Origin: Bryobacterales bacterium
Lineage (GTDB): Bacteria; Acidobacteriota; Terriglobia; Bryobacterales; UBA6623
Assembly: GCA_965218555.1 (NCBI GenBank)
Contig: OZ244625.1
Span: 247,492-311,491 of the forward strand
Length of the DNA: 64,000 bases
Direction: 5' to 3'
Part shown: positions 1-64,000 of the stretch, piece after piece
Position numbering within the stretch: the stretch's first letter is position 1
How the letters are laid out: every line of letters starts with the position of its first letter
The notes under the pieces: model-generated
The model's database searches: none
What the model was told of the DNA's origin: nothing
The model's input: the letters and a program-made list of their open reading frames with translations, nothing else
Position numbers and translations under genes: made by a program

Positions 1-1
1 G

Positions 2-994
2 CCGGCGGTTCTCCCGCCGCTGCCGCGAGACGCGCCCGTCAACCGACTCGGCCTCGCGAAGTGGCTGGTGTCGCCCTCGAATCCGCTCACCGCGCGCGTC
101 GCCGTCAACCGCTATTGGCAGATGTACTTCGGTGTCGGCATCGTCAAGACGGCCGAGGACTTCGGCTCGCAAGGCGAAGCGCCCTCCCATCCCGAACTGC
201 TTGACTGGCTGGCGATTCGGTTTGTCGAATCCGGTTGGGACATCAAGGCGTTGCAACGCCTGATCGTGACGTCGGCGACCTATCGGCAGTCCTCTCGCAC
301 CACCCCCGGGCGACAGGCCGAGGACCCGGGGAATCGACGGCTTGCCCGCGGCCCGCGTTTCCGATTGCCCGCCGAGACAGTTCGCGACAATGCCCTCGCC
401 GTCAGCGGTCTGCTCGTGCCGACAATCGGCGGCCCCAGCGTCTATCCTTATCAGCCGCCGGGCCTGTGGAAGGAAATGTCGTTCGGCGACCGTTTCACCG
501 CGCAGGAGTACTTCGTCGGCAAAGGCAACGATCTCTACCGCCGCAGCATGTACAGCTTCTGGAAGAGGACCGTGCCGCCACCGACCCTCGTCACCTTCGA
601 CGCGCCCGACCGCGAGAAGTGCACCGTGCGGCGCCCTCGTACGAACACGCCGTTGCAAGCACTCATCCTGATGAACGACCCGACATACGTCGAAGCATCG
701 CGGGTTCTCGCCGAGCGGGCCCTGACTGAAGGCGGGTCGAGCGACTCCGACCGGCTCGCTTTTGCTTACCGCCGCGCCACTGCACGCGAGCCTTCTCCGA
801 AAGAGAAGGACGTTCTACTCACTCTGCTTCAGCAGCAAGCCGAGGATTACCGCCGACATCCTGATGCGGCCCGCGAGCTCCTCACACTGGGTGACTCGCC
901 GCACGACCCCAACCTTGATGAACAGGAACTCGCCGCTTGGACGATGGTGGCGAGCACCATTCTCAACCTCGACGAGACGATCACCAAGGAATAG
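2..994 (+). CDS. DUF1553 (PSD1-type) domain protein, C-terminal part; 5' end outside window
   Basis: Frame is open from base 2. Translation carries NPLTARVAVNRYWQMYFGVGIVKTAEDFGSQGEAPSHPELLDWLA, closely paralleling the C-terminal half of the full-length gene at 59325-62273. Confidence 0.85.
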   Translation, partial: PAVLPPLPRDAPVNRLGLAKWLVSPSNPLTARVAVNRYWQMYFGVGIVKTAEDFGSQGEAPSHPELLDWLAIRFVESGWDIKALQRLIVTSATYRQSSRTTPGRQAEDPGNRRLARGPRFRLPAETVRDNALAVSGLLVPTIGGPSVYPYQPPGLWKEMSFGDRFTAQEYFVGKGNDLYRRSMYSFWKRTVPPPTLVTFDAPDREKCTVRRPRTNTPLQALILMNDPTYVEASRVLAERALTEGGSSDSDRLAFAYRRATAREPSPKEKDVLLTLLQQQAEDYRRHPDAARELLTLGDSPHDPNLDEQELAAWTMVASTILNLDETITKE

Positions 995-1020
995 CTCGCC
1001 TATTACAATAGTACAAGGGT

Positions 1021-1539
1021 ATGCCGAGCGGAACGTTGACCTCCGTGCGTGAGTACCGGGCGACGAGCTACCGCCCTGACCGAGAGTACGTTGACGGCGT
1101 TCTCTGGGAGCGCAGCGTGGGAGAACGGGACCATAGTGAGCTACAGACGGAGCTTGCCGCTTGGCTGAACGTCCGCAGGCGGCGACTCGGTATCCACGTG
1201 TTCGTCGAGCAACGAATTCAAGTTTCGGCGACGCGCTATCGGGTTCCTGACATCTGTGTCACTCGTGGCGTTCGCCCGACGGAACTCGTTTTCACGAATC
1301 CGCCTTTTGTCTGCATTGAGATTCTGTCGAAGGACGATCGCGACTCGGACCTTCGGGAACGGATCGAAGACTACCTGCGCTTCGGTGTGTCCTACTGTTG
1401 GGTGATCAATCCCCGCAGCCGGCGAGCATGGGCTCATACCCGCGACGGTTCAATGGAAGTGACAGACCGAGTGTTGAGAACCGATGGTCCGGCGATCGAA
1501 GTCCCCCTGCCGGAAATCTTCAAGGAACTCGAAAGCTAG
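1021..1539 (+). CDS. Uma2-family (DUF820) putative restriction-endonuclease-like protein
   Basis: 172 aa. EYVDGVL...HSELQTELAAWL...VPDICVT....PPFVCIEILSKDD...DYLRFGVSYCWVINP matches the Uma2 PD-(D/E)xK-like layout (D...E-x-S/K block). Confidence 0.75.
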   Translation: MPSGTLTSVREYRATSYRPDREYVDGVLWERSVGERDHSELQTELAAWLNVRRRRLGIHVFVEQRIQVSATRYRVPDICVTRGVRPTELVFTNPPFVCIEILSKDDRDSDLRERIEDYLRFGVSYCWVINPRSRRAWAHTRDGSMEVTDRVLRTDGPAIEVPLPEIFKELES

Positions 1540-1557
1540 TCGAGCACGGCCGCTCGT

Positions 1558-2493
1558 CTACTCATCGCTCAGTTGTCGTCGCAAGTACGCCACGGCTTCC
1601 TCCTCGGAAAACGACTTCCTTCCGGAAGGCAGCCGCAGAGCGGCGATGGTCTGGTCCAACTCCCCGCCGGCCGTGCGGGACACGCGATAAAGCAGCGGGT
1701 AGTGCCGTGTATACGTCAGGTCGAAAGCCAGTCCCGCGTTATTCAAGGCGCTGAGACGCTTGTTGAACGACCGAGCGTCCGGCAGCGCCGCACATTCGCC
1801 GCGCACGAGACCGAAGAGCGCTTTCTTCTGTTCGAGGGCTCTCGGCTTGGCGACCTGCCCATCCCGGCTCTTGCGATAAAGCTCGGCCAGGCGAGCGGCG
1901 TACCTGTTGACGATCTCCGCCTTGCGCAAGAAGATATCCGGTTCACGTGAAAGCCTGAGATACTCCGGCGACGACTCCCCATACTCTTTCTTCGCGAAGG
2001 CAGCCGCCGCAAGAAACCCAACCAGCGTCGAAGCCGCCTCACGGATCGCCGTAGGCCAACCTTCTATTCTCGAATCGTTGTGGAAGTCCTCATGCGGAAC
2101 CACGACCAGTGTCCGCTCGACGCTCGCCCTCCCGAGACTCGGCGTGATGGGTGTATGCCCGCTCGCCACGGCTTCGACCCGATAGTAGAAGACGTCGTAT
2201 TTGGAGTCGTCGACCGGGCAACCTCTTGGCGTCCCTCGGCGCAGCTTGAGCTGGTAGTAGTCCGAGGGGAGCTTCAGCTTGCCCGTGTAGTAGCATCGGT
2301 AGTCGATGTAGTCTCGGCTCGACGACTGAGAGAAGTTGACCGTCTCCTCGAATCCCGTCTCCCGCTCGAAGTCCTTCAATGAACGGATCAGCTCCGCCCG
2401 CGGTACGTCCGCCGAGCGAACGAGCCGCGCTTTCGCCGCGCAGCCCAGGCAGGCGGCAGCCAGGCCGAGCACCCCAAGAATCCTTAGCAGCAT
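1558..2493 (-). CDS. lipoprotein with HExxH zinc-peptidase-type motif (family not resolved)
   Basis: 311-aa ORF. N-terminus MLLRILGVLGLAAACLGC is a lipoprotein signal with a lipobox Cys. The internal VVVPHEDFHND contains HExxH. Confidence 0.55.
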   Translation of the reverse strand: MLLRILGVLGLAAACLGCAAKARLVRSADVPRAELIRSLKDFERETGFEETVNFSQSSSRDYIDYRCYYTGKLKLPSDYYQLKLRRGTPRGCPVDDSKYDVFYYRVEAVASGHTPITPSLGRASVERTLVVVPHEDFHNDSRIEGWPTAIREAASTLVGFLAAAAFAKKEYGESSPEYLRLSREPDIFLRKAEIVNRYAARLAELYRKSRDGQVAKPRALEQKKALFGLVRGECAALPDARSFNKRLSALNNAGLAFDLTYTRHYPLLYRVSRTAGGELDQTIAALRLPSGRKSFSEEEAVAYLRRQLSDE

Positions 2494-2505
2494 GCCAAGA
2501 CCGCA

Positions 2506-2994
2506 TTGTCCCGGAAAGTCGGCGGCCGTTGCAGCACGATTTCAGGCGATCTGTCCGCTACACTACTTGGACTCGTGCGGCAGTTCACCCGCCAGATCAC
2601 CGTCTCCACCCGCGGCAAGGGGTTCTACGAAGTCACCCGAGAAACCTGCTCCTGGGTCAACAGCCTCGACATCCAGGAAGGCCTCCTCACGATCTTCCTC
2701 CGCCACACCTCCGCCTCTTTGCTCATCCAGGAAAACGCCGACCCGGACGTCGTCCGCGATCTCGAAACCTTCTTCAGCCGCCTCGTCCCCGAGGACAACA
2801 GCCTCTACACCCACACCATGGAAGGTTCCGACGACATGCCGGCTCACATCCGAGCCGCCCTCACCCAGAGTCAACTCTCCATCCCCATTCGCCAGGGTCG
2901 CCCCGCGCTCGGCACCTGGCAAGGCATCTACGTCTTCGAGCACCGCCGCCGCGCGCACCAAAGAAGCTTGGCGCTGCATGTTCTCGGCGAATAG
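2506..2994 (+). CDS. YjbQ/UPF0047 family protein (secondary thiamine-phosphate synthase type)
   Basis: GFYEVTRE...LLTIFLRHTSASLLIQENADPDVVRDLETFF...DDMPAHIRAALTQSQLSIPI..GRPALGTWQGIYVFEHR is the family signature. An in-frame GTG at 2575 may be the true start. Confidence 0.85.
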   Translation: MSRKVGGRCSTISGDLSATLLGLVRQFTRQITVSTRGKGFYEVTRETCSWVNSLDIQEGLLTIFLRHTSASLLIQENADPDVVRDLETFFSRLVPEDNSLYTHTMEGSDDMPAHIRAALTQSQLSIPIRQGRPALGTWQGIYVFEHRRRAHQRSLALHVLGE

Positions 2995-3196
2995 ATAACT
3001 GCGGCCCGAAGCGTCGCGGCGAGTCGCGAGACGACGGTTGCGGCCGATCCGTCGGCCCGACCCCGCCCGTGACCACGCGGCAATCCTCCTCGGCATGGGC
3101 TCGAAACGCGTGGCGTACCGCTGCTGCGTGCTGACGAAAGACGACTGGTACAATCGACAGGTACAATCCAGGAAAGTCGTTCCATCCGCGGCCGCC

Positions 3197-4345
3197 ATGC
3201 TCAGATTTGTCCCCTTGACCTTCAAGAATCTGCTTCGGAATCGCCGCCGTACGATCCTGACCGTCGCCAGCATCACGATGTCGCTCCTGCTGGTCGGCGT
3301 GCTGCTGTCCGTCTATTCGGCGTTCTATTTTCGCGGCGGCACCGAGGAGGAAGCTCTACGCCTCATCGTGCGGCACCGCGTGTCGCTGGCAATGGAGTTG
3401 CCGCAGTATTACGAAAGCCGCATCCAAGAGGTCGACGGAGTAGAAACCCTGACAAAGTTCTCATGGTTCGGGGGTAAATACAAGGACAATCGCCCGGAGG
3501 AGTTCTTCGCGCGATTCGCCGTCGACCCCGAACAGGTTTTCAAAGTCCTTACCGAGGTCAGCATCCCGGAAGACCAATACCAAGCCTGGCTCCGCGATCG
3601 GCAGGGCATCGCGATCGGCAGCTCCGTCGTGAACCGGACCGGCCTGCAACTCGGCGACCGCTTTACCCTCGTCGGCGACATCTACCCCATCAACCTCGAT
3701 GTCGTCGTCCGCGCCATCTTCGACGGCCCCGAAGACAACAACAGTTTTTTTCACTGGAAGTACTTCGAAGAGAGTTTGCCCGAGAACCGCAGGGGAGAGG
3801 TCGGGACGTTCTACATTCGAGTTCGCTCCCCTGACGACGTACCCCGTGTCGCCCAGGCCGTCGATGACATGTTCCGGAATTCGCCCCAGCCGACCAAGAC
3901 CGAAACCGAGCGCGCCTTTCAACTCGCCTTCGTGAGCCAGATGGGCAATGTCAAGCTCTTCCTGCTGAGCATCGCGGGCGCTGTCGTCTTCACGATTCTG
4001 CTGGTGTCGGGCAACACGGTCGCGATGTCGGTCCGCGAGCGTATTCAGGAAATCGGCGTTTTGAAGACTCTCGGCTTCACTTCGGCCACGGTCTTGTCAA
4101 TGATCATCGCCGAAGCGGTGCTCATCGCGTTCGTCGGAGGGGTGTTGGGGACTGCTTTGACCTACTTGGTGACAGGCCTCGCCACCGAAATGCTGGTCGG
4201 TTTCTTCGAGGGACTCATCCTGCCCTGGTGGGGAGTGTTCTTTTGCCTCGGTATCGCCCTCCTCATCGGCATCATCAGCTCGATCGTGCCGGCGATCATC
4301 GCGGCGCGCACTCGAGTCACCGATGCGCTCCGCCACGCCGGCTGA
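3197..4345 (+). CDS. ABC transporter permease, FtsX/MacB type (1 of 2)
   Basis: ATG at 3197 gives the canonical N-terminus MLRFVPLTFKNLLRNRRRT. A large periplasmic loop is followed by a C-terminal FtsX bundle (VRERIQEIGVLKTLGFTSATV). The ORF-track start at 3038 is treated as an upstream extension. Confidence 0.85.
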   Translation: MLRFVPLTFKNLLRNRRRTILTVASITMSLLLVGVLLSVYSAFYFRGGTEEEALRLIVRHRVSLAMELPQYYESRIQEVDGVETLTKFSWFGGKYKDNRPEEFFARFAVDPEQVFKVLTEVSIPEDQYQAWLRDRQGIAIGSSVVNRTGLQLGDRFTLVGDIYPINLDVVVRAIFDGPEDNNSFFHWKYFEESLPENRRGEVGTFYIRVRSPDDVPRVAQAVDDMFRNSPQPTKTETERAFQLAFVSQMGNVKLFLLSIAGAVVFTILLVSGNTVAMSVRERIQEIGVLKTLGFTSATVLSMIIAEAVLIAFVGGVLGTALTYLVTGLATEMLVGFFEGLILPWWGVFFCLGIALLIGIISSIVPAIIAARTRVTDALRHAG

Positions 4346-4363
4346 CAACCATACATCCCCGCC

Positions 4364-5539
4364 ATGGCCATCCCTCTCTCGTACAACTTCCGGAATCTGT
4401 TCGTCCGCAAGACGACCACCATCATGACGGCGCTGGGCATCGCCCTCTCGGTCGCCGTGCTGGTCGGAATCAGCGCGCTGGTCGGCGGCCTCAACGGCGC
4501 GCTCGCCGTGACGGGCGATTCGCTGCACGTGATTGTCATGCGCCAAGGCTCGACGGCCGAGCTCAATAGCACCGTCACCCGCGAGCAGTTCCAGAACCTC
4601 AAGTTCATCGAGGGCATCGCCGAAGAGAACGGTGAGCCGATGGCGTCGCTCGAAGTGCTCACGGTGTTCAATCTTCCGTTCCGGAGCAACCCCGACGAGG
4701 TCGCCAACGTGAATGTCCGCGGACTCCCTCCGATGGGCATCCGACTCCGCGAAACGGCAGGAACCCTGCAGATCTCCCGCGGCCGCTGGTTCGAGCACGG
4801 CAAGCGCGAAGTGGCGGTCGGCCGCGGCATCTTCGAGACGAACGAAGGAACCTCCATCGGTGACAAGCTCGACTTCGGCCGCGGCGAGTGGGAAGTCGTC
4901 GGCGTTTTCGACGCGGGCAAATCCGCCTACAACAGCGAAATCTGGGCCGACGCCAATCTGCTCACCATCGACCTCGGCCGCGGCGGCACGTTGAGCACCG
5001 CGTTACTCCGGGCGACAGACGAAGTAACCGCCGCGACACTGAAAAACCGCGTTGCCGACGACCAACGGCTCTTGCTCGAGGCGCTCAGCGAACGCGAGTA
5101 CTACGAGAAGCAGACCACATCCGGCCAACCAGTTCAGGTTCTGGGCGTGTTCGTCTCGATCATCATGGCCATCGGCAGCAGCTTTGCGGCAATGAACACG
5201 ATGTACGCCGCCGTCGCCCGGCGCGCTCGCGAAGTGGGCGTTCTACGGATGCTGGGCTTCTCACGCGGCAGCGTACTGCTCTCGTTCCTGTTGGAGTCGC
5301 TGCTGCTTTCCTTGTTGGGCGGGATGCTCGGTTGTCTGCTTGTTCTCCCTTTGGATGGCCTTGGCGGCCGGATCGGAAACTTCGTGACGTTCAGTATCAC
5401 CACCTTCGAGTTCGAGATCACGTCCAGCGCGCTATTGCTCGGCATGAGTTTCGCGGCGGTCATGGGTGTGCTGGGGGGAGTGCTCCCGGCGCGTGTGGCG
5501 GCGCGGCAGGAGATTCTCGGCTCGATGCGCAACGTATAG
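4364..5539 (+). CDS. ABC transporter permease, FtsX/MacB type (2 of 2)
   Basis: MAIPLSYNFRNLFVRKTTTIMTALGIALSVAVLV N-terminus and C-terminal RRAREVGVLRMLGFSRGSVL FtsX motif. The TAG stop at 5537-5539 is shared with the repeat insertion site. Confidence 0.85.
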   Translation: MAIPLSYNFRNLFVRKTTTIMTALGIALSVAVLVGISALVGGLNGALAVTGDSLHVIVMRQGSTAELNSTVTREQFQNLKFIEGIAEENGEPMASLEVLTVFNLPFRSNPDEVANVNVRGLPPMGIRLRETAGTLQISRGRWFEHGKREVAVGRGIFETNEGTSIGDKLDFGRGEWEVVGVFDAGKSAYNSEIWADANLLTIDLGRGGTLSTALLRATDEVTAATLKNRVADDQRLLLEALSEREYYEKQTTSGQPVQVLGVFVSIIMAIGSSFAAMNTMYAAVARRAREVGVLRMLGFSRGSVLLSFLLESLLLSLLGGMLGCLLVLPLDGLGGRIGNFVTFSITTFEFEITSSALLLGMSFAAVMGVLGGVLPARVAARQEILGSMRNV

Positions 5540-5718
5540 CCTACATTTCTCACCACCTGACGGCCGAAGCACGCGATACGACCGCCATGACTTCGTTGCG
5601 CTTGCTTGCCGTGCTCGATGTACTTTCAAGTACACCTGCGCGCGACAAGCGGCTCGCGTCTCGTCCTGCCGGCCCTCTCACCCACTTCGTCTCGCCACGT
5701 GGTAAGAAATACAGGCTA
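5537..5718 (+). mobile_element. family-1 MITE-like element, copy A (TA-flanked)
   Basis: TA|GCCTACATTTCTCACCAC...GTGGTAAGAAATACAGGC|TA. Same ~180-bp sequence as 22427, 46195, 48821 and 59104. Sits between permease 2 and the HlyD adaptor gene. Confidence 0.75.
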
Positions 5719-5810
5719 GTCGGCCTCACGGCTGAGGCGGGGCCGAAACCGCTACACTGCAAACTTGCGTCAGCGGCTGCAAACCCCGGCCGGCCGTCTC
5801 GACAAGATCA

Positions 5811-7160
5811 ATGGCTACGGACACCCGGCAAGTCGATCAGAGGCTCGCCAGCCTCAAGATCGACCGCTCACAACGCGGCGGCGAGCCGGCGCGCTGGGCG
5901 AAATGGTGGATCATCATCGGCGTTGTCGCCTTCGCCGCGCTCGGAATCTGGCGCTTCGGCTTCGCTGAGGCGGGGCTGATCGAGGTCGACACCATCAGAG
6001 TGACTCCGCAGACAGCAGGCTTGAGCGGTCAACAGGTCGTCCTCAACGCCGCCGGCTACGTCATCGCGCACTACAAGATTGAAGTCGCCTCCAAAGTTCT
6101 GGGCAAGGTAGCCTGGATCGGCGTCGAAAAAGGAGACACCGTCACCCAGGGGAACCCCATCGTACGCGTCGAGGATGACGAGTACCGCGCGAGGGTCCGT
6201 CAGACTGAAGGCAACCTCGCGGCCTTGCAGGCGCGGCTCGCGGAACTGGAAGCCGGCTCTCGCCCCGAGGAGATCCAACTTGCCCGTGCGAACCTCGAGG
6301 AAGCCAAAGCGGACCTCGAAAACGCCCGTGTCAACCTCGACCGCGTTCGCACTCTCCATGCGGAAGGCGTTGTGCCGCAGCAAGACCTGGATGACGCCAA
6401 AGCCCGCTACGACGCGCGGCAAGCCCGAGTGGCATCCTTGGATCGCGCCTACGAGCTGGTACGCATCGGTCCCCGCCAGGAAGAAATCGACTACGTGCGC
6501 GGTCAGGTCAAACAAGCCGAAGGCGAATTGGCGTACACCCTCACGCAGCTCGAAGCCACGGTGATTCGCGCGCCCGTGACGGGTACGATTCTCGAGAGAA
6601 ACGTCGAGGTGGGCGAGTTCATCACGACCAGCTTCGTGGGAGAGCGCGGAGCCAAGGGGTTCGTCGTGTCTTTGGCGGACCTGAACGACCTGCAGGTCGA
6701 GCTCGATATCAGCCAGGACGACTTCGCAAAGCTCACCATGGGCCAAAACGCCGTCGTCGCCACCGACGCCTTTCCCGATCGCAAATACCAGAGCACCATC
6801 GTCGAAATGTCGCCCGAAGCCGACCGCCAGAAGGCCACGGTTCAGGTGAAGGTGCAGATTCTGGAACCGGACTCCTTCTTGCGGCCCGAGATGAACGCCA
6901 ATGTCGCGTTCCTCGCCGAGGAGCAGCCCGCCGACGCCGCTCCCGCGCGCCCGACGATCACGATTCCCACGTCTGCCCTGGTGAACGGCGACAGTGTTTT
7001 CGTTGTTCACGACGGCCACACCGCCAAGCGCACGATCAGCGTGCGGAAGACGACGCCGCGCGGCGTGGAAATCGGCGGCGGTCTGGCCGGCGGCGAGGAC
7101 ATCATCGTCTCTCCGCCGCAGGATCTCCAGGACGGGGCCCCCATACGAGTGAGGCAGTGA
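5811..7160 (+). CDS. HlyD/MacA-type membrane fusion (periplasmic adaptor) protein
   Basis: N-terminal TM anchor [16 protein letters not shown], a long coiled coil ([35 protein letters not shown]) and a beta-rich C-terminus. Confidence 0.9.
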
Positions 7161-7900
7161 TGCGCGAAGAAACCGGTCAGGGACAACAAGCCGTCGAGCT
7201 CCGAGGCGTGGTCAAGGAGTACCGCCGCGACGAGTTCAGCGTGCTGGCGCTCAACAACGTTGACCTCGACATCCCGCGTAAGGATTTCCTGGCGCTGATG
7301 GGTCCCTCCGGATCCGGCAAGTCAACGATGCTCCATCTCATCGCCGGCATCGACAGACCGACGGCGGGCCGCCTGACCGTGCTCGGCGACGATATCGGCG
7401 GCATGGGTGAAAAGGAACTCGCCGCCTGGCGCAGCGAGCACATCGGCTACATCTTCCAGACGTTCAACCTCATCCCCGTCCTCACCGCCTTGGAAAACGT
7501 AGAACTGCCGCTGCTGCTGACCCGTCTCAGCAAGAAACAGCGCCTGGAGAACGCCAAGACGGCTCTCGATATCGTCGGATTGAGCGACCGCCTCGATCAT
7601 TACCCGCGGCAACTCTCCGGCGGACAGGAACAGCGCGTCGCTATCGCCCGCGCCATCGTCACGGACCCGGCGATCATTCTGGCCGACGAACCCACCGGCG
7701 ACCTCGACGCCGCTTCCGCCAAAGAAGCGCTGAACGCCCTCGCCCTGCTCAACGAGCAGCACGGCAAAACCATCGTCATCGTCACCCACGACCCCCACGC
7801 CGCCAAGTACGCCCGCAAGACCCGCTACATCGAAAAAGGAGACCTCCTCCCCGAAGGCCAACTCCCCGAAGACTGGTTCTCCACCCCCGCCCCAACCTGA
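7157..7900 (+). CDS. ABC transporter ATP-binding protein (MacB/LolD-like)
   Basis: Walker [10 protein letters not shown], signature LSGGQEQRV, Walker [13 protein letters not shown]. The start (GTG 7157 or ATG 7160) overlaps the adaptor stop. Confidence 0.92.
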
Positions 7901-8164
7901 CCCGCCAACGCTTTCCGCATTTCCGGGGGAGAGGACGGGCCATGCAGCGCCGCGGCTCCGATCGAGACGGTCGCCGCCGCCGGAAGCAACGCCACCGACT
8001 GGAGCACCGGCATGGAGCCCCGTCTGGTCGTTTTTCGACGGCGCTGGACGGCTAAGGTCGGTGTCGGTGCGAATCTGAGCTCATCCCGCTCGCCCACCCG
8101 AAACACCTGTTCCCGCACCTCTTCACAGATCCCTCTCCGCCTGGTTGCGGAAACGCTGAAATTC

Positions 8165-8194
8165 TTGACTATTCGGTTGGGCCTGTGCTATCTT
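8165..8194 (+). promoter_or_regulatory. candidate sigma70-type promoter for the TonB-dependent receptor gene
   Basis: TTGACT (8165-8170), 18-nt spacer, TATCTT (8189-8194), about 115 nt upstream of ATG 8309. Pattern match only. Confidence 0.3.
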
Positions 8195-8308
8195 GACTCA
8201 GATTTTCTTTGGGGGTAGTATGTCCGGCGTCGCCGTAGTGCACGATCCGGGCAGTTGGTTGAGGACACTCCCCCATTGCCAGAGATCGAACTTTTTGAGG
8301 AAAATAAC

Positions 8309-11300
8309 ATGTTTGCATCCAATCGGAAAATAAGACTCTCCACACTGATAGGGCTCGTTGTACTGCTGGGGTTGGTGACGCTCCCCCTGCACGCGCAACG
8401 AACCTCGACGCAGACCATTGAGGGTCTGGTAACGGACGCTACCGGCGCAGTCATCCCCGGCGCGACGGTGACCATGACGAACGTGGACACGGGTATTACG
8501 ACCACCGTGAACACCAACGAAACCGGCAACTACCGCTTCTCGTACGTGCCGGTGGGCAACTACAACGTCCGCTGTGAGTTGGACGGCTTCAAGACACAGT
8601 CGGTGAGCGGGGTGCGCGTGGAGACCACGGCGCAGGTTCGAACCAACTTCGTGATGGAAGTCGGCGACGTTACCGAAACCATCGAAGTCGCCGCCGACGC
8701 GATCACGCTCAACACCGAGAACTCGACGGTCGGCAGCGTGATCGAAAACCGGCAGATCGTCGAGTTGCCGCTCAACGGCCGCAACATCGTCCAGTTGGCG
8801 GTTCTGGTTCCGGGCGTGCAGTTCGGACAGCGCTCGGGCATGAATCGGGGCGACAGCGGTTACATCCCCGAGGGCAGCTATTCGGTGAGCGCCAATGGCG
8901 TGCGCGAGCTTCACCAAGTGGTCAGCCTCGACGGCACCGACACCGCCGACGTACGGCGCTCGGTCACACCGTTCGTGCCTTCCATCGAGGCGATCGAGGA
9001 GTTCAAGCTCCAGACCAGCTCCTTCTCGGCGGAGACCGGCTTTGGCGGCGGCGCCGTAACGAACATCACGCTCAAGAGCGGCACGAACGAGCTGCACGGC
9101 ACGTTCTACGAGTTCCTGCGCAACAACGCCCTGGACGCCGAGCCCTACTTCCTGAACTTCGAGCGGGCCGCCAACGAGCGCACAGAGGTCAACCAGCGCA
9201 TCCGCAATCAGTTCGGCTTCGTCATGAGCGGTCCCATCGTCAAGAACAAGACGTTCTGGATGTTCGCCTGGGACGGGCGCCGCGAGCGGACGAAGAGTGT
9301 GGCGGAAAGCTTCTATCCCCACGATTCGTTTCGCGGGGGCGACTTCTCGGAGCTGATGACGCCCACGCCTCGTTCCGGGGGCAGGATGCGCCAGCCCATC
9401 CTGATCTACGACCCGTTCACCGGCGATCCCTTCCCCAACAACACCATCCCGTCGGACCGCATCCACCCCGGAATCCGGGACAACATCCTGCCGGTGGTGG
9501 CGCGGGCCGACTTCCGCCAGCCGGACCCCCTGGACTTCACGCGCCGCCAGGGACTCGTCAGGCCGTTGACCGTGAATCAATACTTCACGAAAGTCGATCA
9601 CCACTTCAGCGATACCGACCGCATCTTCGGAAGGCTTGCGGTCTCAAAAAGCGATCGGGTGAACCCTACCTTGAACCCGAACTTCATGAGTACCCGGGGG
9701 GAGAACACCTACAACGTCGCCACGCAGTGGATCCATACGTTCAGTCAGAACATGATCAACGAGTTCCGGTTCGGCTTCCAGAAGTTCAACCGGGGCAGCT
9801 TCAGTCCCCGCACCGGCGACGAAAGCTTCAACATGCCGGCCCTCGGCATCGGGCCGTTCCACATCATCGCGGGCTCGGGCCGCCAGCTCGACACCGACGA
9901 GCACGGCTATCCCAACCTGAGCCTCTACAACGTCAACGACGGCCGTGAATACAACAACCCCAACAACCAGCAGATCGGCAACCATCTGTCGGTCATCAAG
10001 GGTTCTCACAACCTGAAGATGGGCGGGGAGGTCTACCGGCTGACGATGCACGACGGTGGCGCGAACCTGGGCCGGGGCCGGGTGCGTTGGAGCAACAACG
10101 AGGTGGGCCTCAACCATGCCTCGTTCCTGATGGGCATCCCCAACACGACGGAGACGCCCGAAGGGGTCGCCATCACCAGCCCGGTCGCGGTCCGCCAGGG
10201 CTACTACATCCAGGACGACTGGAAGTTCAGCCCGCGGCTGACGATCAACATGGGCTTCCGGTTCGACTACAACGGCAACATCCGTGGCCGCGGCGGTTTC
10301 TTGCGGACGGTCTTGTTCCCCGACGAGAACCATGCGCCGGGCACCGCTGTCGGCAACGGCGGTTTTACCGATCCGGATACGGGGCGGCAAATCCCCACCA
10401 TGGGACCGCCGGAGTTGGGTGAGGGCGGCGCCATCAAGCTGTTCCATCAGGACGTTCGCTTCTTCATGCCGCGGCTGGGCATCGCTTATCGCCCGACCGA
10501 GAAGTGGGTGGTGCGGACCGCCGCAGGCTACTTCGACAACCTCATGCACTGGAACAACTGGTCGATTCTGAACCTGAATCCCCCGTTGGCCGCCGCGACG
10601 GAGTTCATCCAGACCATGGACCCCGCTCAAAGCATCACGGTCAGCGGGATCGGCGGAGAGCCGGTAACCCTCCGAACGCAGCGATTCCGGGACAACAACT
10701 TGGCGATCACGCTCGACGATCCGTTCCTGGACAACGTCGGCGCGCTTCCCAGCAACCTCGGGGACCCCGTCAACACGGTGGCGCTCAACCCGGAAACCAA
10801 GGATGGCGACATGTGGAAGTGGAGCTTCGACCTCCAGCGCGACCTGGGTTTCAACACCCAGTTGACCGTGGGCTACGTGGGCCACGCGATGCGCCATGTC
10901 GGCAACAGCATGCGCAACTGGAACTCGCCCGCGCCGTCTCCGGACAGTCAAATCCAGGCGAATCGGCCGTTCCCGCGGTTTTTCGACCCCGCAACGCCGG
11001 AGCTGGGCGTGCAAAACCTCTCGACAGTTCGCTACCTGGACACCTACCAGAACGCCTTCCATCACGGCTTGCAGATGGAGCTGAAGAAGCGTTACTCGTC
11101 CGGTTTCATGTTCGGTGTCGCCTACACCTTCTCGAAAACGCACGGCGACGGCGAAGCGGGCGGCAACCAGGGCGCTCAGATTCAACAGCCGCGTCTCTGC
11201 CGCCACTGCGACCGCGGCCGGCTGCGGTTTGACCAGACACAGTACTTGGTTGCCAACTTCGTCTGGGATATGCCGGGGCGGAACCTGCCGGGCGCTCTGA

Positions 11301-11803
11301 AGCACATCATCGGCGGCTGGCAGTCGAACGGGATCATCTCGCTGCGCACCGGTTTCCCGTACCAGATCCGGGCGCGACGGCAAGATCTGAACGTCGTCGA
11401 GGAGCACGTGCGGCCGGACCTTGTCGGGCAGCCTGCGTTCGCCGGCCAGAACCGCAAGTTGTGGTTCCGCCCGGATGCCTTCCAGCGGGTCACGTGCCGC
11501 ATTCCCGAACGGCAGGATCTGTGTCATGTCGGCGACTTCGGCTATAACGTGCTCGACTCGCCGGGACAGAGGAGAGTCGATTTCGGCCTCTTCAAGAACT
11601 TCCAGATTACGGAGAGGTTCACTCTACAGTTCCGTTCGGAGTTCTACAACGCGTTGAATACGCCCTATTTCAACCAGCCGTCGAGCTCCCTGGGGTTTTC
11701 TTCGGTGACGCAGCTCACCCCGGACAGCTCTCGTCAGGGAGAGATCCGAGGCACGCGGCAGGACATGCGGATTCTTCAGTTCGGACTGAAGCTCTCCTTC
11801 TAA
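8309..11803 (+). CDS. TonB-dependent receptor with carboxypeptidase-regulatory-like N-terminal domain
   Basis: ATG 8309 gives signal peptide MFASNRKIRLSTLIGLVVLLGLVTLPLHAQ. The N-domain reads GLVTDATGAVIPGATVTMTNVDTGITTTVNTNETGNYRF. A long barrel ends in the aromatic ...LQFGLKLSF. Confidence 0.85.
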   Translation: MFASNRKIRLSTLIGLVVLLGLVTLPLHAQRTSTQTIEGLVTDATGAVIPGATVTMTNVDTGITTTVNTNETGNYRFSYVPVGNYNVRCELDGFKTQSVSGVRVETTAQVRTNFVMEVGDVTETIEVAADAITLNTENSTVGSVIENRQIVELPLNGRNIVQLAVLVPGVQFGQRSGMNRGDSGYIPEGSYSVSANGVRELHQVVSLDGTDTADVRRSVTPFVPSIEAIEEFKLQTSSFSAETGFGGGAVTNITLKSGTNELHGTFYEFLRNNALDAEPYFLNFERAANERTEVNQRIRNQFGFVMSGPIVKNKTFWMFAWDGRRERTKSVAESFYPHDSFRGGDFSELMTPTPRSGGRMRQPILIYDPFTGDPFPNNTIPSDRIHPGIRDNILPVVARADFRQPDPLDFTRRQGLVRPLTVNQYFTKVDHHFSDTDRIFGRLAVSKSDRVNPTLNPNFMSTRGENTYNVATQWIHTFSQNMINEFRFGFQKFNRGSFSPRTGDESFNMPALGIGPFHIIAGSGRQLDTDEHGYPNLSLYNVNDGREYNNPNNQQIGNHLSVIKGSHNLKMGGEVYRLTMHDGGANLGRGRVRWSNNEVGLNHASFLMGIPNTTETPEGVAITSPVAVRQGYYIQDDWKFSPRLTINMGFRFDYNGNIRGRGGFLRTVLFPDENHAPGTAVGNGGFTDPDTGRQIPTMGPPELGEGGAIKLFHQDVRFFMPRLGIAYRPTEKWVVRTAAGYFDNLMHWNNWSILNLNPPLAAATEFIQTMDPAQSITVSGIGGEPVTLRTQRFRDNNLAITLDDPFLDNVGALPSNLGDPVNTVALNPETKDGDMWKWSFDLQRDLGFNTQLTVGYVGHAMRHVGNSMRNWNSPAPSPDSQIQANRPFPRFFDPATPELGVQNLSTVRYLDTYQNAFHHGLQMELKKRYSSGFMFGVAYTFSKTHGDGEAGGNQGAQIQQPRLCRHCDRGRLRFDQTQYLVANFVWDMPGRNLPGALKHIIGGWQSNGIISLRTGFPYQIRARRQDLNVVEEHVRPDLVGQPAFAGQNRKLWFRPDAFQRVTCRIPERQDLCHVGDFGYNVLDSPGQRRVDFGLFKNFQITERFTLQFRSEFYNALNTPYFNQPSSSLGFSSVTQLTPDSSRQGEIRGTRQDMRILQFGLKLSF

Positions 11804-11830
11804 GCCGGGAGGCTGAACTTTTTAACAAGG

Positions 11831-11860
11831 GGCCGGCCCTCACGGGCCGGCCTTTTCCTT
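11831..11860 (+). terminator. rho-independent terminator after the receptor gene
   Basis: GGCCGGCCC-TCAC-GGGCCGGCC perfect 9-bp GC stem followed by TTTTCCTT, 28 nt after the stop codon. Confidence 0.6.
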
Positions 11861-12111
11861 GCGCTCGTCATCCGGCCGTGACGCGCGCTCTTCCGCGTTT
11901 GCCTCACGATCCAACAGGCATCTACAATCAGCCCACGGGTGCAGGTGGGTGTCTGCGCCATCCCGTCCCGGAGGACGCGCCCGCCGCTTACCGTCGGATA
12001 CGCAGTTGTGAGTCGTCCGGAGAAACCATCTCGCTTCGGTTCGGCATGCTTGACGGCCGCACTGGCTATCGTTTTGTCGTGGGGTTGCGCCGCCCCGACG
12101 TCGACGGAACA
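11844..12111 (+). repeat. 268-bp direct repeat, copy 1 (duplicated 5' region of the gene at 12975)
   Basis: Aligns base-for-base with 12811-13078 (constant offset 967). I counted roughly 20 substitutions and saw no indel. Confidence 0.9.
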
Positions 12112-12235
12112 ACGGCATTCCGGACCGAGCGCCCTTGGCCGCCGACGGCCGAAGTACAGGATGAAGCACTCGTCCCAAGGTGCTTGCGCTCGTTCCACCA
12201 GAACGCGGTGCAGTCGGCGATGCGTGAGACAATGA
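11939..12235 (+). pseudogene. duplicated, truncated 5' fragment of the haem/monooxygenase/TPR lipoprotein gene
   Basis: Encodes the same signal peptide and lipobox (VSRPEKPSRFGSACLTAALAIVLSWGCAAPTSTEQ from the GTG equivalent at 12008). It diverges at 12112 into an unrelated basic tail and stops. Confidence 0.55.
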
Positions 12236-12378
12236 ACTGCTTGTCGAGCCGTACCGGCGGCGTATGGCGGCGCACGTGAGCGACAATACAGAGTACAAGC
12301 CCTTGCCGTGGCCGCACGAGGCCGTGGTGATCGGTCAGATGATGTGAATGGGGAGGACGTTGTGAGAAGGTATAGGCG

Positions 12379-12684
12379 ATGAGCGCTGAACTGATCGGCA
12401 TTCTGAGTGTGGGTGTTGCGCTGGCGGCACTCCACGTGGCAAGTATCAAGGGCTTGCGCGAGGACATGAACGCAAGCATCAAGGGCTTGCGCGAGGACAT
12501 GAACGCAAGCATCAAGGGCTTGCGCGAGGACATGAACGAAAGTATCAAGGGCTTGCGCGAGGACATGAAGGTCATGGAGAATCGCCTGGACTCCCTGGAG
12601 CAACGCATGGCGCGGCTGGAAGGCGTGCTGGACGGCTTGCGCGAGGCGCTCTTCGAGCGCGCCCGCGAGCGGGTGTCGGAATGA
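12379..12684 (+). CDS. small membrane-anchored coiled-coil protein with 4 x 11-aa tandem repeat
   Basis: 101 aa. Hydrophobic N-terminus AELIGILSVGVALAALHVA, then four repeats of SIKGLREDMNA (last repeat ends KV), then MENRLDSLEQRMARLEGVLDGLREAL. The weak RBS lowers confidence. Confidence 0.5.
   Translation: MSAELIGILSVGVALAALHVASIKGLREDMNASIKGLREDMNASIKGLREDMNESIKGLREDMKVMENRLDSLEQRMARLEGVLDGLREALFERARERVSE
12442..12573 (+). repeat. 33-bp x 4 perfect-register tandem repeat (in-frame inside ORF 12379-12684)
   Basis: Units at 12442, 12475, 12508 and 12541: AG(T/C)ATCAAGGGCTTGCGCGAGGACATGAA(CGCA/CGAA/GGTC). Confidence 0.95.
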
Positions 12685-12810
12685 CGCTTCTATCAAAGCG
12701 GCAATGGGTGTGTATCGGCCCCGATTCGGGTGTTCGATGTTCCCACAACCATACCTCCTATCTCTCTCCCCCCTGTGGTTATCCCTGTATTCCCGGAGGC
12801 CCCGCCTCGC

Positions 12811-13078
12811 GGGCCGGCCTTTTCCTTGCGCTCGTCCTTCGGCCGTAACGCGGACTCTTTCGTGTTTGCCTCACGATCCAACAGGCATCTACAATCAGCC
12901 CACGGGTGCAGGTGGGTGTCTGCGTCATCCCGTCTCGGAAGACGCACCTGCCGCTTCCCGTCGGATACGCAGTTGTGAGTCGTCCGGAGAAACCATCTCG
13001 CTTCGGCCCGGCATGCTCTACGGCCGCACTGGCTATCGTTTTGTCGTGGGGTTGCGCGGCCCCGACGTCGACGGAACA
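12811..13078 (+). repeat. 268-bp direct repeat, copy 2 (native 5' region of the gene at 12975)
   Basis: See copy 1. It includes the degenerate terminator-like hairpin, the leader and the first ~35 codons of the intact gene. Confidence 0.9.
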
Positions 13079-14933
13079 GACGTCTCGCCCAGGGTCGAGC
13101 CGGTGGACCTTCACGCGAGACATCGCTCCGGTGATCTACGAGAACTGCGCCGGGTGCCACCGTCCGGGTGAAGCCGGTCCCTTCCCGCTGCTGACCTACG
13201 ACGACGTTCGTCGTCGTGCAGGGCTTGTTCAGACCGTGACGCAGAGCCGCTACATGCCGCCCTGGCTTCCCGAACCGGGCTATGGAGATTTCGAAGGCGT
13301 GCGGCGAGTGAGCGGCGAAGAGATTGCCATGATCGAAGAGTGGGTTGCCGGAGGCGCTCCCGAAGGTGACCCCGCCGACCTCCCTCCCTTGCCCGAGTGG
13401 ACGGAGGGATGGCAGTTGGGCGAGCCGGATCTCGTGATTCAGATGCCGGAGGCCTACGACCTGCCCGCCGGCGGAGAGGATGTCTTTCGCAACTTCGCGA
13501 TTCCTATCCCTGTTTCCGAACCCAAGTACGTTCAAGGCTTCGAGTTCCGCCCCGGCAACGCCAAGATCGTGCATCATGCCCGGATGCTGCTGGACCGTTC
13601 CGGCCGTTCCCGGCGGCGTAATGCCGAAGAGCCGGGACCCGGTTTCGCAAGCAGCATGCTCATGGACGAGATCTTTGACCCCTCCGGTCACTGGATCGGC
13701 TGGACGCCGGGCAAGCAGCCGGTTCTGCGTCCCGACGATATGGCGTGGGAACTATTGCCGGGGACCGATCTTGTGCTCGAAATGCACATGCTTCCGACCG
13801 GAAAGCCGGAGCGGTTACAGTCCTCGTTTGGTTTTTACTTCACCGCCGCGAAACCGTCGCGGACACCCTTCATTCTTCGCTTGGGCTCAAAGACGATCGA
13901 CATCGCGCCGGGAGAAGAGCACTACGTGATCGAAGACCGCTACGTGCTGCCGGTGGACGTCGAGGTTCTCAACGTGTACCCGCACGCGCACTATCTCGGA
14001 CAGCGAATGGAAGGTTGGGCCGTACTCCCCGACGGGACGAAACACCCGCTGCTGCGCATCGAGAGATGGGACTTCGACTGGCAGGACGAATACCGTTACG
14101 TCAAGCCGCCTGTCCTGCCTCGGGGAACCGCGCTGGAGATGCGTTTCACGTACGACAACTCGGCGGCGAACGCGGAGAATCCGAGGAATCCTCCGGTACG
14201 CGTAACGTACGGTTGGAAGACCGCCGAGGAGATGGGGGACCTGTGGTTTCAAGTGCTGCCGCGCGACTCGAACGACTGGGCGCTGCTGAGCCGCGATTTC
14301 GGACGCAAGGAACGGCTGGCGCAGATCGCGGGTTATGAGAAGCAGTTGCAGATTCATCCCGAAGACTACGAAAAACACAATGCGCTGGGGAACCTCTACC
14401 TCGAAGCCAATGACACCGGCAAGGCGATCCCTTGTTTCCGGCGGGCTCTGGCGATCAAGCCGGACTATCCGTACGCGCACTACAACCTGGGGGTCGCGAG
14501 CGAGTCTTTGGGCAAGGCGGATGAGGCGATCGGCCACTACCGCACCGCGCTCCGGCACCGGCCGGATCACGCCCCCTCTCATAACAACATGGCGATTGCA
14601 CTGTTTGACCGCGGTGACGTATCCGCCGCAACGCAACATCTCAAAGAGGCGATTGCCGCGGACAAGGCCAACGCCGAAGCACACAACAACCTCGGCATTG
14701 TGTTCGGCTCGCAGGGCGATTTCGACGCCGCGGCTCGCGAGTTCCGGCAAGCCCTGCGGCTCGCCCCTGATTACGCCGAAGCTCATAACAACCTGGCTAA
14801 CACCCTGGCGGCGATGGGCAAGCTTGACGAAGCCATCCGCCACTACAAGCAGGCTCTGGAAATTTCTCCCGATTACGCCGACGCCCGGCGCAACCTGTCG
14901 CTTGCAGAGCGCGCCAGACAGTCGGAACCCTGA
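12975..14933 (+). CDS. lipoprotein: c-type haem site + PHM/DBH-like copper monooxygenase fold + C-terminal TPR array
   Basis: GTG 12975 precedes the lipobox LSWGC. CAGCH haem-c motif is present. Ordered Cu-ligand-like motifs are VHHARM, LEMHM, YPHAHYLG and EEMGDLW, spaced about 70/66/81 aa. The C-terminus has about seven TPR-like repeats (AHYNLG, AHNNLG, AHNNLA). The start could also be 12906. Confidence 0.8.
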   Translation: MSRPEKPSRFGPACSTAALAIVLSWGCAAPTSTEQTSRPGSSRWTFTRDIAPVIYENCAGCHRPGEAGPFPLLTYDDVRRRAGLVQTVTQSRYMPPWLPEPGYGDFEGVRRVSGEEIAMIEEWVAGGAPEGDPADLPPLPEWTEGWQLGEPDLVIQMPEAYDLPAGGEDVFRNFAIPIPVSEPKYVQGFEFRPGNAKIVHHARMLLDRSGRSRRRNAEEPGPGFASSMLMDEIFDPSGHWIGWTPGKQPVLRPDDMAWELLPGTDLVLEMHMLPTGKPERLQSSFGFYFTAAKPSRTPFILRLGSKTIDIAPGEEHYVIEDRYVLPVDVEVLNVYPHAHYLGQRMEGWAVLPDGTKHPLLRIERWDFDWQDEYRYVKPPVLPRGTALEMRFTYDNSAANAENPRNPPVRVTYGWKTAEEMGDLWFQVLPRDSNDWALLSRDFGRKERLAQIAGYEKQLQIHPEDYEKHNALGNLYLEANDTGKAIPCFRRALAIKPDYPYAHYNLGVASESLGKADEAIGHYRTALRHRPDHAPSHNNMAIALFDRGDVSAATQHLKEAIAADKANAEAHNNLGIVFGSQGDFDAAAREFRQALRLAPDYAEAHNNLANTLAAMGKLDEAIRHYKQALEISPDYADARRNLSLAERARQSEP

Positions 14934-15090
14934 GCCGGATTCTGTTGGCCGACGAGAGCCGGGACGGGTTTGCCTGGCGGAACAAGGCCCCGTACAATCA
15001 GCCTTGAGGGCGCGGCTTCGCCGGGATGCAAATCGTCGGCAAAAAGACCGCCCCCTGGATGGACGGATCGTTCTGAGCGGGAACTCCAGG

Positions 15091-15699
15091 ATGCAAGTCG
15101 CCGGACCGTGCAAGGAGCCAACAATCGCTCTTTACATCGTCCTGTCGGTGCTCGCGGGCCTGCTGATGAGCTTGTCTTGCGGCGGTTCCGATCCAAAAGT
15201 GGTGTTGCTTGACCTCGACGGACGATCGGTCGCCCCTCTCGATGACATAGACGCCCGGGCAAGCGTCTTCATCTTCAGCAGCGTCGATTGTCCCGTTTCG
15301 AACCGTTACGCCCCGGAGGTGCAACGGCTCAAGGCGGAGTTCTCGAACCAAGGCGTCAGGTTCTGGCTCGTGTATCCGAACCCCGCCGAGACACCGGGTG
15401 CCATTCGGCAACACCTGGAGGACTTTGGATACGACTTCGATGCCCTCCGCGACCCGGAGCATCGGCTCGTGGACTTGACTCGAGCGAGCGTGACACCCGA
15501 GGCCGCGGTTTTCGCTTCCGACAGCCGCCTGGCCTATCGCGGCCGGATCGACGACCGCTATCTCGACTTTGGAAAGGTCCGTCCGCGTCCGACGAAGCAC
15601 GACCTCGAGGAAGCCTTGCAGGTGGTCCTCGCCGGCGAATCGTTCACCCCTCGCTTTACCAAGGCGGTCGGATGCTACATCTCCGATATGCGGCGTTGA
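15091..15699 (+). CDS. thioredoxin-fold (redoxin-like) lipoprotein with CxxS motif
   Basis: ATG 15091. Lipobox LMSLSCGG. FIFSSVDCPVSNRYAPEV...VRFWLVYPN...TPEAAVF is a redoxin-type layout. The 454-aa ORF-track call is an upstream extension overlapping the previous gene. Confidence 0.75.
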   Translation: MQVAGPCKEPTIALYIVLSVLAGLLMSLSCGGSDPKVVLLDLDGRSVAPLDDIDARASVFIFSSVDCPVSNRYAPEVQRLKAEFSNQGVRFWLVYPNPAETPGAIRQHLEDFGYDFDALRDPEHRLVDLTRASVTPEAAVFASDSRLAYRGRIDDRYLDFGKVRPRPTKHDLEEALQVVLAGESFTPRFTKAVGCYISDMRR

Positions 15700-15845
15700 G
15701 CTGAGACCGTCCGAACCAACGCGGCCAAGGATCCCCGGATCGGCAGTCGCGCGCAAAGAAAGGCGCGGCGTTCCTGGGGCGACCACGCTTTACCCACTCG
15801 AACCGGGGCGCCTGACGCCGCCCGCGTGACTTGCACCAGGGGCGG

Positions 15846-16841
15846 CTATGCGGCGAGATAGCCGTCGAGCTTCTGCTTCGAATCCCGCAGGTACACGGGC
15901 ATCGCTTCGCCTTCGCCGCCGATCTCGAAGATCAGCACGCCGGGATACTGAATCTCTCGCAGCTTGGAAAGCAGCCGAGGGTAATCGATGAAGCCGTGGA
16001 CGAGCGGCTTGTGTTCGCGCCAGGTGTCCGGCTCGATGTCGTGGACGTGCAGATGGAACAGCTTTTCGCCGAGCGCCTCGACGATCTTCACGTTGACGTC
16101 GTTGTACGCCTTGATTCCTTCGGGCGTACCGTATTCCTCGGGCTTGACGTGTGACAGCTCATCGAAGCGGGCCTGATGTCCCACGTCGAGCGTCACCCCG
16201 ACGTTGTCGTGGTTGATCTCGTCGATAAAGTCGACGAGCCCCGGAATTGAAGGCGGCGCGCTGGTTTCGCAGGCGATCTGAAATCCTAGGTCGGCGGCCA
16301 TAGACGCCCATTTGCGGGTTCGTTCGATGACCGTGGGACGAGTCTCCTCCAACTTCGTTCCGCCGGATTGAGGGTGCAGCACCGCGACCTTGGCTCCCAT
16401 GAACCCGCTGGCCTCGATGCTCATCTCGAGGTCCGCGACGGCATCGTCGTCATCGGGTTGCATGTAGGGCACCGAGAAGGGAAGATGGACCGTTACCTGG
16501 TCGAACGGCGCGAGCGCCGCCTTGATCTTCTCTTTCTGCTCCTCCGTAAGCTGGTCGTATCGGAAGCCCGGGTGTTGCTCCGGCGTGGCTTCAAGGCGCC
16601 CCAAGACGAGCAGAACCTCGAGCGTGCGGAATCCGAGACCATACACGATATCGATAGCCTCGAAAAACCCCGCGCCCTGAATAGCGGTGTTGGCGCCGAC
16701 GACGTGAGGCACGAACTCGAATCGCGGCGTGGGCGCGTCAGAGGCCGGTTGCTGCCCATCGCAGCCGAACAGAGAAGCGGCCGCCCATCCACCCGCACAA
16801 GTCAGAAAACCGCGACGATCGAGTCCGTGCATCGGCCTCAT
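15846..16841 (-). CDS. sugar phosphate isomerase/epimerase (xylose-isomerase-like TIM barrel), Tat-exported
   Basis: Twin-arginine leader MRPMHGLDRRGFLTCAGGWAAASLFGC. Family-typical blocks are VTVHLPF, VLHPQSGG, TLDVGH and HLHVHD. Confidence 0.85.
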   Translation of the reverse strand: MRPMHGLDRRGFLTCAGGWAAASLFGCDGQQPASDAPTPRFEFVPHVVGANTAIQGAGFFEAIDIVYGLGFRTLEVLLVLGRLEATPEQHPGFRYDQLTEEQKEKIKAALAPFDQVTVHLPFSVPYMQPDDDDAVADLEMSIEASGFMGAKVAVLHPQSGGTKLEETRPTVIERTRKWASMAADLGFQIACETSAPPSIPGLVDFIDEINHDNVGVTLDVGHQARFDELSHVKPEEYGTPEGIKAYNDVNVKIVEALGEKLFHLHVHDIEPDTWREHKPLVHGFIDYPRLLSKLREIQYPGVLIFEIGGEGEAMPVYLRDSKQKLDGYLAA

Positions 16842-17191
16842 TATAGGAGGACGCGCGTTACACCCTCATGAAGCCCTTGCGAGATGAGGCGCGGCGCAGA
16901 GGAAAGACGGGCCGGTGCAACTGTTTCAAGAGGAAGAGAGAACCCCGTAGCAAAGGGCAGCACCAGGGAAACCGCCGACTTCGGGAGCAGGCTATTCAGT
17001 TGCCGGCGATACGTCGCCTTCGGGGCTCGATGGAGCGCGGGCGAGAGACGGTCTTCGCAAAGGTGATAGCTCTGCCGCGATCCAAAGTGAGATCGAAGTG
17101 AAACGAAAGCACGAGCACAACCCGTCCTACTATGCGAAGAGAGTCGTTCCGAGAGCCATCGCTTCCTTGGAAAGGTAAGGAGAAACCAGCC

Positions 17192-17425
17192 ATGCAGAAG
17201 AAAAAGATCTACCGCTACACCCACTTCGATTGCCGGCCGGAAGAGCACCCCTACGGCAACCCTCAAGAGCCCGTTAAGGTACGCGTCATGCCGCCGAACG
17301 CAACCATGGAGGACCTTGAAGCGGCTGTGCAGGAAGACGATGTCGTCTCCATGACCGACGAACAGGCGGAAGCTCTGGACGCTCGGCTCAACGAAGGAGT
17401 GACTCCAGATGGAGTAGCGCTGTAG
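17192..17425 (+). CDS. hypothetical small acidic protein
   Basis: ATG 17192 is preceded by AAGGAGAAACCAGCC. 77 aa. Its stop lies 4 nt before the ArdC-like gene. No recognisable motif. Confidence 0.4.
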   Translation: MQKKKIYRYTHFDCRPEEHPYGNPQEPVKVRVMPPNATMEDLEAAVQEDDVVSMTDEQAEALDARLNEGVTPDGVAL

Positions 17426-17428
17426 CCT

Positions 17429-17893
17429 ATGCCCAATAGATCATCACAGCTAACCGCCAGGGAGTTCGCCGAGAACGCCGCAGAGCGCGTCATCGAGCAG
17501 TTGATGAAGGATGTGGCTCCCTGGCAGAAGGAACGGGACGCTCCGACGGGAGCCGAAGCACCGCCCTACAACCCTGTCTCTGGCACCCGCTATCGAGGTC
17601 TCAACTCCATCATGCTCCGATCCGAGGCGGAAGAACGCGGCTACTCGGATCTTCGTTGGGTGACCTTCAACAACGCCAAAAAACTTGGAGGCCACATTCG
17701 TAAGGGCGAGCGGGGAACCGCCATCGAATACTGGAAGTTTTTTTTTAAGACGGAAGGCAAGGTCAAGGATGCCAAGGACGGCGAAGAGCAAGAAAACCCC
17801 AAGATCATCCACCTCACCTACACCGTCTTCAATGGAGAACAGGTCAAGCGGATTCCGCCGCGCGAGATACGCACCAAGTTGACCATGGCCTGA
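17429..17893 (+). CDS. ArdC-like N-terminal (DUF1738) ssDNA-binding domain protein, lacking the C-terminal metalloprotease domain
   Basis: APWQK...PYNPVSGTRYRGLNSIMLRSEAEERGYSDLRWVTFNNAKKLGGHIRKGERGTAIEYW matches the ArdC N-domain. The ORF stops after 154 aa. Confidence 0.7.
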   Translation: MPNRSSQLTAREFAENAAERVIEQLMKDVAPWQKERDAPTGAEAPPYNPVSGTRYRGLNSIMLRSEAEERGYSDLRWVTFNNAKKLGGHIRKGERGTAIEYWKFFFKTEGKVKDAKDGEEQENPKIIHLTYTVFNGEQVKRIPPREIRTKLTMA

Positions 17894-18197
17894 TTGGGTT
17901 GCTCCAACCTCACACGGTCTGGAGGCCCTTTAGTTCGTGCTAACCGAATGAATGCAGCCATCCGCTCTGCGTTCGACAAGGATCGCGCAGTCGAAAAGAC
18001 GGGCTCTTCTTGATGCGACCCAAGGGCCTTCCCTCGTCACCAGGTGGAACTATCTGCAACAGTTTCCTTGCAGAAGAAGTGGGGTTTGCCAAAGGCAACC
18101 TCCGCTTGAACGGCCCCACTCACTGAAAGGCTACTCGGGCAGGCAATGCTAATGCACCACTTCATGTTGTGCATTCAAGGTAGAATCGGACCGGCGC

Positions 18198-18956
18198 GTG
18201 CAAACGATCATACTTGGACTCGCGCTGAAGAAACGGCTACAACTTCCGCCCATGCTCCGGCTGCTGACACTTCTGATCGCCCTCGGCGTTGTTTTCGCCA
18301 CGACCGACGCTTCGGATCGCGGCTTCGTTCCGATCTTTGACAGCGACAGCCTCGACGGTTGGCGCGTCGTCCCGGCCGAGCGTGAGGCTGACTGGTCGGT
18401 CCGCGACAGACGGCTCGTTGGCAGGACGCAGGGAGAGGGCTCGGACCTCATCTGGACCGGCGGAGAATTGAGCGATTTCGAACTGAAGCTCTCCTACCGG
18501 ATCAGCTCGCCGGCCAACTCGGGGATTCATATCCGAGGCCTGCTCGGTCATTCGAAGACGCACCGCATCACGGGCTACCACGCCGATTTCGGCCACGTCG
18601 GGATCGGCCCCGAAGTGCTCGGCGCCTGGGACTTCCACGGCTACCCTCGCGGGGCGAATCTCGTCAACCGCGGACAGGTCGTCACGATCAACGAAGCCGG
18701 AGACAGGACGTTTGCGGATCTTGAAGACGCTCTGACTCCGACCGACGTCAGTGTCGACGGGTGGAACCTGGTTCATGTCATCGTTCAAGGCGAACGCTTT
18801 TCGTTCACGATCAACGGCAAGACCGCCTCGCAAGTGATCGACCAAGAGTCCTCGAAGCGCATCGACCGGGGTGTAATCGGTCTGCAGATACATTCCGGAA
18901 AGCCGATGTGGGTGGAGTTCAAGGATATCGTTCTCAAGTCAACCGACGACTCCTAA
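18198..18956 (+). CDS. DUF1080 (3-keto-disaccharide hydrolase-like) domain protein, secreted
   Basis: GFVPIFDSDSLDGWRVV...DWSVRDRRLVG...SDFELKLSYRISSPANSGIHIRG...GVIGLQIHSGKPMWVEFKDIVLK. An alternative start at 18252 gives signal peptide MLRLLTLLIALGVVFA. Confidence 0.85.
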   Translation: MQTIILGLALKKRLQLPPMLRLLTLLIALGVVFATTDASDRGFVPIFDSDSLDGWRVVPAEREADWSVRDRRLVGRTQGEGSDLIWTGGELSDFELKLSYRISSPANSGIHIRGLLGHSKTHRITGYHADFGHVGIGPEVLGAWDFHGYPRGANLVNRGQVVTINEAGDRTFADLEDALTPTDVSVDGWNLVHVIVQGERFSFTINGKTASQVIDQESSKRIDRGVIGLQIHSGKPMWVEFKDIVLKSTDDS

Positions 18957-19276
18957 GCCGAAGAAGATGAACTACGCGCCAACGCTGCGGACGGTGATGC
19001 CATGCAACGCGACGCTTCGGGAGTGGTCTTGAACATCCTTGATGAAGTGATTGCGCAGCAATGGGTTTTCCGGCGACGTTGCTTGACGGTTGCATTCTCC
19101 ACGAGGTCGTTCCGGACTCCGTCTTCGATTCCGAAGGCGTTGCGTCGTGCTACGTGGATCGTCCGTGTCAAAAGTCTCCACAGGAGACATGAACCTTCGC
19201 AAAGCAAGTGAAACCCGGTGCAGTTAGCGTAAACTACTCTCGTCAGCCCAGCCCATCCAGGAGGAATCAAGCAACC

Positions 19277-20854
19277 ATGAGAGGTCCAGAGCTCATTCTT
19301 CGAGGAGGTTTTACGATCCTGGCCACGTCCCTCCTCGCGTTCAATCTGAGTACCCATCGGCAGGTCAGCGCCGATGCTGCGCCCGACGCGGACGCTCGCG
19401 TTGTCCTCCAGGCCGGAGGGCCGGTCGGCAAACTCAACTTCCAGATCACCGAAGCCGTCAGCGGGCGCTACTTGCCGGCACGGCTCTTCTTCGCCCACGC
19501 CGGCGGAGGTGGCGAGCCGCCCGTCGTCGGTCGCTGGGAGAATTACCTGGTCACGCACTCCGGCCGTGAAGAGAAGGTTCTACCAACCGGCGACTACGAC
19601 GTCTACGTAAGCCGAGGAACCGAATATTCCCTCGACCACCAGCAGATCCGTATCGAAGCCGGCAAGACCACCTACCTCGATTCGACGCTGGAGCGAGTCA
19701 TCGAAACCGACGGGTTCATCTCCGCCGATTGCCATCTTCACCTGACGTTCCCTCTGCGCGAAGGGGCCATCGTCGCCGCCGCGGAGGGCATCGATCTGCT
19801 CACCGCGACCGATCACAACATCCTCAAGGACTACTCACCCTACATCCGGAAGCTCAACCTCCAGCAGTTCCTGCAGTCGACGATCGGAGCGGAAATCGAC
19901 ACCGCGTTCGGGCACTTCAACAGCTTTCCGCTCGAAGTCAACCGTTGGAAGAAACGTTCCTTCCGTCACTCGATCCAGACACCTTCCGAATTCTTTCGCT
20001 TGATTCGGCTGGACCCCGGCGAGGAGATCATCCAGGTAAATCATCCGCGCCGCTGGAATCCGAGTCCCAGAAGCGGCTACTTCGACAGCCGCCTGGACCC
20101 GGACAGCGGTGACTACGACCCGGCCTTCTTCGATGGGAGCTTCGACCAGTTCGAAGTCTTCAACATGCTCACGGATCAGACCGAGGACCGCATCGGCAGG
20201 ACGGAGCTCGCTGACCAGAAGCTGCTTGACTGGTACCGCTTCCTCAACAAGGGAATCCTGGTGACCGGGGTGGCGAACACCGATGCACACGGCTATCCCA
20301 GTCACGTCCCGGGCTATCCGCGGAACTACGTTCAATCGGTCACCGACAACCCCTGGGAGATCGATCCGGAGGCGATCGTGACCGCACTCAAGAGCCGGGC
20401 GGCCACCACCGCCCACGGACCCTACATCCAACTCACCGGCGACGGCGCTCCGGTCGGCTCGCTGGTTCCTGACACGGACGGCTCGGTCACACTGCGAATC
20501 GACGTGCAGTCTCCAAAGTGGGTACCTGTCGAAACAGTCGAAGTGATTCGCAACGGCGAGGTTCTGACAACCTACGAAGTCAACGAGCCCGCCGACGAAG
20601 ACAAGGCGCTCCGTTTTGCCGCCGAGTTGATCGTGAAGCCAAAACGTGACACCTGGTACGCGGTGATCGCGTCGTCCGAGAAGCGCTGGAGTACGCCCTT
20701 CGAGAAGTACAGCTCGTTCTCGTTCACAAACCCCATCTTTGTCGATGCCAATGACAACGGCTACTTCGATCCGCCTGAAGTACAACTACAGGCCGGGCGA
20801 CGAACGAACAGATCTCGCCTGAGTGCGGCCTCGAGGCAGTGGCTTGCTGACTAG
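19277..20854 (+). CDS. PHP-domain metallohydrolase (CehA/McbA-like), secreted
   Basis: ATG 19277 follows CCAGGAGGAATCAAGCAACC. Motifs SADCHLHLTF, LLTATDHN and NTDAHG are present. The signal-like N-terminus is ILRGGFTILATSLLAFNL. Confidence 0.75.
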   Translation: MRGPELILRGGFTILATSLLAFNLSTHRQVSADAAPDADARVVLQAGGPVGKLNFQITEAVSGRYLPARLFFAHAGGGGEPPVVGRWENYLVTHSGREEKVLPTGDYDVYVSRGTEYSLDHQQIRIEAGKTTYLDSTLERVIETDGFISADCHLHLTFPLREGAIVAAAEGIDLLTATDHNILKDYSPYIRKLNLQQFLQSTIGAEIDTAFGHFNSFPLEVNRWKKRSFRHSIQTPSEFFRLIRLDPGEEIIQVNHPRRWNPSPRSGYFDSRLDPDSGDYDPAFFDGSFDQFEVFNMLTDQTEDRIGRTELADQKLLDWYRFLNKGILVTGVANTDAHGYPSHVPGYPRNYVQSVTDNPWEIDPEAIVTALKSRAATTAHGPYIQLTGDGAPVGSLVPDTDGSVTLRIDVQSPKWVPVETVEVIRNGEVLTTYEVNEPADEDKALRFAAELIVKPKRDTWYAVIASSEKRWSTPFEKYSSFSFTNPIFVDANDNGYFDPPEVQLQAGRRTNRSRLSAASRQWLAD

Positions 20855-21053
20855 TGGTCATTGGGCGGCAGTCACCAGCCACGGGACACGAGACACGGGT
20901 CACTGCATAGAGCCAATGACCTTTAGCGGCGCTTTGCAGTAACCTAAACCTCTGCTGTTGCGCCCTTATGTGCTGAGGTCCGGGAGTGCGGGTAAAGCGG
21001 ACTCAGAGACGGCTGGGCGCTTATGATCAGCGCTGATTCGATTGTCAGTCTAG

Positions 21054-21629
21054 ATGCTCGTCGATCCCGAGACGGTCCAGCTCGCACAGTCCGGAGACGC
21101 CTCGGCGTTCAACGAGATCGTCCGGTCGTACCGGAGCCGCATTCTCGGTACGGTGTTCCGGTTGATCGGCCGGCCGGAGGACGTTGAAGATGTTACGCAG
21201 GATGTCTTTGTACGGCTCTACTACTCGCTCGATCAGTTGCGTTTACCGCAGGTCTTTGAACCCTGGCTTCACCGTCTGACGGTGAACACGACGTACGACT
21301 ATCTGCGAAAACGGCGGCGGTCGGGCAGCGTGGCGATGGCGGAGTTGAGCGAGGAGCAGGTGACCGTGGCGGACGCCTCGGAGAGCGGCAAACGGCACGA
21401 GGAGGATGTTCGGCACGACGAGGTGAGGCAGGTCGTCGGAGCGTTGTTCGAGAGCATATCCGACGACGATCGTATCTTACTGACGTTGAAAGAGATCGAG
21501 GGCATGTCGCTGAAGGAGCTGCAGGAGATTTACAACGTCAAGGAAAACGCGCTGAAGGTTCGCTTGTTTCGGGCTCGGAAGCGTGCGCTGAAAGCGCTCG
21601 AGAGTTTGAAGAATCAGGGAAAGATTTGA
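21054..21629 (+). CDS. ECF-type RNA polymerase sigma-70 factor
   Basis: Region 2 reads EDVTQDVFVRLY...PWLHRLTVNTTYDYLRKRRR. Region 4 reads LTLKEIEGMSLKELQEIYNVKENALKVRLFRARKRA. Confidence 0.9.
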   Translation: MLVDPETVQLAQSGDASAFNEIVRSYRSRILGTVFRLIGRPEDVEDVTQDVFVRLYYSLDQLRLPQVFEPWLHRLTVNTTYDYLRKRRRSGSVAMAELSEEQVTVADASESGKRHEEDVRHDEVRQVVGALFESISDDDRILLTLKEIEGMSLKELQEIYNVKENALKVRLFRARKRALKALESLKNQGKI

Positions 21630-21988
21630 TAGACTCGCGACGGAGTGGGCTTATGAGCCGCTTGCTGGAAGAGAAACTCGAACAGATTTGGAAGCTCTAC
21701 CGGGCTGCCTGTCCCGCGCCCGAGCCGACCGCCGGCTTCATGCCGGGGCTGTGGGCGAAGATCGACGCTCGGCGCAGCCCGGGTTGGCTGACGCCGTTGC
21801 GGGTCTGGGCGACGAGGGTGGCGGCCGTGGCCGGGTTGGCGGCGGCATTGCTCGTGGCTGCCGTGGGAATGTGGCGGCCGCCGCAGTCGCTCGAAGTGCG
21901 GGAATGGGGGTACGTCGACGTCCTTGCTCAAGATGCCGCCGACGAGCATGATGGCGATCTCTGGCTATTGGTAAGCAACGGGGAATGA
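21626..21988 (+). CDS. putative anti-sigma factor / single-pass membrane protein
   Basis: ATGA overlap with the sigma gene. One TM helix (VAAVAGLAAALLVAAVGMW). Assignment is by position only. Confidence 0.5.
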   Translation: MIDSRRSGLMSRLLEEKLEQIWKLYRAACPAPEPTAGFMPGLWAKIDARRSPGWLTPLRVWATRVAAVAGLAAALLVAAVGMWRPPQSLEVREWGYVDVLAQDAADEHDGDLWLLVSNGE

Positions 21989-22392
21989 ACGGTCAGCCAA
22001 AAAAAATAGCGGCCCTGTACCTGGGGCTGGTGTTCGCCGCCGGTTTGGTGCTCGGTGGAGCGGCCCACCGCTTCCACGCCGTGCAAACCGGCGATGCCCG
22101 CGTCGCGGCTCCGGTTAGAAAGTCTTCCACGGAATACCGCAGGGAACTCATCGCCGGCCTCCGCACGGAGTTGAGTCTGAGCCCGGAGCAAGTCGAAGAC
22201 GTCAACGAGATCTACGACGAGATCGGCAAGCAATACCACGCAGTTCGCAAAACCATCGATCCGGAGGTCAAGGCCTTGCGCGCGCAACGCGCTGAGCGGA
22301 TCATAGCTCTGTTGGACGACGAGCAGAAGGTCAAGTATCAGGAGATCCTTGACGAACGCGAGCGCAAACGGGCGGAAAAAGGCTGTAACTAA
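21985..22392 (+). CDS. Spy/CpxP-like (LTxxQ-type) periplasmic protein
   Basis: Overlapping start with the previous gene. N-terminal anchor IAALYLGLVFAAGLVLGGAA. Helical repeats are LSPEQVEDVNEIYDE and LLDDEQKVKYQEIL. Confidence 0.55.
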   Translation: MNGQPKKIAALYLGLVFAAGLVLGGAAHRFHAVQTGDARVAAPVRKSSTEYRRELIAGLRTELSLSPEQVEDVNEIYDEIGKQYHAVRKTIDPEVKALRAQRAERIIALLDDEQKVKYQEILDERERKRAEKGCN

Positions 22393-22426
22393 CGTCTTCG
22401 ACTCGCGGCCGATCGGGGTCCGCGAT

Positions 22427-22609
22427 TAACCTGCATTTCTCACCACCCGACGGTCGAAGCACGCGATACGACCGCCATGATTTCGTTGCGCTTGCTTGCC
22501 GTGCTCAATGTACTCTCAAAGTACACCTGCGCGTGCCAAGCGCCTCGCGCCTCGTCCTGACCGCCCTCTCACGCACTTCGCCTCGCCACGTGGTGAGAAA
22601 TACAGGTTA
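22427..22609 (+). mobile_element. family-1 MITE-like element, copy B (TA-flanked)
   Basis: TA|ACCTGCATTTCTCACCAC...GTGGTGAGAAATACAGGT|TA. Its right end plus the TA forms the TAA stop (minus strand) of the gene at 22607-25087. Confidence 0.75.
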
Positions 22610-25087
22610 TATCCAGCGGCGTAGCCAAGGCAGCCAGCCTTTTCGTCCAACCAGTTCCAAGAGGCTCAGGAGCAAGGCCAGGGCAAGTAGGCCGGGCCAG
22701 AGGTTCATGTCGGCCGCGACCGAGCGGCCGCCCGCGTCGAAGGCGGCGGACAAGTCCGGTTGGAAGCGCCCTCCCGTCCAGGCCGCGATCTTCTGGAGCA
22801 GACGCTCATCCGAACCATAGTCGGTGAGTTCCGAGTTGGCGCGATGGCAGGCGATCTCGGGGAACGTTTCGACATGCGAGGCCGGGCGTATCCGGAACAG
22901 CCCGAAGCGATTCCCGATTGAAGCACGCGCTTCGAACTCCTTCTCGCCGACTCGTTTGAGGGGAATGGATCTGCGGAAATCCGAGGGGCCCAGCACGAAG
23001 AGGTCCGGCAGCGTCTCAGGCACGGCGAAGGAGTTGCGCTCGGTCACCCGGTAGCGGGCGACGATCTCGTCCGATGAGCTTTCATACTGCGCGGACGTTT
23101 CGGTGGCGGGCGAGCGGGGCAGCAGGTCGCGCAACAGGTTGGTCCAGAAGCGGTCGAATGCCGGATCTCCGATCCAGTTGACCGCCCATCGCGCTTTGGC
23201 GTCAGAGGCGAATACGGCCGAGCGGCCCAGTCCGTATTGCCAGCGCAGCAGCAGGGGGTCCTTCTCGTCTTCCTCGCCGATGGTGAGGAGCGTTTCCGCG
23301 TCGTCCTTGGCTTCGAACTTGACCCAGCCGAGCAGTGGGCCGGCGGCGTCAAACGAGACGCCTTCGAGGATCTCGGCTTCTCCTACAGCTTCAGGCACCA
23401 CGGAAGTTTCCATGATCGAGGAGCCGGTATGCTCCATGACGTCGCGGAGGACGATTTGTTCCAGGCTCGATACATCGATGAGAAAGTACGAACGGCCCTC
23501 GGCGGTCGAGGCGACGCGCTCGAGATAGGCACGATTCACATCCTGCCCCAGGCCAACGGTCGAGATCGTGATTTGCAGCTTGGCAGCTTCCCGCGCCAGC
23601 GCAATGCTGTCACCTTCCTCGGAAATGCCGTCGGTCAATAGCAGGATGTGCTTGTAGACGGAATCCGTTTCACGGATCTGATTGAAGGCTTCGTGGAGCG
23701 CCGGCGCGATCTGAGTGCCGCCGTCAGCGATGATGCTGGAAATAAGTCGCTTCAGCACATCCGGTTCGTTGTTCGTACGCAGCGGGACGGCCCATTGGAA
23801 GGAGTTGTCGAAGACAAGCACGCCGACACGATCAATCGGGCGAAGGTTTGCCACAACGCCGGTGGCGGACTGCCGGGCGAGTTGCATTTTCTTGCCCTCC
23901 ATCGACGACGATTTGTCGACGACGAGAACCACCGAGGTGCCTTCGGGCGTTCTTGGCGGGGCCAAACGTGCAGGCAGCGTTTCCCACAGCGGGTCGTCGC
24001 GGTCGTCAGGCAGTTCAACGTAGAGGTTCTTCTCGCCGGCGATGAAGAGGAAACCACCTCCGCTCCGTACAAAATCGGCAAGCCGGGATTTCTGCGAAGG
24101 TGACCAGACTTCGACATCAAAGTTGTTAACGACGGCGAGAGCGTATGGGTCGAGCGGCCCGTCGATGACACCGGCTGAACGCTCCACTTCGAAACCCGCC
24201 GCACCGAGCACCTGCCGTAGGTGGATCTCGGTGTCAGTGACGTCACCGGAGATGAGCAGAGCGCGGGGCCGCTTGAACGTGATGGCGTGCTCGAACTGAA
24301 CAGCGCCCATATCGGGGGTAGTAATGCGGCCGATCACGGACGTCGCTCCCTCGGTTTGAACGCGGGCTTGCGCACGAACGACATTGACGCCGGCGGCAAG
24401 CTGGATATCGGAACGTCCGATCACGCGGTCTTCCACCATGAGCTGGACGGTTGCCGCGCCGGCGCGCTCCGTCACCACTTCCAATACGATGGGCACGTTC
24501 TCGCCCGCGAACGCCTGTACGGGAGCGAAGGTGTTTGTAATGCGCAGTTCGGGGGGCGTCTGCCCGGCCAGGGCAAACGTATCGATGGGGATCCCCAAAG
24601 AGCGCGCCTGGTAGGCAGCGCGCTCGATGGATCCGAAGGTCCCCTTGCCATCGGAGATCAGCGCGATTCGCGGCACGAGATCGACCGGGAATGTCCCGAT
24701 GGCGTTGCGGACGGCGACTTCGAGGTTCGTAGCGGCGGCCCGTGATGCGTCCGCCTCGGATGCCCTGCGTGCGAAGTGCGTGGTCTCATCGAACGGGACG
24801 ACTTGGAGCTGATGGCGTCCCCGGGCGTCTCGGAGTGCCGAAACCATCTCTTCCGTGCGGGTTGCGTCGACCTCCGAAATACTGCCCGACCGGTCGACCA
24901 GAGCGGTGAGCGCCACCTTGGTCTCGAAAACACGGAGGCGCGGCTGGCTGAGAGCAAGCGCGACCAGCGCGAACGACACGGCTTTCAGGACGAGTGCGCC
25001 GCGGCGGTACGTGCGCCGCCATTCCCAGGCAAGCCAGAACAACGGCAGGAGCAGCAGCGTCAGAACCCACGTCGACTCGAAAGTCAC
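22607..25087 (-). CDS. BatA-N-terminal-domain / von Willebrand factor A domain membrane protein
   Basis: MTFESTWVLTLLLLPLFWLAWEWRR (aerotolerance-regulator N-domain). MIDAS-type VVLVVDKSSSMEG plus a second degenerate LVDRSGSISE. Confidence 0.85.
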   Translation of the reverse strand: MTFESTWVLTLLLLPLFWLAWEWRRTYRRGALVLKAVSFALVALALSQPRLRVFETKVALTALVDRSGSISEVDATRTEEMVSALRDARGRHQLQVVPFDETTHFARRASEADASRAAATNLEVAVRNAIGTFPVDLVPRIALISDGKGTFGSIERAAYQARSLGIPIDTFALAGQTPPELRITNTFAPVQAFAGENVPIVLEVVTERAGAATVQLMVEDRVIGRSDIQLAAGVNVVRAQARVQTEGATSVIGRITTPDMGAVQFEHAITFKRPRALLISGDVTDTEIHLRQVLGAAGFEVERSAGVIDGPLDPYALAVVNNFDVEVWSPSQKSRLADFVRSGGGFLFIAGEKNLYVELPDDRDDPLWETLPARLAPPRTPEGTSVVLVVDKSSSMEGKKMQLARQSATGVVANLRPIDRVGVLVFDNSFQWAVPLRTNNEPDVLKRLISSIIADGGTQIAPALHEAFNQIRETDSVYKHILLLTDGISEEGDSIALAREAAKLQITISTVGLGQDVNRAYLERVASTAEGRSYFLIDVSSLEQIVLRDVMEHTGSSIMETSVVPEAVGEAEILEGVSFDAAGPLLGWVKFEAKDDAETLLTIGEEDEKDPLLLRWQYGLGRSAVFASDAKARWAVNWIGDPAFDRFWTNLLRDLLPRSPATETSAQYESSSDEIVARYRVTERNSFAVPETLPDLFVLGPSDFRRSIPLKRVGEKEFEARASIGNRFGLFRIRPASHVETFPEIACHRANSELTDYGSDERLLQKIAAWTGGRFQPDLSAAFDAGGRSVAADMNLWPGLLALALLLSLLELVGRKGWLPWLRRWI

Positions 25088-27090
25088 TGCGTCCCCCTGG
25101 ACTGCCTGACCGGCTCGTAGTCGCGAACGGGAGGCTGCACAGCACCTGGACCGCCGAGGGTGATGGCGTTAAATCGACCGGCGGAAGCAGAGACGGCCGC
25201 AGCGGACCGCAGTGGCGATACGCGGCCGTAGCAGGTCCAGTCGATCAACCAACAGACCACCGCGAGCAGAGCGAGCCAGGGCCAGAGCGGAAAGCCCCAA
25301 CCAGCAGCTGCTGCCGAGGGTGGCGGGACGCCCCGCAAGGTTCCTTCCGGCGGCTCCCAGCGTGCCGTGCCGAGTTCGGGGAGAGTGAGACTCCAGCCGG
25401 CCTCGCGGAAAGGGGTTTTCACTTCCACGTTGCCCGGTGTGGGCATGAAGAAGCGCAGGCGCCCGTCTTTGAGGGACCAAGGCAGGCTGCTGGTCTCCGC
25501 CGAGCGAACGGCGACTTCGCTTTCGTCCTCGGCATCGACCGGAGTTTCAACGAGACCCGGCGATCCGGCAAGCACCTGGCGGCTGAGGAAGAGGTCCGGG
25601 GAGAACCAGCGAAGAGTATTGGCGAACAAGAGAGGAGTCACAAGGCGATTGGCCAACCGGGACTCCAGTGGATCGAATCCGTAGACGACGGTCTTGCGGC
25701 CCTCGCTGTTGCGTACAACGACAACGGGGCCCTCTTGCGTTTCCGCAACGACCACGTCGCCGGGTTCGGGAGCGAAAACCAGCGTCCTCGGTAAGAGAAG
25801 GTCTTGCGTACGCAGCCCCGCCGCAATCGGATGTTGGGACACCCATTGCGTGATACGGGTCCGCCCGACGGAGCGTGCGACCGGTATCGGCGATGCGGCG
25901 CTGGGAGGTTCGACGTAGAGACCTGCCGTCTCGCCGTCCGGCGCGGTTCGATCGAAAACCTCAAGATCCGGCTCGATAATGTCGCTAGAAGCCCCAAAGA
26001 CGGCTCTGACGGCAGGTGTCGCGGAAAGCAGCGGCCGCCAAAACGGCCCGCGTTGCGAGGCAAAGCGCACGACCCTCGTCCGGAAAGGAGGCAGATCGAG
26101 GCTTGCCCGGTTATTGCCGGTGAAACTGTCTTCCTCAGCCAAGAAGGCGGAGAGCACCCCGGCGCGTTCCGTGCCCAGATGGAAAACAACCTCCTGCGCC
26201 TGTTCCGCCGGAACAATGACCTCCTTGTAGCCGAGACGTTGTTGCTCGAAATCGAATTCGAGGCGGACGGGCCGAGGCCGGTTGCTGTGGTTGTGCACTT
26301 CGGCGACAATGCGCCATCGCCTCGGGTCGGCGGGCTCCCGCTGGGCGCTGACACGGGTGAGCCCGACGTCATCGACTTCTTCACCGACGGCGATGTAACG
26401 CATGAAGGGCAGATCGGAAGTGTCGATCCGGCCCAGAACTTCGGGGGAGACTCGGCCGCCGCCAATGTAGACGATCTCTCCGACGGCATTCGATGTCTCC
26501 AGTTCGCCGGCGCCGTTGGAGTCGGCTGCCAGGCGCAGGACACTCTTGGCAAGCTCGACGGCGTCCGCCAGGTTGGCGGCGGTCCAGCTTGGCTGTAGAG
26601 AGTCGAGGGATTCTCGGAAAGCGGTCCGATTGGTTGTGAAACCCTGAACAACCATCGGGTTCGCATCGCCCTGGATCAACAAGACAGGATCGTCGGCGGG
26701 CAGAGCGTCGAGGAAAGCGGATGCCCTGTCGCGGGCCCGGTCGAGCAAGGTTCCGCTTTGCCCTTCCGCGGCTGCCGCACTCATCCAAGCGGAGGTCTCG
26801 AGGATCACGACGTGGTGGCGTGAGGCGCGGCTCGAACCACTGAAGCGAAGGTCCGCAATCGCCAACAGGATGAAGAGCGCTGCCAGAAACTGGAGCAGCA
26901 ACGACCACGGCTGCTGTAAACGCCGGCGGCGCGTCGTCATCAAGTACACGGGACGCCGAGGCCAGAAACGGAGAGTCGAAACGACGCGGCGGCGGCGGGA
27001 GCGGTCGTAGAAATAAAGGGCGACGACCGCCGCGCTGATGGGAACGACGAACGCGAGCAGTTCGGCCAGAGTGAGACTGAGCAGTTCCAT
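25084..27090 (-). CDS. BatA-N-terminal-domain membrane protein (degenerate VWA)
   Basis: MELLSLTLAELLAFVVPISAAVVALYFYDRSRRRR N-domain. 4-nt overlap with the downstream gene. Operon position between the DUF58 and VWA genes. Confidence 0.75.
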   Translation of the reverse strand: MELLSLTLAELLAFVVPISAAVVALYFYDRSRRRRVVSTLRFWPRRPVYLMTTRRRRLQQPWSLLLQFLAALFILLAIADLRFSGSSRASRHHVVILETSAWMSAAAAEGQSGTLLDRARDRASAFLDALPADDPVLLIQGDANPMVVQGFTTNRTAFRESLDSLQPSWTAANLADAVELAKSVLRLAADSNGAGELETSNAVGEIVYIGGGRVSPEVLGRIDTSDLPFMRYIAVGEEVDDVGLTRVSAQREPADPRRWRIVAEVHNHSNRPRPVRLEFDFEQQRLGYKEVIVPAEQAQEVVFHLGTERAGVLSAFLAEEDSFTGNNRASLDLPPFRTRVVRFASQRGPFWRPLLSATPAVRAVFGASSDIIEPDLEVFDRTAPDGETAGLYVEPPSAASPIPVARSVGRTRITQWVSQHPIAAGLRTQDLLLPRTLVFAPEPGDVVVAETQEGPVVVVRNSEGRKTVVYGFDPLESRLANRLVTPLLFANTLRWFSPDLFLSRQVLAGSPGLVETPVDAEDESEVAVRSAETSSLPWSLKDGRLRFFMPTPGNVEVKTPFREAGWSLTLPELGTARWEPPEGTLRGVPPPSAAAAGWGFPLWPWLALLAVVCWLIDWTCYGRVSPLRSAAAVSASAGRFNAITLGGPGAVQPPVRDYEPVRQSRGTQ

Positions 27091-27106
27091 GCGTCGCGGC
27101 TTTCTC

Positions 27107-28090
27107 TTATTGGAGGCTCAAAGAGCCCGTGAACATCAGCGCTCCATAGAGAGCGTCGTCGAGATCGATATCGGTCGTGAGACGGATGTAGCGACCGCCG
27201 TTTCGGAGTGCGACGTACTCAACGTCGTGGGCATGTTGCTCGAAGGCCGCAACGTAGTCGTCGATGACCGGGCGGTCTACGCTCATCCGCAGCACTTCGC
27301 CGGACTCAGCGTCAACCAGCTCGAATTCTCCCTGGTCGGCGGGAGCGGCGTCCTCGGGTCCGACGATGTGAATGAGCATCAACTCTTGCCCGTAGTCGGC
27401 AAGGTACTGGAGGGCACGTTGCTCATTGCCGTCGCTGAGGAAATCGGACAGGATGACCGTGAAACCCGAGGAAGGCGCCGTTTGCAAAAACTGCCGTGCG
27501 GCGCCGGCGAAGTCGGAGCGGCCGCCGGTGGACAGTCCGCCAATGAACTGCGACGCGCCCGCGAAGCGGTGGCGACCTCCCTCGGAGCGGAAGTTTTCCG
27601 CCATGACGTTGGAGAACGGCTGGATGACGATCGACTCGAGCCTTACCAGTCCGATGTAGCAGAGCGCCGCCGCCAAACGGCAGGCATAGGTAAACTTCGG
27701 TTCGCCGCCTTTCTCGGAAGGGCCGCAGGACATGGACTCGCTGGTATCAATCATCAGCCGCACCGGCGTGCGCGGCTCGGTGCGGAACATTTTCACGAAC
27801 AGGCGGCCGAGCCGGAGATAAGCACGCCAATTGACCGAGCGCAGATCGTCCCCCTGCTGGTAGTGGCGGTGATCGAGGAATTCATGGCCCGCGCCGGCGT
27901 AACGCGAGAGGTTGTTGCCCCCCAGCAAACCCTGAAACGACTGCTGCCAGCGGATCGCAAGGCGCTCGAGGCGCTCGAGGGTCTGGCGGTCGAGGAGCGG
28001 ATCGGGCGCTTGCACGCATTTCAGACTAGCAGAGGAAAGGGGAGGGGCCGGTGCTCCGCCGGACACCACCTGTGTGCGCGGACACTTCAT
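27107..28090 (-). CDS. DUF58 domain protein
   Basis: ATG at 28090 (MKCPRTQ...). GHEFLDHRHYQQGDDLRSVNWRAYLRLGRLFVKMFRTEPRTPVRLMIDTSESM is the DUF58 core. The ORF-track extension to 28585 runs through repeat DNA and is rejected. Confidence 0.85.
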   Translation of the reverse strand: MKCPRTQVVSGGAPAPPLSSASLKCVQAPDPLLDRQTLERLERLAIRWQQSFQGLLGGNNLSRYAGAGHEFLDHRHYQQGDDLRSVNWRAYLRLGRLFVKMFRTEPRTPVRLMIDTSESMSCGPSEKGGEPKFTYACRLAAALCYIGLVRLESIVIQPFSNVMAENFRSEGGRHRFAGASQFIGGLSTGGRSDFAGAARQFLQTAPSSGFTVILSDFLSDGNEQRALQYLADYGQELMLIHIVGPEDAAPADQGEFELVDAESGEVLRMSVDRPVIDDYVAAFEQHAHDVEYVALRNGGRYIRLTTDIDLDDALYGALMFTGSLSLQ

Positions 28091-28113
28091 TTGCGGCACA
28101 TTTTTAGCCGAGA

Positions 28114-28143
28114 AATTCCGGGCAATTCCGGGCAATTCCGGGC
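28114..28143. repeat. 10-bp x 3 tandem repeat AATTCCGGGC just upstream of the DUF58 operon
   Basis: Exact units at 28114, 28124 and 28134, 24-53 nt upstream of the ATG at 28090 (minus-strand gene). Possible operator or promoter element. Confidence 0.7.
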
Positions 28144-28184
28144 AGGGAACCAAGGCGGTGATTCGGGAAAAGCCGCGACTCGGG

Positions 28185-28306
28185 ATTCGTGTCTCGTGAT
28201 TCGTGATTCCTGAAAAACCGTTGGAAGTTGCTTGGCGCCGCTCAAGAAAGAAACGCCGGACAGCCGGTGAAACCCCCTCCCGTTTGCGCCGCGCATCACG
28301 AGACAC
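28185..28306 (+). repeat. family-2 repeat unit (GTGTCTCGTGAT ... ATCACGAGACAC), copy left of the terminase pair
   Basis: 12-nt inverted motif at 28189-28200 and 28295-28306. The core TTGGAAGT..CGCTCAAGAA.GAAACGCC.GAC.GCCGGTGAA...CGTTTGCGCC is shared with 30432-30554 in the same orientation. Confidence 0.75.
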
Positions 28307-28358
28307 CCGTCGAAGCGTAGGCCATCTGCCGAAAGCCGCAGCCGCCCGCGCCGCGTAC

Positions 28359-28386
28359 CACGAATCACGGCCTTTTCGAGACACGG
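28359..28386. repeat. 28-nt inverted-repeat arm (left) bracketing the terminase cassette
   Basis: CACGAATCACGGCCTTTTCGAGACACGG is the reverse complement of 30736-30763 at 26 of 28 positions. It ends 2 nt before the TerL stop codon. Confidence 0.7.
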
Positions 28387-28388
28387 AA

Positions 28389-29858
28389 TCACAGCACTCC
28401 CCGCACGAAACCGCCGGTCGCGCGCACCCCATGCGAACCACGGTCGAAGTCGGGGGGGTTCCCTTGGTAGTACCGCTTGCGGACGGGCCGATAGTCGAAG
28501 ACCTCGACCGGCACGTCGGCGGCGCAGAGGCCCAGCGCCGCGGCCCAGGCGCGGTCGGCGTGGCTTTTTTCTGCGTGCCCTCCACCCTTTCCTTCGAAGC
28601 CGCCGTGCACGTCGAAGCGGACGTTGCCCGCCGGGGTGACGACCCGCCGCAGCGAGTGCAGATCGGCGCGGACCGCGGCGTCCACCGGTATCCGCAGCCG
28701 CCGGTCTTCGGCGTACTGCTTCAACAGCGTGGCCAGATGCTGCTTGGTGTCGGCGGTGAACAGCACGCCCTCGACGCGGCGGGCACCGTAGCGCCTCTTG
28801 GCTTCCTCGGTGGGCGCTTCACCCATGCCGGTCTGGTCCATCGCGATCCGCAACGGCCGGTAGCACGCCACCAATTCATCGAGCGCGGCGGCCTGGGCGG
28901 CGAACGAGGCCCGCCGCAGGGTGCGCACCTCGCTCGTCCACAGCACGTCGCCCACGCGCTCCCACACCCAGCCGACCCACAGGTCGCGGCGGGCCGCGAT
29001 GTCGTTGCCGATGAAGGCCGGTCCGCCCGTGAACCCTTGGGGATCGCCGGCGCGCTCGTGCTCGACGCCGGCCAACAGGTCGTACGGGAGCCAGGCGCTC
29101 GCCTCGTCGAGCCACTTCAACTCGTATTCCTGAGCCCAGGCGTCGGGGTCACCGAGGCCGCGCCGCAGCAGGTCCACGTCGCGCGGCAACCCCTCGGCGA
29201 CCGCCCGATGAATATCCACCACGTGCCGCGACCAGGGGTTTTTTTCCTCCGCGAGTTCCTCGGGGTCGGTCATCAGCTCATGGAACTTGTTCGCTTTGCC
29301 GTTGGGCGTCGAGACCACCCGGAGCTTGTGGCCGGCCGAGATCACCGGGAACAGCGCCGCCCAGATCTTGCGGCTGTCGGCGTGGAAGGCGAACTCGTCG
29401 AGCAGCACGTTGGCCGAGAAGCCGCGCGCCGTGTCGGGATGGGCCGGCAGGGCCGTGACGCGCGAGCCGCCCGCCAGCCTGACCTCCAGGGCCTTGACCT
29501 TGGCGCCCTCCAGGTAGTCGTTTTCAACATATTCGTAGGCCCTTTGGAGGGTCTGCAGATGCCGTTTGACGCCTTCTTCCATCGTTTCCCGCGCCTGCCG
29601 CTCGCCGCGCGAGAGGATCACCCAGCGCGCCGCGCCTATTTTTCTCCGCCCGCTCCGCTCGGCGTCCTCGGCGTCGATGCAATCGAGGACGATCTCGAGC
29701 GTGGCCGTGAAGGTCTTGCCGGTCTGGCGGGCGAACATGCCGGCCTTGAGGCGGCTGGTGTCCGCCAGCCAGCGCTGCTGGTAGGGATAGAGGACCGGGC
29801 TGCGGGCGGCGGGCGGGATTTTTCCTTCGTACGCGCTCCCAGGTGACTCAGACGCCAT
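28389..29858 (-). CDS. phage terminase large subunit (Mu gp28 / Terminase_6-like), intact
   Basis: ATG at 29858 (MASESPGS...). Walker A-like FARQTGKTFT and Walker B VLLDEFAF. C-terminal RNaseH-like nuclease acidic blocks are IGNDIAARRD, IAMDQTGMGE and SHADRAWAAAL. The ORF-track start at 30059 is rejected. Confidence 0.8.
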   Translation of the reverse strand: MASESPGSAYEGKIPPAARSPVLYPYQQRWLADTSRLKAGMFARQTGKTFTATLEIVLDCIDAEDAERSGRRKIGAARWVILSRGERQARETMEEGVKRHLQTLQRAYEYVENDYLEGAKVKALEVRLAGGSRVTALPAHPDTARGFSANVLLDEFAFHADSRKIWAALFPVISAGHKLRVVSTPNGKANKFHELMTDPEELAEEKNPWSRHVVDIHRAVAEGLPRDVDLLRRGLGDPDAWAQEYELKWLDEASAWLPYDLLAGVEHERAGDPQGFTGGPAFIGNDIAARRDLWVGWVWERVGDVLWTSEVRTLRRASFAAQAAALDELVACYRPLRIAMDQTGMGEAPTEEAKRRYGARRVEGVLFTADTKQHLATLLKQYAEDRRLRIPVDAAVRADLHSLRRVVTPAGNVRFDVHGGFEGKGGGHAEKSHADRAWAAALGLCAADVPVEVFDYRPVRKRYYQGNPPDFDRGSHGVRATGGFVRGVL

Positions 29859-30405
29859 AGATCTCCCGGATGATCTGGCGCACCCGCTCGGGGTCGCTGG
29901 CGGCGCGCTTGGCGTCCTTAGCCTTGGCGGCGGACTCCTCGGCGGCCTGGCGCTTGGACTCGCGATCACAGCGGAGGGCGATCTCTCTGGAACGCTCCAG
30001 GCGCTCCGCCACGAGGCTGATCCTGGCGACGCTCTCGATGACGCCGGGCATCGACTCATCGTCGATCTCGAGATCCTGGAGCCGGAAGCTGAGGTCGAAC
30101 ATCAGCCTACGCATCATCGCGGTGACGAGGTGGCCGAACTGCCCGTCGGGCACCGAGCCGAGCTTGTCGGCCCAGACCTCGGTGACCTGCCGTGATTGGA
30201 GCACCTGCTCGCAGGCCGCCCGTATCCGCTGGTCGTAGCGGTTGACGGCCTGCCGGCTGACACGCTCAGCCAGCCCCAGCTCGTCGAGCAGGGCGTTGGT
30301 CCGCTCCGTCGCCTCGGTCTGTGTGATGGCGGGGTCGCGCAACCAGCCGTGGAGCGCCTCGCGGACGTCGCTCGGGAGCCGCTCGATTCTGCTGGTCTGT
30401 GACAT
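29848..30405 (-). CDS. Mu gp27-like (DUF3486) small terminase subunit
   Basis: 185 aa. SRIERLPSDVREALHGWLRDPAITQTEATERTNALLDELGL...VSRQAVNRYDQRI matches the gp27-family N-terminal HTH region. 11-nt overlap with the TerL start. Confidence 0.65.
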   Translation of the reverse strand: MSQTSRIERLPSDVREALHGWLRDPAITQTEATERTNALLDELGLAERVSRQAVNRYDQRIRAACEQVLQSRQVTEVWADKLGSVPDGQFGHLVTAMMRRLMFDLSFRLQDLEIDDESMPGVIESVARISLVAERLERSREIALRCDRESKRQAAEESAAKAKDAKRAASDPERVRQIIREIYGV

Positions 30406-30431
30406 TTTTTCTACTCAGACCTCAAAAGGCC

Positions 30432-30554
30432 GTGATTCGTTCTCGGGTCTCGGGAAAACCCTTGGAAGTGGTCCGGTGTCGCTCAAGAAGGAAACGCCTG
30501 ACGGCCGGTGAACATTCCTTTCGTTTGCGCCACGGATCACGCATCACGAGACAC
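30432..30554 (+). repeat. family-2 repeat unit, copy right of the terminase pair
   Basis: Direct copy of 28185-28306, offset about 2241 bp. Ends with ATCACGAGACAC at 30543-30554. Confidence 0.75.
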
Positions 30555-30627
30555 GGCTTTCCTATCCACATGCTATGCAGGCCGGGCCGGGGAAACAAGA
30601 CTGAAGCCCTTCAGTACCAAAGGCCGG

Positions 30628-30767
30628 AAATCCGTGATTCGTGTCTCGTGTCTCGTGTTTCGGGAAAACCATAAAGCCCGTGATGCGGGCGGCGGCGGCT
30701 TCCGGCGAAAGGGCTATGGCTCGACGGGGGAGAAGCCGTGTCTCGAAAAATCCGTGATTCGTGTCTC
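30628..30767 (+). repeat. family-2 repeat cluster: identical 20-mers AAATCCGTGATTCGTGTCTC at both ends plus the right arm of the 28-nt inverted repeat
   Basis: 20-mers at 30628-30647 and 30748-30767. The right inverted-repeat arm CCGTGTCTCGAAAAATCCGTGATTCGTG is at 30736-30763. Confidence 0.75.
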
Positions 30768-30934
30768 ATAATGCACGGCGCTCGATCTCGTCCATCGAGC
30801 GGGGTTGTCCCTGTTGTACATCTTTCGTCAGCCGCTACGAAATCCCGAATCCGTCCGTCAGCCAGTACACCCGCCACCGTGCAACAGACCGGAACGCTTG
30901 TCAGACGGGTACCTGGGTATGATGGAGCAAATCG

Positions 30935-32260
30935 ATGGGAATCGTTCAATTCGAGGACGTCAGCAAGGTCTTCAAGACCTACCCGCACGGCTCCGACCGC
31001 CTCAAGGAGTTTCTGACGGCGGGCCGGCTTCGGCGTCACGAGAAGCATTGGGCGCTGCGAGACGTCTCGCTCGACATTCACGAGGGCGAGACGTTCTGCA
31101 TCGTGGGCGAGAACGGGTCCGGCAAGACAACCCTGCTCAAACTCATCGCCGGCATCTTGCGGCCCAGCAGCGGGACCGTACACGTCCACGGGCGCGTCGC
31201 AGCTCTGCTGGAGCTGGGGTCGGGGTTCAACCCGGAGTTCACCGGCCGTGAGAACGTCTTTCTCAATGGAACGATCCTGGGACTGACAACGCGAGAGATC
31301 GCGCAACGGCTTGATGACATCTTCGCCTTTGCGGAGTTGGGAAAGCACGTCGATCAGCCCTTGAAGACGTACTCCAGCGGGATGGTCATGCGGCTGGCGT
31401 TCTCGATCGCGGTGCAGGTCGACGCCGAGATCCTGATCGTGGACGAGGCGCTTTCGGTAGGGGACATCCGGTTTGCGCAACGCTGCATGCATAAGATCCA
31501 CGAACTGCGTGAGCGCGGCGTGACGATCATCTTCGTCAGCCACAACATCGGCGACGTCAAGGCCCTGGGCGACCGCACGCTGTGGCTCGAACAAGGCCGT
31601 ATCGCGAAGCTGGGTGATACGAAAGAGGTGGCGCTTGACTACATGGCGGCGCTGGTCAAGAAGGATGCGGTCTATCTGAGGGGTGAGCGGGCGCGCGGGC
31701 GCTCCGAAAGGCGTTTAGACCCACCGAAAGAAGTGATCACCTATCTTCCGAAAGATCCCAAGCGGCACGGGGACGGCCGCGGCGAGGTGCTGGGCATCAC
31801 GGTCGTGGATGAGCGGGGCCGGCCTCTCCAGGCGATGGTTCCTGGACAGAGGATTGTGGTGCGCATCAGCGTACGGGCCCGCCAAGAGGTGCGGCTGCCC
31901 ATCGTCGGCTGCCAACTGCGAAACGACCGGGGGATGGATTTTGCCGGCACCAATACCATCCAGGAAGATGTCGCTCTGCCCATCATGCAACCGGGCGATG
32001 TGATCACGGCGGACTTTCACCTTCACATGCCGGGCTTCGCGGCCGAGCACATTACGTTCACGCCGGCATTCGCCGAAGGCACCGTGACCGAGTTCGCGGT
32101 GTGCGACATTGTCGAGAACGCGCTGCGCCTGCCCGTGGGAAAAGAGGCATCGCCGGTAGAAGGCTTGTTGAGCATTCCGTTTCGCGCGGTGACCTATGGG
32201 AAAGTGTCGGCGCCGGCGGGGGAGGCCGTTGGGCAAGCGTCGGGTTCGAACTTGCGGTGA
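30935..32260 (+). CDS. Wzt/TagH-type polysaccharide-export ABC ATP-binding protein with C-terminal extra domain
   Basis: Walker A GENGSGKTT, LELGSGFNPEFTGRENV (family-specific), signature YSSGMVMRLAFS, Walker B ILIVDEALSVGD, and a ~190-aa C-terminal beta-rich domain. No Wzm permease is adjacent. Confidence 0.85.
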   Translation: MGIVQFEDVSKVFKTYPHGSDRLKEFLTAGRLRRHEKHWALRDVSLDIHEGETFCIVGENGSGKTTLLKLIAGILRPSSGTVHVHGRVAALLELGSGFNPEFTGRENVFLNGTILGLTTREIAQRLDDIFAFAELGKHVDQPLKTYSSGMVMRLAFSIAVQVDAEILIVDEALSVGDIRFAQRCMHKIHELRERGVTIIFVSHNIGDVKALGDRTLWLEQGRIAKLGDTKEVALDYMAALVKKDAVYLRGERARGRSERRLDPPKEVITYLPKDPKRHGDGRGEVLGITVVDERGRPLQAMVPGQRIVVRISVRARQEVRLPIVGCQLRNDRGMDFAGTNTIQEDVALPIMQPGDVITADFHLHMPGFAAEHITFTPAFAEGTVTEFAVCDIVENALRLPVGKEASPVEGLLSIPFRAVTYGKVSAPAGEAVGQASGSNLR

Positions 32261-32290
32261 GCAGCCGGGGCGGGTGGTGAGAAGCGCAGT

Positions 32291-33253
32291 CTAGCGGCGG
32301 GCGTGGAGAATGGTTCGCTCGTAGACAAAGCCCGACGGCCGCAGGATGCCCGAATGCCGGCCGGCGGCTTCGACTTCCCGGAAACCGAATTTGCCCAATA
32401 GTTCCTCGAGGCAGGCCTGGTTGGGCCACCACCAGGAAATGTCATCGATCGCGGGATCGTCGCCCCCGACGTAGAGCATGGCCGGACGCTCATCCGTCGT
32501 CTCGGGGACAAACTGGGAAAGAACGAGCGTCCCCGTGCAAAGGGGAACGACAGCGGCCAGAGCTAGCAGCGGATGGAGCGTGTGCAGCAGCACGTCGCCG
32601 ATGAACACCAGGTCGAAATCCGCTCCACCGAGCCTTTCGGGAGTCAGGTCGTAGACGCTGGCATAGCAGCGGTCGACTTCCGCATTCAGGCGCTCCCGGC
32701 AGAAGCGGAAAGGACCGTCGAGCAGTAAGTCGTAGTACTCGGCGGCGCGGTCGGCGGCGGGCTTCTTCGGGCCGGTCCATTCGCGGGTGGGATCGAGCAT
32801 GTGCTCGATCTTGTCGATGGACTGCTCAACGGTTTGGCCGGGAAACCGGTCCAGGGATTCGAGAGAAGGCAGCTCCACCGAAGTGACCTGAGCGCCCCGC
32901 CTTGCGAATTCGAACGTGAAGAACCCGGTCGCGGAGCCGACGTCGAGAACGCGCATGCCGGTCATTTCCTCGGGGAACGTGAAGCGCTCGAGGCTGCCGC
33001 GAAAATCGTAGAGCCCGGGCGTTACGAGACCGTCGCCGAGATCGATGACGTGGTACCAGTAGTAGCGCGTGGCTTCATCGAGGCCAAGCGCCCGGAGACG
33101 TTCGTTGAAACGGCGCGTTTCGTTGAGGTAGTCGGCCGCGATGCGTTGCTGCTCTTCCGGCTGAAGTTGCTGAACCATGACGAACTTCCGAGTGTACAAC
33201 GCCCGTGCTCGCAGGGAAGCGTTAGCCTGCCGACCAAACCAACGTCGCGCCAT
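32291..33253 (-). CDS. class I SAM-dependent methyltransferase
   Basis: Motif I MRVLDVGSATGFFTFEFARRGAQVTSVE. Post-I acidic region FDLVFIGDVLLH. Confidence 0.8.
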   Translation of the reverse strand: MARRWFGRQANASLRARALYTRKFVMVQQLQPEEQQRIAADYLNETRRFNERLRALGLDEATRYYWYHVIDLGDGLVTPGLYDFRGSLERFTFPEEMTGMRVLDVGSATGFFTFEFARRGAQVTSVELPSLESLDRFPGQTVEQSIDKIEHMLDPTREWTGPKKPAADRAAEYYDLLLDGPFRFCRERLNAEVDRCYASVYDLTPERLGGADFDLVFIGDVLLHTLHPLLALAAVVPLCTGTLVLSQFVPETTDERPAMLYVGGDDPAIDDISWWWPNQACLEELLGKFGFREVEAAGRHSGILRPSGFVYERTILHARR

Positions 33254-33365
33254 GCTTCAGCGGAAGGTAGAGATCGAGGATCGACCAAGTCAAAACCGCA
33301 CAGACGCTACTCCGAATCCGGCATCACCCGAGCCATTCATCCAAGGTGTGTCGAGAATGAGGAAT

Positions 33366-33443
33366 TGGCGTCCCCAGCGGGATTTGAACCCGCGTTGCCG
33401 CCGTGAAAGGGCGGTGTCCTAGGCCTGGCTAGACGATGGGGAC
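33366..33443 (-). tRNA. tRNA-Glu (anticodon UUC), CCA encoded
   Basis: The minus strand reads GTCCCCATCGTCTAGCCAGGCCTAGGACACCGCCCTTTCACGGCGGCAACGCGGGTTCAAATCCCGCTGGGGACGCCA. It has a 7-bp acceptor stem, anticodon loop CUUUCAC and T-loop GGTTCAAAT. Confidence 0.93.
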
Positions 33444-33786
33444 GCGGTGGGACCTGCTGCGGAGGGTTGCTGCTCGTCTCAGTCTATCGGCGCTTCGAGT
33501 GGGCGTCAACAAGCCACTCGGAAGTGCTCCGGAACCCCGGTGTCCGTCTCATGTCGATTGATTCATAGGCTAGAGGGGTCCGGATATGGCATGTCTTCGA
33601 GCGGTACGTGCTGCGCTAGCAGGTTGGCGCTCACGAAAACGCAGGACGGAAGGGACGGACCGAAGCACGAATGTTCTCTTGCCTTATACCGTCTTTGTTC
33701 ACAACCGTGTCGGCCTCGTTTAATAAATCTCTTCTTCTTATCACCCCGTTCCCGTATTGCCTCCCGCGTAGTCAGTGTCGGATCGT

Positions 33787-34098
33787 CTATGCTCCGACAC
33801 TGAGCCTGCCCTGTCGCTGTGACCGCGGCTCTCGAATGACGATCTCCACGTCACGCCCCAGCGCCGTCAACAGGCGCAAAAGGCGCTCCACGGAATACTC
33901 CCGAAGGTTTCCCCGCAGGAGGCGCGAAACGTCTGGTTGGGACAGTCCGAGCAGCTTCGCCGCGTCGACCTGCTTGAGTCCGCGCTGGCGAATGATCTTG
34001 TCGATGCGGGTGACGAGGTCCGCTTTCAAGAGGTGAGCCTCGGCGTCCGGGCGCGCCAGGTCCGCGAACACGTTTTCGCTGCCACGTTCGATCTTCAT
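33787..34098 (-). CDS. XRE-family HTH protein (HigA/antitoxin-like)
   Basis: 103 aa. SENVFADL...AHLLKADLVTRIDKIIRQRGLKQVDAAKLLGLSQPDVSRLLRGNLREYSVERLLRLLTALG is a typical Cro/C1 HTH of TA antitoxins. The stop is embedded in a 10-bp-stem hairpin (33773-33802). Confidence 0.8.
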   Translation of the reverse strand: MKIERGSENVFADLARPDAEAHLLKADLVTRIDKIIRQRGLKQVDAAKLLGLSQPDVSRLLRGNLREYSVERLLRLLTALGRDVEIVIREPRSQRQGRLSVGA

Positions 34099-34251
34099 TT
34101 TTTTGTAGTGGTTTCACCATAGTAGTACTAGCGTCCTTCTGACGGCAGGTGAGCCGACGCAGCCTGAATTGCGGGTTCCGTTGAAGGTGAACGCTCATCG
34201 GAGCAAAGCGACGAGTGTCGGTGTCAGTCCCCTTCCATCTCAGTGTTCACA

Positions 34252-34300
34252 ACCGGGCCGGTGAAGAAAGTCCACTCTGCCCCGTCCGTCCGCCGCGCGG
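34252..34300 (+). repeat. 49-bp direct repeat, left copy (flanks the R-M cassette)
   Basis: ACCGGGCCGGTGAAGAAAGTCCACTCTGCCCCGTCCGTCCGCCGCGCGG matches 37474-37522 at 47 of 49 positions. Confidence 0.85.
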
Positions 34301-34505
34301 CTACGCCGAGCAATGAGGCCGAGGGTAGGGCAGACGCTCCATGCATGACTTCATGTCAGTGGTGAGCGGCCGGTCTTCCCTTCCCTCGCTGCCCACGAAT
34401 CACTGAACCATTCCCCTCCGATTGGTATACAATTTTGTTGTCCCAGTTCCGATCGGAGAGCCTTAGCGCTGCGATGCTTCCCTTTTCGGCGGTTCTAGGA
34501 TGTGA

Positions 34506-35939
34506 ATGCTATCGCCCGTCGCCGGCCACACCCCAAGACCTATTTGCGAGCGAGCCGGATCCCGTGCTGTTGTACGATCGAGGGTGCGAACGATTGACCT
34601 GAGTACGGCCGTGACGACCGCTCCAGCAACGCGAACCAGCACCCGAAGCAAGCCGGAACGGAACCGGCTCAGGCCTGAAGATCGTGCCGTTCACGACTGG
34701 TACCGCTTTGTTCTCTCTTTCCCGTCGCACCTCGTGCGCGACTACGTCGGCGTATTGGGGGTCGATTCGACGCAAAGGGTGCTCGATCCGTTCTGCGGCA
34801 CAGGGACGACGCTGGTCGAGTGCAAGAAGCTCGGCATCCCGAGCGTCGGGATCGAGCGCAATCCCATGGCCGAGTTCGCGAGCCGCACCAAGCTGGACTG
34901 GAGCGTCGATCCGGACGCGCTAGTTTCCCACGCCGAGCAGATTGCCGCCCAGGCATTCGAGCGGTTCCAGGATCAAGGAATTGACGACCTGGGGGTGGCG
35001 CCCCTGTTCCAGGCGAACGCCCCTCGAATCACCGAACTCCGGACATTGCCCCTAGACCGCCAGAGCCTTCTGCTGAAGAACTCGATCAGTCCGCTGCCGC
35101 TTCACAAGACGCTCCTGCTGCTTGACATACTGGAGCAACAGCACGATGAAACCGTTTACCAGCATGAGCGACTCGCGCTCGCCGCGGCGCTGGTCTCAGA
35201 AATCGGCAACCTGCATTTCGGCCCGGAGGTCGGTGTCGGACGAATCCAGGAGGACGCGCCCGTCATCGGCCCGTGGCTGGACCGCGTAAGAACGATGGGC
35301 CGTGATCTCGCGACGTTGCGGAAGCAAGCCGCGACCGACGCCACTGTCCACTTCGCGGACTCGCGCCGATTGGAAGAATTCCTGGAGCCATCGTCCATCG
35401 ACGCAGTCATCACCTCCCCGCCGTATCCCAACGAGAAGGACTACACGCGAACGACCCGGCTCGAAAGCGTATTGCTGGGTTTCGTCCGGGACAAGCGGGA
35501 TCTGCGCGGCTTGAAGCAAGGACTCGTCCGGTCGAATACGCGAAGCGTCTACAAGGCGGATGCCGACGACGCTCTCGTCGCCCAACATGAGGGCATTCAG
35601 CGCATCGCGGGGCTCATCGAAGAGCGCCGGATCGAACAGGGCAAGACTTCCGGTTTCGAACGGCAGTACGCGAGAGTCACGAAGCTGTACTTCGGTGGCA
35701 TGATCCGGCACCTGGCCAGCCTCAGGAGCCGGTTGCGACCGGGCGCGAGGCTTGCGTACGTCGTCGGTGACCAGGCATCGTACCTGCGGGTCATGATCAG
35801 AACCGGGCAGATCCTGGGAGAGCTGGCGCAAACCCTCGGCTACGAGCTGACGGCTATCGACCTGTTCAGGACACGGATCGCCACGGCTAGCCGACAGCAC
35901 CTGCGCGAAGAGGTCGTGCGGCTCCGCTGGCCCGGCTGA
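34506..35939 (+). CDS. site-specific DNA methyltransferase (N6-adenine or N4-cytosine; motif I before motif IV)
   Basis: Motif I VLDPFCGTGTTLVECKKLG is followed about 200 aa later by motif IV VITSPPYPNEKDY. The start is uncertain (ATG 34506 or GTG 34611). Confidence 0.8.
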   Translation: MLSPVAGHTPRPICERAGSRAVVRSRVRTIDLSTAVTTAPATRTSTRSKPERNRLRPEDRAVHDWYRFVLSFPSHLVRDYVGVLGVDSTQRVLDPFCGTGTTLVECKKLGIPSVGIERNPMAEFASRTKLDWSVDPDALVSHAEQIAAQAFERFQDQGIDDLGVAPLFQANAPRITELRTLPLDRQSLLLKNSISPLPLHKTLLLLDILEQQHDETVYQHERLALAAALVSEIGNLHFGPEVGVGRIQEDAPVIGPWLDRVRTMGRDLATLRKQAATDATVHFADSRRLEEFLEPSSIDAVITSPPYPNEKDYTRTTRLESVLLGFVRDKRDLRGLKQGLVRSNTRSVYKADADDALVAQHEGIQRIAGLIEERRIEQGKTSGFERQYARVTKLYFGGMIRHLASLRSRLRPGARLAYVVGDQASYLRVMIRTGQILGELAQTLGYELTAIDLFRTRIATASRQHLREEVVRLRWPG

Positions 35940-35966
35940 GCGGCACATCTGACACCTCCGCTCACC

Positions 35967-36759
35967 ATGTCCAAGTCGAATGTGTACGCCACGATCATTG
36001 AAGAGATCTTCGTTTCGAAGTTCGAGACAGGAATGACGCGGGTCGACTTCGAGAGATCCGATATCACCGCAGAGGCTGAGCGGCGAGGCCTTCCTCGTCC
36101 GAGCAATGTTGGAGATGTCGTGTATAGCGCACGGTATCGAATGCCGCAGCCGGCGTCCGTTCAAGCCACCGCCACGGCAGGCTACGAGTGGACCATCCGC
36201 GGTACTGGGCAGGGCCGATACAGCTTTGTACTGATCAAGCCAATTCACTTAGCGCCCAACGAGCAGATGGCCGCCACCAAAGTTCCGGACGCCACGCCAG
36301 GTGTCGTCGCGATGTATGCGCTCGGAGATGAGCAGGCCCTGTTGGCGAAAGTGCGGTACAACCGCTTGATCGACATCTTCATGGGCATCACGTGCTACTC
36401 GTTGCAGAACCACCTGCGGACATCGGTACCCAACATCGGACAGGGTAGAGACGGACGAATTGTACGTGGGAGTCGACACAAAAGGCTGTCAATACGTCAT
36501 ACCGGTACAGGCCAAGGGCGGACGTGACGCATTGAACATCGTCCAAATCGAGCAAGACATGGCTTTGTGCGAATCCAAGTTCCCGAACCTGGTCTGCCGT
36601 CCGGTGGCGGCGCAGTTCATGCCTGACGATGTGATCGCACTTTTCGCATTCGAGAGAATCGAAGGCGAGGCAAAGATACTGATGGAGCGACATTATAAGC
36701 TGGTCGATGCGGACCAACTTACGGCGGAAGACCTGGCTGCGTACCGTAGACGAACGTAA
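35967..36759 (+). pseudogene. putative type II restriction endonuclease, interrupted by a 1-nt frameshift near 36442-36446
   Basis: ORF 35967-36527 and ORF 36460-36759 join as ...LRTSVPNIGQ|VETDELYVGVDTKGCQYVIPVQAKGGRD if one G of CAGGG is removed. D-E...QAK resembles a PD-(D/E)xK core. It lies 28 nt downstream of the methylase. Confidence 0.5.
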
Positions 36760-36812
36760 CTTGAGTTCGGCGCCGTGGACACGGACCATCAGCAGTACAG
36801 GGGCCTTCTGAC

Positions 36813-37424
36813 GTGCCAGACTTCGCCTGCACCATATTCGCCACCGACGTCGTCATCCTCTTGATGGTGTTGGCGGGGACGCTCTGGTCTCTCGCGTTCC
36901 CTGACAGACGGATCTGGCCACCGCCGCATCGGCATTCCTGGCAACAGGTTCTGACTTGGACCTGCTTCTGTGCCGTCTGTGGACTCAACACGGCTCTGCT
37001 GTTCCTGGACTGGAATTCGTGGATATTCAAGAGCGATCTCCGGTTCATCATCGGTATTCCCGTGGCGCTGCTCGGAGGGCTCCTGGGAGCCTGGGGAATG
37101 GTCACTCTTGGTGGGATGAACACTTCCGGGCTGAAAGGCGGATTCGTTTCCTCCGGACCCTACCGGTTCACTCGCAACCCGCAATATCTGGGCGACATCA
37201 TCCTCTTCGTCGGGTTGAGCATCATCGCAAACTCGTTGCTCCTTTGGATCACCCATGCGCTGGGCATCCTCGTTTTCGCCATTGCTCCGCTAACCGAGGA
37301 ACGCTGGTTGGAAGACCAGTACGGACGGGCGTACCGCGAGTATCGACGAGACATTCCGCGATTCTGGTCCCCTTGGCGCGGGCGCATGACCGACGGCGCC
37401 GACCACCGGGACGAAAAGACATGA
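36813..37424 (+). CDS. isoprenylcysteine carboxyl methyltransferase (ICMT/PEMT)-family membrane protein
   Basis: About five TM helices. SGPYRFTRNPQYLGDIILFVG...PLTEERWLEDQYGRAYREYRRDIPRF is the family C-terminal signature. Confidence 0.8.
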   Translation: MPDFACTIFATDVVILLMVLAGTLWSLAFPDRRIWPPPHRHSWQQVLTWTCFCAVCGLNTALLFLDWNSWIFKSDLRFIIGIPVALLGGLLGAWGMVTLGGMNTSGLKGGFVSSGPYRFTRNPQYLGDIILFVGLSIIANSLLLWITHALGILVFAIAPLTEERWLEDQYGRAYREYRRDIPRFWSPWRGRMTDGADHRDEKT

Positions 37425-37473
37425 ACCGCAACGATGACCGGTCGTCAATCGGTGACACTTTCGGCGGCTTGAG

Positions 37474-37522
37474 ACCGGGCCGCTGAAGAAAGTCCCCTCT
37501 GCCCCGTCCGTCCGCCGCGCGG
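37474..37522 (+). repeat. 49-bp direct repeat, right copy
   Basis: See 34252-34300. Offset 3222 bp. Lies about 105 nt downstream of the ggt stop. Confidence 0.85.
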
Positions 37523-37627
37523 TCAGGCCGACGCAACAGGCAGTGCATCACGTCACCCAACGGGACCAGATTGCCGCTGTTGGGAAATAGCTGATTCTTG
37601 TCGACTTGCTGATGTGCCCCGTCACCC

Positions 37628-39316
37628 TTACCAGGCCGCGACGAGGCCGTCTTTGCGGGGGTCGGCGCCGCCGATGAGGACGTCCTGCTCCCAATCGACC
37701 TCGATCGCCTGATATCCCCCGAAGACGCCCGGAGTGCGCACAACGTTGTGGCCGAGGCGATCGAGTTCGGTGACGGCGGTGGTATCGATGCCCGATTCGA
37801 CGGCGACACCGGCGAGCGGGTTGTGCTTGATGCGCGCCGCCTCACCCGCTTCCTGCACGTTCATCCCGAACTCGATGCGGTTCAGCATGATCTGCACATG
37901 GCCCTGAGGCTGCATGTCGCCGCCCATGACGCCGAACGACATCCACGGTTTGCCGTCCTTACAGGCCATGGCGGGAATGATGGTGTGATACGGGCGTTTG
38001 CGCGGCTCGATGCGGTTCGGATGATCGCGTTCGAGAGAGAACAGCGCGCCTCGGTTCTGCAGCACGATGCCCGTACCGGGAACGGTGACGCCGGAGCCGA
38101 ACCCGTGGAACAGGCTGTTGATGAACGAGACCATATTGCGCTCGCGGTCGACGACGGTGAGGTAGACGGTGTCGCCCGACGACACGAGCTTCTGATCGGC
38201 GGCGGAGATACCGCTTTCGACCCCGACCGCCGTCTTCTCGCGGCTGATGCGCTTCCGCTGCTCGGCGGCATAGTCCTTGGAGATGATCGCCGCCACCGGC
38301 AACTCGGCGCGCTCCGGGTCGGCCAGCCAGGCATCCAGGTCGGCGAAGGCGATCTTTTTCGCCTCGAGCAGCAGGTGCAGGTAAGCGGCCGAGTTATGTC
38401 CGAGCGAGCGCAGGTCGAAGCCCTCCAGGATGTTCAGCATCTCGAGCGCCGCCATGCCCTGCCCGTTGGGAGGCAGCTCGTAGAGTTCGTACTGCTTGTA
38501 GCTCGTGGAGATGGGCTCGACCCAGTCGGAATGCTGACAGGCCAAGTCGTCCATCGAGACGGGCCAGTCTTCCCGGTTGAGGTGCTCGACGATGCGGCGG
38601 GCGATCTCGCCCTGGTAGAACGCGTCGCGACCGCCTTCGGAAATCTGCCGGTAGGTCCAAGCGAGACCGGAGTTGTGGAAAACCTCTCCGTGCCGCGGCG
38701 CCCTTCCACCGGGCAGGTAGGCCTCGCGGAAGTCCTTCCGCTCGGAAATGGGCTGCGCCCGGTCGGCCCAGTTGGCGGCGATGATCTCCGAGACCGGGAA
38801 CCCTCTCTCGGCGTATTCGATGGGCGCCTCCAGGACCTCGGCCAACGACATCGCGCCGTACCTGTCGAGCAGAGTCGCCCAGCCGTCGACCGCTCCGGGG
38901 ACGCTCACCGAAAACGGGCCATGGATGGGGATCTGTTCGAGGCCGCGGCGCTCGAAGAAATCGAGGTCCACCTTTTCCGGCGAGAAGCCGCTGCCGTTCA
39001 GTCCGACAAGGCGGTCTTCCTTGGCCAGGTAGGCCAGGACGAACATATCGCCGCCGGGGCCGGTCATCATGGGCTCGACAACCGCCAGCGCCGCCGCGGT
39101 CGCGACGGCGGCGTCGAACGCATTGCCGCCTCGTTGCAGGACACGGAGCCCGGTCTGAGCGGCCAGCGGTTGGCTCGCGGCCACCATTCCGTTCCGCGCA
39201 AGCACGGCGGAGCGGCCGGCGCCGGCCTGGCCGGCGGGACGGTCGGCTCCTGAAACGACGGCCACCAAGGCCGGCGCTGAGGCAAGGCTCTGTAGAAAGA
39301 TGTCTGTCTCCGGCAT
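37628..39316 (-). CDS. ggt: gamma-glutamyltransferase
   Basis: 562 aa. NGMVAASQPLAAQTGLRVLQRGGNAFDAAVA..., autoprocessing-site-like SGDTVYLTVVD, GTGIVLQNRG, PYHTIIPAM and MSFGVMGGDMQPQ. Confidence 0.9.
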   Translation of the reverse strand: MPETDIFLQSLASAPALVAVVSGADRPAGQAGAGRSAVLARNGMVAASQPLAAQTGLRVLQRGGNAFDAAVATAAALAVVEPMMTGPGGDMFVLAYLAKEDRLVGLNGSGFSPEKVDLDFFERRGLEQIPIHGPFSVSVPGAVDGWATLLDRYGAMSLAEVLEAPIEYAERGFPVSEIIAANWADRAQPISERKDFREAYLPGGRAPRHGEVFHNSGLAWTYRQISEGGRDAFYQGEIARRIVEHLNREDWPVSMDDLACQHSDWVEPISTSYKQYELYELPPNGQGMAALEMLNILEGFDLRSLGHNSAAYLHLLLEAKKIAFADLDAWLADPERAELPVAAIISKDYAAEQRKRISREKTAVGVESGISAADQKLVSSGDTVYLTVVDRERNMVSFINSLFHGFGSGVTVPGTGIVLQNRGALFSLERDHPNRIEPRKRPYHTIIPAMACKDGKPWMSFGVMGGDMQPQGHVQIMLNRIEFGMNVQEAGEAARIKHNPLAGVAVESGIDTTAVTELDRLGHNVVRTPGVFGGYQAIEVDWEQDVLIGGADPRKDGLVAAW

Positions 39317-39323
39317 GCGCCTT

Positions 39324-39709
39324 AGCAGTCCGTGGCAAAAGTCACGCAGGCGGCGTTACGCGCCCCGGGGCCGATTGCGTAACTCGTGGCCGCTCCAGGA
39401 ACACAGCGCCGCGCTCTCCGCGCAGCCGAGCGGAAGCGGCGCGTAACCCTTCGGGCGACGGACGTTTTTTTGTTCCGACGGCGGTGATGCCGGCAAGATG
39501 CGCGCTCTCCCAGGGTGCTGACCTTGCTGCCCACCGTGACCGCGTTTTTTCTTCGCAGCGACCGCCTAGGCCGTCGGCTTTGTCGTTCGCTTTTTCCTTC
39601 GCAAGGAGGAGATCACGCGGGTCGCCATCCTCCTCACCCCGCGCCGAGCGACTGCAGAAGCCCGCCGCGCTTTTTTCTTCGTACCACGGGACTTTTGCCA
39701 CGGACTGCT
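39324..39709. mobile_element. 386-bp non-coding element with perfect 20-bp terminal inverted repeats (MITE-like, family 3)
   Basis: AGCAGTCCGTGGCAAAAGTC at 39324-39343 and its exact reverse complement at 39690-39709. It has no credible ORF and fills most of the ggt / MBL divergent intergenic region. Confidence 0.6.
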
Positions 39710-39792
39710 TGATTCTATCCGGTTGCTGATGGTGCATGCGCCGTTGGATACAGGGCCGTGGGGCTATACTGGGGCCGAAAGGCTATCGAATC

Positions 39793-40803
39793 ATGATTCG
39801 CATCTTCGTTCTTCTGCTCGCCTCCCTGCTCCCGGCCGCGGCGGCCGATACCCTCGATATCTACTGGATCGACGTCGAGGGCGGCGCGGCGACATTGATC
39901 GTAACGCCCGGCGGCGACACGGTTTTAATGGATGCCGGCTGGCCCGGTTTCGAGAACCGCGACGCCAGGCGGATTCAGCACGTGCTGACCCAGGAAGCCG
40001 AAAAGGACAAGATCAACTACTTCATCACGTCGCACTTCCATCGCGACCACTCCGGCGGGCTCAACCAACTGGCGGCGATCGTCGAGGTTGAAACGTTCGT
40101 CGACCACGGCGACAGCGTCGAGCAAGACCGGCCGCGCGGGAAAGCGCTCTGGGACGCGTACCTGGAGGTCGCGCAAGGCAAGCGTCTGACGATCGAGCCG
40201 GGCGACACGCTGCCGCTGACCGGCGCGTCATTAACCTTCGTCGCCGCCCGCAGCAAAGGGCTCGCCGAACCGCTCGGCTCCGGCGCCAGGAACCCTCACT
40301 GCGAGGGTGCTCAACTCAAGGAAGAAGACACGACCGAGAACGGCAAGAGCGTCGGGTTCGTAGTCAAGATGGGCGACTTCGAGTTCCTGGACCTCGGTGA
40401 CCTCACATGGAACTTCGAGCACGAGCTGGCGTGCCCGGTGAACCTGATCGGCGAGGTGGATCTCTATCAGACAACGCACCACGGGCTGCTGTCATCGGGC
40501 GCGCCACAGTTGATGAAGGCGGTCCGGCCGACCGTGGCGGTGATGAACAACGGTCCGCGCAAGGGCGGCAGCCCGGACGTCTGGAAGAGCCTGCAGCAGG
40601 TCGATGGCTTCGTGGATCTCTGGCAGGGCCACCGCAATGTCGAAGCGACGGATGCGGAGAGCGTCGATCGCAAGGTGATCGCGAACTTCGGCGAAACCGA
40701 GGATTGCCAAGGCCACTGGATTGCAGCCAAGGTCAGTGAAGACGGCCGTTTCACGGTCGTCAACAGCCGCAACGGATTCTCAAAGACATACCCATCGAAG
40801 TAG
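39793..40803 (+). CDS. MBL-fold metallo-hydrolase, secreted
   Basis: ATG 39793 gives signal peptide MIRIFVLLLASLLPAAAA. DIYWIDVEGGAATLIVTPGGDTVLMDAGW and TSHFHRDHSGG (HxHxDH). Confidence 0.85.
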   Translation: MIRIFVLLLASLLPAAAADTLDIYWIDVEGGAATLIVTPGGDTVLMDAGWPGFENRDARRIQHVLTQEAEKDKINYFITSHFHRDHSGGLNQLAAIVEVETFVDHGDSVEQDRPRGKALWDAYLEVAQGKRLTIEPGDTLPLTGASLTFVAARSKGLAEPLGSGARNPHCEGAQLKEEDTTENGKSVGFVVKMGDFEFLDLGDLTWNFEHELACPVNLIGEVDLYQTTHHGLLSSGAPQLMKAVRPTVAVMNNGPRKGGSPDVWKSLQQVDGFVDLWQGHRNVEATDAESVDRKVIANFGETEDCQGHWIAAKVSEDGRFTVVNSRNGFSKTYPSK

Positions 40804-40871
40804 AGAGATAGGCCGGCAACAAGGCCTGCACGCTGACTACGGCGACACTGAAGCAGGCCGTTACGGGCCCG

Positions 40872-41894
40872 TCACACCGTTCCCGCCATCGCGGCGACCT
40901 CGCTGATCCGGACGGGGCGGTGCTCGGCGGCGGAGAGGTAGCACGCTTCGACCACGGCAACCGTCTTGCGCAGATAATCGGTCGCTTCGGAGGCAAACTC
41001 CCGGCCGCTTGTCAGGCAATCCACGAAATGCTGTTGGGTGGCCCGGCAACTGTCGCCGCGGTAGCCCGGCAGCCCCTCGGCGGAGAATGTTCGTTCCTCT
41101 CCCAGCAGGACATCGCCGCTGTGGCGCAGGCGAATCTTGTTCTCGAGGCCCTCGATGCGGACGGTCTCCATCGCCGGTCCCGGCTCATCAGGCTCGGAAA
41201 TGCGATTGCCGTCGATCAGGCCGCACAAGCCGCCGCGGTGCCGCAGCATCAGCATGACGAAGTCCTCGGCCCGGACGACGGGGTTGAGCTTTGCGGTTTG
41301 GCAAAAGACTTCGTCGATGCCGCCGAACAGAAAGCGCATCGTATCGATGTGATGGACGATCGCCTCGATGACGAAGAACCGCGCCATGTCCTTGAAATAG
41401 GGCTGCTTCGCGAAGGGCTTGTCGCCGACGCCGTCGCGCTGTCGCGTCGCGACGTGATAATAAAACGGCCGGCCGATACGGTTTTCGTCCAACAGCGACT
41501 TGATGTGCCGGTACCAGGCCTGCCAGCGCCAGTTTTCGTTGAGCATGAGACGGATGCCGTTTCGCCGCGCCGTCTTTGCGATGCGGACCGCTTCCTCCCA
41601 GGTGTCGGCCATCGGTTTCTGGCAGAGGGTCGCAATGCCCCGCTTGGCGGCTTTCCGGACCAGCGGCAGATGGCCGGCGGGACGTGTGGCGATATCGAGG
41701 AAATCAGGCTTCTCGGCGTCAAGCATCTCATCGTCATCGCTGTAGCCCTTCAGGTCGAAGTCCGCGCTGAATGATTGCAGCCGCTCGACATCGATATCGC
41801 AAGCGGCAACGATCTCCGCTCCTTTGACCCGCTTCCAACTCTTCATCTGAATCCGGCTGAAGTAACCGCAGCCGACCGTTACGCCCCTGAGCAT
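40872..41894 (-). CDS. Gfo/Idh/MocA-family oxidoreductase
   Basis: ATG 41894 is preceded by AAGGAGAGGAACC. Rossmann N-terminus MLRGVTVGCGYFSRIQ...AEIVAACD, and the CQKPMA family motif. Confidence 0.85.
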   Translation of the reverse strand: MLRGVTVGCGYFSRIQMKSWKRVKGAEIVAACDIDVERLQSFSADFDLKGYSDDDEMLDAEKPDFLDIATRPAGHLPLVRKAAKRGIATLCQKPMADTWEEAVRIAKTARRNGIRLMLNENWRWQAWYRHIKSLLDENRIGRPFYYHVATRQRDGVGDKPFAKQPYFKDMARFFVIEAIVHHIDTMRFLFGGIDEVFCQTAKLNPVVRAEDFVMLMLRHRGGLCGLIDGNRISEPDEPGPAMETVRIEGLENKIRLRHSGDVLLGEERTFSAEGLPGYRGDSCRATQQHFVDCLTSGREFASEATDYLRKTVAVVEACYLSAAEHRPVRISEVAAMAGTV

Positions 41895-42044
41895 GGTTCC
41901 TCTCCTTGGTCCCGTCTGGATTTTCTCCTCTGCCGGATCGCGGCTGGCGGCGAGAATCCGCTCATCTCGAATTTCCCATCGATTCTTTCCTTTCGCCAAG
42001 CCGATATTCTATTGTTTCGGAGCGGAAGCCGACAGCGGACGGAC

Positions 42045-45000
42045 ATGCCCGGTCGATTATTCACTCAATATTTCCTCACCGACGGCACAAAGACGACCGT
42101 CGAGTGGAATGCTTCCCTCGCCCAACCCGAGGCCTTCGCCCGGTTCAAAGACGACCTCCGCCGCCGGTACGAGACCGTGAAGGGGTTCCAAGACCCGAAT
42201 GAAGCGGTGACCGAGCAAAAGCTGATCCTACCCATTCTGAAACTCCTGGGATGGATCGACTCCCTGCCCCAGCAAGGCGCCTCTCGAAACGAGGACATCC
42301 CCGACCATCTTCTGTTCGAGGACGCCGAGTCGGCGAGGCGGGCTGCTGCAAAGAAAATGCCCGGGGATCGCTACCGGGATGCTTTGGCGGTGGAAGAGAG
42401 CAAGCGGTTCGGCTTCGCTCTGGATGCCCGCGATCAGGACGGCAAGACGCCGGCCCGCACACCCCACGGCCAGATCCTCAGATACCTCTCGACGGCCGAG
42501 ATCGAGTCTGACAACCGCATCCGATGGGGAATACTGACGAATGGCAAGGTTTGGCGCCTTTACGACCACCATGCCCGGCCTCGCGCCAGCGGCTACTTTG
42601 AAGCAGACCTGACGGAGCTGCTCAAGCCGGGCCAGGAAGATCGTCTTCGTCTCTTCCACCTGCTGTTTCGCCGCGATTCCTTCACCCTCAGACAAGGCGC
42701 AACCACCACGTTCCTGGAACACGCTTTGGCGGAGGGGAGACGCTATGAGAGACAGGTCGCCCAGGATCTGTCGGGCGTCGTCTTCGAGAGCGTCTTCCCC
42801 AAACTCGTGGAGGCTCTGGCGAATGCCACAGGGGAAAACCTGCCCCGGGTGCGCCAATCCGCCCTGATCTTCCTCTATCGACTGCTCTTCGTGCTTTACG
42901 CCGAGGACCGGGACCTGCTGCCGGTCAATGACCGGCGTTACGACGACTACGGCTTGCGCAAACGCGTGCGGGACGACATTGCCCGCAGGATGGCGGACCG
43001 CGACGTCTACTCGTCCATGGCCGCCAACTACTATGACCGCCTTGTCAATCTTTTCAAAATCATCGACAAGGGCGATCCGTCCATCGGCCTGCCGCCCTAC
43101 AACGGCGGCCTGTTCGCGCCGGAAGCCGCGCCCCTGCTGGAACAGGCGCGCCTGCCCGACGCCGTCATCGCTCCCCTCATCTACGACCTCAGCCACACGC
43201 AGGAAAAGGACGGAGGCGGGAGGCGCTTCGTCAACTACCGCGACATGTCGGTGCAGCAACTCGGCTCGATTTACGAGCGTCTCCTGGAGCAGGAGCCGGT
43301 CCGCGACGATGAGGGTAAGATCTCCATCAGGCCCAATCCCTATGCCCGCAAGGACAGCGGCAGCTTCTTCACGCCCCAGGAGCTGGTGGATCTGATCGTC
43401 GACCGAACCTTGAAGCCGCTGGCGGAAGAACGTCTCAAAGCGTTCGAAGACAAAGCCGCCGAGCTCAAGAGCGACCGCCGGCCCCGGGCTCAGCGGGAAG
43501 TCGAACTGCTCAAGCTGGACCCGGCCGAGGCGGTCCTGAATCTGAAGGTCCTGGACCCGGCCATGGGAAGCGGACATTTCTGGTCACCGCAGTGGACTTC
43601 CTTTCCGACTATGTCGCTGAGTTGATCGAGTACGTCCCCGTGGTCCCGGAGTGGCTTGACGGCGGCTATGTTTCACCCCTGGTGAAACGTGTGGCGGCGG
43701 TTCGCAGCGAGATCCTCCGACGGGCCGAAGAATCGAACTGGGTCCTCGACGAGGCCCAACTCAGCGACCAGGCCATTATTCGCCGCATGGTGCTCAAGCG
43801 GTGCATCTACGGAGTGGACAAGAATCCCCTGACCGTCGAGCTGGCCAAGGTGTCGCTGTGGCTGCACAGCTTCACCGTGGGCGCGCCATTGTCCTTTCTG
43901 GACCACCACCTGCGCTCCGGTGATTCGCTGATCGGCCTTCGCGTCGGGGAGGCCATTCGGGAACTCCAGCGGCTCGGCGGCATCTTTACCGGCAGCGCCA
44001 TTGCGGGGGCGGAGGCGGCTACGGACGGCATGCTGCTCATCGAGGAGATGTCCGACGCCGACGTGGCCGAGGTGCGGGCGTCGGTTGCCTTGTTTCAAGG
44101 CGTCGAGGAGACGACGGCGGAACTCCGCGGGCTGCTCGATTTTCTTTGCGGCCTGGGTTGGCTGACCGCCGGCATGAAGCAGAAAGCGCGCGCCGCTTTC
44201 GAGACTCCTCTCTTCGCGACACTCGGTCGGCACCTCGACCATGCCTACCCGCTGTTGGCCAGGGGTCCGGGCAGCGTCGCCGCCATGCCTGCTGACGAGA
44301 ACTCTACCTGGACGGCGTTCCAAGGGCTGTGGTCAGACGCCCGGTCCATCGCCGACCGGGAGGGCTTCCTGCATTGGGAGGCCGCCTTTCCGGGAGTGTG
44401 GCGCTCTTGGAATGACATCCGTCCGGAAGGCGGTTTCGACGCTGTGATCGGCAATCCCCCCTGGGACCGGATCAAGCTTCAGGAGGTCGAGTGGTTCGCC
44501 ACTCGCAAGCGAGAACTGGCTCTGGCGCCGACGGCGGCCGCACGGCGCGCCGCCATCAGGCTTCTTCGCGAACAGGGGGACCCTCTTGCAGCCGAGTTCG
44601 ATGCCGCCAAGGAGCAGTCCGAGAGCCTGAGCCGGATGGTGCGGTCCTGTGGCGACTACCCGCTGCTGGGCGGCGGCGACATCAACCTGTACTCGCTGTT
44701 CGTGGAGCGGGCCATGAGCCTGATCAAGCCGGACGGCTTTGTCGGCCTGCTGACGCCGTCGGGCATTTGCGCCGACAAGACCGCGGCCCGTTTTTTCAAG
44801 TCCGTTTCCACTACCGGACGAGTAGGCGGCGTGTTCGATTTTGAAAACCGCCGCCTTGGGACCAATCTGCCACCCTTCTTCCCGGACATCGACTCACGAT
44901 TCAAGTTCTGCGCCCTCGTGTTCGGCGGAGAGAAACGGCAATTCGACCAGACCGAGTGCGCTTTCTTCCTGCACGACACGAAAACGATCCGCGACAAGGA

Positions 45001-46096
45001 CCGTTGCTTTCCGTTGACGCCCGCCGACTTCGCCCGCGTGAACCCGAACACCGGCACCGCACCCGTTTTCCGCACCCGCCGGGCCGCCGAGATCACCCGC
45101 CGTATCTATGAAAGGCACCCGGTGCTGGTGGATCGCTCAGCGGATGAGGAACGCCGCGTCTACCCGGTGAAGTACGTTCGCATGTTCGACATGACCAACG
45201 ACTCCGGCCTGTTCCGCACGCGCGAGGAGCTGGAGGAAAAGGAAGGCGCGTATCCCATCGGCGGTAACCGCTTCTCCAGTCCGTCCGGAGAGTGGGTGCC
45301 GCTTTACGAAGGCAAGATGGTGCAGGCCTTCGATCATCGCGCCGCCAGCATCGTCGTCAACCCCGAGAACCAGCACCGCCCCGCGCAGCCCAAACCGGCC
45401 ACTCTTGAGCAGCACAAGGATCCGAACTGGCTGTCCGATCCACAATTCTGGGTTTTGGCGAAGGAAACAGGGTTTTCCGTCATGCCCTTCATCCTTGGCT
45501 TCAAACACGTGACCGCGCCTACCAACGTCCGCTCAATGATCGCAGCGTTGATCCCCGGCGTTGGCGCAGGAAACTCCCTCCCATTGTTGATGGGATCGAA
45601 CGGACTGACAGCCAGTGCTGTTGCGGCTCTAGTTGCCAACCTCAATTCTGTACCGCTCGATTATGTCGTGCGGCAGAAAGTTCAAGGACAAAACCTCAAC
45701 TGGTTCATTATCGAGCAACTCCCTGTCGTCCCGCCCGACCGCTACGAGGCCGTCCGCTTCGGCCCTAAGACGGCCGGTCAGATTGTCCGAGACGCAGTCC
45801 TTAAGTTGACCTACACGGCCCACGACATGACGCCCTTCGCCCGCGCCCTCGGCTACCACGGACCGCCGTTCACCTGGGACGATGAGCAACGCCGCCACCT
45901 GCGCGCCCGGCTCGACGCTCTGTACTTCCACCTCTACGGTCTCTCCCGTGAGGACGTAAGCTACGTGCTGGACACATTCCCGATCGTTCGCCGGGAAGAC
46001 GAAGCCGAGTTCGGCCGCTACCGCACCCGCGACCTCATTCTGGCCTACATGAACGCCCTCGCCGCCGGGGATGCGACGACGGTCGTGGCAATGTAG
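42045..46096 (+). pseudogene. type IIG restriction-modification enzyme (N-terminal PD-ExK nuclease + gamma-class N6-adenine methylase + C-terminal specificity region), split by a frameshift at about 43580
   Basis: Nuclease block IPDHLLF...ALAVEESK...WGILTNGKVWRLY. Methylase motif I VLDPAMGSGHF|LVTAVDF is broken between the two ORFs (a C appears to be missing from CATTTC-CTGGTC). Motif IV VIGNPPWDRIK. The C-terminal family blocks are PLYEGKMVQAFDHR and YGLSREDVSYVLDTFPIV. Confidence 0.8.
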
Positions 46097-46194
46097 CCCC
46101 TCCGGGGACCACCTCAAGAAGCGTGAGCCTCCTCGTCGGCCTCCTCTTCGTCTTCGGAACCTCATATCCAAACTGACCACGAACCACCAGCCCC

Positions 46195-46387
46195 TAACCT
46201 GCATTTCTCACCACCCGACGGTCGAAACACGCGATACGACCGCCATGACTTCGCTTTTCCTTCGCAGCGCTTGCTTGCCGTGCTCGATGTACTCTCAAGT
46301 ACACCTGCGCGCGCCAAGCGGCTCGCGTCTCGTCCTGACGGCCCTCTCACGCACTTCGCCTCGCCACGTGGTGAGAAATGCAGGCTA
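46195..46387 (+). mobile_element. family-1 MITE-like element, copy C (TA-flanked, ~14-bp internal insertion)
   Basis: TA|ACCTGCATTTCTCACCAC...GTGGTGAGAAATGCAGGC|TA. It has extra GCTTTTCCTTCGCA relative to the other copies. Confidence 0.75.
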
Positions 46388-46784
46388 ACCACTGTCTTGA
46401 CCACCGCTCGTCCAAGCTACACATCACGAGACTCGGATCAAGAGCCACTGACTACGGACACGGTGGGAGAGGGAGCGCGGAGGAGTCATGCGTTCACTTT
46501 GAGTTGATGCTCATAGGCGAAATCCCGGACGTTGGCGCTTTCCCCCGCATGTTCCATCGTCATGGAGGCGAGGTTTCCCTTGCTCATCCAGATCCGGGTA
46601 AATGTTCTCAGACGCGTCGCGGGTCTCGGCGGCCCGCTCCGAGGTGAACTCAATCAGTGCGGTGGCGGTATTTTCAAACTAGTGGGTCTGCATTCCCTTT
46701 TCGTTACTCTCGGTGCGTTCCCCGCAGCCGTGGCTTAGCAAGACGGACGGAGCACCCTCTTTCCGGGACGTGTTGCGCAGTTTT

Positions 46785-47294
46785 TTAGATACCGGCATTT
46801 CCGCCTGCGCCGGGACTGACGGGCGCCGGCTCACGGATCGAGTCTTGAATGTTAGGATACGCTCGCACGCTGCTGCTACGGTCAATTGCCGCCACGAATG
46901 AAGCAGGCGTCCTAGCTGCGAAGCGGGCAATCCGGTGTCTTCCCTTCACCAATAGCTCGGCGATATCCGACCCCGTCGCGTTTTTTGCCCGAATCACGAT
47001 GACCCGCGCTGCATTCCTCATCATGGATTCGAGTTCAGCAGTTCGGTAACGGATGTTCTTGTCTTTCGTGAGCGCAACCCAACCCATCCGTCCAACAAGC
47101 GCAATCCAATCTTCGTCCGGCGCGTCCGGCGGAAGGTGCTCGTCGTGCACCTCAACCTTCATCCCTGCCGAACGAAGCCTGTCTGCGATGATGTGCTTTC
47201 CAAGGTTGCGATCCAGGAAAAGGATGGGCTCTTCACGCTGCCAGTCTGAGCTCACATCGGATCGCTTCTTCGATTTCCGCTGCGTCGCGCTCAT
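46785..47294 (-). CDS. PIN-like (DUF5615-type) toxin candidate
   Basis: ILFLDRNLGKHIIADRLRSAGMKVEVHDEHLPPDAPDEDWIALVGRMGWVALTKDKNIRY has the acidic D...D...D/T-K-D layout of DUF5615/PIN-like partners of DUF433 antitoxins. The start is uncertain (ATG 47294 or GTG 47255). Both overlap the upstream gene. Confidence 0.65.
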   Translation of the reverse strand: MSATQRKSKKRSDVSSDWQREEPILFLDRNLGKHIIADRLRSAGMKVEVHDEHLPPDAPDEDWIALVGRMGWVALTKDKNIRYRTAELESMMRNAARVIVIRAKNATGSDIAELLVKGRHRIARFAARTPASFVAAIDRSSSVRAYPNIQDSIREPAPVSPGAGGNAGI

Positions 47295-47925
47295 AGTCTT
47301 GGGCTAACTGGCTGACCGACTCACCAGCTTTGCAGCGCTCGGCTATAACCTGGGTGGCGAGTCCGGTTCCGGCGATGACAGGTCGACCGGCGGATAGCTT
47401 CGGGTCGATGACGACCATCGCCGGCGCGTCTTCCATGGCGGTTCGGGTAAACGGATAGAGCTTGACGGGTACGCCTTGGGGGTCACGCTCGATCCGACGC
47501 AGGGCGGCGCTGATGATTTCTCGCATGGCCATCTGATCCCCTTGACTGATATTGATCAGTTGCCCATATTGCTCAATGAACAGATCGAGGCCATCTGTTT
47601 CCAGCTTGCAACTGATCAACGGATGCCGCCGGTCAGGCGCATCCAGAACATTCTCCACCAGGTACTCGATGGCCTTTCGGACCTTTGGCATCGATACGAC
47701 ATGCTTGCGCCGGATGGCGGCGAGAACATGCAGTTCTGTGAGATCAAGGAATGAAAGCAGCGTCGGGGAGAGCTGGGACGCCACAATAAGTGGCTCGTAG
47801 TCGCCTTGGCCCACCGACCAGTACCGAACGGTCGCCGCCGGCACGGTGAGGTAATGCGCCGCTTCCGAGATCGTGTAGGCGGGTAGCTCGCGGAGATCGT
47901 CCGTTTGCGCTCGGCGTCCGAACAT
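47233..47925 (-). CDS. DUF433-domain antitoxin candidate with N-terminal HTH extension
   Basis: ATG 47925 is preceded by AGGGGAGGAAACCTG. The N-terminus YTISEAAHYLTVPAATVRYW is HTH-like. The C-terminus VIDPKLSAGRPVIAGTGLATQVIAERCKAGESVSQLAQDYERDAAEIEEAI is the DUF433 core. Confidence 0.75.
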   Translation of the reverse strand: MFGRRAQTDDLRELPAYTISEAAHYLTVPAATVRYWSVGQGDYEPLIVASQLSPTLLSFLDLTELHVLAAIRRKHVVSMPKVRKAIEYLVENVLDAPDRRHPLISCKLETDGLDLFIEQYGQLINISQGDQMAMREIISAALRRIERDPQGVPVKLYPFTRTAMEDAPAMVVIDPKLSAGRPVIAGTGLATQVIAERCKAGESVSQLAQDYERDAAEIEEAIRCELRLAA

Positions 47926-48493
47926 CAGGTTTCCTCCCCTGTACAAATCACGATCTTCTGAGTCAGAAACTAGTATAGCGGGCTCCTCACCCTCGATCCA
48001 TACGGTTTGAACAACTCCGTCTATGAATGGCTTCACACTCCGCCGGAAGTCGATCCATCTCTTCGGGATTGGCTCCGAGCACTACAGGTGCAATCCTTCC
48101 TTGCGATCGACAAAACTCATGATCGGTACAAGGGAAGACAGGATCGGGGGAGTCATTGCTGCTTGGCATATGAATCTGGCCGGGCTGGTCTGTTCGCGGC
48201 GGGGGCGTGCCAGCGCGCCTCTGTCAACACACTTTTTGCACACTGGCAAGGGCGCAAACGTCGAAGTAAACCATCAGGGAACGTTATACTCGGGTGATAC
48301 GCTGGTTCCTGATGGATACACTGCGTGCGAACGTCGAATCAGACCATCAAGGTGCGCTATACTGAGGCGCCGAGATGGGGCGGAGAGAACCACTACAGCG
48401 AGAGAATCCCCCTTCTCCCAGAGGGGCTTCCGCCCCCCGCCGTCTGGTGGTCGGCTTTTCCCGGTTGACGGGTCCACGGGCTCCCAGGATCTG

Positions 48494-48823
48494 ATGACAG
48501 GCTATCGAGAGTCCGGCTACCCGTTGATTCAGGCTCGCGGGCAGGAAGGACGCTTCGAATACCAGGGGCTGTCATTGCGGCTCGGGTTGTTTCACGACGA
48601 AGAGGGCTGGTACATCGGCGTACACATGTCTTCCGGGCGCATGTGCGCTCGGCTCAGCTTGGAGCACGCCCGCAGCCAAAAAGAGGCAAATGACATGTTG
48701 AGGTACGGGTTCTTCCTGCGAACCGAGGAAGTGCCCGAACTTGTGGAACATCTGCAGTCGATCGGTCTGCTTTCCGTACCAACGCCGGCGGCCTTGGAAG
48801 ACCCGGTCGAGAACCCCGTCTAG
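48494..48823 (+). CDS. hypothetical protein
   Basis: Only the last ~110 codons of the 266-aa ORF-track call look protein-like (MTGYRESGYPLIQARGQEGRFEYQGLSLRLGLFHDEEGWYIGVHM...). No motif recognised. The TAG stop coincides with the TA target of MITE copy D. Confidence 0.3.
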   Translation: MTGYRESGYPLIQARGQEGRFEYQGLSLRLGLFHDEEGWYIGVHMSSGRMCARLSLEHARSQKEANDMLRYGFFLRTEEVPELVEHLQSIGLLSVPTPAALEDPVENPV

Positions 48824-49001
48824 CCTGCATATCTCACCACCTGACGGGGGAAGCACGCGATAAGACCGCCATGACTTCGTTGCGCTTGCTGGCCGTGCTC
48901 GACGTACGGTCAAGTACACCTGCGCGCGCCAAGCGCCTCGCGCCTCGTCCTGACGGCCCTCTCACGCACTTCGTTTCCCCACGTGGTGAGAAATGCAGGC
49001 T
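48821..49001 (+). mobile_element. family-1 MITE-like element, copy D (TA-flanked)
   Basis: TA|GCCTGCATATCTCACCAC...GTGGTGAGAAATGCAGGC|TA, 60 nt upstream of the acyl-CoA synthetase start. Confidence 0.75.
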
Positions 49002-49060
49002 AGCCGAGACGGATCTATATCCTCTCGGCCCGTCCAAGACATCGCTTCCGTGCGGGGCTG

Positions 49061-50695
49061 TTGTACAATGCCCACGCCATGAAGAGCTATGTCGGGGGAC
49101 CGAACGGCGTGCTCATCGAGAAGACCATCGATCAGGTCTTCCGCCGCACCGTAGCTCGAGACCCCGACCACGAAGCGCTGGTGTCGCGGCACCAGGCCCT
49201 GCGGCTCAGCTACGGCGAACTGTCCAGAGAGGTGTCCCGCACGGCCGCCGGCCTGTGGGGCCTGGGCATCCGGCCGGGCGACCGCGTCGGGATGTGGGCC
49301 TATTCGTGCGCGGAATGGGTGTACCTGCAACTGTCCACGGCCCGTATCGGTGCGGTGCTGGTCAACGTCAACCCGAACTACCGCGCGGACGACCTGCGCT
49401 ACATCCTCGATCGGTCACGCATGAAAGCGATCTTCCTCCACGAAAAGGACAACCGCGCGGACTATCGGGACGTCCTCAATCAGGCGCGTGCGGGCGCAGA
49501 GTTGCCGCTTGCGCACGCGGTGTTTCTGGGGACGAGTTCCTGGGACGAAATGATCGCCGCCGGGGAGCGGCCTGCACCGCCCGAACTGGACCCGAACGAC
49601 GTCGTCAACATTCAATACACTTCCGGGACCACGGGCAAACCCAAGGGGGTGATGCTCACTCACCGGAACCTGCTGAACAACGCCCACCTCGTCGGCAGCT
49701 CGATGCATTGGAGCGCTGCGGATCGTCTGTGCCTCGCCGTACCGATGTATCACTGCTTCGGGTGCGTGATGGGTTCGCTGGCATGCGTTGTTTTCGGCGC
49801 GACCCTGGTGATGCCCTCGGCGGTGTTCAATCCGGCGGCCGTCATCGAGACGATCGACCGGGAGCGCTGCACGACGATCTACGGCGTGCCGACGATGTTC
49901 ATCGCAGAGATGGAGCATCCCAAGTTTCCCGAGCACGACATGAGTTCGCTGCGCACGGGCATCATGGCGGGCGCGCCGTGCCCGGTCGAGCTGATGAAGC
50001 GCATCGTGAGCGAAATGCACTGCCCGGAGATGACCATCGCCTACGGGCAGACGGAGGCTTCGCCGGTGATCACGCAATCATCGACGACCGACAGTCTGGC
50101 GGTGCGCGTCTCGACCGTCGGACGCGTGCTGCCCGAGACGGAGGTGAAGATCATCGATCGGGAGACCGGCGAAACGGTCGAGGCGGGCGCGCAAGGAGAA
50201 CTCTGCACGCGCGGCTACCTCGTCATGAAGGGTTACGACCAGGACCCGGAAGGGACGGCCCGCGCCATCGATGCGGAAGGATGGCTGCATACCGGCGACT
50301 TGGCGACGATGCGGGAAGACGGAAACTTCCGCATTACGGGCCGGCTCAAAGAGATGATCATCCGCGGCGGCGAGAACATCTATCCGCGGGAAATCGAAGA
50401 GTTCCTGCACCAGCACCCCAAGGTGGCGGATGTGTACGTTGTCGGCCTGCCGGATGAGCGGCTCGGGGAACGGGTGCTGGCCTGGGTGCGCGTTCAACCC
50501 GGCGAGACCGCCACGGAGGAAGAAATCCGCGCCTATTGCCGCGGGCGCATCGCGCACTTCAAGATCCCGGAGTACATCCGGTTTGTCGACGAGTTCCCGA
50601 TGACCGTGACGGGAAAGGTGCAGAAGTTCATCATCCGCGAGAGAGAGATCGAGCTGCGGAAGTTGGCCGGCGTGGCTCAGGCGGAGACGGCTTAG
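49061..50695 (+). CDS. AMP-dependent acyl-CoA synthetase/ligase
   Basis: AMP-binding signature IQYTSGTTGKPKGVMLTHRN, YGQTEASP, GWLHTGDLA and IIRGGENIYPREIEE, with the terminal PMTVTGKVQKF lysine motif. Confidence 0.92.
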   Translation: MYNAHAMKSYVGGPNGVLIEKTIDQVFRRTVARDPDHEALVSRHQALRLSYGELSREVSRTAAGLWGLGIRPGDRVGMWAYSCAEWVYLQLSTARIGAVLVNVNPNYRADDLRYILDRSRMKAIFLHEKDNRADYRDVLNQARAGAELPLAHAVFLGTSSWDEMIAAGERPAPPELDPNDVVNIQYTSGTTGKPKGVMLTHRNLLNNAHLVGSSMHWSAADRLCLAVPMYHCFGCVMGSLACVVFGATLVMPSAVFNPAAVIETIDRERCTTIYGVPTMFIAEMEHPKFPEHDMSSLRTGIMAGAPCPVELMKRIVSEMHCPEMTIAYGQTEASPVITQSSTTDSLAVRVSTVGRVLPETEVKIIDRETGETVEAGAQGELCTRGYLVMKGYDQDPEGTARAIDAEGWLHTGDLATMREDGNFRITGRLKEMIIRGGENIYPREIEEFLHQHPKVADVYVVGLPDERLGERVLAWVRVQPGETATEEEIRAYCRGRIAHFKIPEYIRFVDEFPMTVTGKVQKFIIREREIELRKLAGVAQAETA

Positions 50696-50785
50696 GGCCG
50701 TAACGTAGGTCTTCCACAAGCCGGTCGAGCCGCGTCCCGTCCACTTGCCTATAATGCGGACAGTTGCTGAGCGGCGGCACGGAGA

Positions 50786-51685
50786 TTGGTGATCATGAAA
50801 CGACGAGAGCTCCTGAAGATGGTACCCGCGGCGGCTTGCGGAGGCTTTGGGTCGGCCGCGGACGGCGCCGCGCCGAAGTCGATGGGAGGCCCGGCACGCA
50901 TCAAGTCGGCGCTGTGCGCCTACTCGTACCGCAAGGAGCTGGCGTCCGGCGCGATGAGCTATGAAGATCTTGTCGACGTGGCCGTCGAGAATGATATCGA
51001 CGGACTCGACCTCACTGTCTATTGGCTCCCGAAAACCGGTCTTGACGAATATCTGATTTCACTGCGGCGCAAGGCCTACGTTTCCGCGGTCGAGATCCCG
51101 GCCATCGCGATCCGCTCGGACCTGTGCAAAGGCGACGCGCGGCAACAGGAGGTCGAGGTCGCCTGGCTGAGCTATTGGGTCGATGTTGCGAACAAGCTCG
51201 GCGCGAGCCATATCCGGGTGTTCGGAGGTAGAGTTCCCAAAGGAGCAACGGAAGATCAGGCCGCGGGGTGGGTAGTCGAGACCCTCAAGCGCGCCGCCGA
51301 ATACGCCGGCAAGAAGGGCGTCATCCTCGGTCTCGAGAATCACGGGGGCATTACCCTCTATGCCGAGCGTGTGGTGCAGATGGTCAAGGCGGTCGACAAT
51401 CCCTGGGTGGGGATCAATCTCGACACCGGCAACTTCAAGCGCGATCCCTATCGCGAGATCGAGATGTGCGTGCCCTACGCCGTGAATTCGCAGTTCAAGA
51501 CATCGATCCGGTTCGAAGACGGCCGGCGCGCGCCGTGCGACTGGGAACGCGTAATGAAGATGTTCGCGGGGAGCGGGTACAAAGGCTACATCTCGCTGGA
51601 GTACTCCGGGGAGGAACCGGTGGAAACGGCAGTGCCGAAGTACCTCGGGCAACTCCGTGATTTGAGCCGGAAGTATTCGGCCTGA
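50786..51685 (+). CDS. sugar phosphate isomerase/epimerase (xylose-isomerase-like TIM barrel), Tat-exported
   Basis: Leader MKRRELLKMVPAAACGGFG. Family blocks HIRVFGG, LGLENHGG and NLDTGNF. Confidence 0.85.
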   Translation: MVIMKRRELLKMVPAAACGGFGSAADGAAPKSMGGPARIKSALCAYSYRKELASGAMSYEDLVDVAVENDIDGLDLTVYWLPKTGLDEYLISLRRKAYVSAVEIPAIAIRSDLCKGDARQQEVEVAWLSYWVDVANKLGASHIRVFGGRVPKGATEDQAAGWVVETLKRAAEYAGKKGVILGLENHGGITLYAERVVQMVKAVDNPWVGINLDTGNFKRDPYREIEMCVPYAVNSQFKTSIRFEDGRRAPCDWERVMKMFAGSGYKGYISLEYSGEEPVETAVPKYLGQLRDLSRKYSA

Positions 51686-51712
51686 AGCCGCTTCTTGCTG
51701 CAACGGTCGCGT

Positions 51713-51752
51713 TAGCCTGCGTATCTCCCCACATGGGGAGATACGCAGGCTA
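51713..51752. repeat. family-1 mini element: the two terminal inverted repeats only, forming a perfect 17-bp hairpin (TA-flanked)
   Basis: TA|GCCTGCGTATCTCCCC-ACAT-GGGGAGATACGCAGGC|TA, 28 nt after the stop of the gene ending at 51685. Confidence 0.8.
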
Positions 51753-51783
51753 AAATACAGGGTCGCCGCGACACGAAACCGTC

Positions 51784-52437
51784 TTGCATAAAAACGTCGT
51801 TCTCGCTGTCATTGTCTCGGCGCTGCTCGTCTGTTTTGTCTTCGCCAGTTGGAAGCTGGGGCTGATCGGGCGCCTCAGCAACTACGACCAACTGGTCATG
51901 ACGATGCGCGGCGAGGGTTCGTGGGGTCCGCTGGTCTGCATCGGTATTCAGTTTGTGCAGGTTGTCATCTTCGCCATACCCGGCGAGATCACGCAGCTTG
52001 CGGCCGGCTATGTTTTTGGAGCCTGGAAAGGCTTTCTCTACGCGATCGCGGGGATCATGCTGGGGTCGGCATGCAACTACTCGTTCGCGCGGCTGGTCGG
52101 ACGTCCGGTGATGGAAAAGGTGGTGGGAAGAAGGCGGCTGGAGCGCATCGACAAGCTGTTCGGATCGCACAAGGGAAAATCAGCTCTGTTCGTCTTGTTC
52201 CTGCTTCCCGGCCTGCCCAAGGATGCGATGTCATACGCCGCGGGTCTGACTCAACTGAAGGTGGGTGAATTTGTAGTGATCTCCGGGTTGGCGCGCATGC
52301 CGGCGCTGTTGTTCAGCACTTTGATTGGTTCGCAGCTTTATGACCGTGACTACGGAGCGATGATCATGACCGCCGTCATCGGCGGTGCGGTGATTGGCGC
52401 GTTTTACTGGTACCAGAAGAAGTTTATACCGGCATGA
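51784..52437 (+). CDS. TVP38/TMEM64 (DedA-related) family membrane protein
   Basis: TTG start. IQFVQVVIFAIPGEITQLAAGYVFGAWKGFLYAIAGIMLGSACNYSFARLVGRP...LLPGLPKDAMSYAAGLT. Confidence 0.8.
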   Translation: MHKNVVLAVIVSALLVCFVFASWKLGLIGRLSNYDQLVMTMRGEGSWGPLVCIGIQFVQVVIFAIPGEITQLAAGYVFGAWKGFLYAIAGIMLGSACNYSFARLVGRPVMEKVVGRRRLERIDKLFGSHKGKSALFVLFLLPGLPKDAMSYAAGLTQLKVGEFVVISGLARMPALLFSTLIGSQLYDRDYGAMIMTAVIGGAVIGAFYWYQKKFIPA

Positions 52438-53264
52438 TCCGAGTGATGAGTGCGGAAGATATCCAGGCGGGAATGCGCCTGAAGGAAGCGGCCGGCTGGA
52501 ACCAAACGACCAGAGACTGGGCAAACTTGCTGGCGATCGAGCCCCCAGGGTGCTGGGTGTACGAGGTGGGCGGCGTCGTGGCGGGCTCGACGACGGCCGT
52601 TCTTTATGGACTGGAGTTGGCGTGGATCGGCATGGTGCTCGTGCTGCCCGAGTATCGCGGCCGAGGGATTGCACGGCAGTTGATGCAGCACGCGCTGCGA
52701 TACCTCGACGAACGCGGCGTGAGATGCGTAAAGCTCGATGCCACCGACATGGGCAAACCTCTCTACGAGCAATTGGGATTCGTCGATGAGGCCTTGATTG
52801 AACGCTGGGCAGGGGTCTTCGATGCAGGCAATGCCGAAGAGTCGGGGACCGGACTCGACCGGCTTGTTGACATCGCTTCGATTGCAGCACCGGATCGAGA
52901 GTCATTCGGCGCTGACAGGAGCCGTTTGCTACGGCGGCTGCTCGAAGTCTTTCCACACGACGCAATGTGCTTGCCGGGAGGTTACGTGATGGGACGACCC
53001 GGCTCAAACGCGCATTTCCTCGGCCCGTGCATCGCGCACCACCCGGCTGACGCCCGACGGCTCATGGCGCACGTTTTGGCGCGGCACTCCGGGACTCCCC
53101 TGTTCTGGGATCTGCTCCCGGCCAACGAAGAGGCCGTGGCGCTGGCCCGGTGGTTCGGGTTCGAGCCCCGGCGCAAGTTGTGGCGGATGACGCGCGCGAG
53201 CGCAGGCTGCCCCTCCGGGAACGTGCGGCAGGTTTTCGCGGCCGCGGGATTCGAATACGGTTAG
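52434..53264 (+). CDS. GNAT-family N-acetyltransferase
   Basis: WIGMVLVLPEYRGRGIARQLMQHAL...KLDATDMGKPLYEQLGF is the acetyl-CoA-binding motif A region. ATGA overlap with the upstream gene. Confidence 0.8.
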   Translation: MIRVMSAEDIQAGMRLKEAAGWNQTTRDWANLLAIEPPGCWVYEVGGVVAGSTTAVLYGLELAWIGMVLVLPEYRGRGIARQLMQHALRYLDERGVRCVKLDATDMGKPLYEQLGFVDEALIERWAGVFDAGNAEESGTGLDRLVDIASIAAPDRESFGADRSRLLRRLLEVFPHDAMCLPGGYVMGRPGSNAHFLGPCIAHHPADARRLMAHVLARHSGTPLFWDLLPANEEAVALARWFGFEPRRKLWRMTRASAGCPSGNVRQVFAAAGFEYG

Positions 53265-53267
53265 AAC

Positions 53268-54374
53268 ATGCAGACAACGATCATTCTCAGAAGGGTGTCC
53301 ATTCCTTTCCGGGAGCCCTTTCGCATCTCGAACGGTGTAGCCGCCGCCACCGACAGCGTCATCGTCGAGATCCGGCGGGGAGGGCTCTCGGGATTCGGCG
53401 AGGCAGGGCCGTTGCCCGGCGGCGCTTACTCCTCGGAGACGGCGGCGTCGAGCTGGACACGGCTGCAGGAGAAGCTCATTCCCCTGTGGCTGGAATCGAG
53501 CTTCGGCCATCCGGCGGAGGTGGGGCCGGCGCTGGATGCCGTTCCCGGCGAGGCTTTCGCGCGTGCGGCGTTGGAAGGCGCGTCGTGGGACCTGGCCGCT
53601 GCGGAGTCGGGGGAGCCGTTGTGGCGGATGCTGGGCTCACAGGTGAGGCCGGTCGAGTCCGGCGTGGCGATCGGGATCTTCGATACGCTGGACGAGTTGT
53701 TGGAACGAGTCGAGACGTACCTCGCACAGGGGTACCGCCGCACGAAGATCAAGATTCAGCCGGGATGGGATATTGAGCCGGTCCGGGCGATTCGCGAGCG
53801 ATTCGGGGCGATCCCGCTGATGGTTGACGCGAATACGGCTTACACCTTGGCCGACGCCGATGTGTTCCGGGAATTGGACTGCTTCGATCTGATGATGTTC
53901 GAGCAGCCGTTGGCGGGACCGGCCCTCGCGGACCTGGCGGAACTGCAGCGTCAGGTCGAGACACCTGTTTGCGCCGATGAATCGGCGGATAGCCAGGAGG
54001 CGCTTGTGACGATGATCGAGCTGGGATCGGCGAAGATCATCAACATCAAGATCCAGCGCGTCGGCGGCCTCACGAACGCTCTTCGAATGCACGACCGGGC
54101 GCGGGAAGCCGGAATGGGCATCTGGCTCGGCACGATGCCTGAATTGGGCGTTGCTTCGGCCCAGGGTTTACATTTGGCAACTCTTCCGGGCTTCAACTAC
54201 CCCACGGATGTCGAAGCCTCCGAGCGCTGGTACGAAGACGACCTTGTCGACCCGTTGATTTCGCTCGGCGACGACGGCTGTATCCACATCCCCGGCGGCC
54301 CCGGCATGGGCTACGGTGTTGACCGCGCCAAGCTGGACAGCTACACAACCCGGAAAGCGGAATACTCCACGTGA
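53268..54374 (+). CDS. enolase-superfamily enzyme, o-succinylbenzoate synthase / N-acylamino-acid racemase subgroup
   Basis: Catalytic pattern RRTKIKIQPG (KxK), LMVDAN (D), MFEQP (E), CADES (D) and INIKIQRVGG (K). Confidence 0.8.
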   Translation: MQTTIILRRVSIPFREPFRISNGVAAATDSVIVEIRRGGLSGFGEAGPLPGGAYSSETAASSWTRLQEKLIPLWLESSFGHPAEVGPALDAVPGEAFARAALEGASWDLAAAESGEPLWRMLGSQVRPVESGVAIGIFDTLDELLERVETYLAQGYRRTKIKIQPGWDIEPVRAIRERFGAIPLMVDANTAYTLADADVFRELDCFDLMMFEQPLAGPALADLAELQRQVETPVCADESADSQEALVTMIELGSAKIINIKIQRVGGLTNALRMHDRAREAGMGIWLGTMPELGVASAQGLHLATLPGFNYPTDVEASERWYEDDLVDPLISLGDDGCIHIPGGPGMGYGVDRAKLDSYTTRKAEYST

Positions 54375-55222
54375 TCGTCCAACGACGGCGTTACGATTGG
54401 CGGATTCGCGACCGCAGCTTCACGCTGGGCGCGCGCACCCTGATCATGGGCGTGGTCAGCCTGGAGAACGAGGGCGAAGGGAAGCGCATCGAGCCCGGGC
54501 AGGTGTTTGACAGAGCCCGCGAACTCGAACGCCAGGGCGCAGACCTGATCGAGTTGCACGCCGGTCCGATCTATATCGGCTCGCGGCCTCTCAGCGCCGA
54601 TGAGGAACTCCGGAAGCTCGTACCGGTTTTGCGGAAGCTGCGGCACAACCTTGACACACCGCTTTCCATCAACACCTACAACGCCGCAACGGCCGAGCGG
54701 GCGGTTGAGCTCGGCGTGCAGATCATCAATGATGTCAGCGGTCTGGCGTTCGACCCCAAGCTGGCGGGAGTGATCAACCAATCCAACGTGGGACTGATCC
54801 TGACCCATCTGCGCGGTACGCCCGACACCTGGAAACGGTTGTCGACCTTGCCGGATCTGGTGGCGACGATCGGGCGCGACCTGGGGTCGAGCCTGGCGCG
54901 AGCGCGACGGGCCGGCATCGACCGGCGACGCATCGTCATCGATCCCGGCTTGGATCTCGGCAAACGGGGGCTCGAGAACTTTCGCGTCCTGACGCAGTTG
55001 GATCGCCTGGCGCAGCTTCAGCAGCCCATCCTGGTGAGTCCTTCCCGCAAACGGTTCATGACCGGATCGGTGCGTGCAACCGATCGGGAGTGGACCTTGG
55101 CCGCGGCGGCTTTGTCTACGATCGCGATCTACGGCGGGGCGCACATCGTCCGCGTGCACGAGGTGGAAGCGGTCGCACAGGCGGCGAAGGCGGCGGATCG
55201 GGTTTTCGAGCTGGAGAACTGA
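54371..55222 (+). CDS. dihydropteroate-synthase-like pterin-binding (DHPS fold) protein with non-canonical substrate loops
   Basis: Conserved blocks are IINDVSGL, LTHLRGTP, IVIDPGLDLGK, ILVSPSRKRFM and GAHIVRVHEV. The canonical NVTPDSFSDGG and GGESTRPG loops are replaced by SLENEGEGKRIE and HAGPIYIGSRPL. Confidence 0.65.
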   Translation: MIVQRRRYDWRIRDRSFTLGARTLIMGVVSLENEGEGKRIEPGQVFDRARELERQGADLIELHAGPIYIGSRPLSADEELRKLVPVLRKLRHNLDTPLSINTYNAATAERAVELGVQIINDVSGLAFDPKLAGVINQSNVGLILTHLRGTPDTWKRLSTLPDLVATIGRDLGSSLARARRAGIDRRRIVIDPGLDLGKRGLENFRVLTQLDRLAQLQQPILVSPSRKRFMTGSVRATDREWTLAAAALSTIAIYGGAHIVRVHEVEAVAQAAKAADRVFELEN

Positions 55223-55492
55223 AAGGCGCTGTGAACGGGCTGCTGCTTCGCTCGGTCTTCCTCGTCAAGACTGTACCCCTTGCGGCGGGCTGCCGGAAAC
55301 CTCCGGACGCAGTGACGGAAGAAGCGTTGAGCAGACCGTTCCCTTGGGAAGCGGCGGTCGAGCCGATCGCTGTCCGGCGAAGCGCCCGCCCCCCGGAGTG
55401 CTCGAAGGGGGTTATCTACATACGTTGACCTCGAGTGTTTCCCTCCCCGGGCCACTTGAGCGGTTACAGGCGGTTGTGTTCAGGGGAAGCAC

Positions 55493-56680
55493 TCAAACAG
55501 CACGAGTCCGAGGGGTCTTTGCGCGTGGCATCGATTTTATCTTCTCGAAGAACTCACTTTCCCTGATCTCGGCAGGCCAGTCCAGGTTGATCCGAATCTC
55601 TGATTGCCGCTCTCCCTCAATCCCGACCGTACGAACGGCTCCCAGGTGTATCAAAGCGTTGAGATCCCGAACGATCGCACGACCGGGATCACGCAGAGAC
55701 CGATAGTGATTGAGGGTTCTAAAAAGGAGGTCAGCCGACTCAAGCCGTTGGTTCTCCAGGAGAGCCTCGAGTATCGCAAGCTGGCGTTCTGCTATGAGCC
55801 GCTTCTTTGGTGTCTTGAGTCGATGGAAGAGGTCGTTCATCGTCTCCTTGAAAACAGCCTTCTTGACGGCGGTCCTGATGTCCCGGAGAAGCCTGTCACA
55901 CTGAAGGGCGACGCCGCGCAGGGAAAATTTGAGGAACGCTGTCAGGTCATGGTCAGCTCTTCTGACTTCAGTCAATACGGACAGATAGCGGGGTTTCTCA
56001 TCGTAATAATAGTTAGACATGGCGATGAACGCCGTGTCGCGTAATCCGGCCCGCTGGAGTAGTAGCGCTTCGAGTGCCCTGGCAGTCCTGCCATTGCCGT
56101 CTTCGAACGGATGCATAGCGGCGAAGTGATAGTGCGTCACCATCGCTTGTATGAGAGGATCGTGATCCGGGAAGACACGTCCAATAGCTCCGATCAACTT
56201 CGAAAAAGCCTCTCGACAAGCGTCACCACCCTCACAGCCCCTGTGCAACGGCAACCCGAAGGTCACATTGCTGTCTCGCCGTCGAAGCGTACCGGGCTCA
56301 CAGTGATCATCATCACAGCCCGTTACCATGCGCCGATGGATCTCGCACACAAGGGTCTCGTCGATAGGTCGATCGGGAGGAATGTTCGCAATCCATCGGT
56401 AGGTGTCCGCAGCGGCCTTTGCCTGTCTTTGCGAGCGGGTCAGTGCATTGCCGGCCAAGGCGTCAGCAAGCTCGCTTTCAGTGAAGTCTGCCCCTTCGAT
56501 CCTGGATGTGCCCGCCACCTCCATCTTGAACTGCAACGCCTGGAGAGCATCCACCCAGTCACGCTGATAGTGGGTCGCCAGAAGAGCTTTTGTGGCTGCT
56601 TTTGCCTCGACCAGCTCACTGAAGATCGCACTCTGATTGTAGATAATCCAGTTTTCGGGTAGAGTGTAGCGGATTGCCAT
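55493..56680 (-). CDS. Fic-family protein (AMPylase-type, N-terminal Fic_N and C-terminal wHTH-like regions)
   Basis: Fic motif HPFEDGNGRTARAL. ATG 56680 (MAIRYTLPENW...) is preferred over the ORF-track TTG at 56740. The gene and its flank are visibly AT-richer than the surroundings. Confidence 0.88.
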   Translation of the reverse strand: MAIRYTLPENWIIYNQSAIFSELVEAKAATKALLATHYQRDWVDALQALQFKMEVAGTSRIEGADFTESELADALAGNALTRSQRQAKAAADTYRWIANIPPDRPIDETLVCEIHRRMVTGCDDDHCEPGTLRRRDSNVTFGLPLHRGCEGGDACREAFSKLIGAIGRVFPDHDPLIQAMVTHYHFAAMHPFEDGNGRTARALEALLLQRAGLRDTAFIAMSNYYYDEKPRYLSVLTEVRRADHDLTAFLKFSLRGVALQCDRLLRDIRTAVKKAVFKETMNDLFHRLKTPKKRLIAERQLAILEALLENQRLESADLLFRTLNHYRSLRDPGRAIVRDLNALIHLGAVRTVGIEGERQSEIRINLDWPAEIRESEFFEKIKSMPRAKTPRTRAV

Positions 56681-56681
56681 G

Positions 56682-56786
56682 TCGCAGAATATAGCATGTC
56701 TCGTTGCAGAATTTTTGCATGAAAGAAGTTTCTTTTTCAATAGCTTACATAGATTACATGTTGTTTTTTGCAGACAGTTTTGCAGA
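56682..56786. promoter_or_regulatory. AT-rich divergent promoter region with repeated TTGCAGA heptamers
   Basis: TCGCAGA at 56682. TTGCAGA at 56704, 56768 and 56780. Lies between the Fic start and the methyltransferase gene at 56914. Confidence 0.3.
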
Positions 56787-56913
56787 TTTTGTGGTCACTC
56801 GCCCATCAAGTCCGCATGCTTCAATCGATTCCCACATCGTTCACGCCTCGCCACGCTTCCGGGAGGATTCCGACATCTTGGCATTCTTTTGCTACTAAGG
56901 AAAAAGTCATCGA

Positions 56914-57663
56914 ATGTATATAATCTCGTCCTTGAACATGATGAAGACCCATCGCGTCCCCGCGGCCTGCCTGATCGCACTGCTTGCCGCTGTAGCTCTG
57001 TCACTGCTTGTTCCGGGGCGGCCTGCCGCGGCAAGCGGCGCAGAGAAGCCGCCTGCTCCGCGAAGCGAATACAAGGGCCGCCGCATCGCGCAGACCATGA
57101 GCTTCCACGGCGCCCCCTGGCTCATCCGCGCAGAGCGCGACCGCGAGGAGAACCCCAAGCTGCTCATCGAGGCGCTGCAAGTGAAAGAGGGACAGACGAT
57201 CGCGGACATCGGCTGTGGCAACGGCTTCTACACGTTGCAGCTCGCCAGGCTTGTCGGATCCAACGGACGAGTCCTGAGCGTCGACATCCAGCCCGAGATG
57301 CTTGCGCTGCTCGACGAGCGGGCATCCGAAGCGGGTATTAACAACATCGAGCCAATTCTCGGCGCTCCGGCTGATCCCAAGCTTCCGGCGGGCGAAGTCG
57401 ATCTTGTCCTCCTCGTCGACGTCTATCACGAGTTCTCTTACCCCGAGCGAATGCTGGCGGCCCTGCGGGCAAGCCTCAAGCCCACCGGACGGGTCGCCCT
57501 GGCCGAGTACCGCATGGAGGACCCTTCGGTGCCCATCAAGCTACTGCACAAGATGAGCAAGAAGCAGATTCTCAAGGAGTACACTGCTAACGGATTCACG
57601 CTCGTTCACGAGTTCGATGAACTTCCCTGGCAGCACCTGATGTTCTTCGGCCGCGCGGACTGA
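56914..57663 (+). CDS. secreted class I SAM-dependent methyltransferase
   Basis: Signal peptide MMKTHRVPAACLIALLAAVALSLLVPG (alternative start 56938). Motif I IADIGCGNGFYTLQLARLVG. VDLVLLVDVYHE. Confidence 0.8.
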   Translation: MYIISSLNMMKTHRVPAACLIALLAAVALSLLVPGRPAAASGAEKPPAPRSEYKGRRIAQTMSFHGAPWLIRAERDREENPKLLIEALQVKEGQTIADIGCGNGFYTLQLARLVGSNGRVLSVDIQPEMLALLDERASEAGINNIEPILGAPADPKLPAGEVDLVLLVDVYHEFSYPERMLAALRASLKPTGRVALAEYRMEDPSVPIKLLHKMSKKQILKEYTANGFTLVHEFDELPWQHLMFFGRAD

Positions 57664-57765
57664 GCGCGAGCAGGGAGAAGGTTTCGTCGAGCGCATCGAG
57701 GTACGTCTCAGCACAAATAGGGCTGACCGTCACCAAAGCACAGCCGAATAGGGGAATGGGGCAAC

Positions 57766-58218
57766 ATGGCAACGACAATACCGCAGAACTTCGATAACCA
57801 CGTGGTGATCCCAAAGGGATTGATCAAGGTGGCCCTCCCGATCTTGGTTGGCGTCATTTGCGCTGTCGCGGGGCTCTTCATGGTGAAGTCCACCGCGGGC
57901 ATCTGCCTCATTGGAACCGGAACCGTGCTGGTCGGCGGCGGCACGATCATCGGTCTGGGATTGGCTCGCACCTACTGCACGAAGCTGCAAGACCGCATCA
58001 TCCGTCTGGAGATGCGTATTCGGTTGGAGAAGACTCTACCGGCGGACTTGCAAGCGGCGATTCCGACGCTGACGATCCCGCAACTGATCGGGCTGCGTTT
58101 TGCTTCCGACACCGAGATGCCGGATCTGGTTCGCAAGGTCGTCGTCGAGAATATCGAAGATCGCACCGCCATCAAGAAGATGGTCAAAGACTGGCAGGGC
58201 GACTACGACCGCGTTTAG
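57766..58218 (+). CDS. small two-TM membrane protein, family not recognised with confidence
   Basis: 150 aa. Two hydrophobic helices (VALPILVGVICAVAGLF and ICLIGTGTVLVGGGTIIGLGL) are followed by a soluble C-terminal half. Confidence 0.5.
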   Translation: MATTIPQNFDNHVVIPKGLIKVALPILVGVICAVAGLFMVKSTAGICLIGTGTVLVGGGTIIGLGLARTYCTKLQDRIIRLEMRIRLEKTLPADLQAAIPTLTIPQLIGLRFASDTEMPDLVRKVVVENIEDRTAIKKMVKDWQGDYDRV

Positions 58219-58226
58219 CAGGAGCG

Positions 58227-59024
58227 TCAGCGCAGCATCTGCTCGGCGCCCGCTCTCATGAACAGAAAGTCGCTGCCGAGCGTCATGAACTTTGCGCCCT
58301 TGGCGTGCCACTCTCGCACTTCCTCCATCGACCCCGATGTCATGCCGAACGGCATGTCGTGCGCTTTCGCGGCTTCCAGGATGCGGTCACACGAGGCAAG
58401 CACTTCCGGTGTCCGGGCGAACGTCGTCCACGAATCCGCGCCGGCGGCGGCGCCTGACGGGCCCGTGATCGACTGACCGGGTTCCAGCATCGAGAAGGCA
58501 AGGTCGTTCGGGCCGATGAACACGGCATCCACCCCGGGCACGGTGAGCATTTCGTCGATTTGCTCGACTCCGGTATGGCTTTCGACTTGGATGATGAGGG
58601 TCGCCCTGCGATCGGCATCGGCCATGTACTCCGTCGCCGCAAAGCTATAGCGGGCAGCCCGAAACGGACCAAAGCTACGCTTGCCCTTCGGCGGAAACTT
58701 GGCGGCGTCAACGGCCCGGCGGGCATCGGCGACCGAGTTCACCATCGGCACGAGAACCGCATCGACTCCTTGATCGAAGAGCCAGTTGATGTTGTGATAG
58801 TCGTTCTGCGCGGCGCGGACAACGGGCGTTACCGGCGAGTTGGCGAATGCGCCCAGCAACGCCGGGAAGTCCGACTGGGTAATTTCGGAATGCTGCAAGT
58901 CAAGGATCAGAAAATCCAGCCCCAGGTGGGTCATCACCTCGGCGGAGGCATAGCTGGAAAACGAGCACCAGCCGCCGATCAGGTCGGACTCGTTCCGAAG
59001 GCGTTCAACAAAGGGTTCTCGCAT
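58227..59024 (-). CDS. HpcH/HpaI-family aldolase
   Basis: GGWCSFSSYASAEVMTHLGLDFLILDLQHS, PVVRAAQND, LVPMVNS, IQVESHTGV and VDAVFIGPNDL. Confidence 0.85.
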   Translation of the reverse strand: MREPFVERLRNESDLIGGWCSFSSYASAEVMTHLGLDFLILDLQHSEITQSDFPALLGAFANSPVTPVVRAAQNDYHNINWLFDQGVDAVLVPMVNSVADARRAVDAAKFPPKGKRSFGPFRAARYSFAATEYMADADRRATLIIQVESHTGVEQIDEMLTVPGVDAVFIGPNDLAFSMLEPGQSITGPSGAAAGADSWTTFARTPEVLASCDRILEAAKAHDMPFGMTSGSMEEVREWHAKGAKFMTLGSDFLFMRAGAEQMLR

Positions 59025-59103
59025 AGCGCCTATTGTAAATTGATCAGGGATCAGGCGCCGCCGGCGGAACTTTTGCTCCCCGGCCGGAGTGCAGGATGAG
59101 GGC

Positions 59104-59290
59104 TAGCCTGCCTATCTCACCACCTGACGGGGGGGGGAGCACGCGATAGGACCGCCATGACTTCGTTGCGCTTGCTTGCCGTGCTCGATGTAGGGTCAAG
59201 TACACACCTGCGCGCGCCAAGCGGCCCGCGCCTCGTCCTGCCGGCCCTCTCACGCACTTCGCCTCCCCACGTGGTGAGATATGCAGGCTC
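59104..59290 (+). mobile_element. family-1 MITE-like element, copy E (TA / TC flanks)
   Basis: TA|GCCTGCCTATCTCACCAC...GTGGTGAGATATGCAGGC|TC. Sits in the divergent intergenic region 35 nt upstream of ATG 59325. Confidence 0.75.
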
Positions 59291-59324
59291 GAAATTGGGG
59301 ACGAATTCCAGTAATCTAGTCAAT

Positions 59325-62273
59325 ATGCGAAGAGGGGGGAAACCCGGGACGCTGGGGACGGTGGTCCTGCTGATCGGGCTTGTCTTGGGGCCTTCGGCCG
59401 GGATGCTCGCCGGGAGCGAGCCGGAAGAGTTCTTCGAGACGAAGGTCCGGCCGCTGTTCGCCGCCCAATGCCAGTCGTGTCATGACGCAAAGCAGAAGCT
59501 GGGCGGGCTGGATCTGACGCGGCGCGAGGGCTTGGATCGCGAGGGCAGTGGGGGGCCGGTGATCATCCCCGGAGATGCGGGGGCGAGTGCGCTGATTCGC
59601 GCGGTTCGCTATGAGTCGAAGATCAAGATGCCGCCAACGGCCAAGCTGTCCGCCGCAGAGATCGCGGACTTGACCGAGTGGGTGCGCATGGGGGCGCCCT
59701 GGCCCGGGCTGAAGTCCGCCCGGCGGACGGGCACGGCCGGTGGCGCATTCACGGAAGAAGAAAAGTCGTGGTGGTCCTTCCAGCCGGTGCTGCGGCAGGA
59801 GCCTCCGGCGGTTCGGAACGCAGACTGGGTGCGCACGCCGATCGACAACTTCATCCTGGCGCGTCTGGAAAACGAGGAGTTCGAGCCTGCTCCGGAGGCC
59901 GACAGGCTGACGCTCCTGCGGCGCTTGACGTATGACCTGACCGGCCTTCCGCCAACCGAGCGTGAAATCGAGAACTTTCTGGCGGACGATTCATCCGACG
60001 CCTACGCCACCGTCGTGGAGAGGTTACTCGATTCCTCGCGATACGGCGAGCGCTGGGGCCGCCATTGGCTCGATGTCGCGCGCTACGCCGATTCGACCGG
60101 GGTCGATGAAGACCACAAGTACCCCTTCGCCTGGAAATACCGCGACTACGTTGTGGATGCCTTCAATGACGACATCCCCTTCGATCGCTTCCTGCAAGAG
60201 CAAATCGCCGGCGATCTGTTCCCTGCCGAGGAACCGGGCACGGTGAATGCGCGAGGCATCATCGCGACGGGCTTCCTTGCGCTGGGGCCGAAGCTGATTG
60301 CCGAGCAGGACAAAAAGAAGATGCTCTACGACATGATCGACGAGCAGATCGAGGTCGTCGGCAAGGCCGTGCTTGGGCTGACGCTGCAATGCGCGCGTTG
60401 CCACGATCACAAGTTCGACCCGATCCGGCAGCGCGACTACTACTCGATGGCGTCGATTTTCCGAAGCACCAGGCAGGTGGAAGACTGGAGGACGCATGTT
60501 TCGGAGCTATACTTCAAGCCTCTGGTTCCGGAAGCCGAGTCGGCGCTGTACTTCTCTCATCAGAAAAAGATCAAGCTGAAGAATCAGCAGATCAAGAACA
60601 TCGTTGAAGAACAGTCGGCGGCCTACGTGAAGAGTGCGCTGCCGGGAGTGCCGCAATATCTTGCAGCAGCTCGGGAAGCCCTGAACGCACCCAAACCGCC
60701 GGTTCCCGCCACAGCGGCTTCGGCAGAAACGGCGGCGGAGCCTGCTCGAGATGCGGCTTTGATGCGAGTCGCATCCAAACATGCCTTGGATGCGGTTCGG
60801 CTCGGCAAGTGGATCGAGTACCTGACGCCGACCGACGAGGTTCGGCCTCATCTGGATCGCTTGCTCGAAGCCGACGAAGCAGAGTTACCAGCGGTCGCGG
60901 AGCACTATCGAGCAGAGTTCGAAAAGACCGCCTCAAAGCGCTACGCCGACTTGGCGGCATGGCGCGTCAAGTTTGACGAGGCTCTTGCCAAGGGCGAGGA
61001 GCCTCCCGAGAGACCCTCTTTCTTCGGCGGCCAGAATCGCTTCTTTACAGAAACGACGACAAGCAAGGGACCCCTGGGCGTCAGCCGCGAAGAGAGAAAG
61101 AAGATCTTCTCCGCGGATGCTGTCAAACGGCTCACGCATTTCGAAGCCGTGCAGCGGGAACTGAAAAAAACTCTTCCGTCGAAGCCTCCTATGGCCAACG
61201 CCGTCGCCGAGGAAGAACCTTATCAGCAACACATTTTCGTCGGCGGCAATGTGCACGCGCCGGGCGAAACGGTGCCCAAGGCCTTTCCGGACGTGCTGAC
61301 CCATGGTAAGCAAGCTGAGATTACGGGAATCAGCGGCCGTCTGGAATTGGCCCGCTGGCTGTCGAGCCCCGACAATCCTCTCACTGCGCGCGTCATCGCC
61401 AACCGCATCTGGCAATGGCACTTCGGCGAAGGCCTCGTGCGAACGCCCAACAACTTCGGCAGGTTGGGCGCTTCACCCACCCACCCCGAGCTGCTCGACT
61501 ACCTCGCGTCCGAGTTCGTGAAGCGCAGGTGGTCGGTCAAGGCCATGCACCGTTTGATCGTCTTTTCAAGCACCTATCGCATGAGCACCGAGACAACACC
61601 GCGAGCGCGCGAGACGGACCCCGACAACCGGCTCTGGTCGCACTTCAACCGTCGTCGCATGGATGTCGAAGCAATCCGCGATTCGCTGCTGGCGATCGAA
61701 GGCACGATCAACTTCGGGATGGGCGGCACGTTGCAAGAGGGCGAAGGCCAGGGGATGACGACAACCAATCAACTTCCGCCCTTCGACGCCTCGAAGAGCT
61801 ACCGGCGGACGCTCTATCTTCCATTGCGGCGGGCGAACATCCCAAAGCTTCTGACGCTGTTTGATTTCGGCGACGCCACGACGAGCACTGGCGTACGGGC
61901 GAGTACGAACGTCGCGCCGCAGGCCTTGTTCATGATGAACAGCGAGTTCGTATCACGTGTCGCCGAAGGCTTTGCACGGCGCGTGCTCGCCGAACGCCGG
62001 ACGCCGGACGAGCAGCGCGTGCGTCAGGCTTGGCTAACGGCGCTGGCCAAGGAACCGACAGCAGCCGAAATCGAGGAAGCGCTCGACTACATCAGCGCCT
62101 TTGGAAAACAGTCTGTCGACAAAGACCTGACAGAAGTGAAAAGTACTCGGATGGAAGGCCCGCATCGCTCACCAGACTACCCCGCCTACCACTACAGCGC
62201 ATCGACGCTCGCGGGCTGGCAGAGCTATTTCCGGGTGCTGCTGGCTTCAAACAATTTCATCTACATCCAATGA
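59325..62273 (+). CDS. PSCyt (planctomycete-type cytochrome c) + DUF1549 + DUF1553 protein
   Basis: ATG 59325. Signal peptide. CQSCHDAKQKLGGLDL haem motif. DUF1549 block RLTYDLTGLPPT. CARCHDHKFDP. DUF1553 block NPLTARVIANRIWQWHFGEGLVRTPNNFG. The ORF-track start at 59157 lies inside the MITE. Confidence 0.88.
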   Translation: MRRGGKPGTLGTVVLLIGLVLGPSAGMLAGSEPEEFFETKVRPLFAAQCQSCHDAKQKLGGLDLTRREGLDREGSGGPVIIPGDAGASALIRAVRYESKIKMPPTAKLSAAEIADLTEWVRMGAPWPGLKSARRTGTAGGAFTEEEKSWWSFQPVLRQEPPAVRNADWVRTPIDNFILARLENEEFEPAPEADRLTLLRRLTYDLTGLPPTEREIENFLADDSSDAYATVVERLLDSSRYGERWGRHWLDVARYADSTGVDEDHKYPFAWKYRDYVVDAFNDDIPFDRFLQEQIAGDLFPAEEPGTVNARGIIATGFLALGPKLIAEQDKKKMLYDMIDEQIEVVGKAVLGLTLQCARCHDHKFDPIRQRDYYSMASIFRSTRQVEDWRTHVSELYFKPLVPEAESALYFSHQKKIKLKNQQIKNIVEEQSAAYVKSALPGVPQYLAAAREALNAPKPPVPATAASAETAAEPARDAALMRVASKHALDAVRLGKWIEYLTPTDEVRPHLDRLLEADEAELPAVAEHYRAEFEKTASKRYADLAAWRVKFDEALAKGEEPPERPSFFGGQNRFFTETTTSKGPLGVSREERKKIFSADAVKRLTHFEAVQRELKKTLPSKPPMANAVAEEEPYQQHIFVGGNVHAPGETVPKAFPDVLTHGKQAEITGISGRLELARWLSSPDNPLTARVIANRIWQWHFGEGLVRTPNNFGRLGASPTHPELLDYLASEFVKRRWSVKAMHRLIVFSSTYRMSTETTPRARETDPDNRLWSHFNRRRMDVEAIRDSLLAIEGTINFGMGGTLQEGEGQGMTTTNQLPPFDASKSYRRTLYLPLRRANIPKLLTLFDFGDATTSTGVRASTNVAPQALFMMNSEFVSRVAEGFARRVLAERRTPDEQRVRQAWLTALAKEPTAAEIEEALDYISAFGKQSVDKDLTEVKSTRMEGPHRSPDYPAYHYSASTLAGWQSYFRVLLASNNFIYIQ

Positions 62274-63694
62274 CTGCGTTCAAGAAATCACCGCTCTCGC
62301 GCCGGATGCTCCTGCGCAGGTCTGCCTGCGGATTCGGGTTGCTTGGCTTGCGCGGGCTCCTGGCCGCGGAAGAATCGCGCAACCCCCTTGCACCGAAGCA
62401 ACCTCACCTTCAGGCGCGGGCCAAGCGGGCGATTTTTATTTTCATGCACGGCGGCCCGTCGCATCTCGATATCTACGATCCCAAGCCACGGCTCGAGCGC
62501 GATCACGGCAAGCCGCTACCGTTCGAGCGCCCACTCACGTTTGCCGAAGAGCAGGTGGGGGGGTTGCTGAAATCGCCTTTTCAATTCAAACGACACGGCG
62601 AGAGCGGCATTCCGCTCAGCGAACTGTTCCCGAACCTGGCGCGGCACGTTGACGATATGTGCATCATCCGCTCGATGGTCGGCGACAGCGTAGCGCACGG
62701 CGGGGCGTTGATGCAGCTCCATACCGGGACGAACACGTTCACGCGGCCGAGTTGGGGTTCGTGGGTGGTGTACGGCCTCGGGACGGAGAATCAGAACCTG
62801 CCGGGATTCATTACGCTCAAGCCGACTCTGTTCCACGGCGGCTCCAAGAACTATTCCGCCGGATTTCTACCCGCCGCCTACGAAGGAACGGCCATCGGCT
62901 ACGCGGCCCTCGGGCCGGACGACCTGAAGGAACCCATCCAGTATTTGGAACGCAAAGGCGTCTCGCCGGAGCTGCAGCGTTTTGAGCTCGACATGCTGCA
63001 GAAAATGAATCGCCGCAGCGCGGAACAGGCAAACTTCGACCCGCAGCTCGAAGGACGCATTCAGGCGTTCGAGTTGGCGGCGCGCATGCAAACAGAAGCC
63101 CCCGAGGCTTTCGACATTTCCAAGGAGTCCGAGTCCACCCGCAAACTCTACGGACTCGATCAGGAAGAAACACGCGATTTAGGCTGGCAGTGCCTGGTGG
63201 CACGGAGGCTGTCGGAGCGCGGCGTGCGCTTCGTGCAGGCGTCGCATACCTATCGTGTGGGAAACCCGGTTGGCTGGGATGCTCATTCGAGGCTGGTGCC
63301 GAACCACGTCGGGCGGGCGAAGCAGGTCGATCAGCCGATATCGGCCTTGCTCACGGACATGAAGGCCCGCGGTCTTCTCGACGACACGCTGGTCATCTGT
63401 AGCGGCGAGTTCGGCCGCACTCCGATAGCGCAATCCGGCGACGGACGCGACCACAACCCCTACGGCTATACCTCATGGATGGCCGGCGCGGGCGTCAAGC
63501 ACGGCTTCATCTACGGCGCTACGGATGAGTTTGGCTACCACGCCGTCGAAGACCGTATGCACATCCATGACCTGCACGCCACCGTCCTCCACATCCTCGG
63601 CCTCAACCACAAAAAGCTCACCTACTTCCATGGGGGCCGCGACTTCCGCCTGACCGACGTGGCCGGCAACGTAGCCGAGAAGCTGCTGGCCTGA
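62270..63694 (+). CDS. DUF1501 (sulfatase-fold) protein, Tat-exported
   Basis: ATGA overlap with the upstream gene. Leader MTAFKKSPLSRRMLLRRSACGFGLLGL. FIFMHGGPSHLDIYDPKP, GEFGRTP and GRDHNP. Confidence 0.88.
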   Translation: MTAFKKSPLSRRMLLRRSACGFGLLGLRGLLAAEESRNPLAPKQPHLQARAKRAIFIFMHGGPSHLDIYDPKPRLERDHGKPLPFERPLTFAEEQVGGLLKSPFQFKRHGESGIPLSELFPNLARHVDDMCIIRSMVGDSVAHGGALMQLHTGTNTFTRPSWGSWVVYGLGTENQNLPGFITLKPTLFHGGSKNYSAGFLPAAYEGTAIGYAALGPDDLKEPIQYLERKGVSPELQRFELDMLQKMNRRSAEQANFDPQLEGRIQAFELAARMQTEAPEAFDISKESESTRKLYGLDQEETRDLGWQCLVARRLSERGVRFVQASHTYRVGNPVGWDAHSRLVPNHVGRAKQVDQPISALLTDMKARGLLDDTLVICSGEFGRTPIAQSGDGRDHNPYGYTSWMAGAGVKHGFIYGATDEFGYHAVEDRMHIHDLHATVLHILGLNHKKLTYFHGGRDFRLTDVAGNVAEKLLA

Positions 63695-63729
63695 CGCAGT
63701 TCGGGGCGTCAGGCGGCGGGAAAGGCAGG

Positions 63730-64000
63730 TCAGGAGTCCACGGCGTACTTCTTCACGGCGTCTTCATCCAGCTCGACACCCAACCCGGGCTTGTCGGAAA
63801 CAATCGCGAAGCTGTCTTTGATCTCAATCGGGGCGACGATCAGATCATCGACGCGCTGATAGCTGAGGATGTCGCTTGGGTACGTGCAATTGCTCGCCGC
63901 CGCGCATGCATGCAGATACGACGCATCGCGGATGCCCATGTCGTGCGAAGAGCCGTGCCAAACCTCGTACCCCATGGCCTTCGCGATATAGCAGTTGGAC
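63730..64000 (-). CDS. enolase-superfamily (mandelate racemase/muconate-lactonizing-type) protein, C-terminal part; 5' end outside window
   Basis: The minus-strand frame is open to the window edge. The C-terminus reads ...IVSDKPGLGVELDEDAVKKYAVDS, typical of the family. Confidence 0.6.
   Translation of the reverse strand, partial: SNCYIAKAMGYEVWHGSSHDMGIRDASYLHACAAASNCTYPSDILSYQRVDDLIVAPIEIKDSFAIVSDKPGLGVELDEDAVKKYAVDS

Follow-up and report, generated by a model that had tools for sequence, protein, structure and literature searches.

The 64,000-nucleotide stretch of Bryobacterales DNA analysed here (the window) carries a repeat in five full copies and one collapsed version of 40 bp, together with three sites that are empty in the window and filled in relatives (Table 1). 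An earlier note on this DNA had placed the copies at six positions and all six coordinates are correct, with the terminal motif at the stated ends and the five full copies alignable across ~181 columns. It gave the terminal inverted repeats (TIRs) as 18-19 bp; their invariant core is 17 nt (CCTGCATTTCTCACCAC), for which there are 11 matches in the window compared with 0.04 expected from shuffles. An internal insertion in c3, put at ~14 bp, is 11 nt in the alignment, and the flanks agree with the note, with TA on both sides of five copies and TA/TC around c5. The interior is indeed an imperfect palindrome, with 68 Watson-Crick positions in ~97 aligned, and the five full copies do point the same way: for the + orientation the nhmmer scores are 193-208 bits, as opposed to 31-42 bits for the - orientation, a gap that makes their common orientation unambiguous. 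When folded as DNA, the + strand gives -53 kcal/mol (z -6.9) and the - strand -69 kcal/mol (z -9.3), such that hairpin stability differs by ~16 kcal/mol between the strands. The collapsed copy presumably arose by central deletion of the palindrome, for which fused TIRs would be the expected product. Shortened variants of 142-178 bp are numerous.

Table 1. Copies of the element and empty target sites in the window.
Feature	Position	Strand	Remarks
Empty target site	1537..1539	+	TAG stop of ORF 1021-1539, within GC-TAG-TC; full copy exactly there in OZ242366.1
c1, full-length, 182 bp	5537..5718	+	Left TA belongs to the TAG stop of ORF 4364-5539 (FtsX/MacB-type permease); old insertion
c2, full-length, 183 bp	22427..22609	+	Right end gives the TAA stop to the minus-strand VWA gene 22607-25087; old insertion
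Orthologue of filled OZ241991.1 site (L098 2799-2981)	30294..30299	+	TTGG in the window, TTAG...CTAG in the filled site
c3, full-length with 11-nt internal insertion	46195..46387	+	Flanks CTAA and CTAA
c4, full-length, 181 bp	48821..49001	+	Left TA in the TAG stop of ORF 48023-48823; flanks CTAG and CTAG; old insertion
Empty target site	50693..50695	+	TAG stop of ORF 49061-50695 (T-TAG-G)
Collapsed copy, 40 bp	51713..51752	.	Left and right TIRs fused, near-perfect palindrome
c5, most diverged full copy (86.5% to consensus)	59104..59290	+	Flanks CTAG and CTCG

The repeat is multi-copy beyond the window, as the earlier note had supposed, with hundreds of copies across genomes of uncultured Bryobacterales (Acidobacteria). 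More than 111 8-kb blocks from Bryobacterales MAGs match a 37-nt right-end pattern, and nhmmer identifies 339 non-redundant matches in ~0.95 Mb of Bryobacterales loci, including 179 full copies with a modal length of 180-183 bp. The element is thus small (<300 bp) and multi-copy, and it has no conserved protein-coding gene; there is no Pfam-bearing ORF within it, and three of the six consensus frames are open, with no gene-like signal. Of 169 copies, 134 have the CCTGCATTTCTCACCAC core at one end and 132 at the other. Most probably, the repeat is a non-autonomous DNA transposon (MITE) of ~181 bp, whose ends are inverted repeats of 17-19 nt and whose interior is a diverged foldback of two arms. 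Full-text literature searches did not recover the family and plasmid and viral collections gave zero matches to it, so that its description as new seems true as far as checked.

The target is YTAR, mostly CTAG, with CTAG, CTAA, and TTAG dominating the flanks, and TA is present on both sides in 130 of the 169 copies. For 42 of the 179 full copies (23%), the stop codon of a predicted gene is the exact site. Immediately before the right TA there is a conserved base, which is C in 83% of copies. Within one subfamily the bases that follow the left TA (the first base of the element) and the right TA co-vary (78 GG, 25 AA, 15 GA, and 11 AG; odds ratio ~12), and this co-variation indicates that the duplication is probably TAR (3 bp). 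The flank statistics are not fully coherent, in that the R-R pairs favour TAR and co-variation of the Y positions hints at a 4-bp duplication. However, three clean pairs of empty and filled sites contradict a 4-bp duplication, and such pairs fit TA or TAR alike; taken together, the flanks suggest one or the other of these. The target occurs within TAG and TAA stop codons, and the G or A that follows TA at the start of the element would rebuild the stop codon upon insertion, for which reason we infer that gene ends are safe landing sites.

The earlier note proposed looking for empty sites at orthologous loci, and these are found. L113-L116 (flanking protein 94-96% identical) have the c1 insertion together with its G-to-A TIR variant, and the c1 site is empty in the 76%-identical L117, which has C-TAG-G, the stop codon. 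The c2 insertion is also in L118 (flanking protein 90% identical); L119 and L120 (83% identical) have an empty site there, with the gene stopping at a TAG in the same place. At the site orthologous to c4 in L081 (OZ242366.1) there is a ~245-bp variant with decayed flanks, and c3 lies within a 6.4-kb segment missing from the syntenic OZ242366.1 block. Among the sites empty in the window (those beginning at 1537, 30294, and 50693), the first gives a clean alignment, with AAGCTAGTCGAG in the window and AAGCTAG[CCTGC...GCAAG]CTAGTCGAG in L113, and the last is filled in OZ242366.1 (L081 7514-7696) by a near-consensus copy in the opposite (-) orientation. Further clean pairs are provided by L098, L043, and L077 and their relatives. 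In addition, there are nested copies in which one has inserted at an internal C-TA-G of another with precise duplication of TA, and the uninterrupted version of the host sequence occurs elsewhere. These empty and filled orthologous sites, together with the nested insertions, prove that the element has moved by insertion, and its reading as a non-coding, TIR-bounded, TA-flanked, multi-copy mobile element stands.

The same data bear on the proposition that these are conserved structured RNAs or regulatory hairpins, ancestral at their loci rather than inserted. Strong hairpins are predicted on either strand, there are a few compensated pairs (CG n=91 and UA n=6 at columns 82/98; AU n=95 and GC n=3 at columns 30/151), and c1, c2, and c4 are kept at orthologous loci. 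Nonetheless, the covariation term is only -0.6 kcal/mol, the orientation of copies does not depend on the flanking genes, and an ancestral origin is contradicted by relatives with empty, intact TAG sites at the exact insertion points and by copies nested in copies; we therefore consider it highly improbable. No promoter-like or terminator-like motif was found in the element. In a covariance-model scan no Rfam family reaches threshold over the element; only a tRNA does so in the whole window, and the best match over c4 is a resemblance to the plant MIR1437 hairpin at 39.6 bits, with a threshold of 168.

The window copies are not young, as they share 82-90% identity with one another and 86-91% with the family consensus, a second figure for the latter being 92%. 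Both c1 and c2 predate splits between genomes with 90-96% flanking-protein identity, and c4 predates a split between genomes with ~92% flanking DNA identity; no recent gain was seen in the lineage of the window, where the copies tested are old. The suggestion of a recently active or recently amplified element thus fails for the window copies, with c1, c2, and c4 being shared with relatives. A recent burst is instead seen in the related genomes OZ242366.1 and OZ241991.1, where copies are 97% identical to the consensus and some are 100% identical. Activity of the family in sponge-type Bryobacterales has extended over a long time.

There is no transposase of any kind in the window, for which the earlier note had reported no cognate one, and none with ends matching the element (CCTGCATTTCTCACCAC...GTGGTGAGAAATGCAGG) was found in the window and ~1.07 Mb of loci listed, which are a biased sample. 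An HTH_28/HTH_32 protein in L117 has ends that do not match. The only multi-copy transposase among the loci listed is IS110-type, and it interrupts the MITE rather than moving it: in OZ242366.1 this IS occupies one fixed position in the MITE apex loop with constant relative orientation. REP-targeting IS110-family elements of the IS621 type are bridge-RNA guided, and the fixed position and orientation are reminiscent of these, although this concerns a parasite of the MITE and not the mobility of the MITE itself. The window has no copy of this IS, and its non-coding ends have zero matches to Rfam models. The second IS found to interrupt a copy, an IS5/IS1182-like element in L040, has TIRs unrelated to those of the MITE.

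The TA flanks had been taken to indicate mobilisation by an IS630/Tc1-mariner transposase, and a search was proposed for an IS630-family gene sharing the TIRs; none was found in the loci examined. IS630 itself has a preference for CTAG, the flank seen most often in this family. IS5-family and PIF/Harbinger-derived MITEs have YTAR or TNA duplications in the ISfinder groupings, and the YTAR target and probable 3-bp TAR duplication fit an IS5-type origin at least as well, although the loci examined gave no IS5-type transposase bounded by such TIRs and the three clean pairs exclude the full 4-bp duplication. Because the YTAR target and flank statistics allow TA or TAR, IS630 parentage does not follow from them, and an IS5-type parent is just as plausible. 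The model behind the IS630 proposal is RUP of Streptococcus pneumoniae, a MITE with a TA target mobilised by IS630-Spn1 (PMC2229807). The TIRs of RUP match a resident IS630 element, whereas no such partner was found in the Bryobacterales loci examined, and the flank statistics point to duplication of TAR rather than of TA alone. The Correia/NEMIS elements of Neisseria are similar in design, being non-coding sequences of 100-160 bp with 24-26-bp TIRs, TA at both ends, and a long stem-loop, present in hundreds of mostly intergenic copies and defined by comparison of filled and empty sites (Delihas 2008, PMC2229807). They belong to an unrelated phylum and differ in sequence, and their IHF and promoter motifs and RNase III sites (PMC2229807) were not found in the Bryobacterales element. 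Strict local co-orientation, which the Bryobacterales element has, is not mentioned for Correia elements in that review. The element is ordinary in kind, and its distinguishing feature is that neighbours are almost always co-oriented whatever the gene direction, which is not reported for known MITEs.

Co-orientation, first noted for the five full copies, is real, non-random, and genome-wide: 113 of 115 adjacent pairs agree in orientation and 61 of 62 multi-copy blocks are uniform, compared with 20 expected. Copies are spread almost evenly over the four gene contexts (32, 29, 25, and 36), showing that orientation is independent of the direction of flanking genes, and copies next to each other (93.95% identity) are not more similar than those far apart (94.3%). 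Orientation is thus set by the chromosomal region and not by neighbouring genes or a nearby donor copy. Genes that run in the same direction as the element have a higher A/(A+T) at the third codon position (p=2.6e-11 per gene, p=5e-6 per block), a difference seen in each of the eight four-fold codon families and retained with high-confidence genes only. A heptamer-array repeat, whose motif (tandem heptamers) differs from that of the element, is also co-oriented with the element (167 vs 5); it is partly embedded in longer element variants. Several observations go against a replication-based reading of this pattern. GC skew does not track the elements, and tRNA orientation is uninformative (4 against 3). 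Each chromosome has a majority orientation, not two equal replichores, and in OZ241991.1 the orientation domains form a patchwork that switches at least 16 times across 41 sampled blocks. Lineage-specific insertions in regions collinear with the window go both ways (L081, L118), and in L118 two intact copies lying 2.2 kb from each other face opposite ways.

Strand bias is strong for IS200 and rare for IS630 and IS5 (Gomez et al. 2014, PMC3971601), and near-absolute polarity that ignores gene direction is a hallmark of single-stranded DNA transposons. The whole element could accordingly be one hairpin on the lagging-strand template, excised and pasted 3' of (Y)TA like the IS200/IS605-derived PATEs or the REPINs mobilised by RAYT (an HUH Y1 enzyme), with the apparent TA duplication made up of the left target and the element's own ...CTA right end. 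The unequal hairpin stability of the two strands, the conserved C before the right TA, which resembles an element-encoded cleavage site, and the single-TA empty sites are all compatible with this. We nonetheless consider it improbable, since the ends are true inverted repeats of 17-19 nt with neither subterminal hairpins nor self-palindromic REPs with a GTAG head, the GG/AA co-variation is predicted by duplication at a staggered cut and not by peel-and-paste, and no Y1/RAYT gene was found among multi-copy or flanking proteins of the loci listed. PATEs and REPIN-RAYT systems share the gene-independent polarity and hairpin-forming ends (PMC3971601) but lack TIRs and target duplications, both of which the Bryobacterales element has. 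Membership of either group was rejected, that of the PATEs despite the polarity, and that of REP/REPIN-RAYT on the ends, the duplication, and the lack of a Y1 gene among the loci listed.

Alternatively, a DDE transposase might insert the element in either orientation, with co-orientation arising later by loss of disfavoured copies, possibly through a lagging-strand-template hairpin followed by SbcCD-type cleavage or slippage, or by selection against inverted neighbours. The 40-bp TIR-TIR remnant and the shortened variants resemble central palindrome deletions, the strands differ in hairpin stability, and most of the few matches that oppose an otherwise uniform block are fragmentary or degenerate (L015, L014, L081, L113-L116). 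However, fragments are co-oriented about as strictly as full copies (~4 of 90 opposite) and young, near-consensus copies already follow the rule, while avoidance of inverted neighbours leaves the A/T third-position link and the co-oriented heptamer arrays unexplained. This makes later loss or selection an unlikely source of the pattern, although less so than single-stranded transposition.

Our best guess as to the cause is replication-coupled polarity of the MITE. A transposase supplied in trans, with IS630-like or IS5-like enzymes as candidates, would recognise the ends and place the element at YTAR targets (chiefly CTAG) with duplication of TA or TAR, and insertion or retention would be coupled to the direction of replication. 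The strand with the more stable hairpin (the - strand) would lie on the strand with A < T at silent sites, and weak indicators suggest that this A-poorer strand is the leading-strand sequence. We put forward only tentatively that a TIR-bounded, duplication-making MITE may have its insertion orientation dictated by the replication fork, given a polarity that is near-absolute over tens of kilobases, common to the heptamer repeat, and paralleled by the silent-site A/T asymmetry. If so, there would be a strand-specific, possibly hairpin or single-strand-assisted step within DDE-like transposition, and a fork-coupled pathway not described for IS630- or IS5-type elements. The elements would then be built-in markers of strand polarity, and would record many recent rearrangements in these symbiont genomes.

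The repeat is well delimited in the window, where the terminal motif at its ends finds 11 matches against 0.04 in shuffled sequence, and the five full window copies (c1 to c5) align over ~181 columns. A profile built from these five scores 193–208 bits per copy in the + orientation and 31–42 bits in the - orientation, and the claim of the earlier note that all five point the same way (+) is thus unambiguous even though the element is palindromic. The interior is an imperfect palindrome as proposed, a diverged foldback with Watson-Crick pairs at 68 of ~97 aligned arm positions; the G·T asymmetry between the arms (8 vs 3) is non-significant by our estimate. The DNA fold of the consensus is more stable on the - strand (-68.9 kcal/mol, z -9.3) than on the + strand (-53.2 kcal/mol, z -6.9). 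The internal insertion noticed in c3 is present, with a size of 11 nt rather than ~14. Mutual identity of the window copies is only 82–90%.

Coordinates of repeats and sites (L-numbers are sampled blocks from related genomes, mostly 8 kb; other positions are those of the window)
Feature	Position	Description
Full copies c1 to c5	5537-5718, 22427-22609, 46195-46387, 48821-49001, 59104-59290	
Collapsed copy	51713-51752	40 bp, both TIRs fused
Empty site	1537-1539	TAG stop of ORF 1021-1539; full copy here in OZ242366.1
Empty site	50693-50695	TAG stop of ORF 49061-50695; filled in L081 (OZ242366.1)
Site	30294-30299	counterpart filled in OZ241991.1
IS110-family element	L070 6167-7602; also L015, L023 (two copies), L079, L093	all OZ242366.1; no window copies
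Putative hicA/hicB ORFs	L065 2683-4090	
Heptamer repeat (+)	28181-28208, 30633-30660, 30753-30766	
Heptamer repeat (-)	20877-20897	
Heptamer repeat, related genomes	many loci, e.g. L002; L011 3879-4980	
~135-nt elements	28150-28310, 30420-30560	intergenic, homologous
Different TIR-bounded element	39322-39728	intergenic; orthologous spacer in OZ242366.1 is L081 2258-2685
Direct repeats, 58 nt	34252-34309 / 37474-37531	91% identical, flank ~3.3-kb segment
Segment of ~6.4 kb	~41910-48327	includes c3
Tandem repeat, 33 nt	12439-12602	4 units, inside ORF 12379-12684
Direct repeat pair, 281 nt	11831-12111 / 12798-13078	92% identical, 967 nt apart
tRNA-SeC call	L018 3452-3546	OZ242366.1

A search with a 37-nt right-end pattern returned more than 111 matching 8-kb blocks among the matches listed, nearly all of them from MAGs labelled Bryobacterales (Acidobacteriota), and including the complete chromosomes OZ242366.1 and OZ241991.1 as well as bins whose names suggest marine sponges. 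An nhmmer census of these blocks and the window gave 339 non-redundant matches, 179 of them full copies with a modal length of 180–183 bp; variant classes of ~206 bp, ~275 bp and 156–179 bp occur, and fragments are numerous. Further copies are therefore abundant in related genomes, one of which, OZ242366.1, is collinear with the window at its positions ~680–728 kb, with ~92% DNA identity. Copies are frequently cut by the ends of short-read contigs, and in the short-read MAGs of these bacteria the element accounts for many contig breaks. A 3-kb contig labelled Rhodothermales (JAAXGO010000110.1) carries one copy and three genes orthologous to a Bryobacterales block (L002); it is probably mis-binned and not an instance of spread to another phylum. 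The plasmid collection gave no match, and the sole match among viral contigs is a chance 17-mer in a low-GC phage. An exact-sequence look-up of the window proteins gave no record. A full-text literature search found no account of such an element from Acidobacteria, whether of sponges or of other sources, and the repeat is a real and, as had been proposed, apparently undescribed bacterial MITE family. It is ordinary in kind: it is built like the bacterial MITEs that Delihas reviewed (PMC2229807), among which Correia/NEMIS is the closest in form.

Mobility is established by comparison of the window with its relatives. Orthologous sites with and without the element form clean pairs, such that the empty window site at 1537 reads AAGCTAGTCGAG and its filled counterpart in OZ242366.1 (block L113) reads AAGCTAG-element-CTAGTCGAG. 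The c1 and c2 insertions are common to genomes with flanking proteins 90–96% identical, and the same sites are empty in relatives that are 76–83% identical, with the gene's TAG stop intact exactly at the insertion point; empty TA sites at orthologous loci, which the earlier note had suggested seeking, are thus found. Some copies have also inserted into an internal C-TA-G of another copy, whose uninterrupted form is seen elsewhere (L018 6546-6728 versus L052), and some lie within other repeat families. Filled and empty pairs, sites shared in near relatives and empty in more distant ones, and nested copies together therefore identify a mobile element rather than an ancestral conserved structure.

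The target is YTAR on both sides. Among 169 copies the left flank is CTAG in 79, CTAA in 24 and TTAG in 23, the right flank is CTAG in 85, CTAA in 33 and TTAG in 9, and 130 have TA on both sides. Because TA and CTAG are palindromic, duplications of 2, 3 and 4 bp are indistinguishable at most sites. Within one internal sequence subfamily, the bases following the left and right TA match far beyond chance (78 GG, 25 AA, 15 GA and 11 AG), so that the "first base" of the element behaves as target-derived. This pattern of flanking bases points to TAR as the probable duplication; three clean pairs (TTAG...CTAG twice and GTAA...TTAA once) exclude a regular 4-bp duplication, and there is a residual Y-Y correlation between the flanks. 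The step from TA to an IS630/Tc1-mariner origin is unsafe with a YTAR target and a likely TAR duplication, and IS5-type parentage fits equally well. For 42 of the 179 full copies, among them c1, c2 and c4, the insertion point coincides exactly with the stop codon of a predicted gene. Since G or A follows TA at the start of the element, insertion restores a TAG or TAA stop, which shows how a GC-rich genome can tolerate hundreds of insertions.

No autonomous parent bounded by the family ends (CCTGCATTTCTCACCAC...GTGGTGAGAAATGCAGG) was found in the sampled DNA, nor any transposase with matching ends, and IS630 parentage gains no support. The only multi-copy protein in that DNA is an IS110-family transposase (PF01548 + PF02371), a 357-aa DEDD enzyme encoded by a 1.44-kb element. 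In every case this element interrupts the apex loop of the MITE at the same point, between ...GTACTGTTCAA and GTACGCC..., and its transposase gene is always antisense to the MITE + strand (~10 sampled sites). The resulting composites, six of them complete (1623–1624 bp) and several more cut by block edges, are ruled out as the autonomous parent, the insert being an IS110-family insertion sequence with its own ends. It is a parasite of the MITE and not its driver, and its fixed insertion looks like the behaviour of the REP-targeting IS110/IS621 type; no Rfam model matched its non-coding ends. A 3.65-kb composite (L040) is likewise rejected, as the copy there is interrupted by an IS5/IS1182-like insertion sequence with unrelated TIRs, plus low-GC cargo. 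Truncated left arms adjoining ORFs (L088, L018 and L065) revealed no transposase. At L065, two small ORFs that by their sequence look like hicA/hicB toxin-antitoxin genes lie between left-end and right-end MITE fragments with a full copy nested between, an arrangement that may be a composite with cargo.

Mean identity to the family consensus is 97% for the copies in OZ242366.1 and OZ241991.1, some of which reach 100%, against 92% for the window copies; it is therefore the relatives that show recent activity. The recent activity that the earlier note proposed for the window is not supported: c1, c2 and c4 are old, c4 being ancestral because OZ242366.1 has a decayed variant at the same site. The two complete chromosomes appear widely diverged, with genes ~25% different at the DNA level as judged against the window (~92% identity for OZ242366.1 and ~75% for OZ241991.1). 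Copies are nonetheless as similar between these genomes (94.4%) as within one (94.3%), so that the source has been either exchanged between lineages or strongly conserved; the identities suggest horizontal exchange of a source element among co-resident symbionts.

The co-orientation seen in the window is genome-wide in relatives. Of the 62 blocks that have two or more complete copies, 61 are uniform (20 expected), and 113 of 115 adjacent pairs agree, both exceptions being one element called on both strands; in the sampled blocks agreement holds for all pairs closer than 20 kb and decays between 20 and 100 kb. Control of orientation by the flanking gene, as in a terminator or 3'-UTR role, is ruled out by the even representation of the four gene contexts (32, 29, 25 and 36), and copying from a local donor by the finding that neighbouring copies are no more alike than distant ones. 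GC skew has no association with element orientation, per block or per gene. A/T skew at third positions differs between co-oriented (-0.071) and anti-oriented (-0.160) genes (p=2.6e-11), a link that replicates in both complete chromosomes, is present in all eight four-fold codon families, is retained in high-confidence genes, and holds when whole blocks are compared (p=5e-6; the observed value was attained in none of 20,000 permutations). Element orientation thus tracks an asymmetry between the strands that does not depend on which way the genes run.

There are weak indications that the - strand of the element, which forms the better hairpin, may be the leading-strand sequence: genes anti-oriented to the element account for ~54% of gene bases, and at silent sites T exceeds A on that strand. 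Several findings speak against replication as a simple explanation: the orientation domains form a patchwork, one orientation predominates on each chromosome, lineage-specific insertions within stretches collinear with the window occur in both orientations, and in one block (L118) two intact copies lie 2.2 kb apart in opposite orientation. Neither complete chromosome has a two-replichore pattern, and tRNA orientation, as a proxy for replication, divides 4 to 3 among only 7 tRNAs. The orientation rule is therefore regional and very strong, but not absolute. Published surveys report a replication-linked orientation bias that is strong in IS200, IS91 and IS110 but rare or mixed in IS630 and IS5, whose reported biases are far weaker than the rule described here (PMC3971601).

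A second abundant repeat, consisting of tandem heptamers (CGTGWYT)n followed by GAAAA (e.g. GGCCGTGATTCGTGTTTCGTGTCTCGTGAAAA), shares this polarity. Outside recognised copies its arrays are co-oriented with the MITE 167 to 5, a count that is not fully independent since some arrays belong to composite MITE variants; some form the interior of the ~275-bp variant. The 8-mer CGTGATTC splits 218 to 16 (|z| 13, null maximum 6).

Other repeats were encountered in the same DNA. The two ~135-nt elements of the window share a conserved core (GCTCAAGAARGAAACGCCKGACRGCCGGTGAA) and ends of the heptamer type, sit in a repeat-dense intergenic region, and have no Rfam match at the gathering threshold. A different TIR-bounded element has the ends GCAGTCCGTGGCAAAAGTC ... 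GACTTTTGCCACGGACTGC, and the orthologous spacer in OZ242366.1 holds unrelated repeats. The syntenic OZ242366.1 block lacks the ~3.3-kb segment between the 58-nt direct repeats, and this indel was either mediated by these repeats or gave rise to them; the ~6.4-kb segment likewise has no equivalent in block L081 of OZ242366.1, which is otherwise collinear. The 33-nt tandem repeat and the 281-nt repeat pair occupy one region. An Aragorn tRNA-SeC call, between MITE fragments in an intergenic region dense in repeats, may be a false positive caused by a repeat hairpin.

No Rfam family matches the MITE at threshold, so a known structured RNA, the alternative raised in the earlier note, is not indicated; the best match over c4, to plant MIR1437 (39.6 bits, threshold 168), reflects a general likeness among long hairpins. 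Neither promoter-like nor terminator-like sites were found in the MITE, and covariation is minimal because the copies are too similar to be informative.

These data add one more MITE family, from a phylum and a habitat with hardly any such elements described. Its strict regional polarity, mirrored in silent-site composition and common to the heptamer-array repeat, makes it a variant worth specialist follow-up. If that polarity is coupled to replication, the family would be a natural experiment on a TIR element sensing fork direction, and rearrangement history would be readable from repeat orientation.

Follow-up and report, generated by a model that had tools for sequence, protein, structure and literature searches.

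An orphan pair of Mu-type terminase genes in a Bryobacterales genome: the probable relic of a Mu-like element

Why should a bacterial chromosome carry an uninterrupted pair of Mu-type terminase genes in the absence of the other genes of a Mu-like phage? The question is raised by a stretch of 64,000 nucleotides from a Bryobacterales genome (hereafter the window), in which an earlier note had recognized overlapping genes for a small and a large terminase subunit, bracketed by inverted and direct repeats. That note considered the pair to be a prophage remnant trimmed by recombination between the repeats, a repeat-bounded 2.4-kb cassette that was mobilized, or a domesticated pair of proteins. The locus is organized as follows.

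28068..28072, no strand: ACCTG pentamer adjoining the right end; a second ACCTG lies at 30911-30915
28073..28144, minus strand: Mu-type right end, with 10-bp repeats followed by a terminal motif
28181..28311, minus strand: family-2 repeat unit downstream of the large terminase gene (nhmmer E 6e-43)
28306..28386, no strand: right-hand copy of an inverted unit of ~80 nt, holding the 28-nt arm 28359-28386
28389..29858, minus strand: large terminase subunit of the Mu gp28 type, 489 amino acids, intact (Pfam, PHROG, T4 gp17 alignment)
29848..30405, minus strand: small terminase/DNA-recognition subunit (Mu gp27, DUF3486), 185 amino acids, intact (PF11985, PHROG 426)
30431..30556, minus strand: family-2 repeat unit between the promoter-like element and the gp27 start (nhmmer E 3e-37)
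30570..30615, minus strand: late-promoter-like element, consisting of a dyad, a 24-nt spacer and TAGCAT, with no -35 hexamer
30685..30763, no strand: left-hand copy of the inverted unit of ~80 nt, holding the 28-nt arm 30736-30763
30764..30910, minus strand: left boundary segment of the insert, of which 30771-30861 is common to a sister relic in contig L001

Both reading frames belong to recognized terminase families. The 185-residue protein aligns end to end with PF11985 (Phage_Mu_Gp27; profile positions 1-172 of 173, E 9e-32) and matches PHROG 426, labelled 'terminase small subunit', while the 489-residue protein matches Terminase_6N (PF03237, E 1e-22), Terminase_6C (PF17289, E 1e-19, profile positions 1-153 of 155) and PHROG families labelled large terminase. 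The gp27 gene sits immediately upstream of the large terminase gene and is coupled to it, which together with its family matches places its product among the small terminases. Its stop overlaps the start of the large terminase gene by 11 nt (ATGGCGTCTGA), and an 11-nt overlap is also found in the related loci L001, L002 and L084. Freedom from stop codons over 2 kb is by itself weak evidence, because the DNA is 67% G+C and the antisense strand of the pair also holds an open reading frame for 547 amino acids (28203-29846).

The catalytic motifs, which had been read as retained in the large subunit, proved to be conserved among its relatives. ARQTGKT, LLDEF and STPNG align with SRQLGKT, IYIDEC and TTPNG of T4 gp17, which we take to be the Walker A motif, the Walker B motif plus catalytic glutamate, and the C-motif of that protein. 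In 17 relatives and again in a 25-sequence alignment, the ATPase motifs show no variation, and little or none is seen in the acidic blocks GNDIA, MDQTGMGE and HADRAW; residues D286, D341, E347 and D435 are invariant in the same 25 sequences. A profile of the family also matches 5tge and 5m1f, which are solved nuclease domains of large terminases (E 4e-4 to 2e-3). Judged from these alignments, the N-terminal part of the protein is an ATPase domain bearing the Walker A motif, Walker B with its catalytic Glu and the C (coupling) motif, and the C-terminal part is an RNase H-like nuclease domain whose conserved acidic residues are predicted to be catalytic. Membership of the pair in an anti-phage defense system was rejected, as neither protein matches a defense family in PADLOC-DB 2.0 at E <= 0.01.

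The pair is indeed an orphan. Of 76 informative loci of this terminase family, 63 have a Mu portal gene no more than 600 nt downstream, in agreement with the expectation that the portal gene follows the large terminase gene. When 17 proteins of a fuller Mu-like element, including the MuA protein of L006, were compared with the 64-kb window by tblastn, only gp27 and the large terminase were recovered; the search revealed neither a MuA-type DDE transposase with its partner genes nor the portal, MuF and then head/tail genes that would follow the large terminase gene. On either side of the pair, no leftover coding sequence for portal, lysis or DUF2730 proteins was found at E 1e-4 to 1e-5. The source genome encodes another large terminase, P0016.

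Comparison with related genomes reveals that the pair arrived as an insertion of 2.8 kb in the short intergenic region between an ABC-transporter gene and a DUF58 gene. At this site the terminase is absent from eight loci of more distant relatives (DUF58 protein 82-89% identical), in seven of which the ABC and DUF58 genes are 32-93 bp apart; the eighth, L139, has a methyltransferase gene in between. The inserted DNA extends beyond the arms of the inverted repeat, from 28073 to about 30862-30910, the left junction being placed only approximately owing to the divergence of intergenic DNA in the empty-site alignment. Read on the minus strand, the right end consists of three 10-bp repeats (GGAATTGCCC type, 28108-28144) and then the terminal motif GCAAATGAAGTGTCCGCGCACA (28094 to 28073). 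The likeness of the near-identical loci L006 and L007 ends precisely with ...CAAATCAAGTGTCGCCTCACA, and ATTGCCCGG repeats precede this sequence. The terminal motif occurs once in the window, and it adjoins host DNA in L004, L084, L001 and L085 as well.

No inverted (attL) copy of the right-end motif was found in the window or in any relic locus when up to five mismatches were allowed. Alignment of the left edge with the inverted right end gives a score of 12, compared with 9.3 +/- 1.6 for shuffled sequences, of which 45 in 500 reach 12. A two-ended mini-Mu was therefore rejected. The two ACCTG pentamers, at 28068-28072 and 30911-30915, are possibly a 5-bp target duplication, and host-like sequence may run past 30911. 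When viral_contigs was scanned for CAAATCAAGTGTCGC, there were 45 single matches, which resemble chance hits, and no contig was matched twice.

The repeats that bracket the pair are real, and the analysis enlarges what had been seen of them. The arms of the 28-nt inverted repeat (28359-28386 and 30736-30763) match at 26 of 28 positions, where 0 matches are expected by chance, and they are part of the longer inverted unit at 28306-28386 and 30685-30763, whose right-hand copy ends 2 nt from the large terminase stop. An identical copy of the left-hand unit exists in L084, and related copies occur in other Mu-like remnants (L002 positions 4562-4625, 14809-14867 and 18482-18551); neither unit is matched in L004, a copy at the same site, or in the sister copy L001. 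The two flanking family-2 units (nhmmer E 1e-37 to 1e-43) share one orientation and are 79% identical over 87 gapless nt, and the unit at 28181..28311 bears terminal inverted repeats (GTGTCTCGTGATTCG / CGCATCACGAGACAC). All three family-2 matches in the window lie within the insert, and none were found in ~80 kb of empty-site loci. We also considered the family-2 unit as a structured RNA, and rejected this candidate when RNAalifold, applied to 20 copies, returned -0.64 kcal/mol, five pairs and one compensatory change.

Upstream of gp27 lies a perfect 16-bp dyad, ACTGAAGGGCTTCAGT (30600-30615), which occurs once in the window and is followed by a TAGCAT -10 hexamer at 30570-30575. No sigma-70 consensus promoter was found on the strand of the pair. 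Of 21 copies, 18 retain the dyad, a spacer of 24-25 nt and TAGCAT, and in L006 and L007 the same dyad is followed after 24 nt by a weaker hexamer, TAGGGT, in a segment located after a Mor-family gene and before lysis genes. The C site of phage Mu is a 16-bp dyad centered at -43.5 (PMC2582627). The geometry of the dyad and hexamer matches that of a Mor/C-dependent late promoter, and we infer that the element may function as one.

The earlier note proposed that intact reading frames reflect either recent arrival or selection. The first of these is refuted by related soil bacteria that carry the insertion at the same site, represented by three other Bryobacterales contigs (L004, L084 and L138). 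L004 has both flanks and the junction in common with the window, with dS values of 0.25-0.36 for the flanks and 0.35-0.38 for the pair, and an insertion whose junction is shared at such divergence must be old. The pair is also present at this site in L084, whereas in L138 gp27 and residues 1-143 of the large terminase are lost and the remainder lies in three frames. A sister relic adjoins smc in three further contigs (L001, L008 and L085), and positions 28118-30861 of the window are 85% identical to L001, non-coding flanks included. Orphan pairs occupy two fixed sites, and the pair is intact in six of the seven copies over both. Other loci (L002, L003 and L013) hold fuller but scrambled Mu-like remnants. 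Near-identical, multi-copy Mu-like elements also exist in related genomes.

Similarity among the copies follows the assembly or sample from which they come. L001 and L002, from the same assembly, are 98-100% identical; L004 and L013, from the same genome, are 95-97% identical; and L084 and L085, from the same sample, are 96-98% identical in the 3' half of the large terminase gene. Tracts that are 95-100% identical among copies of one assembly or sample indicate gene conversion.

Selection, the other half of the proposal, is evident for one gene of the two. The large terminase has an omega of about 0.3-0.4 (0.29-0.38; p <= 3e-8 versus neutrality) and all indels are in frame; it has been under purifying selection. 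The gp27 gene has kept its reading frame with an omega of 0.7-1, which is not distinguishable from neutral. In the conversion-free parts of the split between the window and L084, omega is ~0.6 and is not distinguishable from 1. Copies borne by Mu-like elements give Nei-Gojobori omega values of 0.2-0.5 for the large terminase and 0.4-1.1 for gp27, and the relics are no different; as a result, we dropped dN/dS as a means of separating relics from element-borne copies. The test lacks power, probably because a GC3 of 0.88-0.90 in the pair of the window saturates synonymous sites early.

The insertion, the Mu-type right end, the late-promoter-like element and the existence of fuller and more degraded relatives argue for a prophage remnant, and we regard the segment from 28073 to ~30900 as probably the fixed remnant of a Mu-like transposable element that has undergone internal deletion. 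In our judgment it is an old, slowly decaying defective prophage remnant whose domestication is unproven; trimming by recombination between repeats, as first proposed, is a plausible route. In this scenario, a Mu-like element inserted between a wzt-type ABC-transporter gene and a DUF58/BatA/VWA operon in a Bryobacterales (Acidobacteriota) genome. Its survivors, all on the minus strand, are a putative Mor/C-type late promoter, gp27, the coupled large terminase gene and ~70 nt of the right end, with short repeats between them. The transposase, regulators, lysis genes, portal, MuF and left end have been lost, and because these are gone the relic is unable to move or to package DNA alone. Perhaps residual purifying selection on the large terminase helps to preserve it, as may the overwriting of sister relics by one another through gene conversion in the same genome. 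Clean deletion of the relic may also be awkward, since a very small divergent promoter region was split by the insertion. Without a Mor/C activator from a related Mu-like element, the pair is probably silent.

Some observations fit poorly with plain decay. Incomplete prophages usually lose their terminase and portal genes first (PMC7744054), and a terminase-only relic that has stayed intact in all but one of seven copies over two sites, at a dS of ~0.35, is not predicted. The preserved gp27 frame, despite its omega, likewise speaks against it, and the identical trimmed layout at two sites requires either that a single trimmed ancestor moved or that conversion tracts were wide. Alternatively, the pair might be an exapted helper-dependent module, kept to act when a related Mu-like element or phage turns lytic and provides its Mor/C activator, with interference in the packaging of the invader, complementation of defective elements at other places in the genome or headful packaging of neighboring host DNA into borrowed capsids as candidate roles. 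Such a module could account for the largely intact copies at two conserved sites, for invariant catalytic motifs and purifying selection on the large terminase, for retained translational coupling, for a dyad and -10 hexamer that are conserved while the spacer varies, for retention that opposes the general trend of early terminase loss, and for family-2 units that are confined to Mu-like remnants and could be recognition sites. We nevertheless consider exaptation unlikely. The pair has decayed at the same site in L138, its conversion-free divergence from L084 and the omega of gp27 are both compatible with neutrality, the relics evolve no differently from element-borne copies, and conversion among relics can account for their being intact even if the locus is under no selection. 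Moreover, the pair matches no PADLOC family and has no capsid or portal partner in the 64-kb window.

Two further explanations are both very improbable. A repeat-bounded cassette or mini-Mu that moved as a unit, mobilized in trans through its flanking repeats, would explain why the trimmed unit and its non-coding flanks are so similar at this site and beside smc, why the right end adjoins host DNA at both sites, and why a 5-bp repeat may flank the insert; near-identical multi-copy Mu-like elements in related genomes would also be in keeping with it. However, the inverted repeat lies inside the insert and its units are unmatched in L004 and L001, the right end lacks a left-end counterpart in every relic, and the site has been stable over a dS of ~0.3. 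The copies at the two sites are alike where they come from one assembly or sample, which points to conversion rather than transposition. The cassette interpretation is largely refuted. Alternatively, the pair might be the dispersed packaging module of a system resembling a gene transfer agent, with head and tail genes elsewhere in the genome. Mu-like tail, portal and MuF genes are indeed scattered over other loci of related genomes (L002, L013 and L017), and the same late-promoter motif heads lysis genes at other loci. Those Mu-like loci are scrambled, duplicated or truncated, however, no capsid gene was present in any locus read, and a gene transfer agent would have no need of two or three terminase pairs per genome. 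Our preferred explanation remains the relic of a Mu-like element.

Relics of this general kind are familiar from other bacteria. Cryptic prophage relics of E. coli K-12 keep isolated packaging-gene homologues of the nohA/nohD type and, like the present relic, cryptic prophages hold few phage genes at a fixed site, are inherited vertically, make no particles and occur at varied stages of decay. Unlike the K-12 remnants, the relic keeps only two terminase genes, a putative late promoter and one element end, and it is intact after substantial divergence at two sites and homogenized by gene conversion. Its similarity to the late region of phage Mu (the C-dependent promoter Plys, gp27/gp28, the gp29 portal gene and attR) includes the order of gp27 and then a gp28-type gene, a 16-bp dyad whose center lies ~44 nt before the inferred start and which is accompanied by a -10 hexamer but no -35 element, and an end that finishes in CA with repeated sub-terminal motifs. 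It differs from Mu in having no transposase, Mor/C gene, lysis genes, portal or left end, and its proteins are only distantly related to those of the phage.

Phage satellites of the PICI/SaPI type carry small terminases, and some PICIs are capsid-forming. The relic resembles these satellites in having chromosomal packaging genes without a full virion set, whose expression would need a helper; unlike them, it lacks an integrase, a replication/regulatory module and excision ends, is immobile, and includes the large subunit as well. In the gene transfer agent RcGTA, g1 and g2 constitute the terminase, and there too small and large terminase genes reside in the host under purifying selection. The relic differs in that it has no adjacent head/tail cluster, is present in several copies per genome and is decaying in at least one lineage.

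The locus thus offers a well-resolved case of transposable-prophage decay, in which one end, one putative late promoter and two genes survive over a flank dS of ~0.3. It also illustrates that an intact reading frame is not proof of domestication, because relics scattered in one genome keep each other intact by conversion. Furthermore, 'intact and orphan' should not be equated with 'recent or selected' in G+C-rich genomes, in which stop codons are infrequent and saturation of synonymous rates comes early. A more interesting lead may be the Mu-like elements that lack capsid genes and occur in multiple copies in sister genomes. Finally, we think it quite improbable that terminase-only relics are maintained as helper-activated packaging modules that are switched on by the Mor/C protein of a related Mu-like element, the capsid-less elements of sister genomes included. 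The gp27/large-terminase enzyme could then sabotage the packaging of the invader or, alternatively, headful packaging could start from sites beside the relic, for which the family-2 units are candidates, and transduce neighboring host genes, such that the two fixed chromosomal sites would be launch pads for transduction. Should helper induction turn out to elicit their expression, the relics would represent a new kind of helper-dependent packaging module.

Two overlapping phage reading frames had been picked out in the earlier note, and both are now matched to terminase families:

28389-29858, minus strand: large terminase, 489 amino acids, overlapping the gp27 frame
29848-30405, minus strand: gp27 small terminase, 185 amino acids, overlapping the large-terminase frame

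The 185-residue protein covers the entire Pfam profile PF11985 (Phage_Mu_Gp27; E 9e-32) and also matches PHROG 426, ‘terminase small subunit’, while the hits for the 489-residue protein are Terminase_6N (E 1e-22) and Terminase_6C (E 1e-19) in Pfam, together with large-terminase families in PHROG. The proposed ATPase motifs of the large subunit were borne out by a family profile alignment, which pairs ARQTGKT, LLDEF and STPNG with SRQLGKT, IYIDEC and TTPNG of T4 gp17, presumably the Walker A motif, the Walker B motif with the catalytic glutamate, and the C-motif. The C-terminal half of the protein matches, again by family profile, the nuclease domains of solved large terminases. The catalytic motifs are all invariant among copies of the pair, whose indels are all in frame, and the large terminase of the relic looks enzymatically competent; the gp27 small subunit is fast-evolving. 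A second large terminase (database protein P0016), 76% identical to that of the window, is recorded on a contig equal in length (5.78 Mb) to the one carrying the exact window protein. A 547-aa frame also lies antisense to the large terminase (28203-29846, plus strand); this frame is a side effect of high G+C and illustrates why an open frame, however long, is by itself weak support here.

As the earlier note had claimed, the pair is an orphan: when 17 proteins from a fuller Mu-like element were used as tblastn queries against the 64-kb window, no Mu-like genes other than these two came up. A Mu-type portal gene lies no more than 600 nt downstream in 63 of the 76 informative loci of this terminase family, and so the orphan state is an exception. 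Terminase and portal genes are preferentially lost from incomplete prophages in surveys (PMC7744054), which makes the pattern seen here unusual, though it does not decide the question.

Long-read assemblies labelled Bryobacterales (Acidobacteriota) are the closest relatives. Terminase is absent from this site at eight loci of relatives with a DUF58 protein 82-89% identical. Seven of these empty-site loci have the wzt-type ABC and DUF58 genes divergently transcribed and only 32-93 bp apart; in the eighth, L139, the two are separated by a methyltransferase gene. The window has about 2.8 kb inserted between the two genes; host-like sequence stops at 28072 on one flank and, on the other, somewhere between 30862 and 30911. 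This comparison indicates that the pair block is an insertion.

One edge of the insert can be assigned by comparison with two Mu-like elements, L006 and L007, which are 97-99% identical to each other and encode a MuA transposase, a Mor-family protein, lysozyme, holin, DUF2730, gp27, large terminase, portal and a MuF::ADP-ribosyltransferase fusion. Their likeness breaks off exactly after ...ATTGCCCGG...CAAATCAAGTGTCGCCTCACA, and the window counterpart is ...GGAATTGCCCGGAATTGCCCGGAATTTC...GCAAATGAAGTGTCCGCGCACA, whose last base is 28073. The same motif adjoins host DNA in L004 and L084, two relatives with the insert at the same site, and different host DNA in L001 and L085. This edge is a Mu-type right end. 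Neither the window nor any relic locus contains an inverted copy of it, and the similarity of the left edge to the inverted right end is no greater than that of shuffled sequence. The pentamer ACCTG occurs at both 28068-28072 and 30911-30915 and may represent a 5-bp target duplication, although the intergenic DNA is too diverged for a firm call. Within 28009-28094, the DUF58 protein in its database version (P0121, 327 aa) has a start about 81 nt farther upstream than the one adopted here, inside the right end, and the insertion may have altered the 5′ end or promoter of the DUF58/BatA/VWA operon.

A promoter-like element also appears to have been retained. A perfect 16-bp dyad (30600-30615), single-copy in the window, is followed after 24 nt by TAGCAT (30570-30575). 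L006 and L007 carry the identical dyad, 24 nt and a weaker hexamer, TAGGGT, 45 nt past the Mor-family gene (PF08765) and just ahead of the lysis genes. In the scrambled remnants L002, L003 and L013 the dyad stands in front of the lysozyme gene, and in every relic in front of gp27; 18 of 21 copies retain the dyad and TAGCAT at a spacing of 24-25 nt with variable spacer sequence. Mu late promoters have a -10 hexamer, no -35 element and a 16-bp dyad, centred at -43.5, that binds the activator C (PMC2582627); the window dyad would centre near -44.5. No sigma-70 consensus promoter was found on the strand of the pair. From this arrangement we infer that a late promoter survives in the relic.

The intactness of the pair had been read as a sign of recent arrival or selection. 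L004 (OZ242366.1) shares both flanks with the window at 89-91% nucleotide identity, and the right junction as well. By the Nei-Gojobori method, flanking genes differ by dS 0.25-0.36 (omega 0.12-0.25), the large terminase by dS 0.38 and gp27 by dS 0.35; the match between pair and flanks argues that the pair has occupied the site since the two lineages split; its arrival is not recent. Selection fares unevenly: omega is 0.29 for the large terminase (p 1e-16 against neutrality), but 0.72 and not significant for gp27. Between the window and L084, which has the pair at the same site, omega is about 0.6 in conversion-free parts (29 non-synonymous and 16 synonymous changes, p 0.11). Relics do not have higher omega values than element-borne copies, and thus this crude method is unable to separate the two. 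Decay is evident in L138, a same-site relic (L138 1-2600) in a close relative of L004, where gp27 and large-terminase residues 1-143 are gone, what remains is spread over three frames and the promoter motif occurs twice in full; the frameshifts might be read errors, but the deletions cannot be. Domestication of the pair is possible but unproven. In L084, an IS630-family (DDE_3) transposase gene (5414-6457) is inserted directly after the large-terminase stop.

A second relic, equally trimmed, lies beside smc in L001, L008 and L085. Sliding-window identities point to concerted evolution, forming mosaics that follow shared assembly or sample, not site. Within one assembly, L001 shares 98-100% identity with the scrambled remnant L002; within one genome, L004 shares 95-97% with L013. 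The L084 large-terminase 3′ half is 96-98% identical to L085 (same sample) and only 78-93% to the window, with which its gp27 and large-terminase 5′ part are 96-98% identical. High-identity tracts run into non-coding DNA up to the right end. GC3 of the pair (28389-30405) is 0.88-0.90, versus 0.73-0.79 in flanking host genes, which would fit biased gene conversion among copies or foreign origin.

Repeats around the pair had suggested, as one possibility, a bracketed cassette. Both the 28-nt inverted repeat (26 of 28 positions, with none expected by chance) and the direct family-2 units do occur at the positions given in the earlier note, but the inverted-repeat units lie inside the insert and have no match in L004 or L001, so the bracket is not the edge of a mobile unit. 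Heptamer arrays (CACGAAT/CACGAGA) compose their arms and occur also in the host intergenic DNA of related genomes. All three window matches to a family-2 profile fall within the insert, and about 80 kb of empty-site loci yield no match; traced full-length matches (L001, L002, L003, L008, L084, L085) lie in or beside Mu-like remnants, often in tandem with the promoter motif in L008 and L085. We found no conserved RNA fold in the family-2 unit. Recombination between such repeats is a reasonable guess for what made the deletions.

Tandem family-2/dyad-promoter arrays with a period of about 270-370 bp lie upstream of gp27 in L085 (3281-5487) and L008 (7500-9000); L085 further contains a diverged second gp27 gene (3825-4391) and, at 8072 downstream of its large terminase, a fifth copy of the promoter. 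A different dispersed repeat, about 200 bp long, has five window copies, 66-93% identical, several copies in L004 and one beside the relic in L008:

5519-5722: dispersed repeat copy
22409-22609: dispersed repeat copy
46177-46391: dispersed repeat copy
48803-49006: dispersed repeat copy
59089-59290: dispersed repeat copy

A 281-nt duplication (11831-13078; 92% identical, copies 967 nt apart) encloses four 33-nt tandem repeats (12439-12602). Two long same-strand frames with a 34-nt overlap (41775-43625 and 43592-46096) are consistent with the frameshift reported in a type IIG enzyme, an identity that is the earlier note's own.

Capsid-less Mu-like transposable elements occur in 2 or 3 copies per genome at 97-99% identity (L006 1-15740, L007 1-15757; L010, L011 and L012 up to about 15676). 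These elements comprise MuA, early genes, Mor, the dyad promoter, lysozyme, holin, DUF2730, gp27, large terminase, portal and the MuF::ADP-ribosyltransferase fusion, have no head or tail genes, and end at a common terminus followed by different host genes; they may represent a satellite-like type of transposable phage. A 3.8-kb fragment in the same genome as L006 and L007 (L005 7797-11589), reaching from lysozyme 250 nt into the portal gene, is 99% identical to both and shows that partial copies with terminase genes arise repeatedly.

We conclude that a Mu-like transposable element left the pair block behind as a defective-prophage relic, one that is old and immobile, exists in multiple copies and has been homogenised through gene conversion. 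The insertion would have split a divergent promoter region of less than 100 bp. The ABC-gene start (30935) is 20-70 nt from inserted DNA, the DUF58 start is 64 nt from the right end, and the sole sigma-70-like site found (30743-30772) lies inside the insert, directed towards the ABC-gene start. With these features so near the insert, imprecise deletions could harm the neighbouring genes, and the relic may resist loss for this reason.
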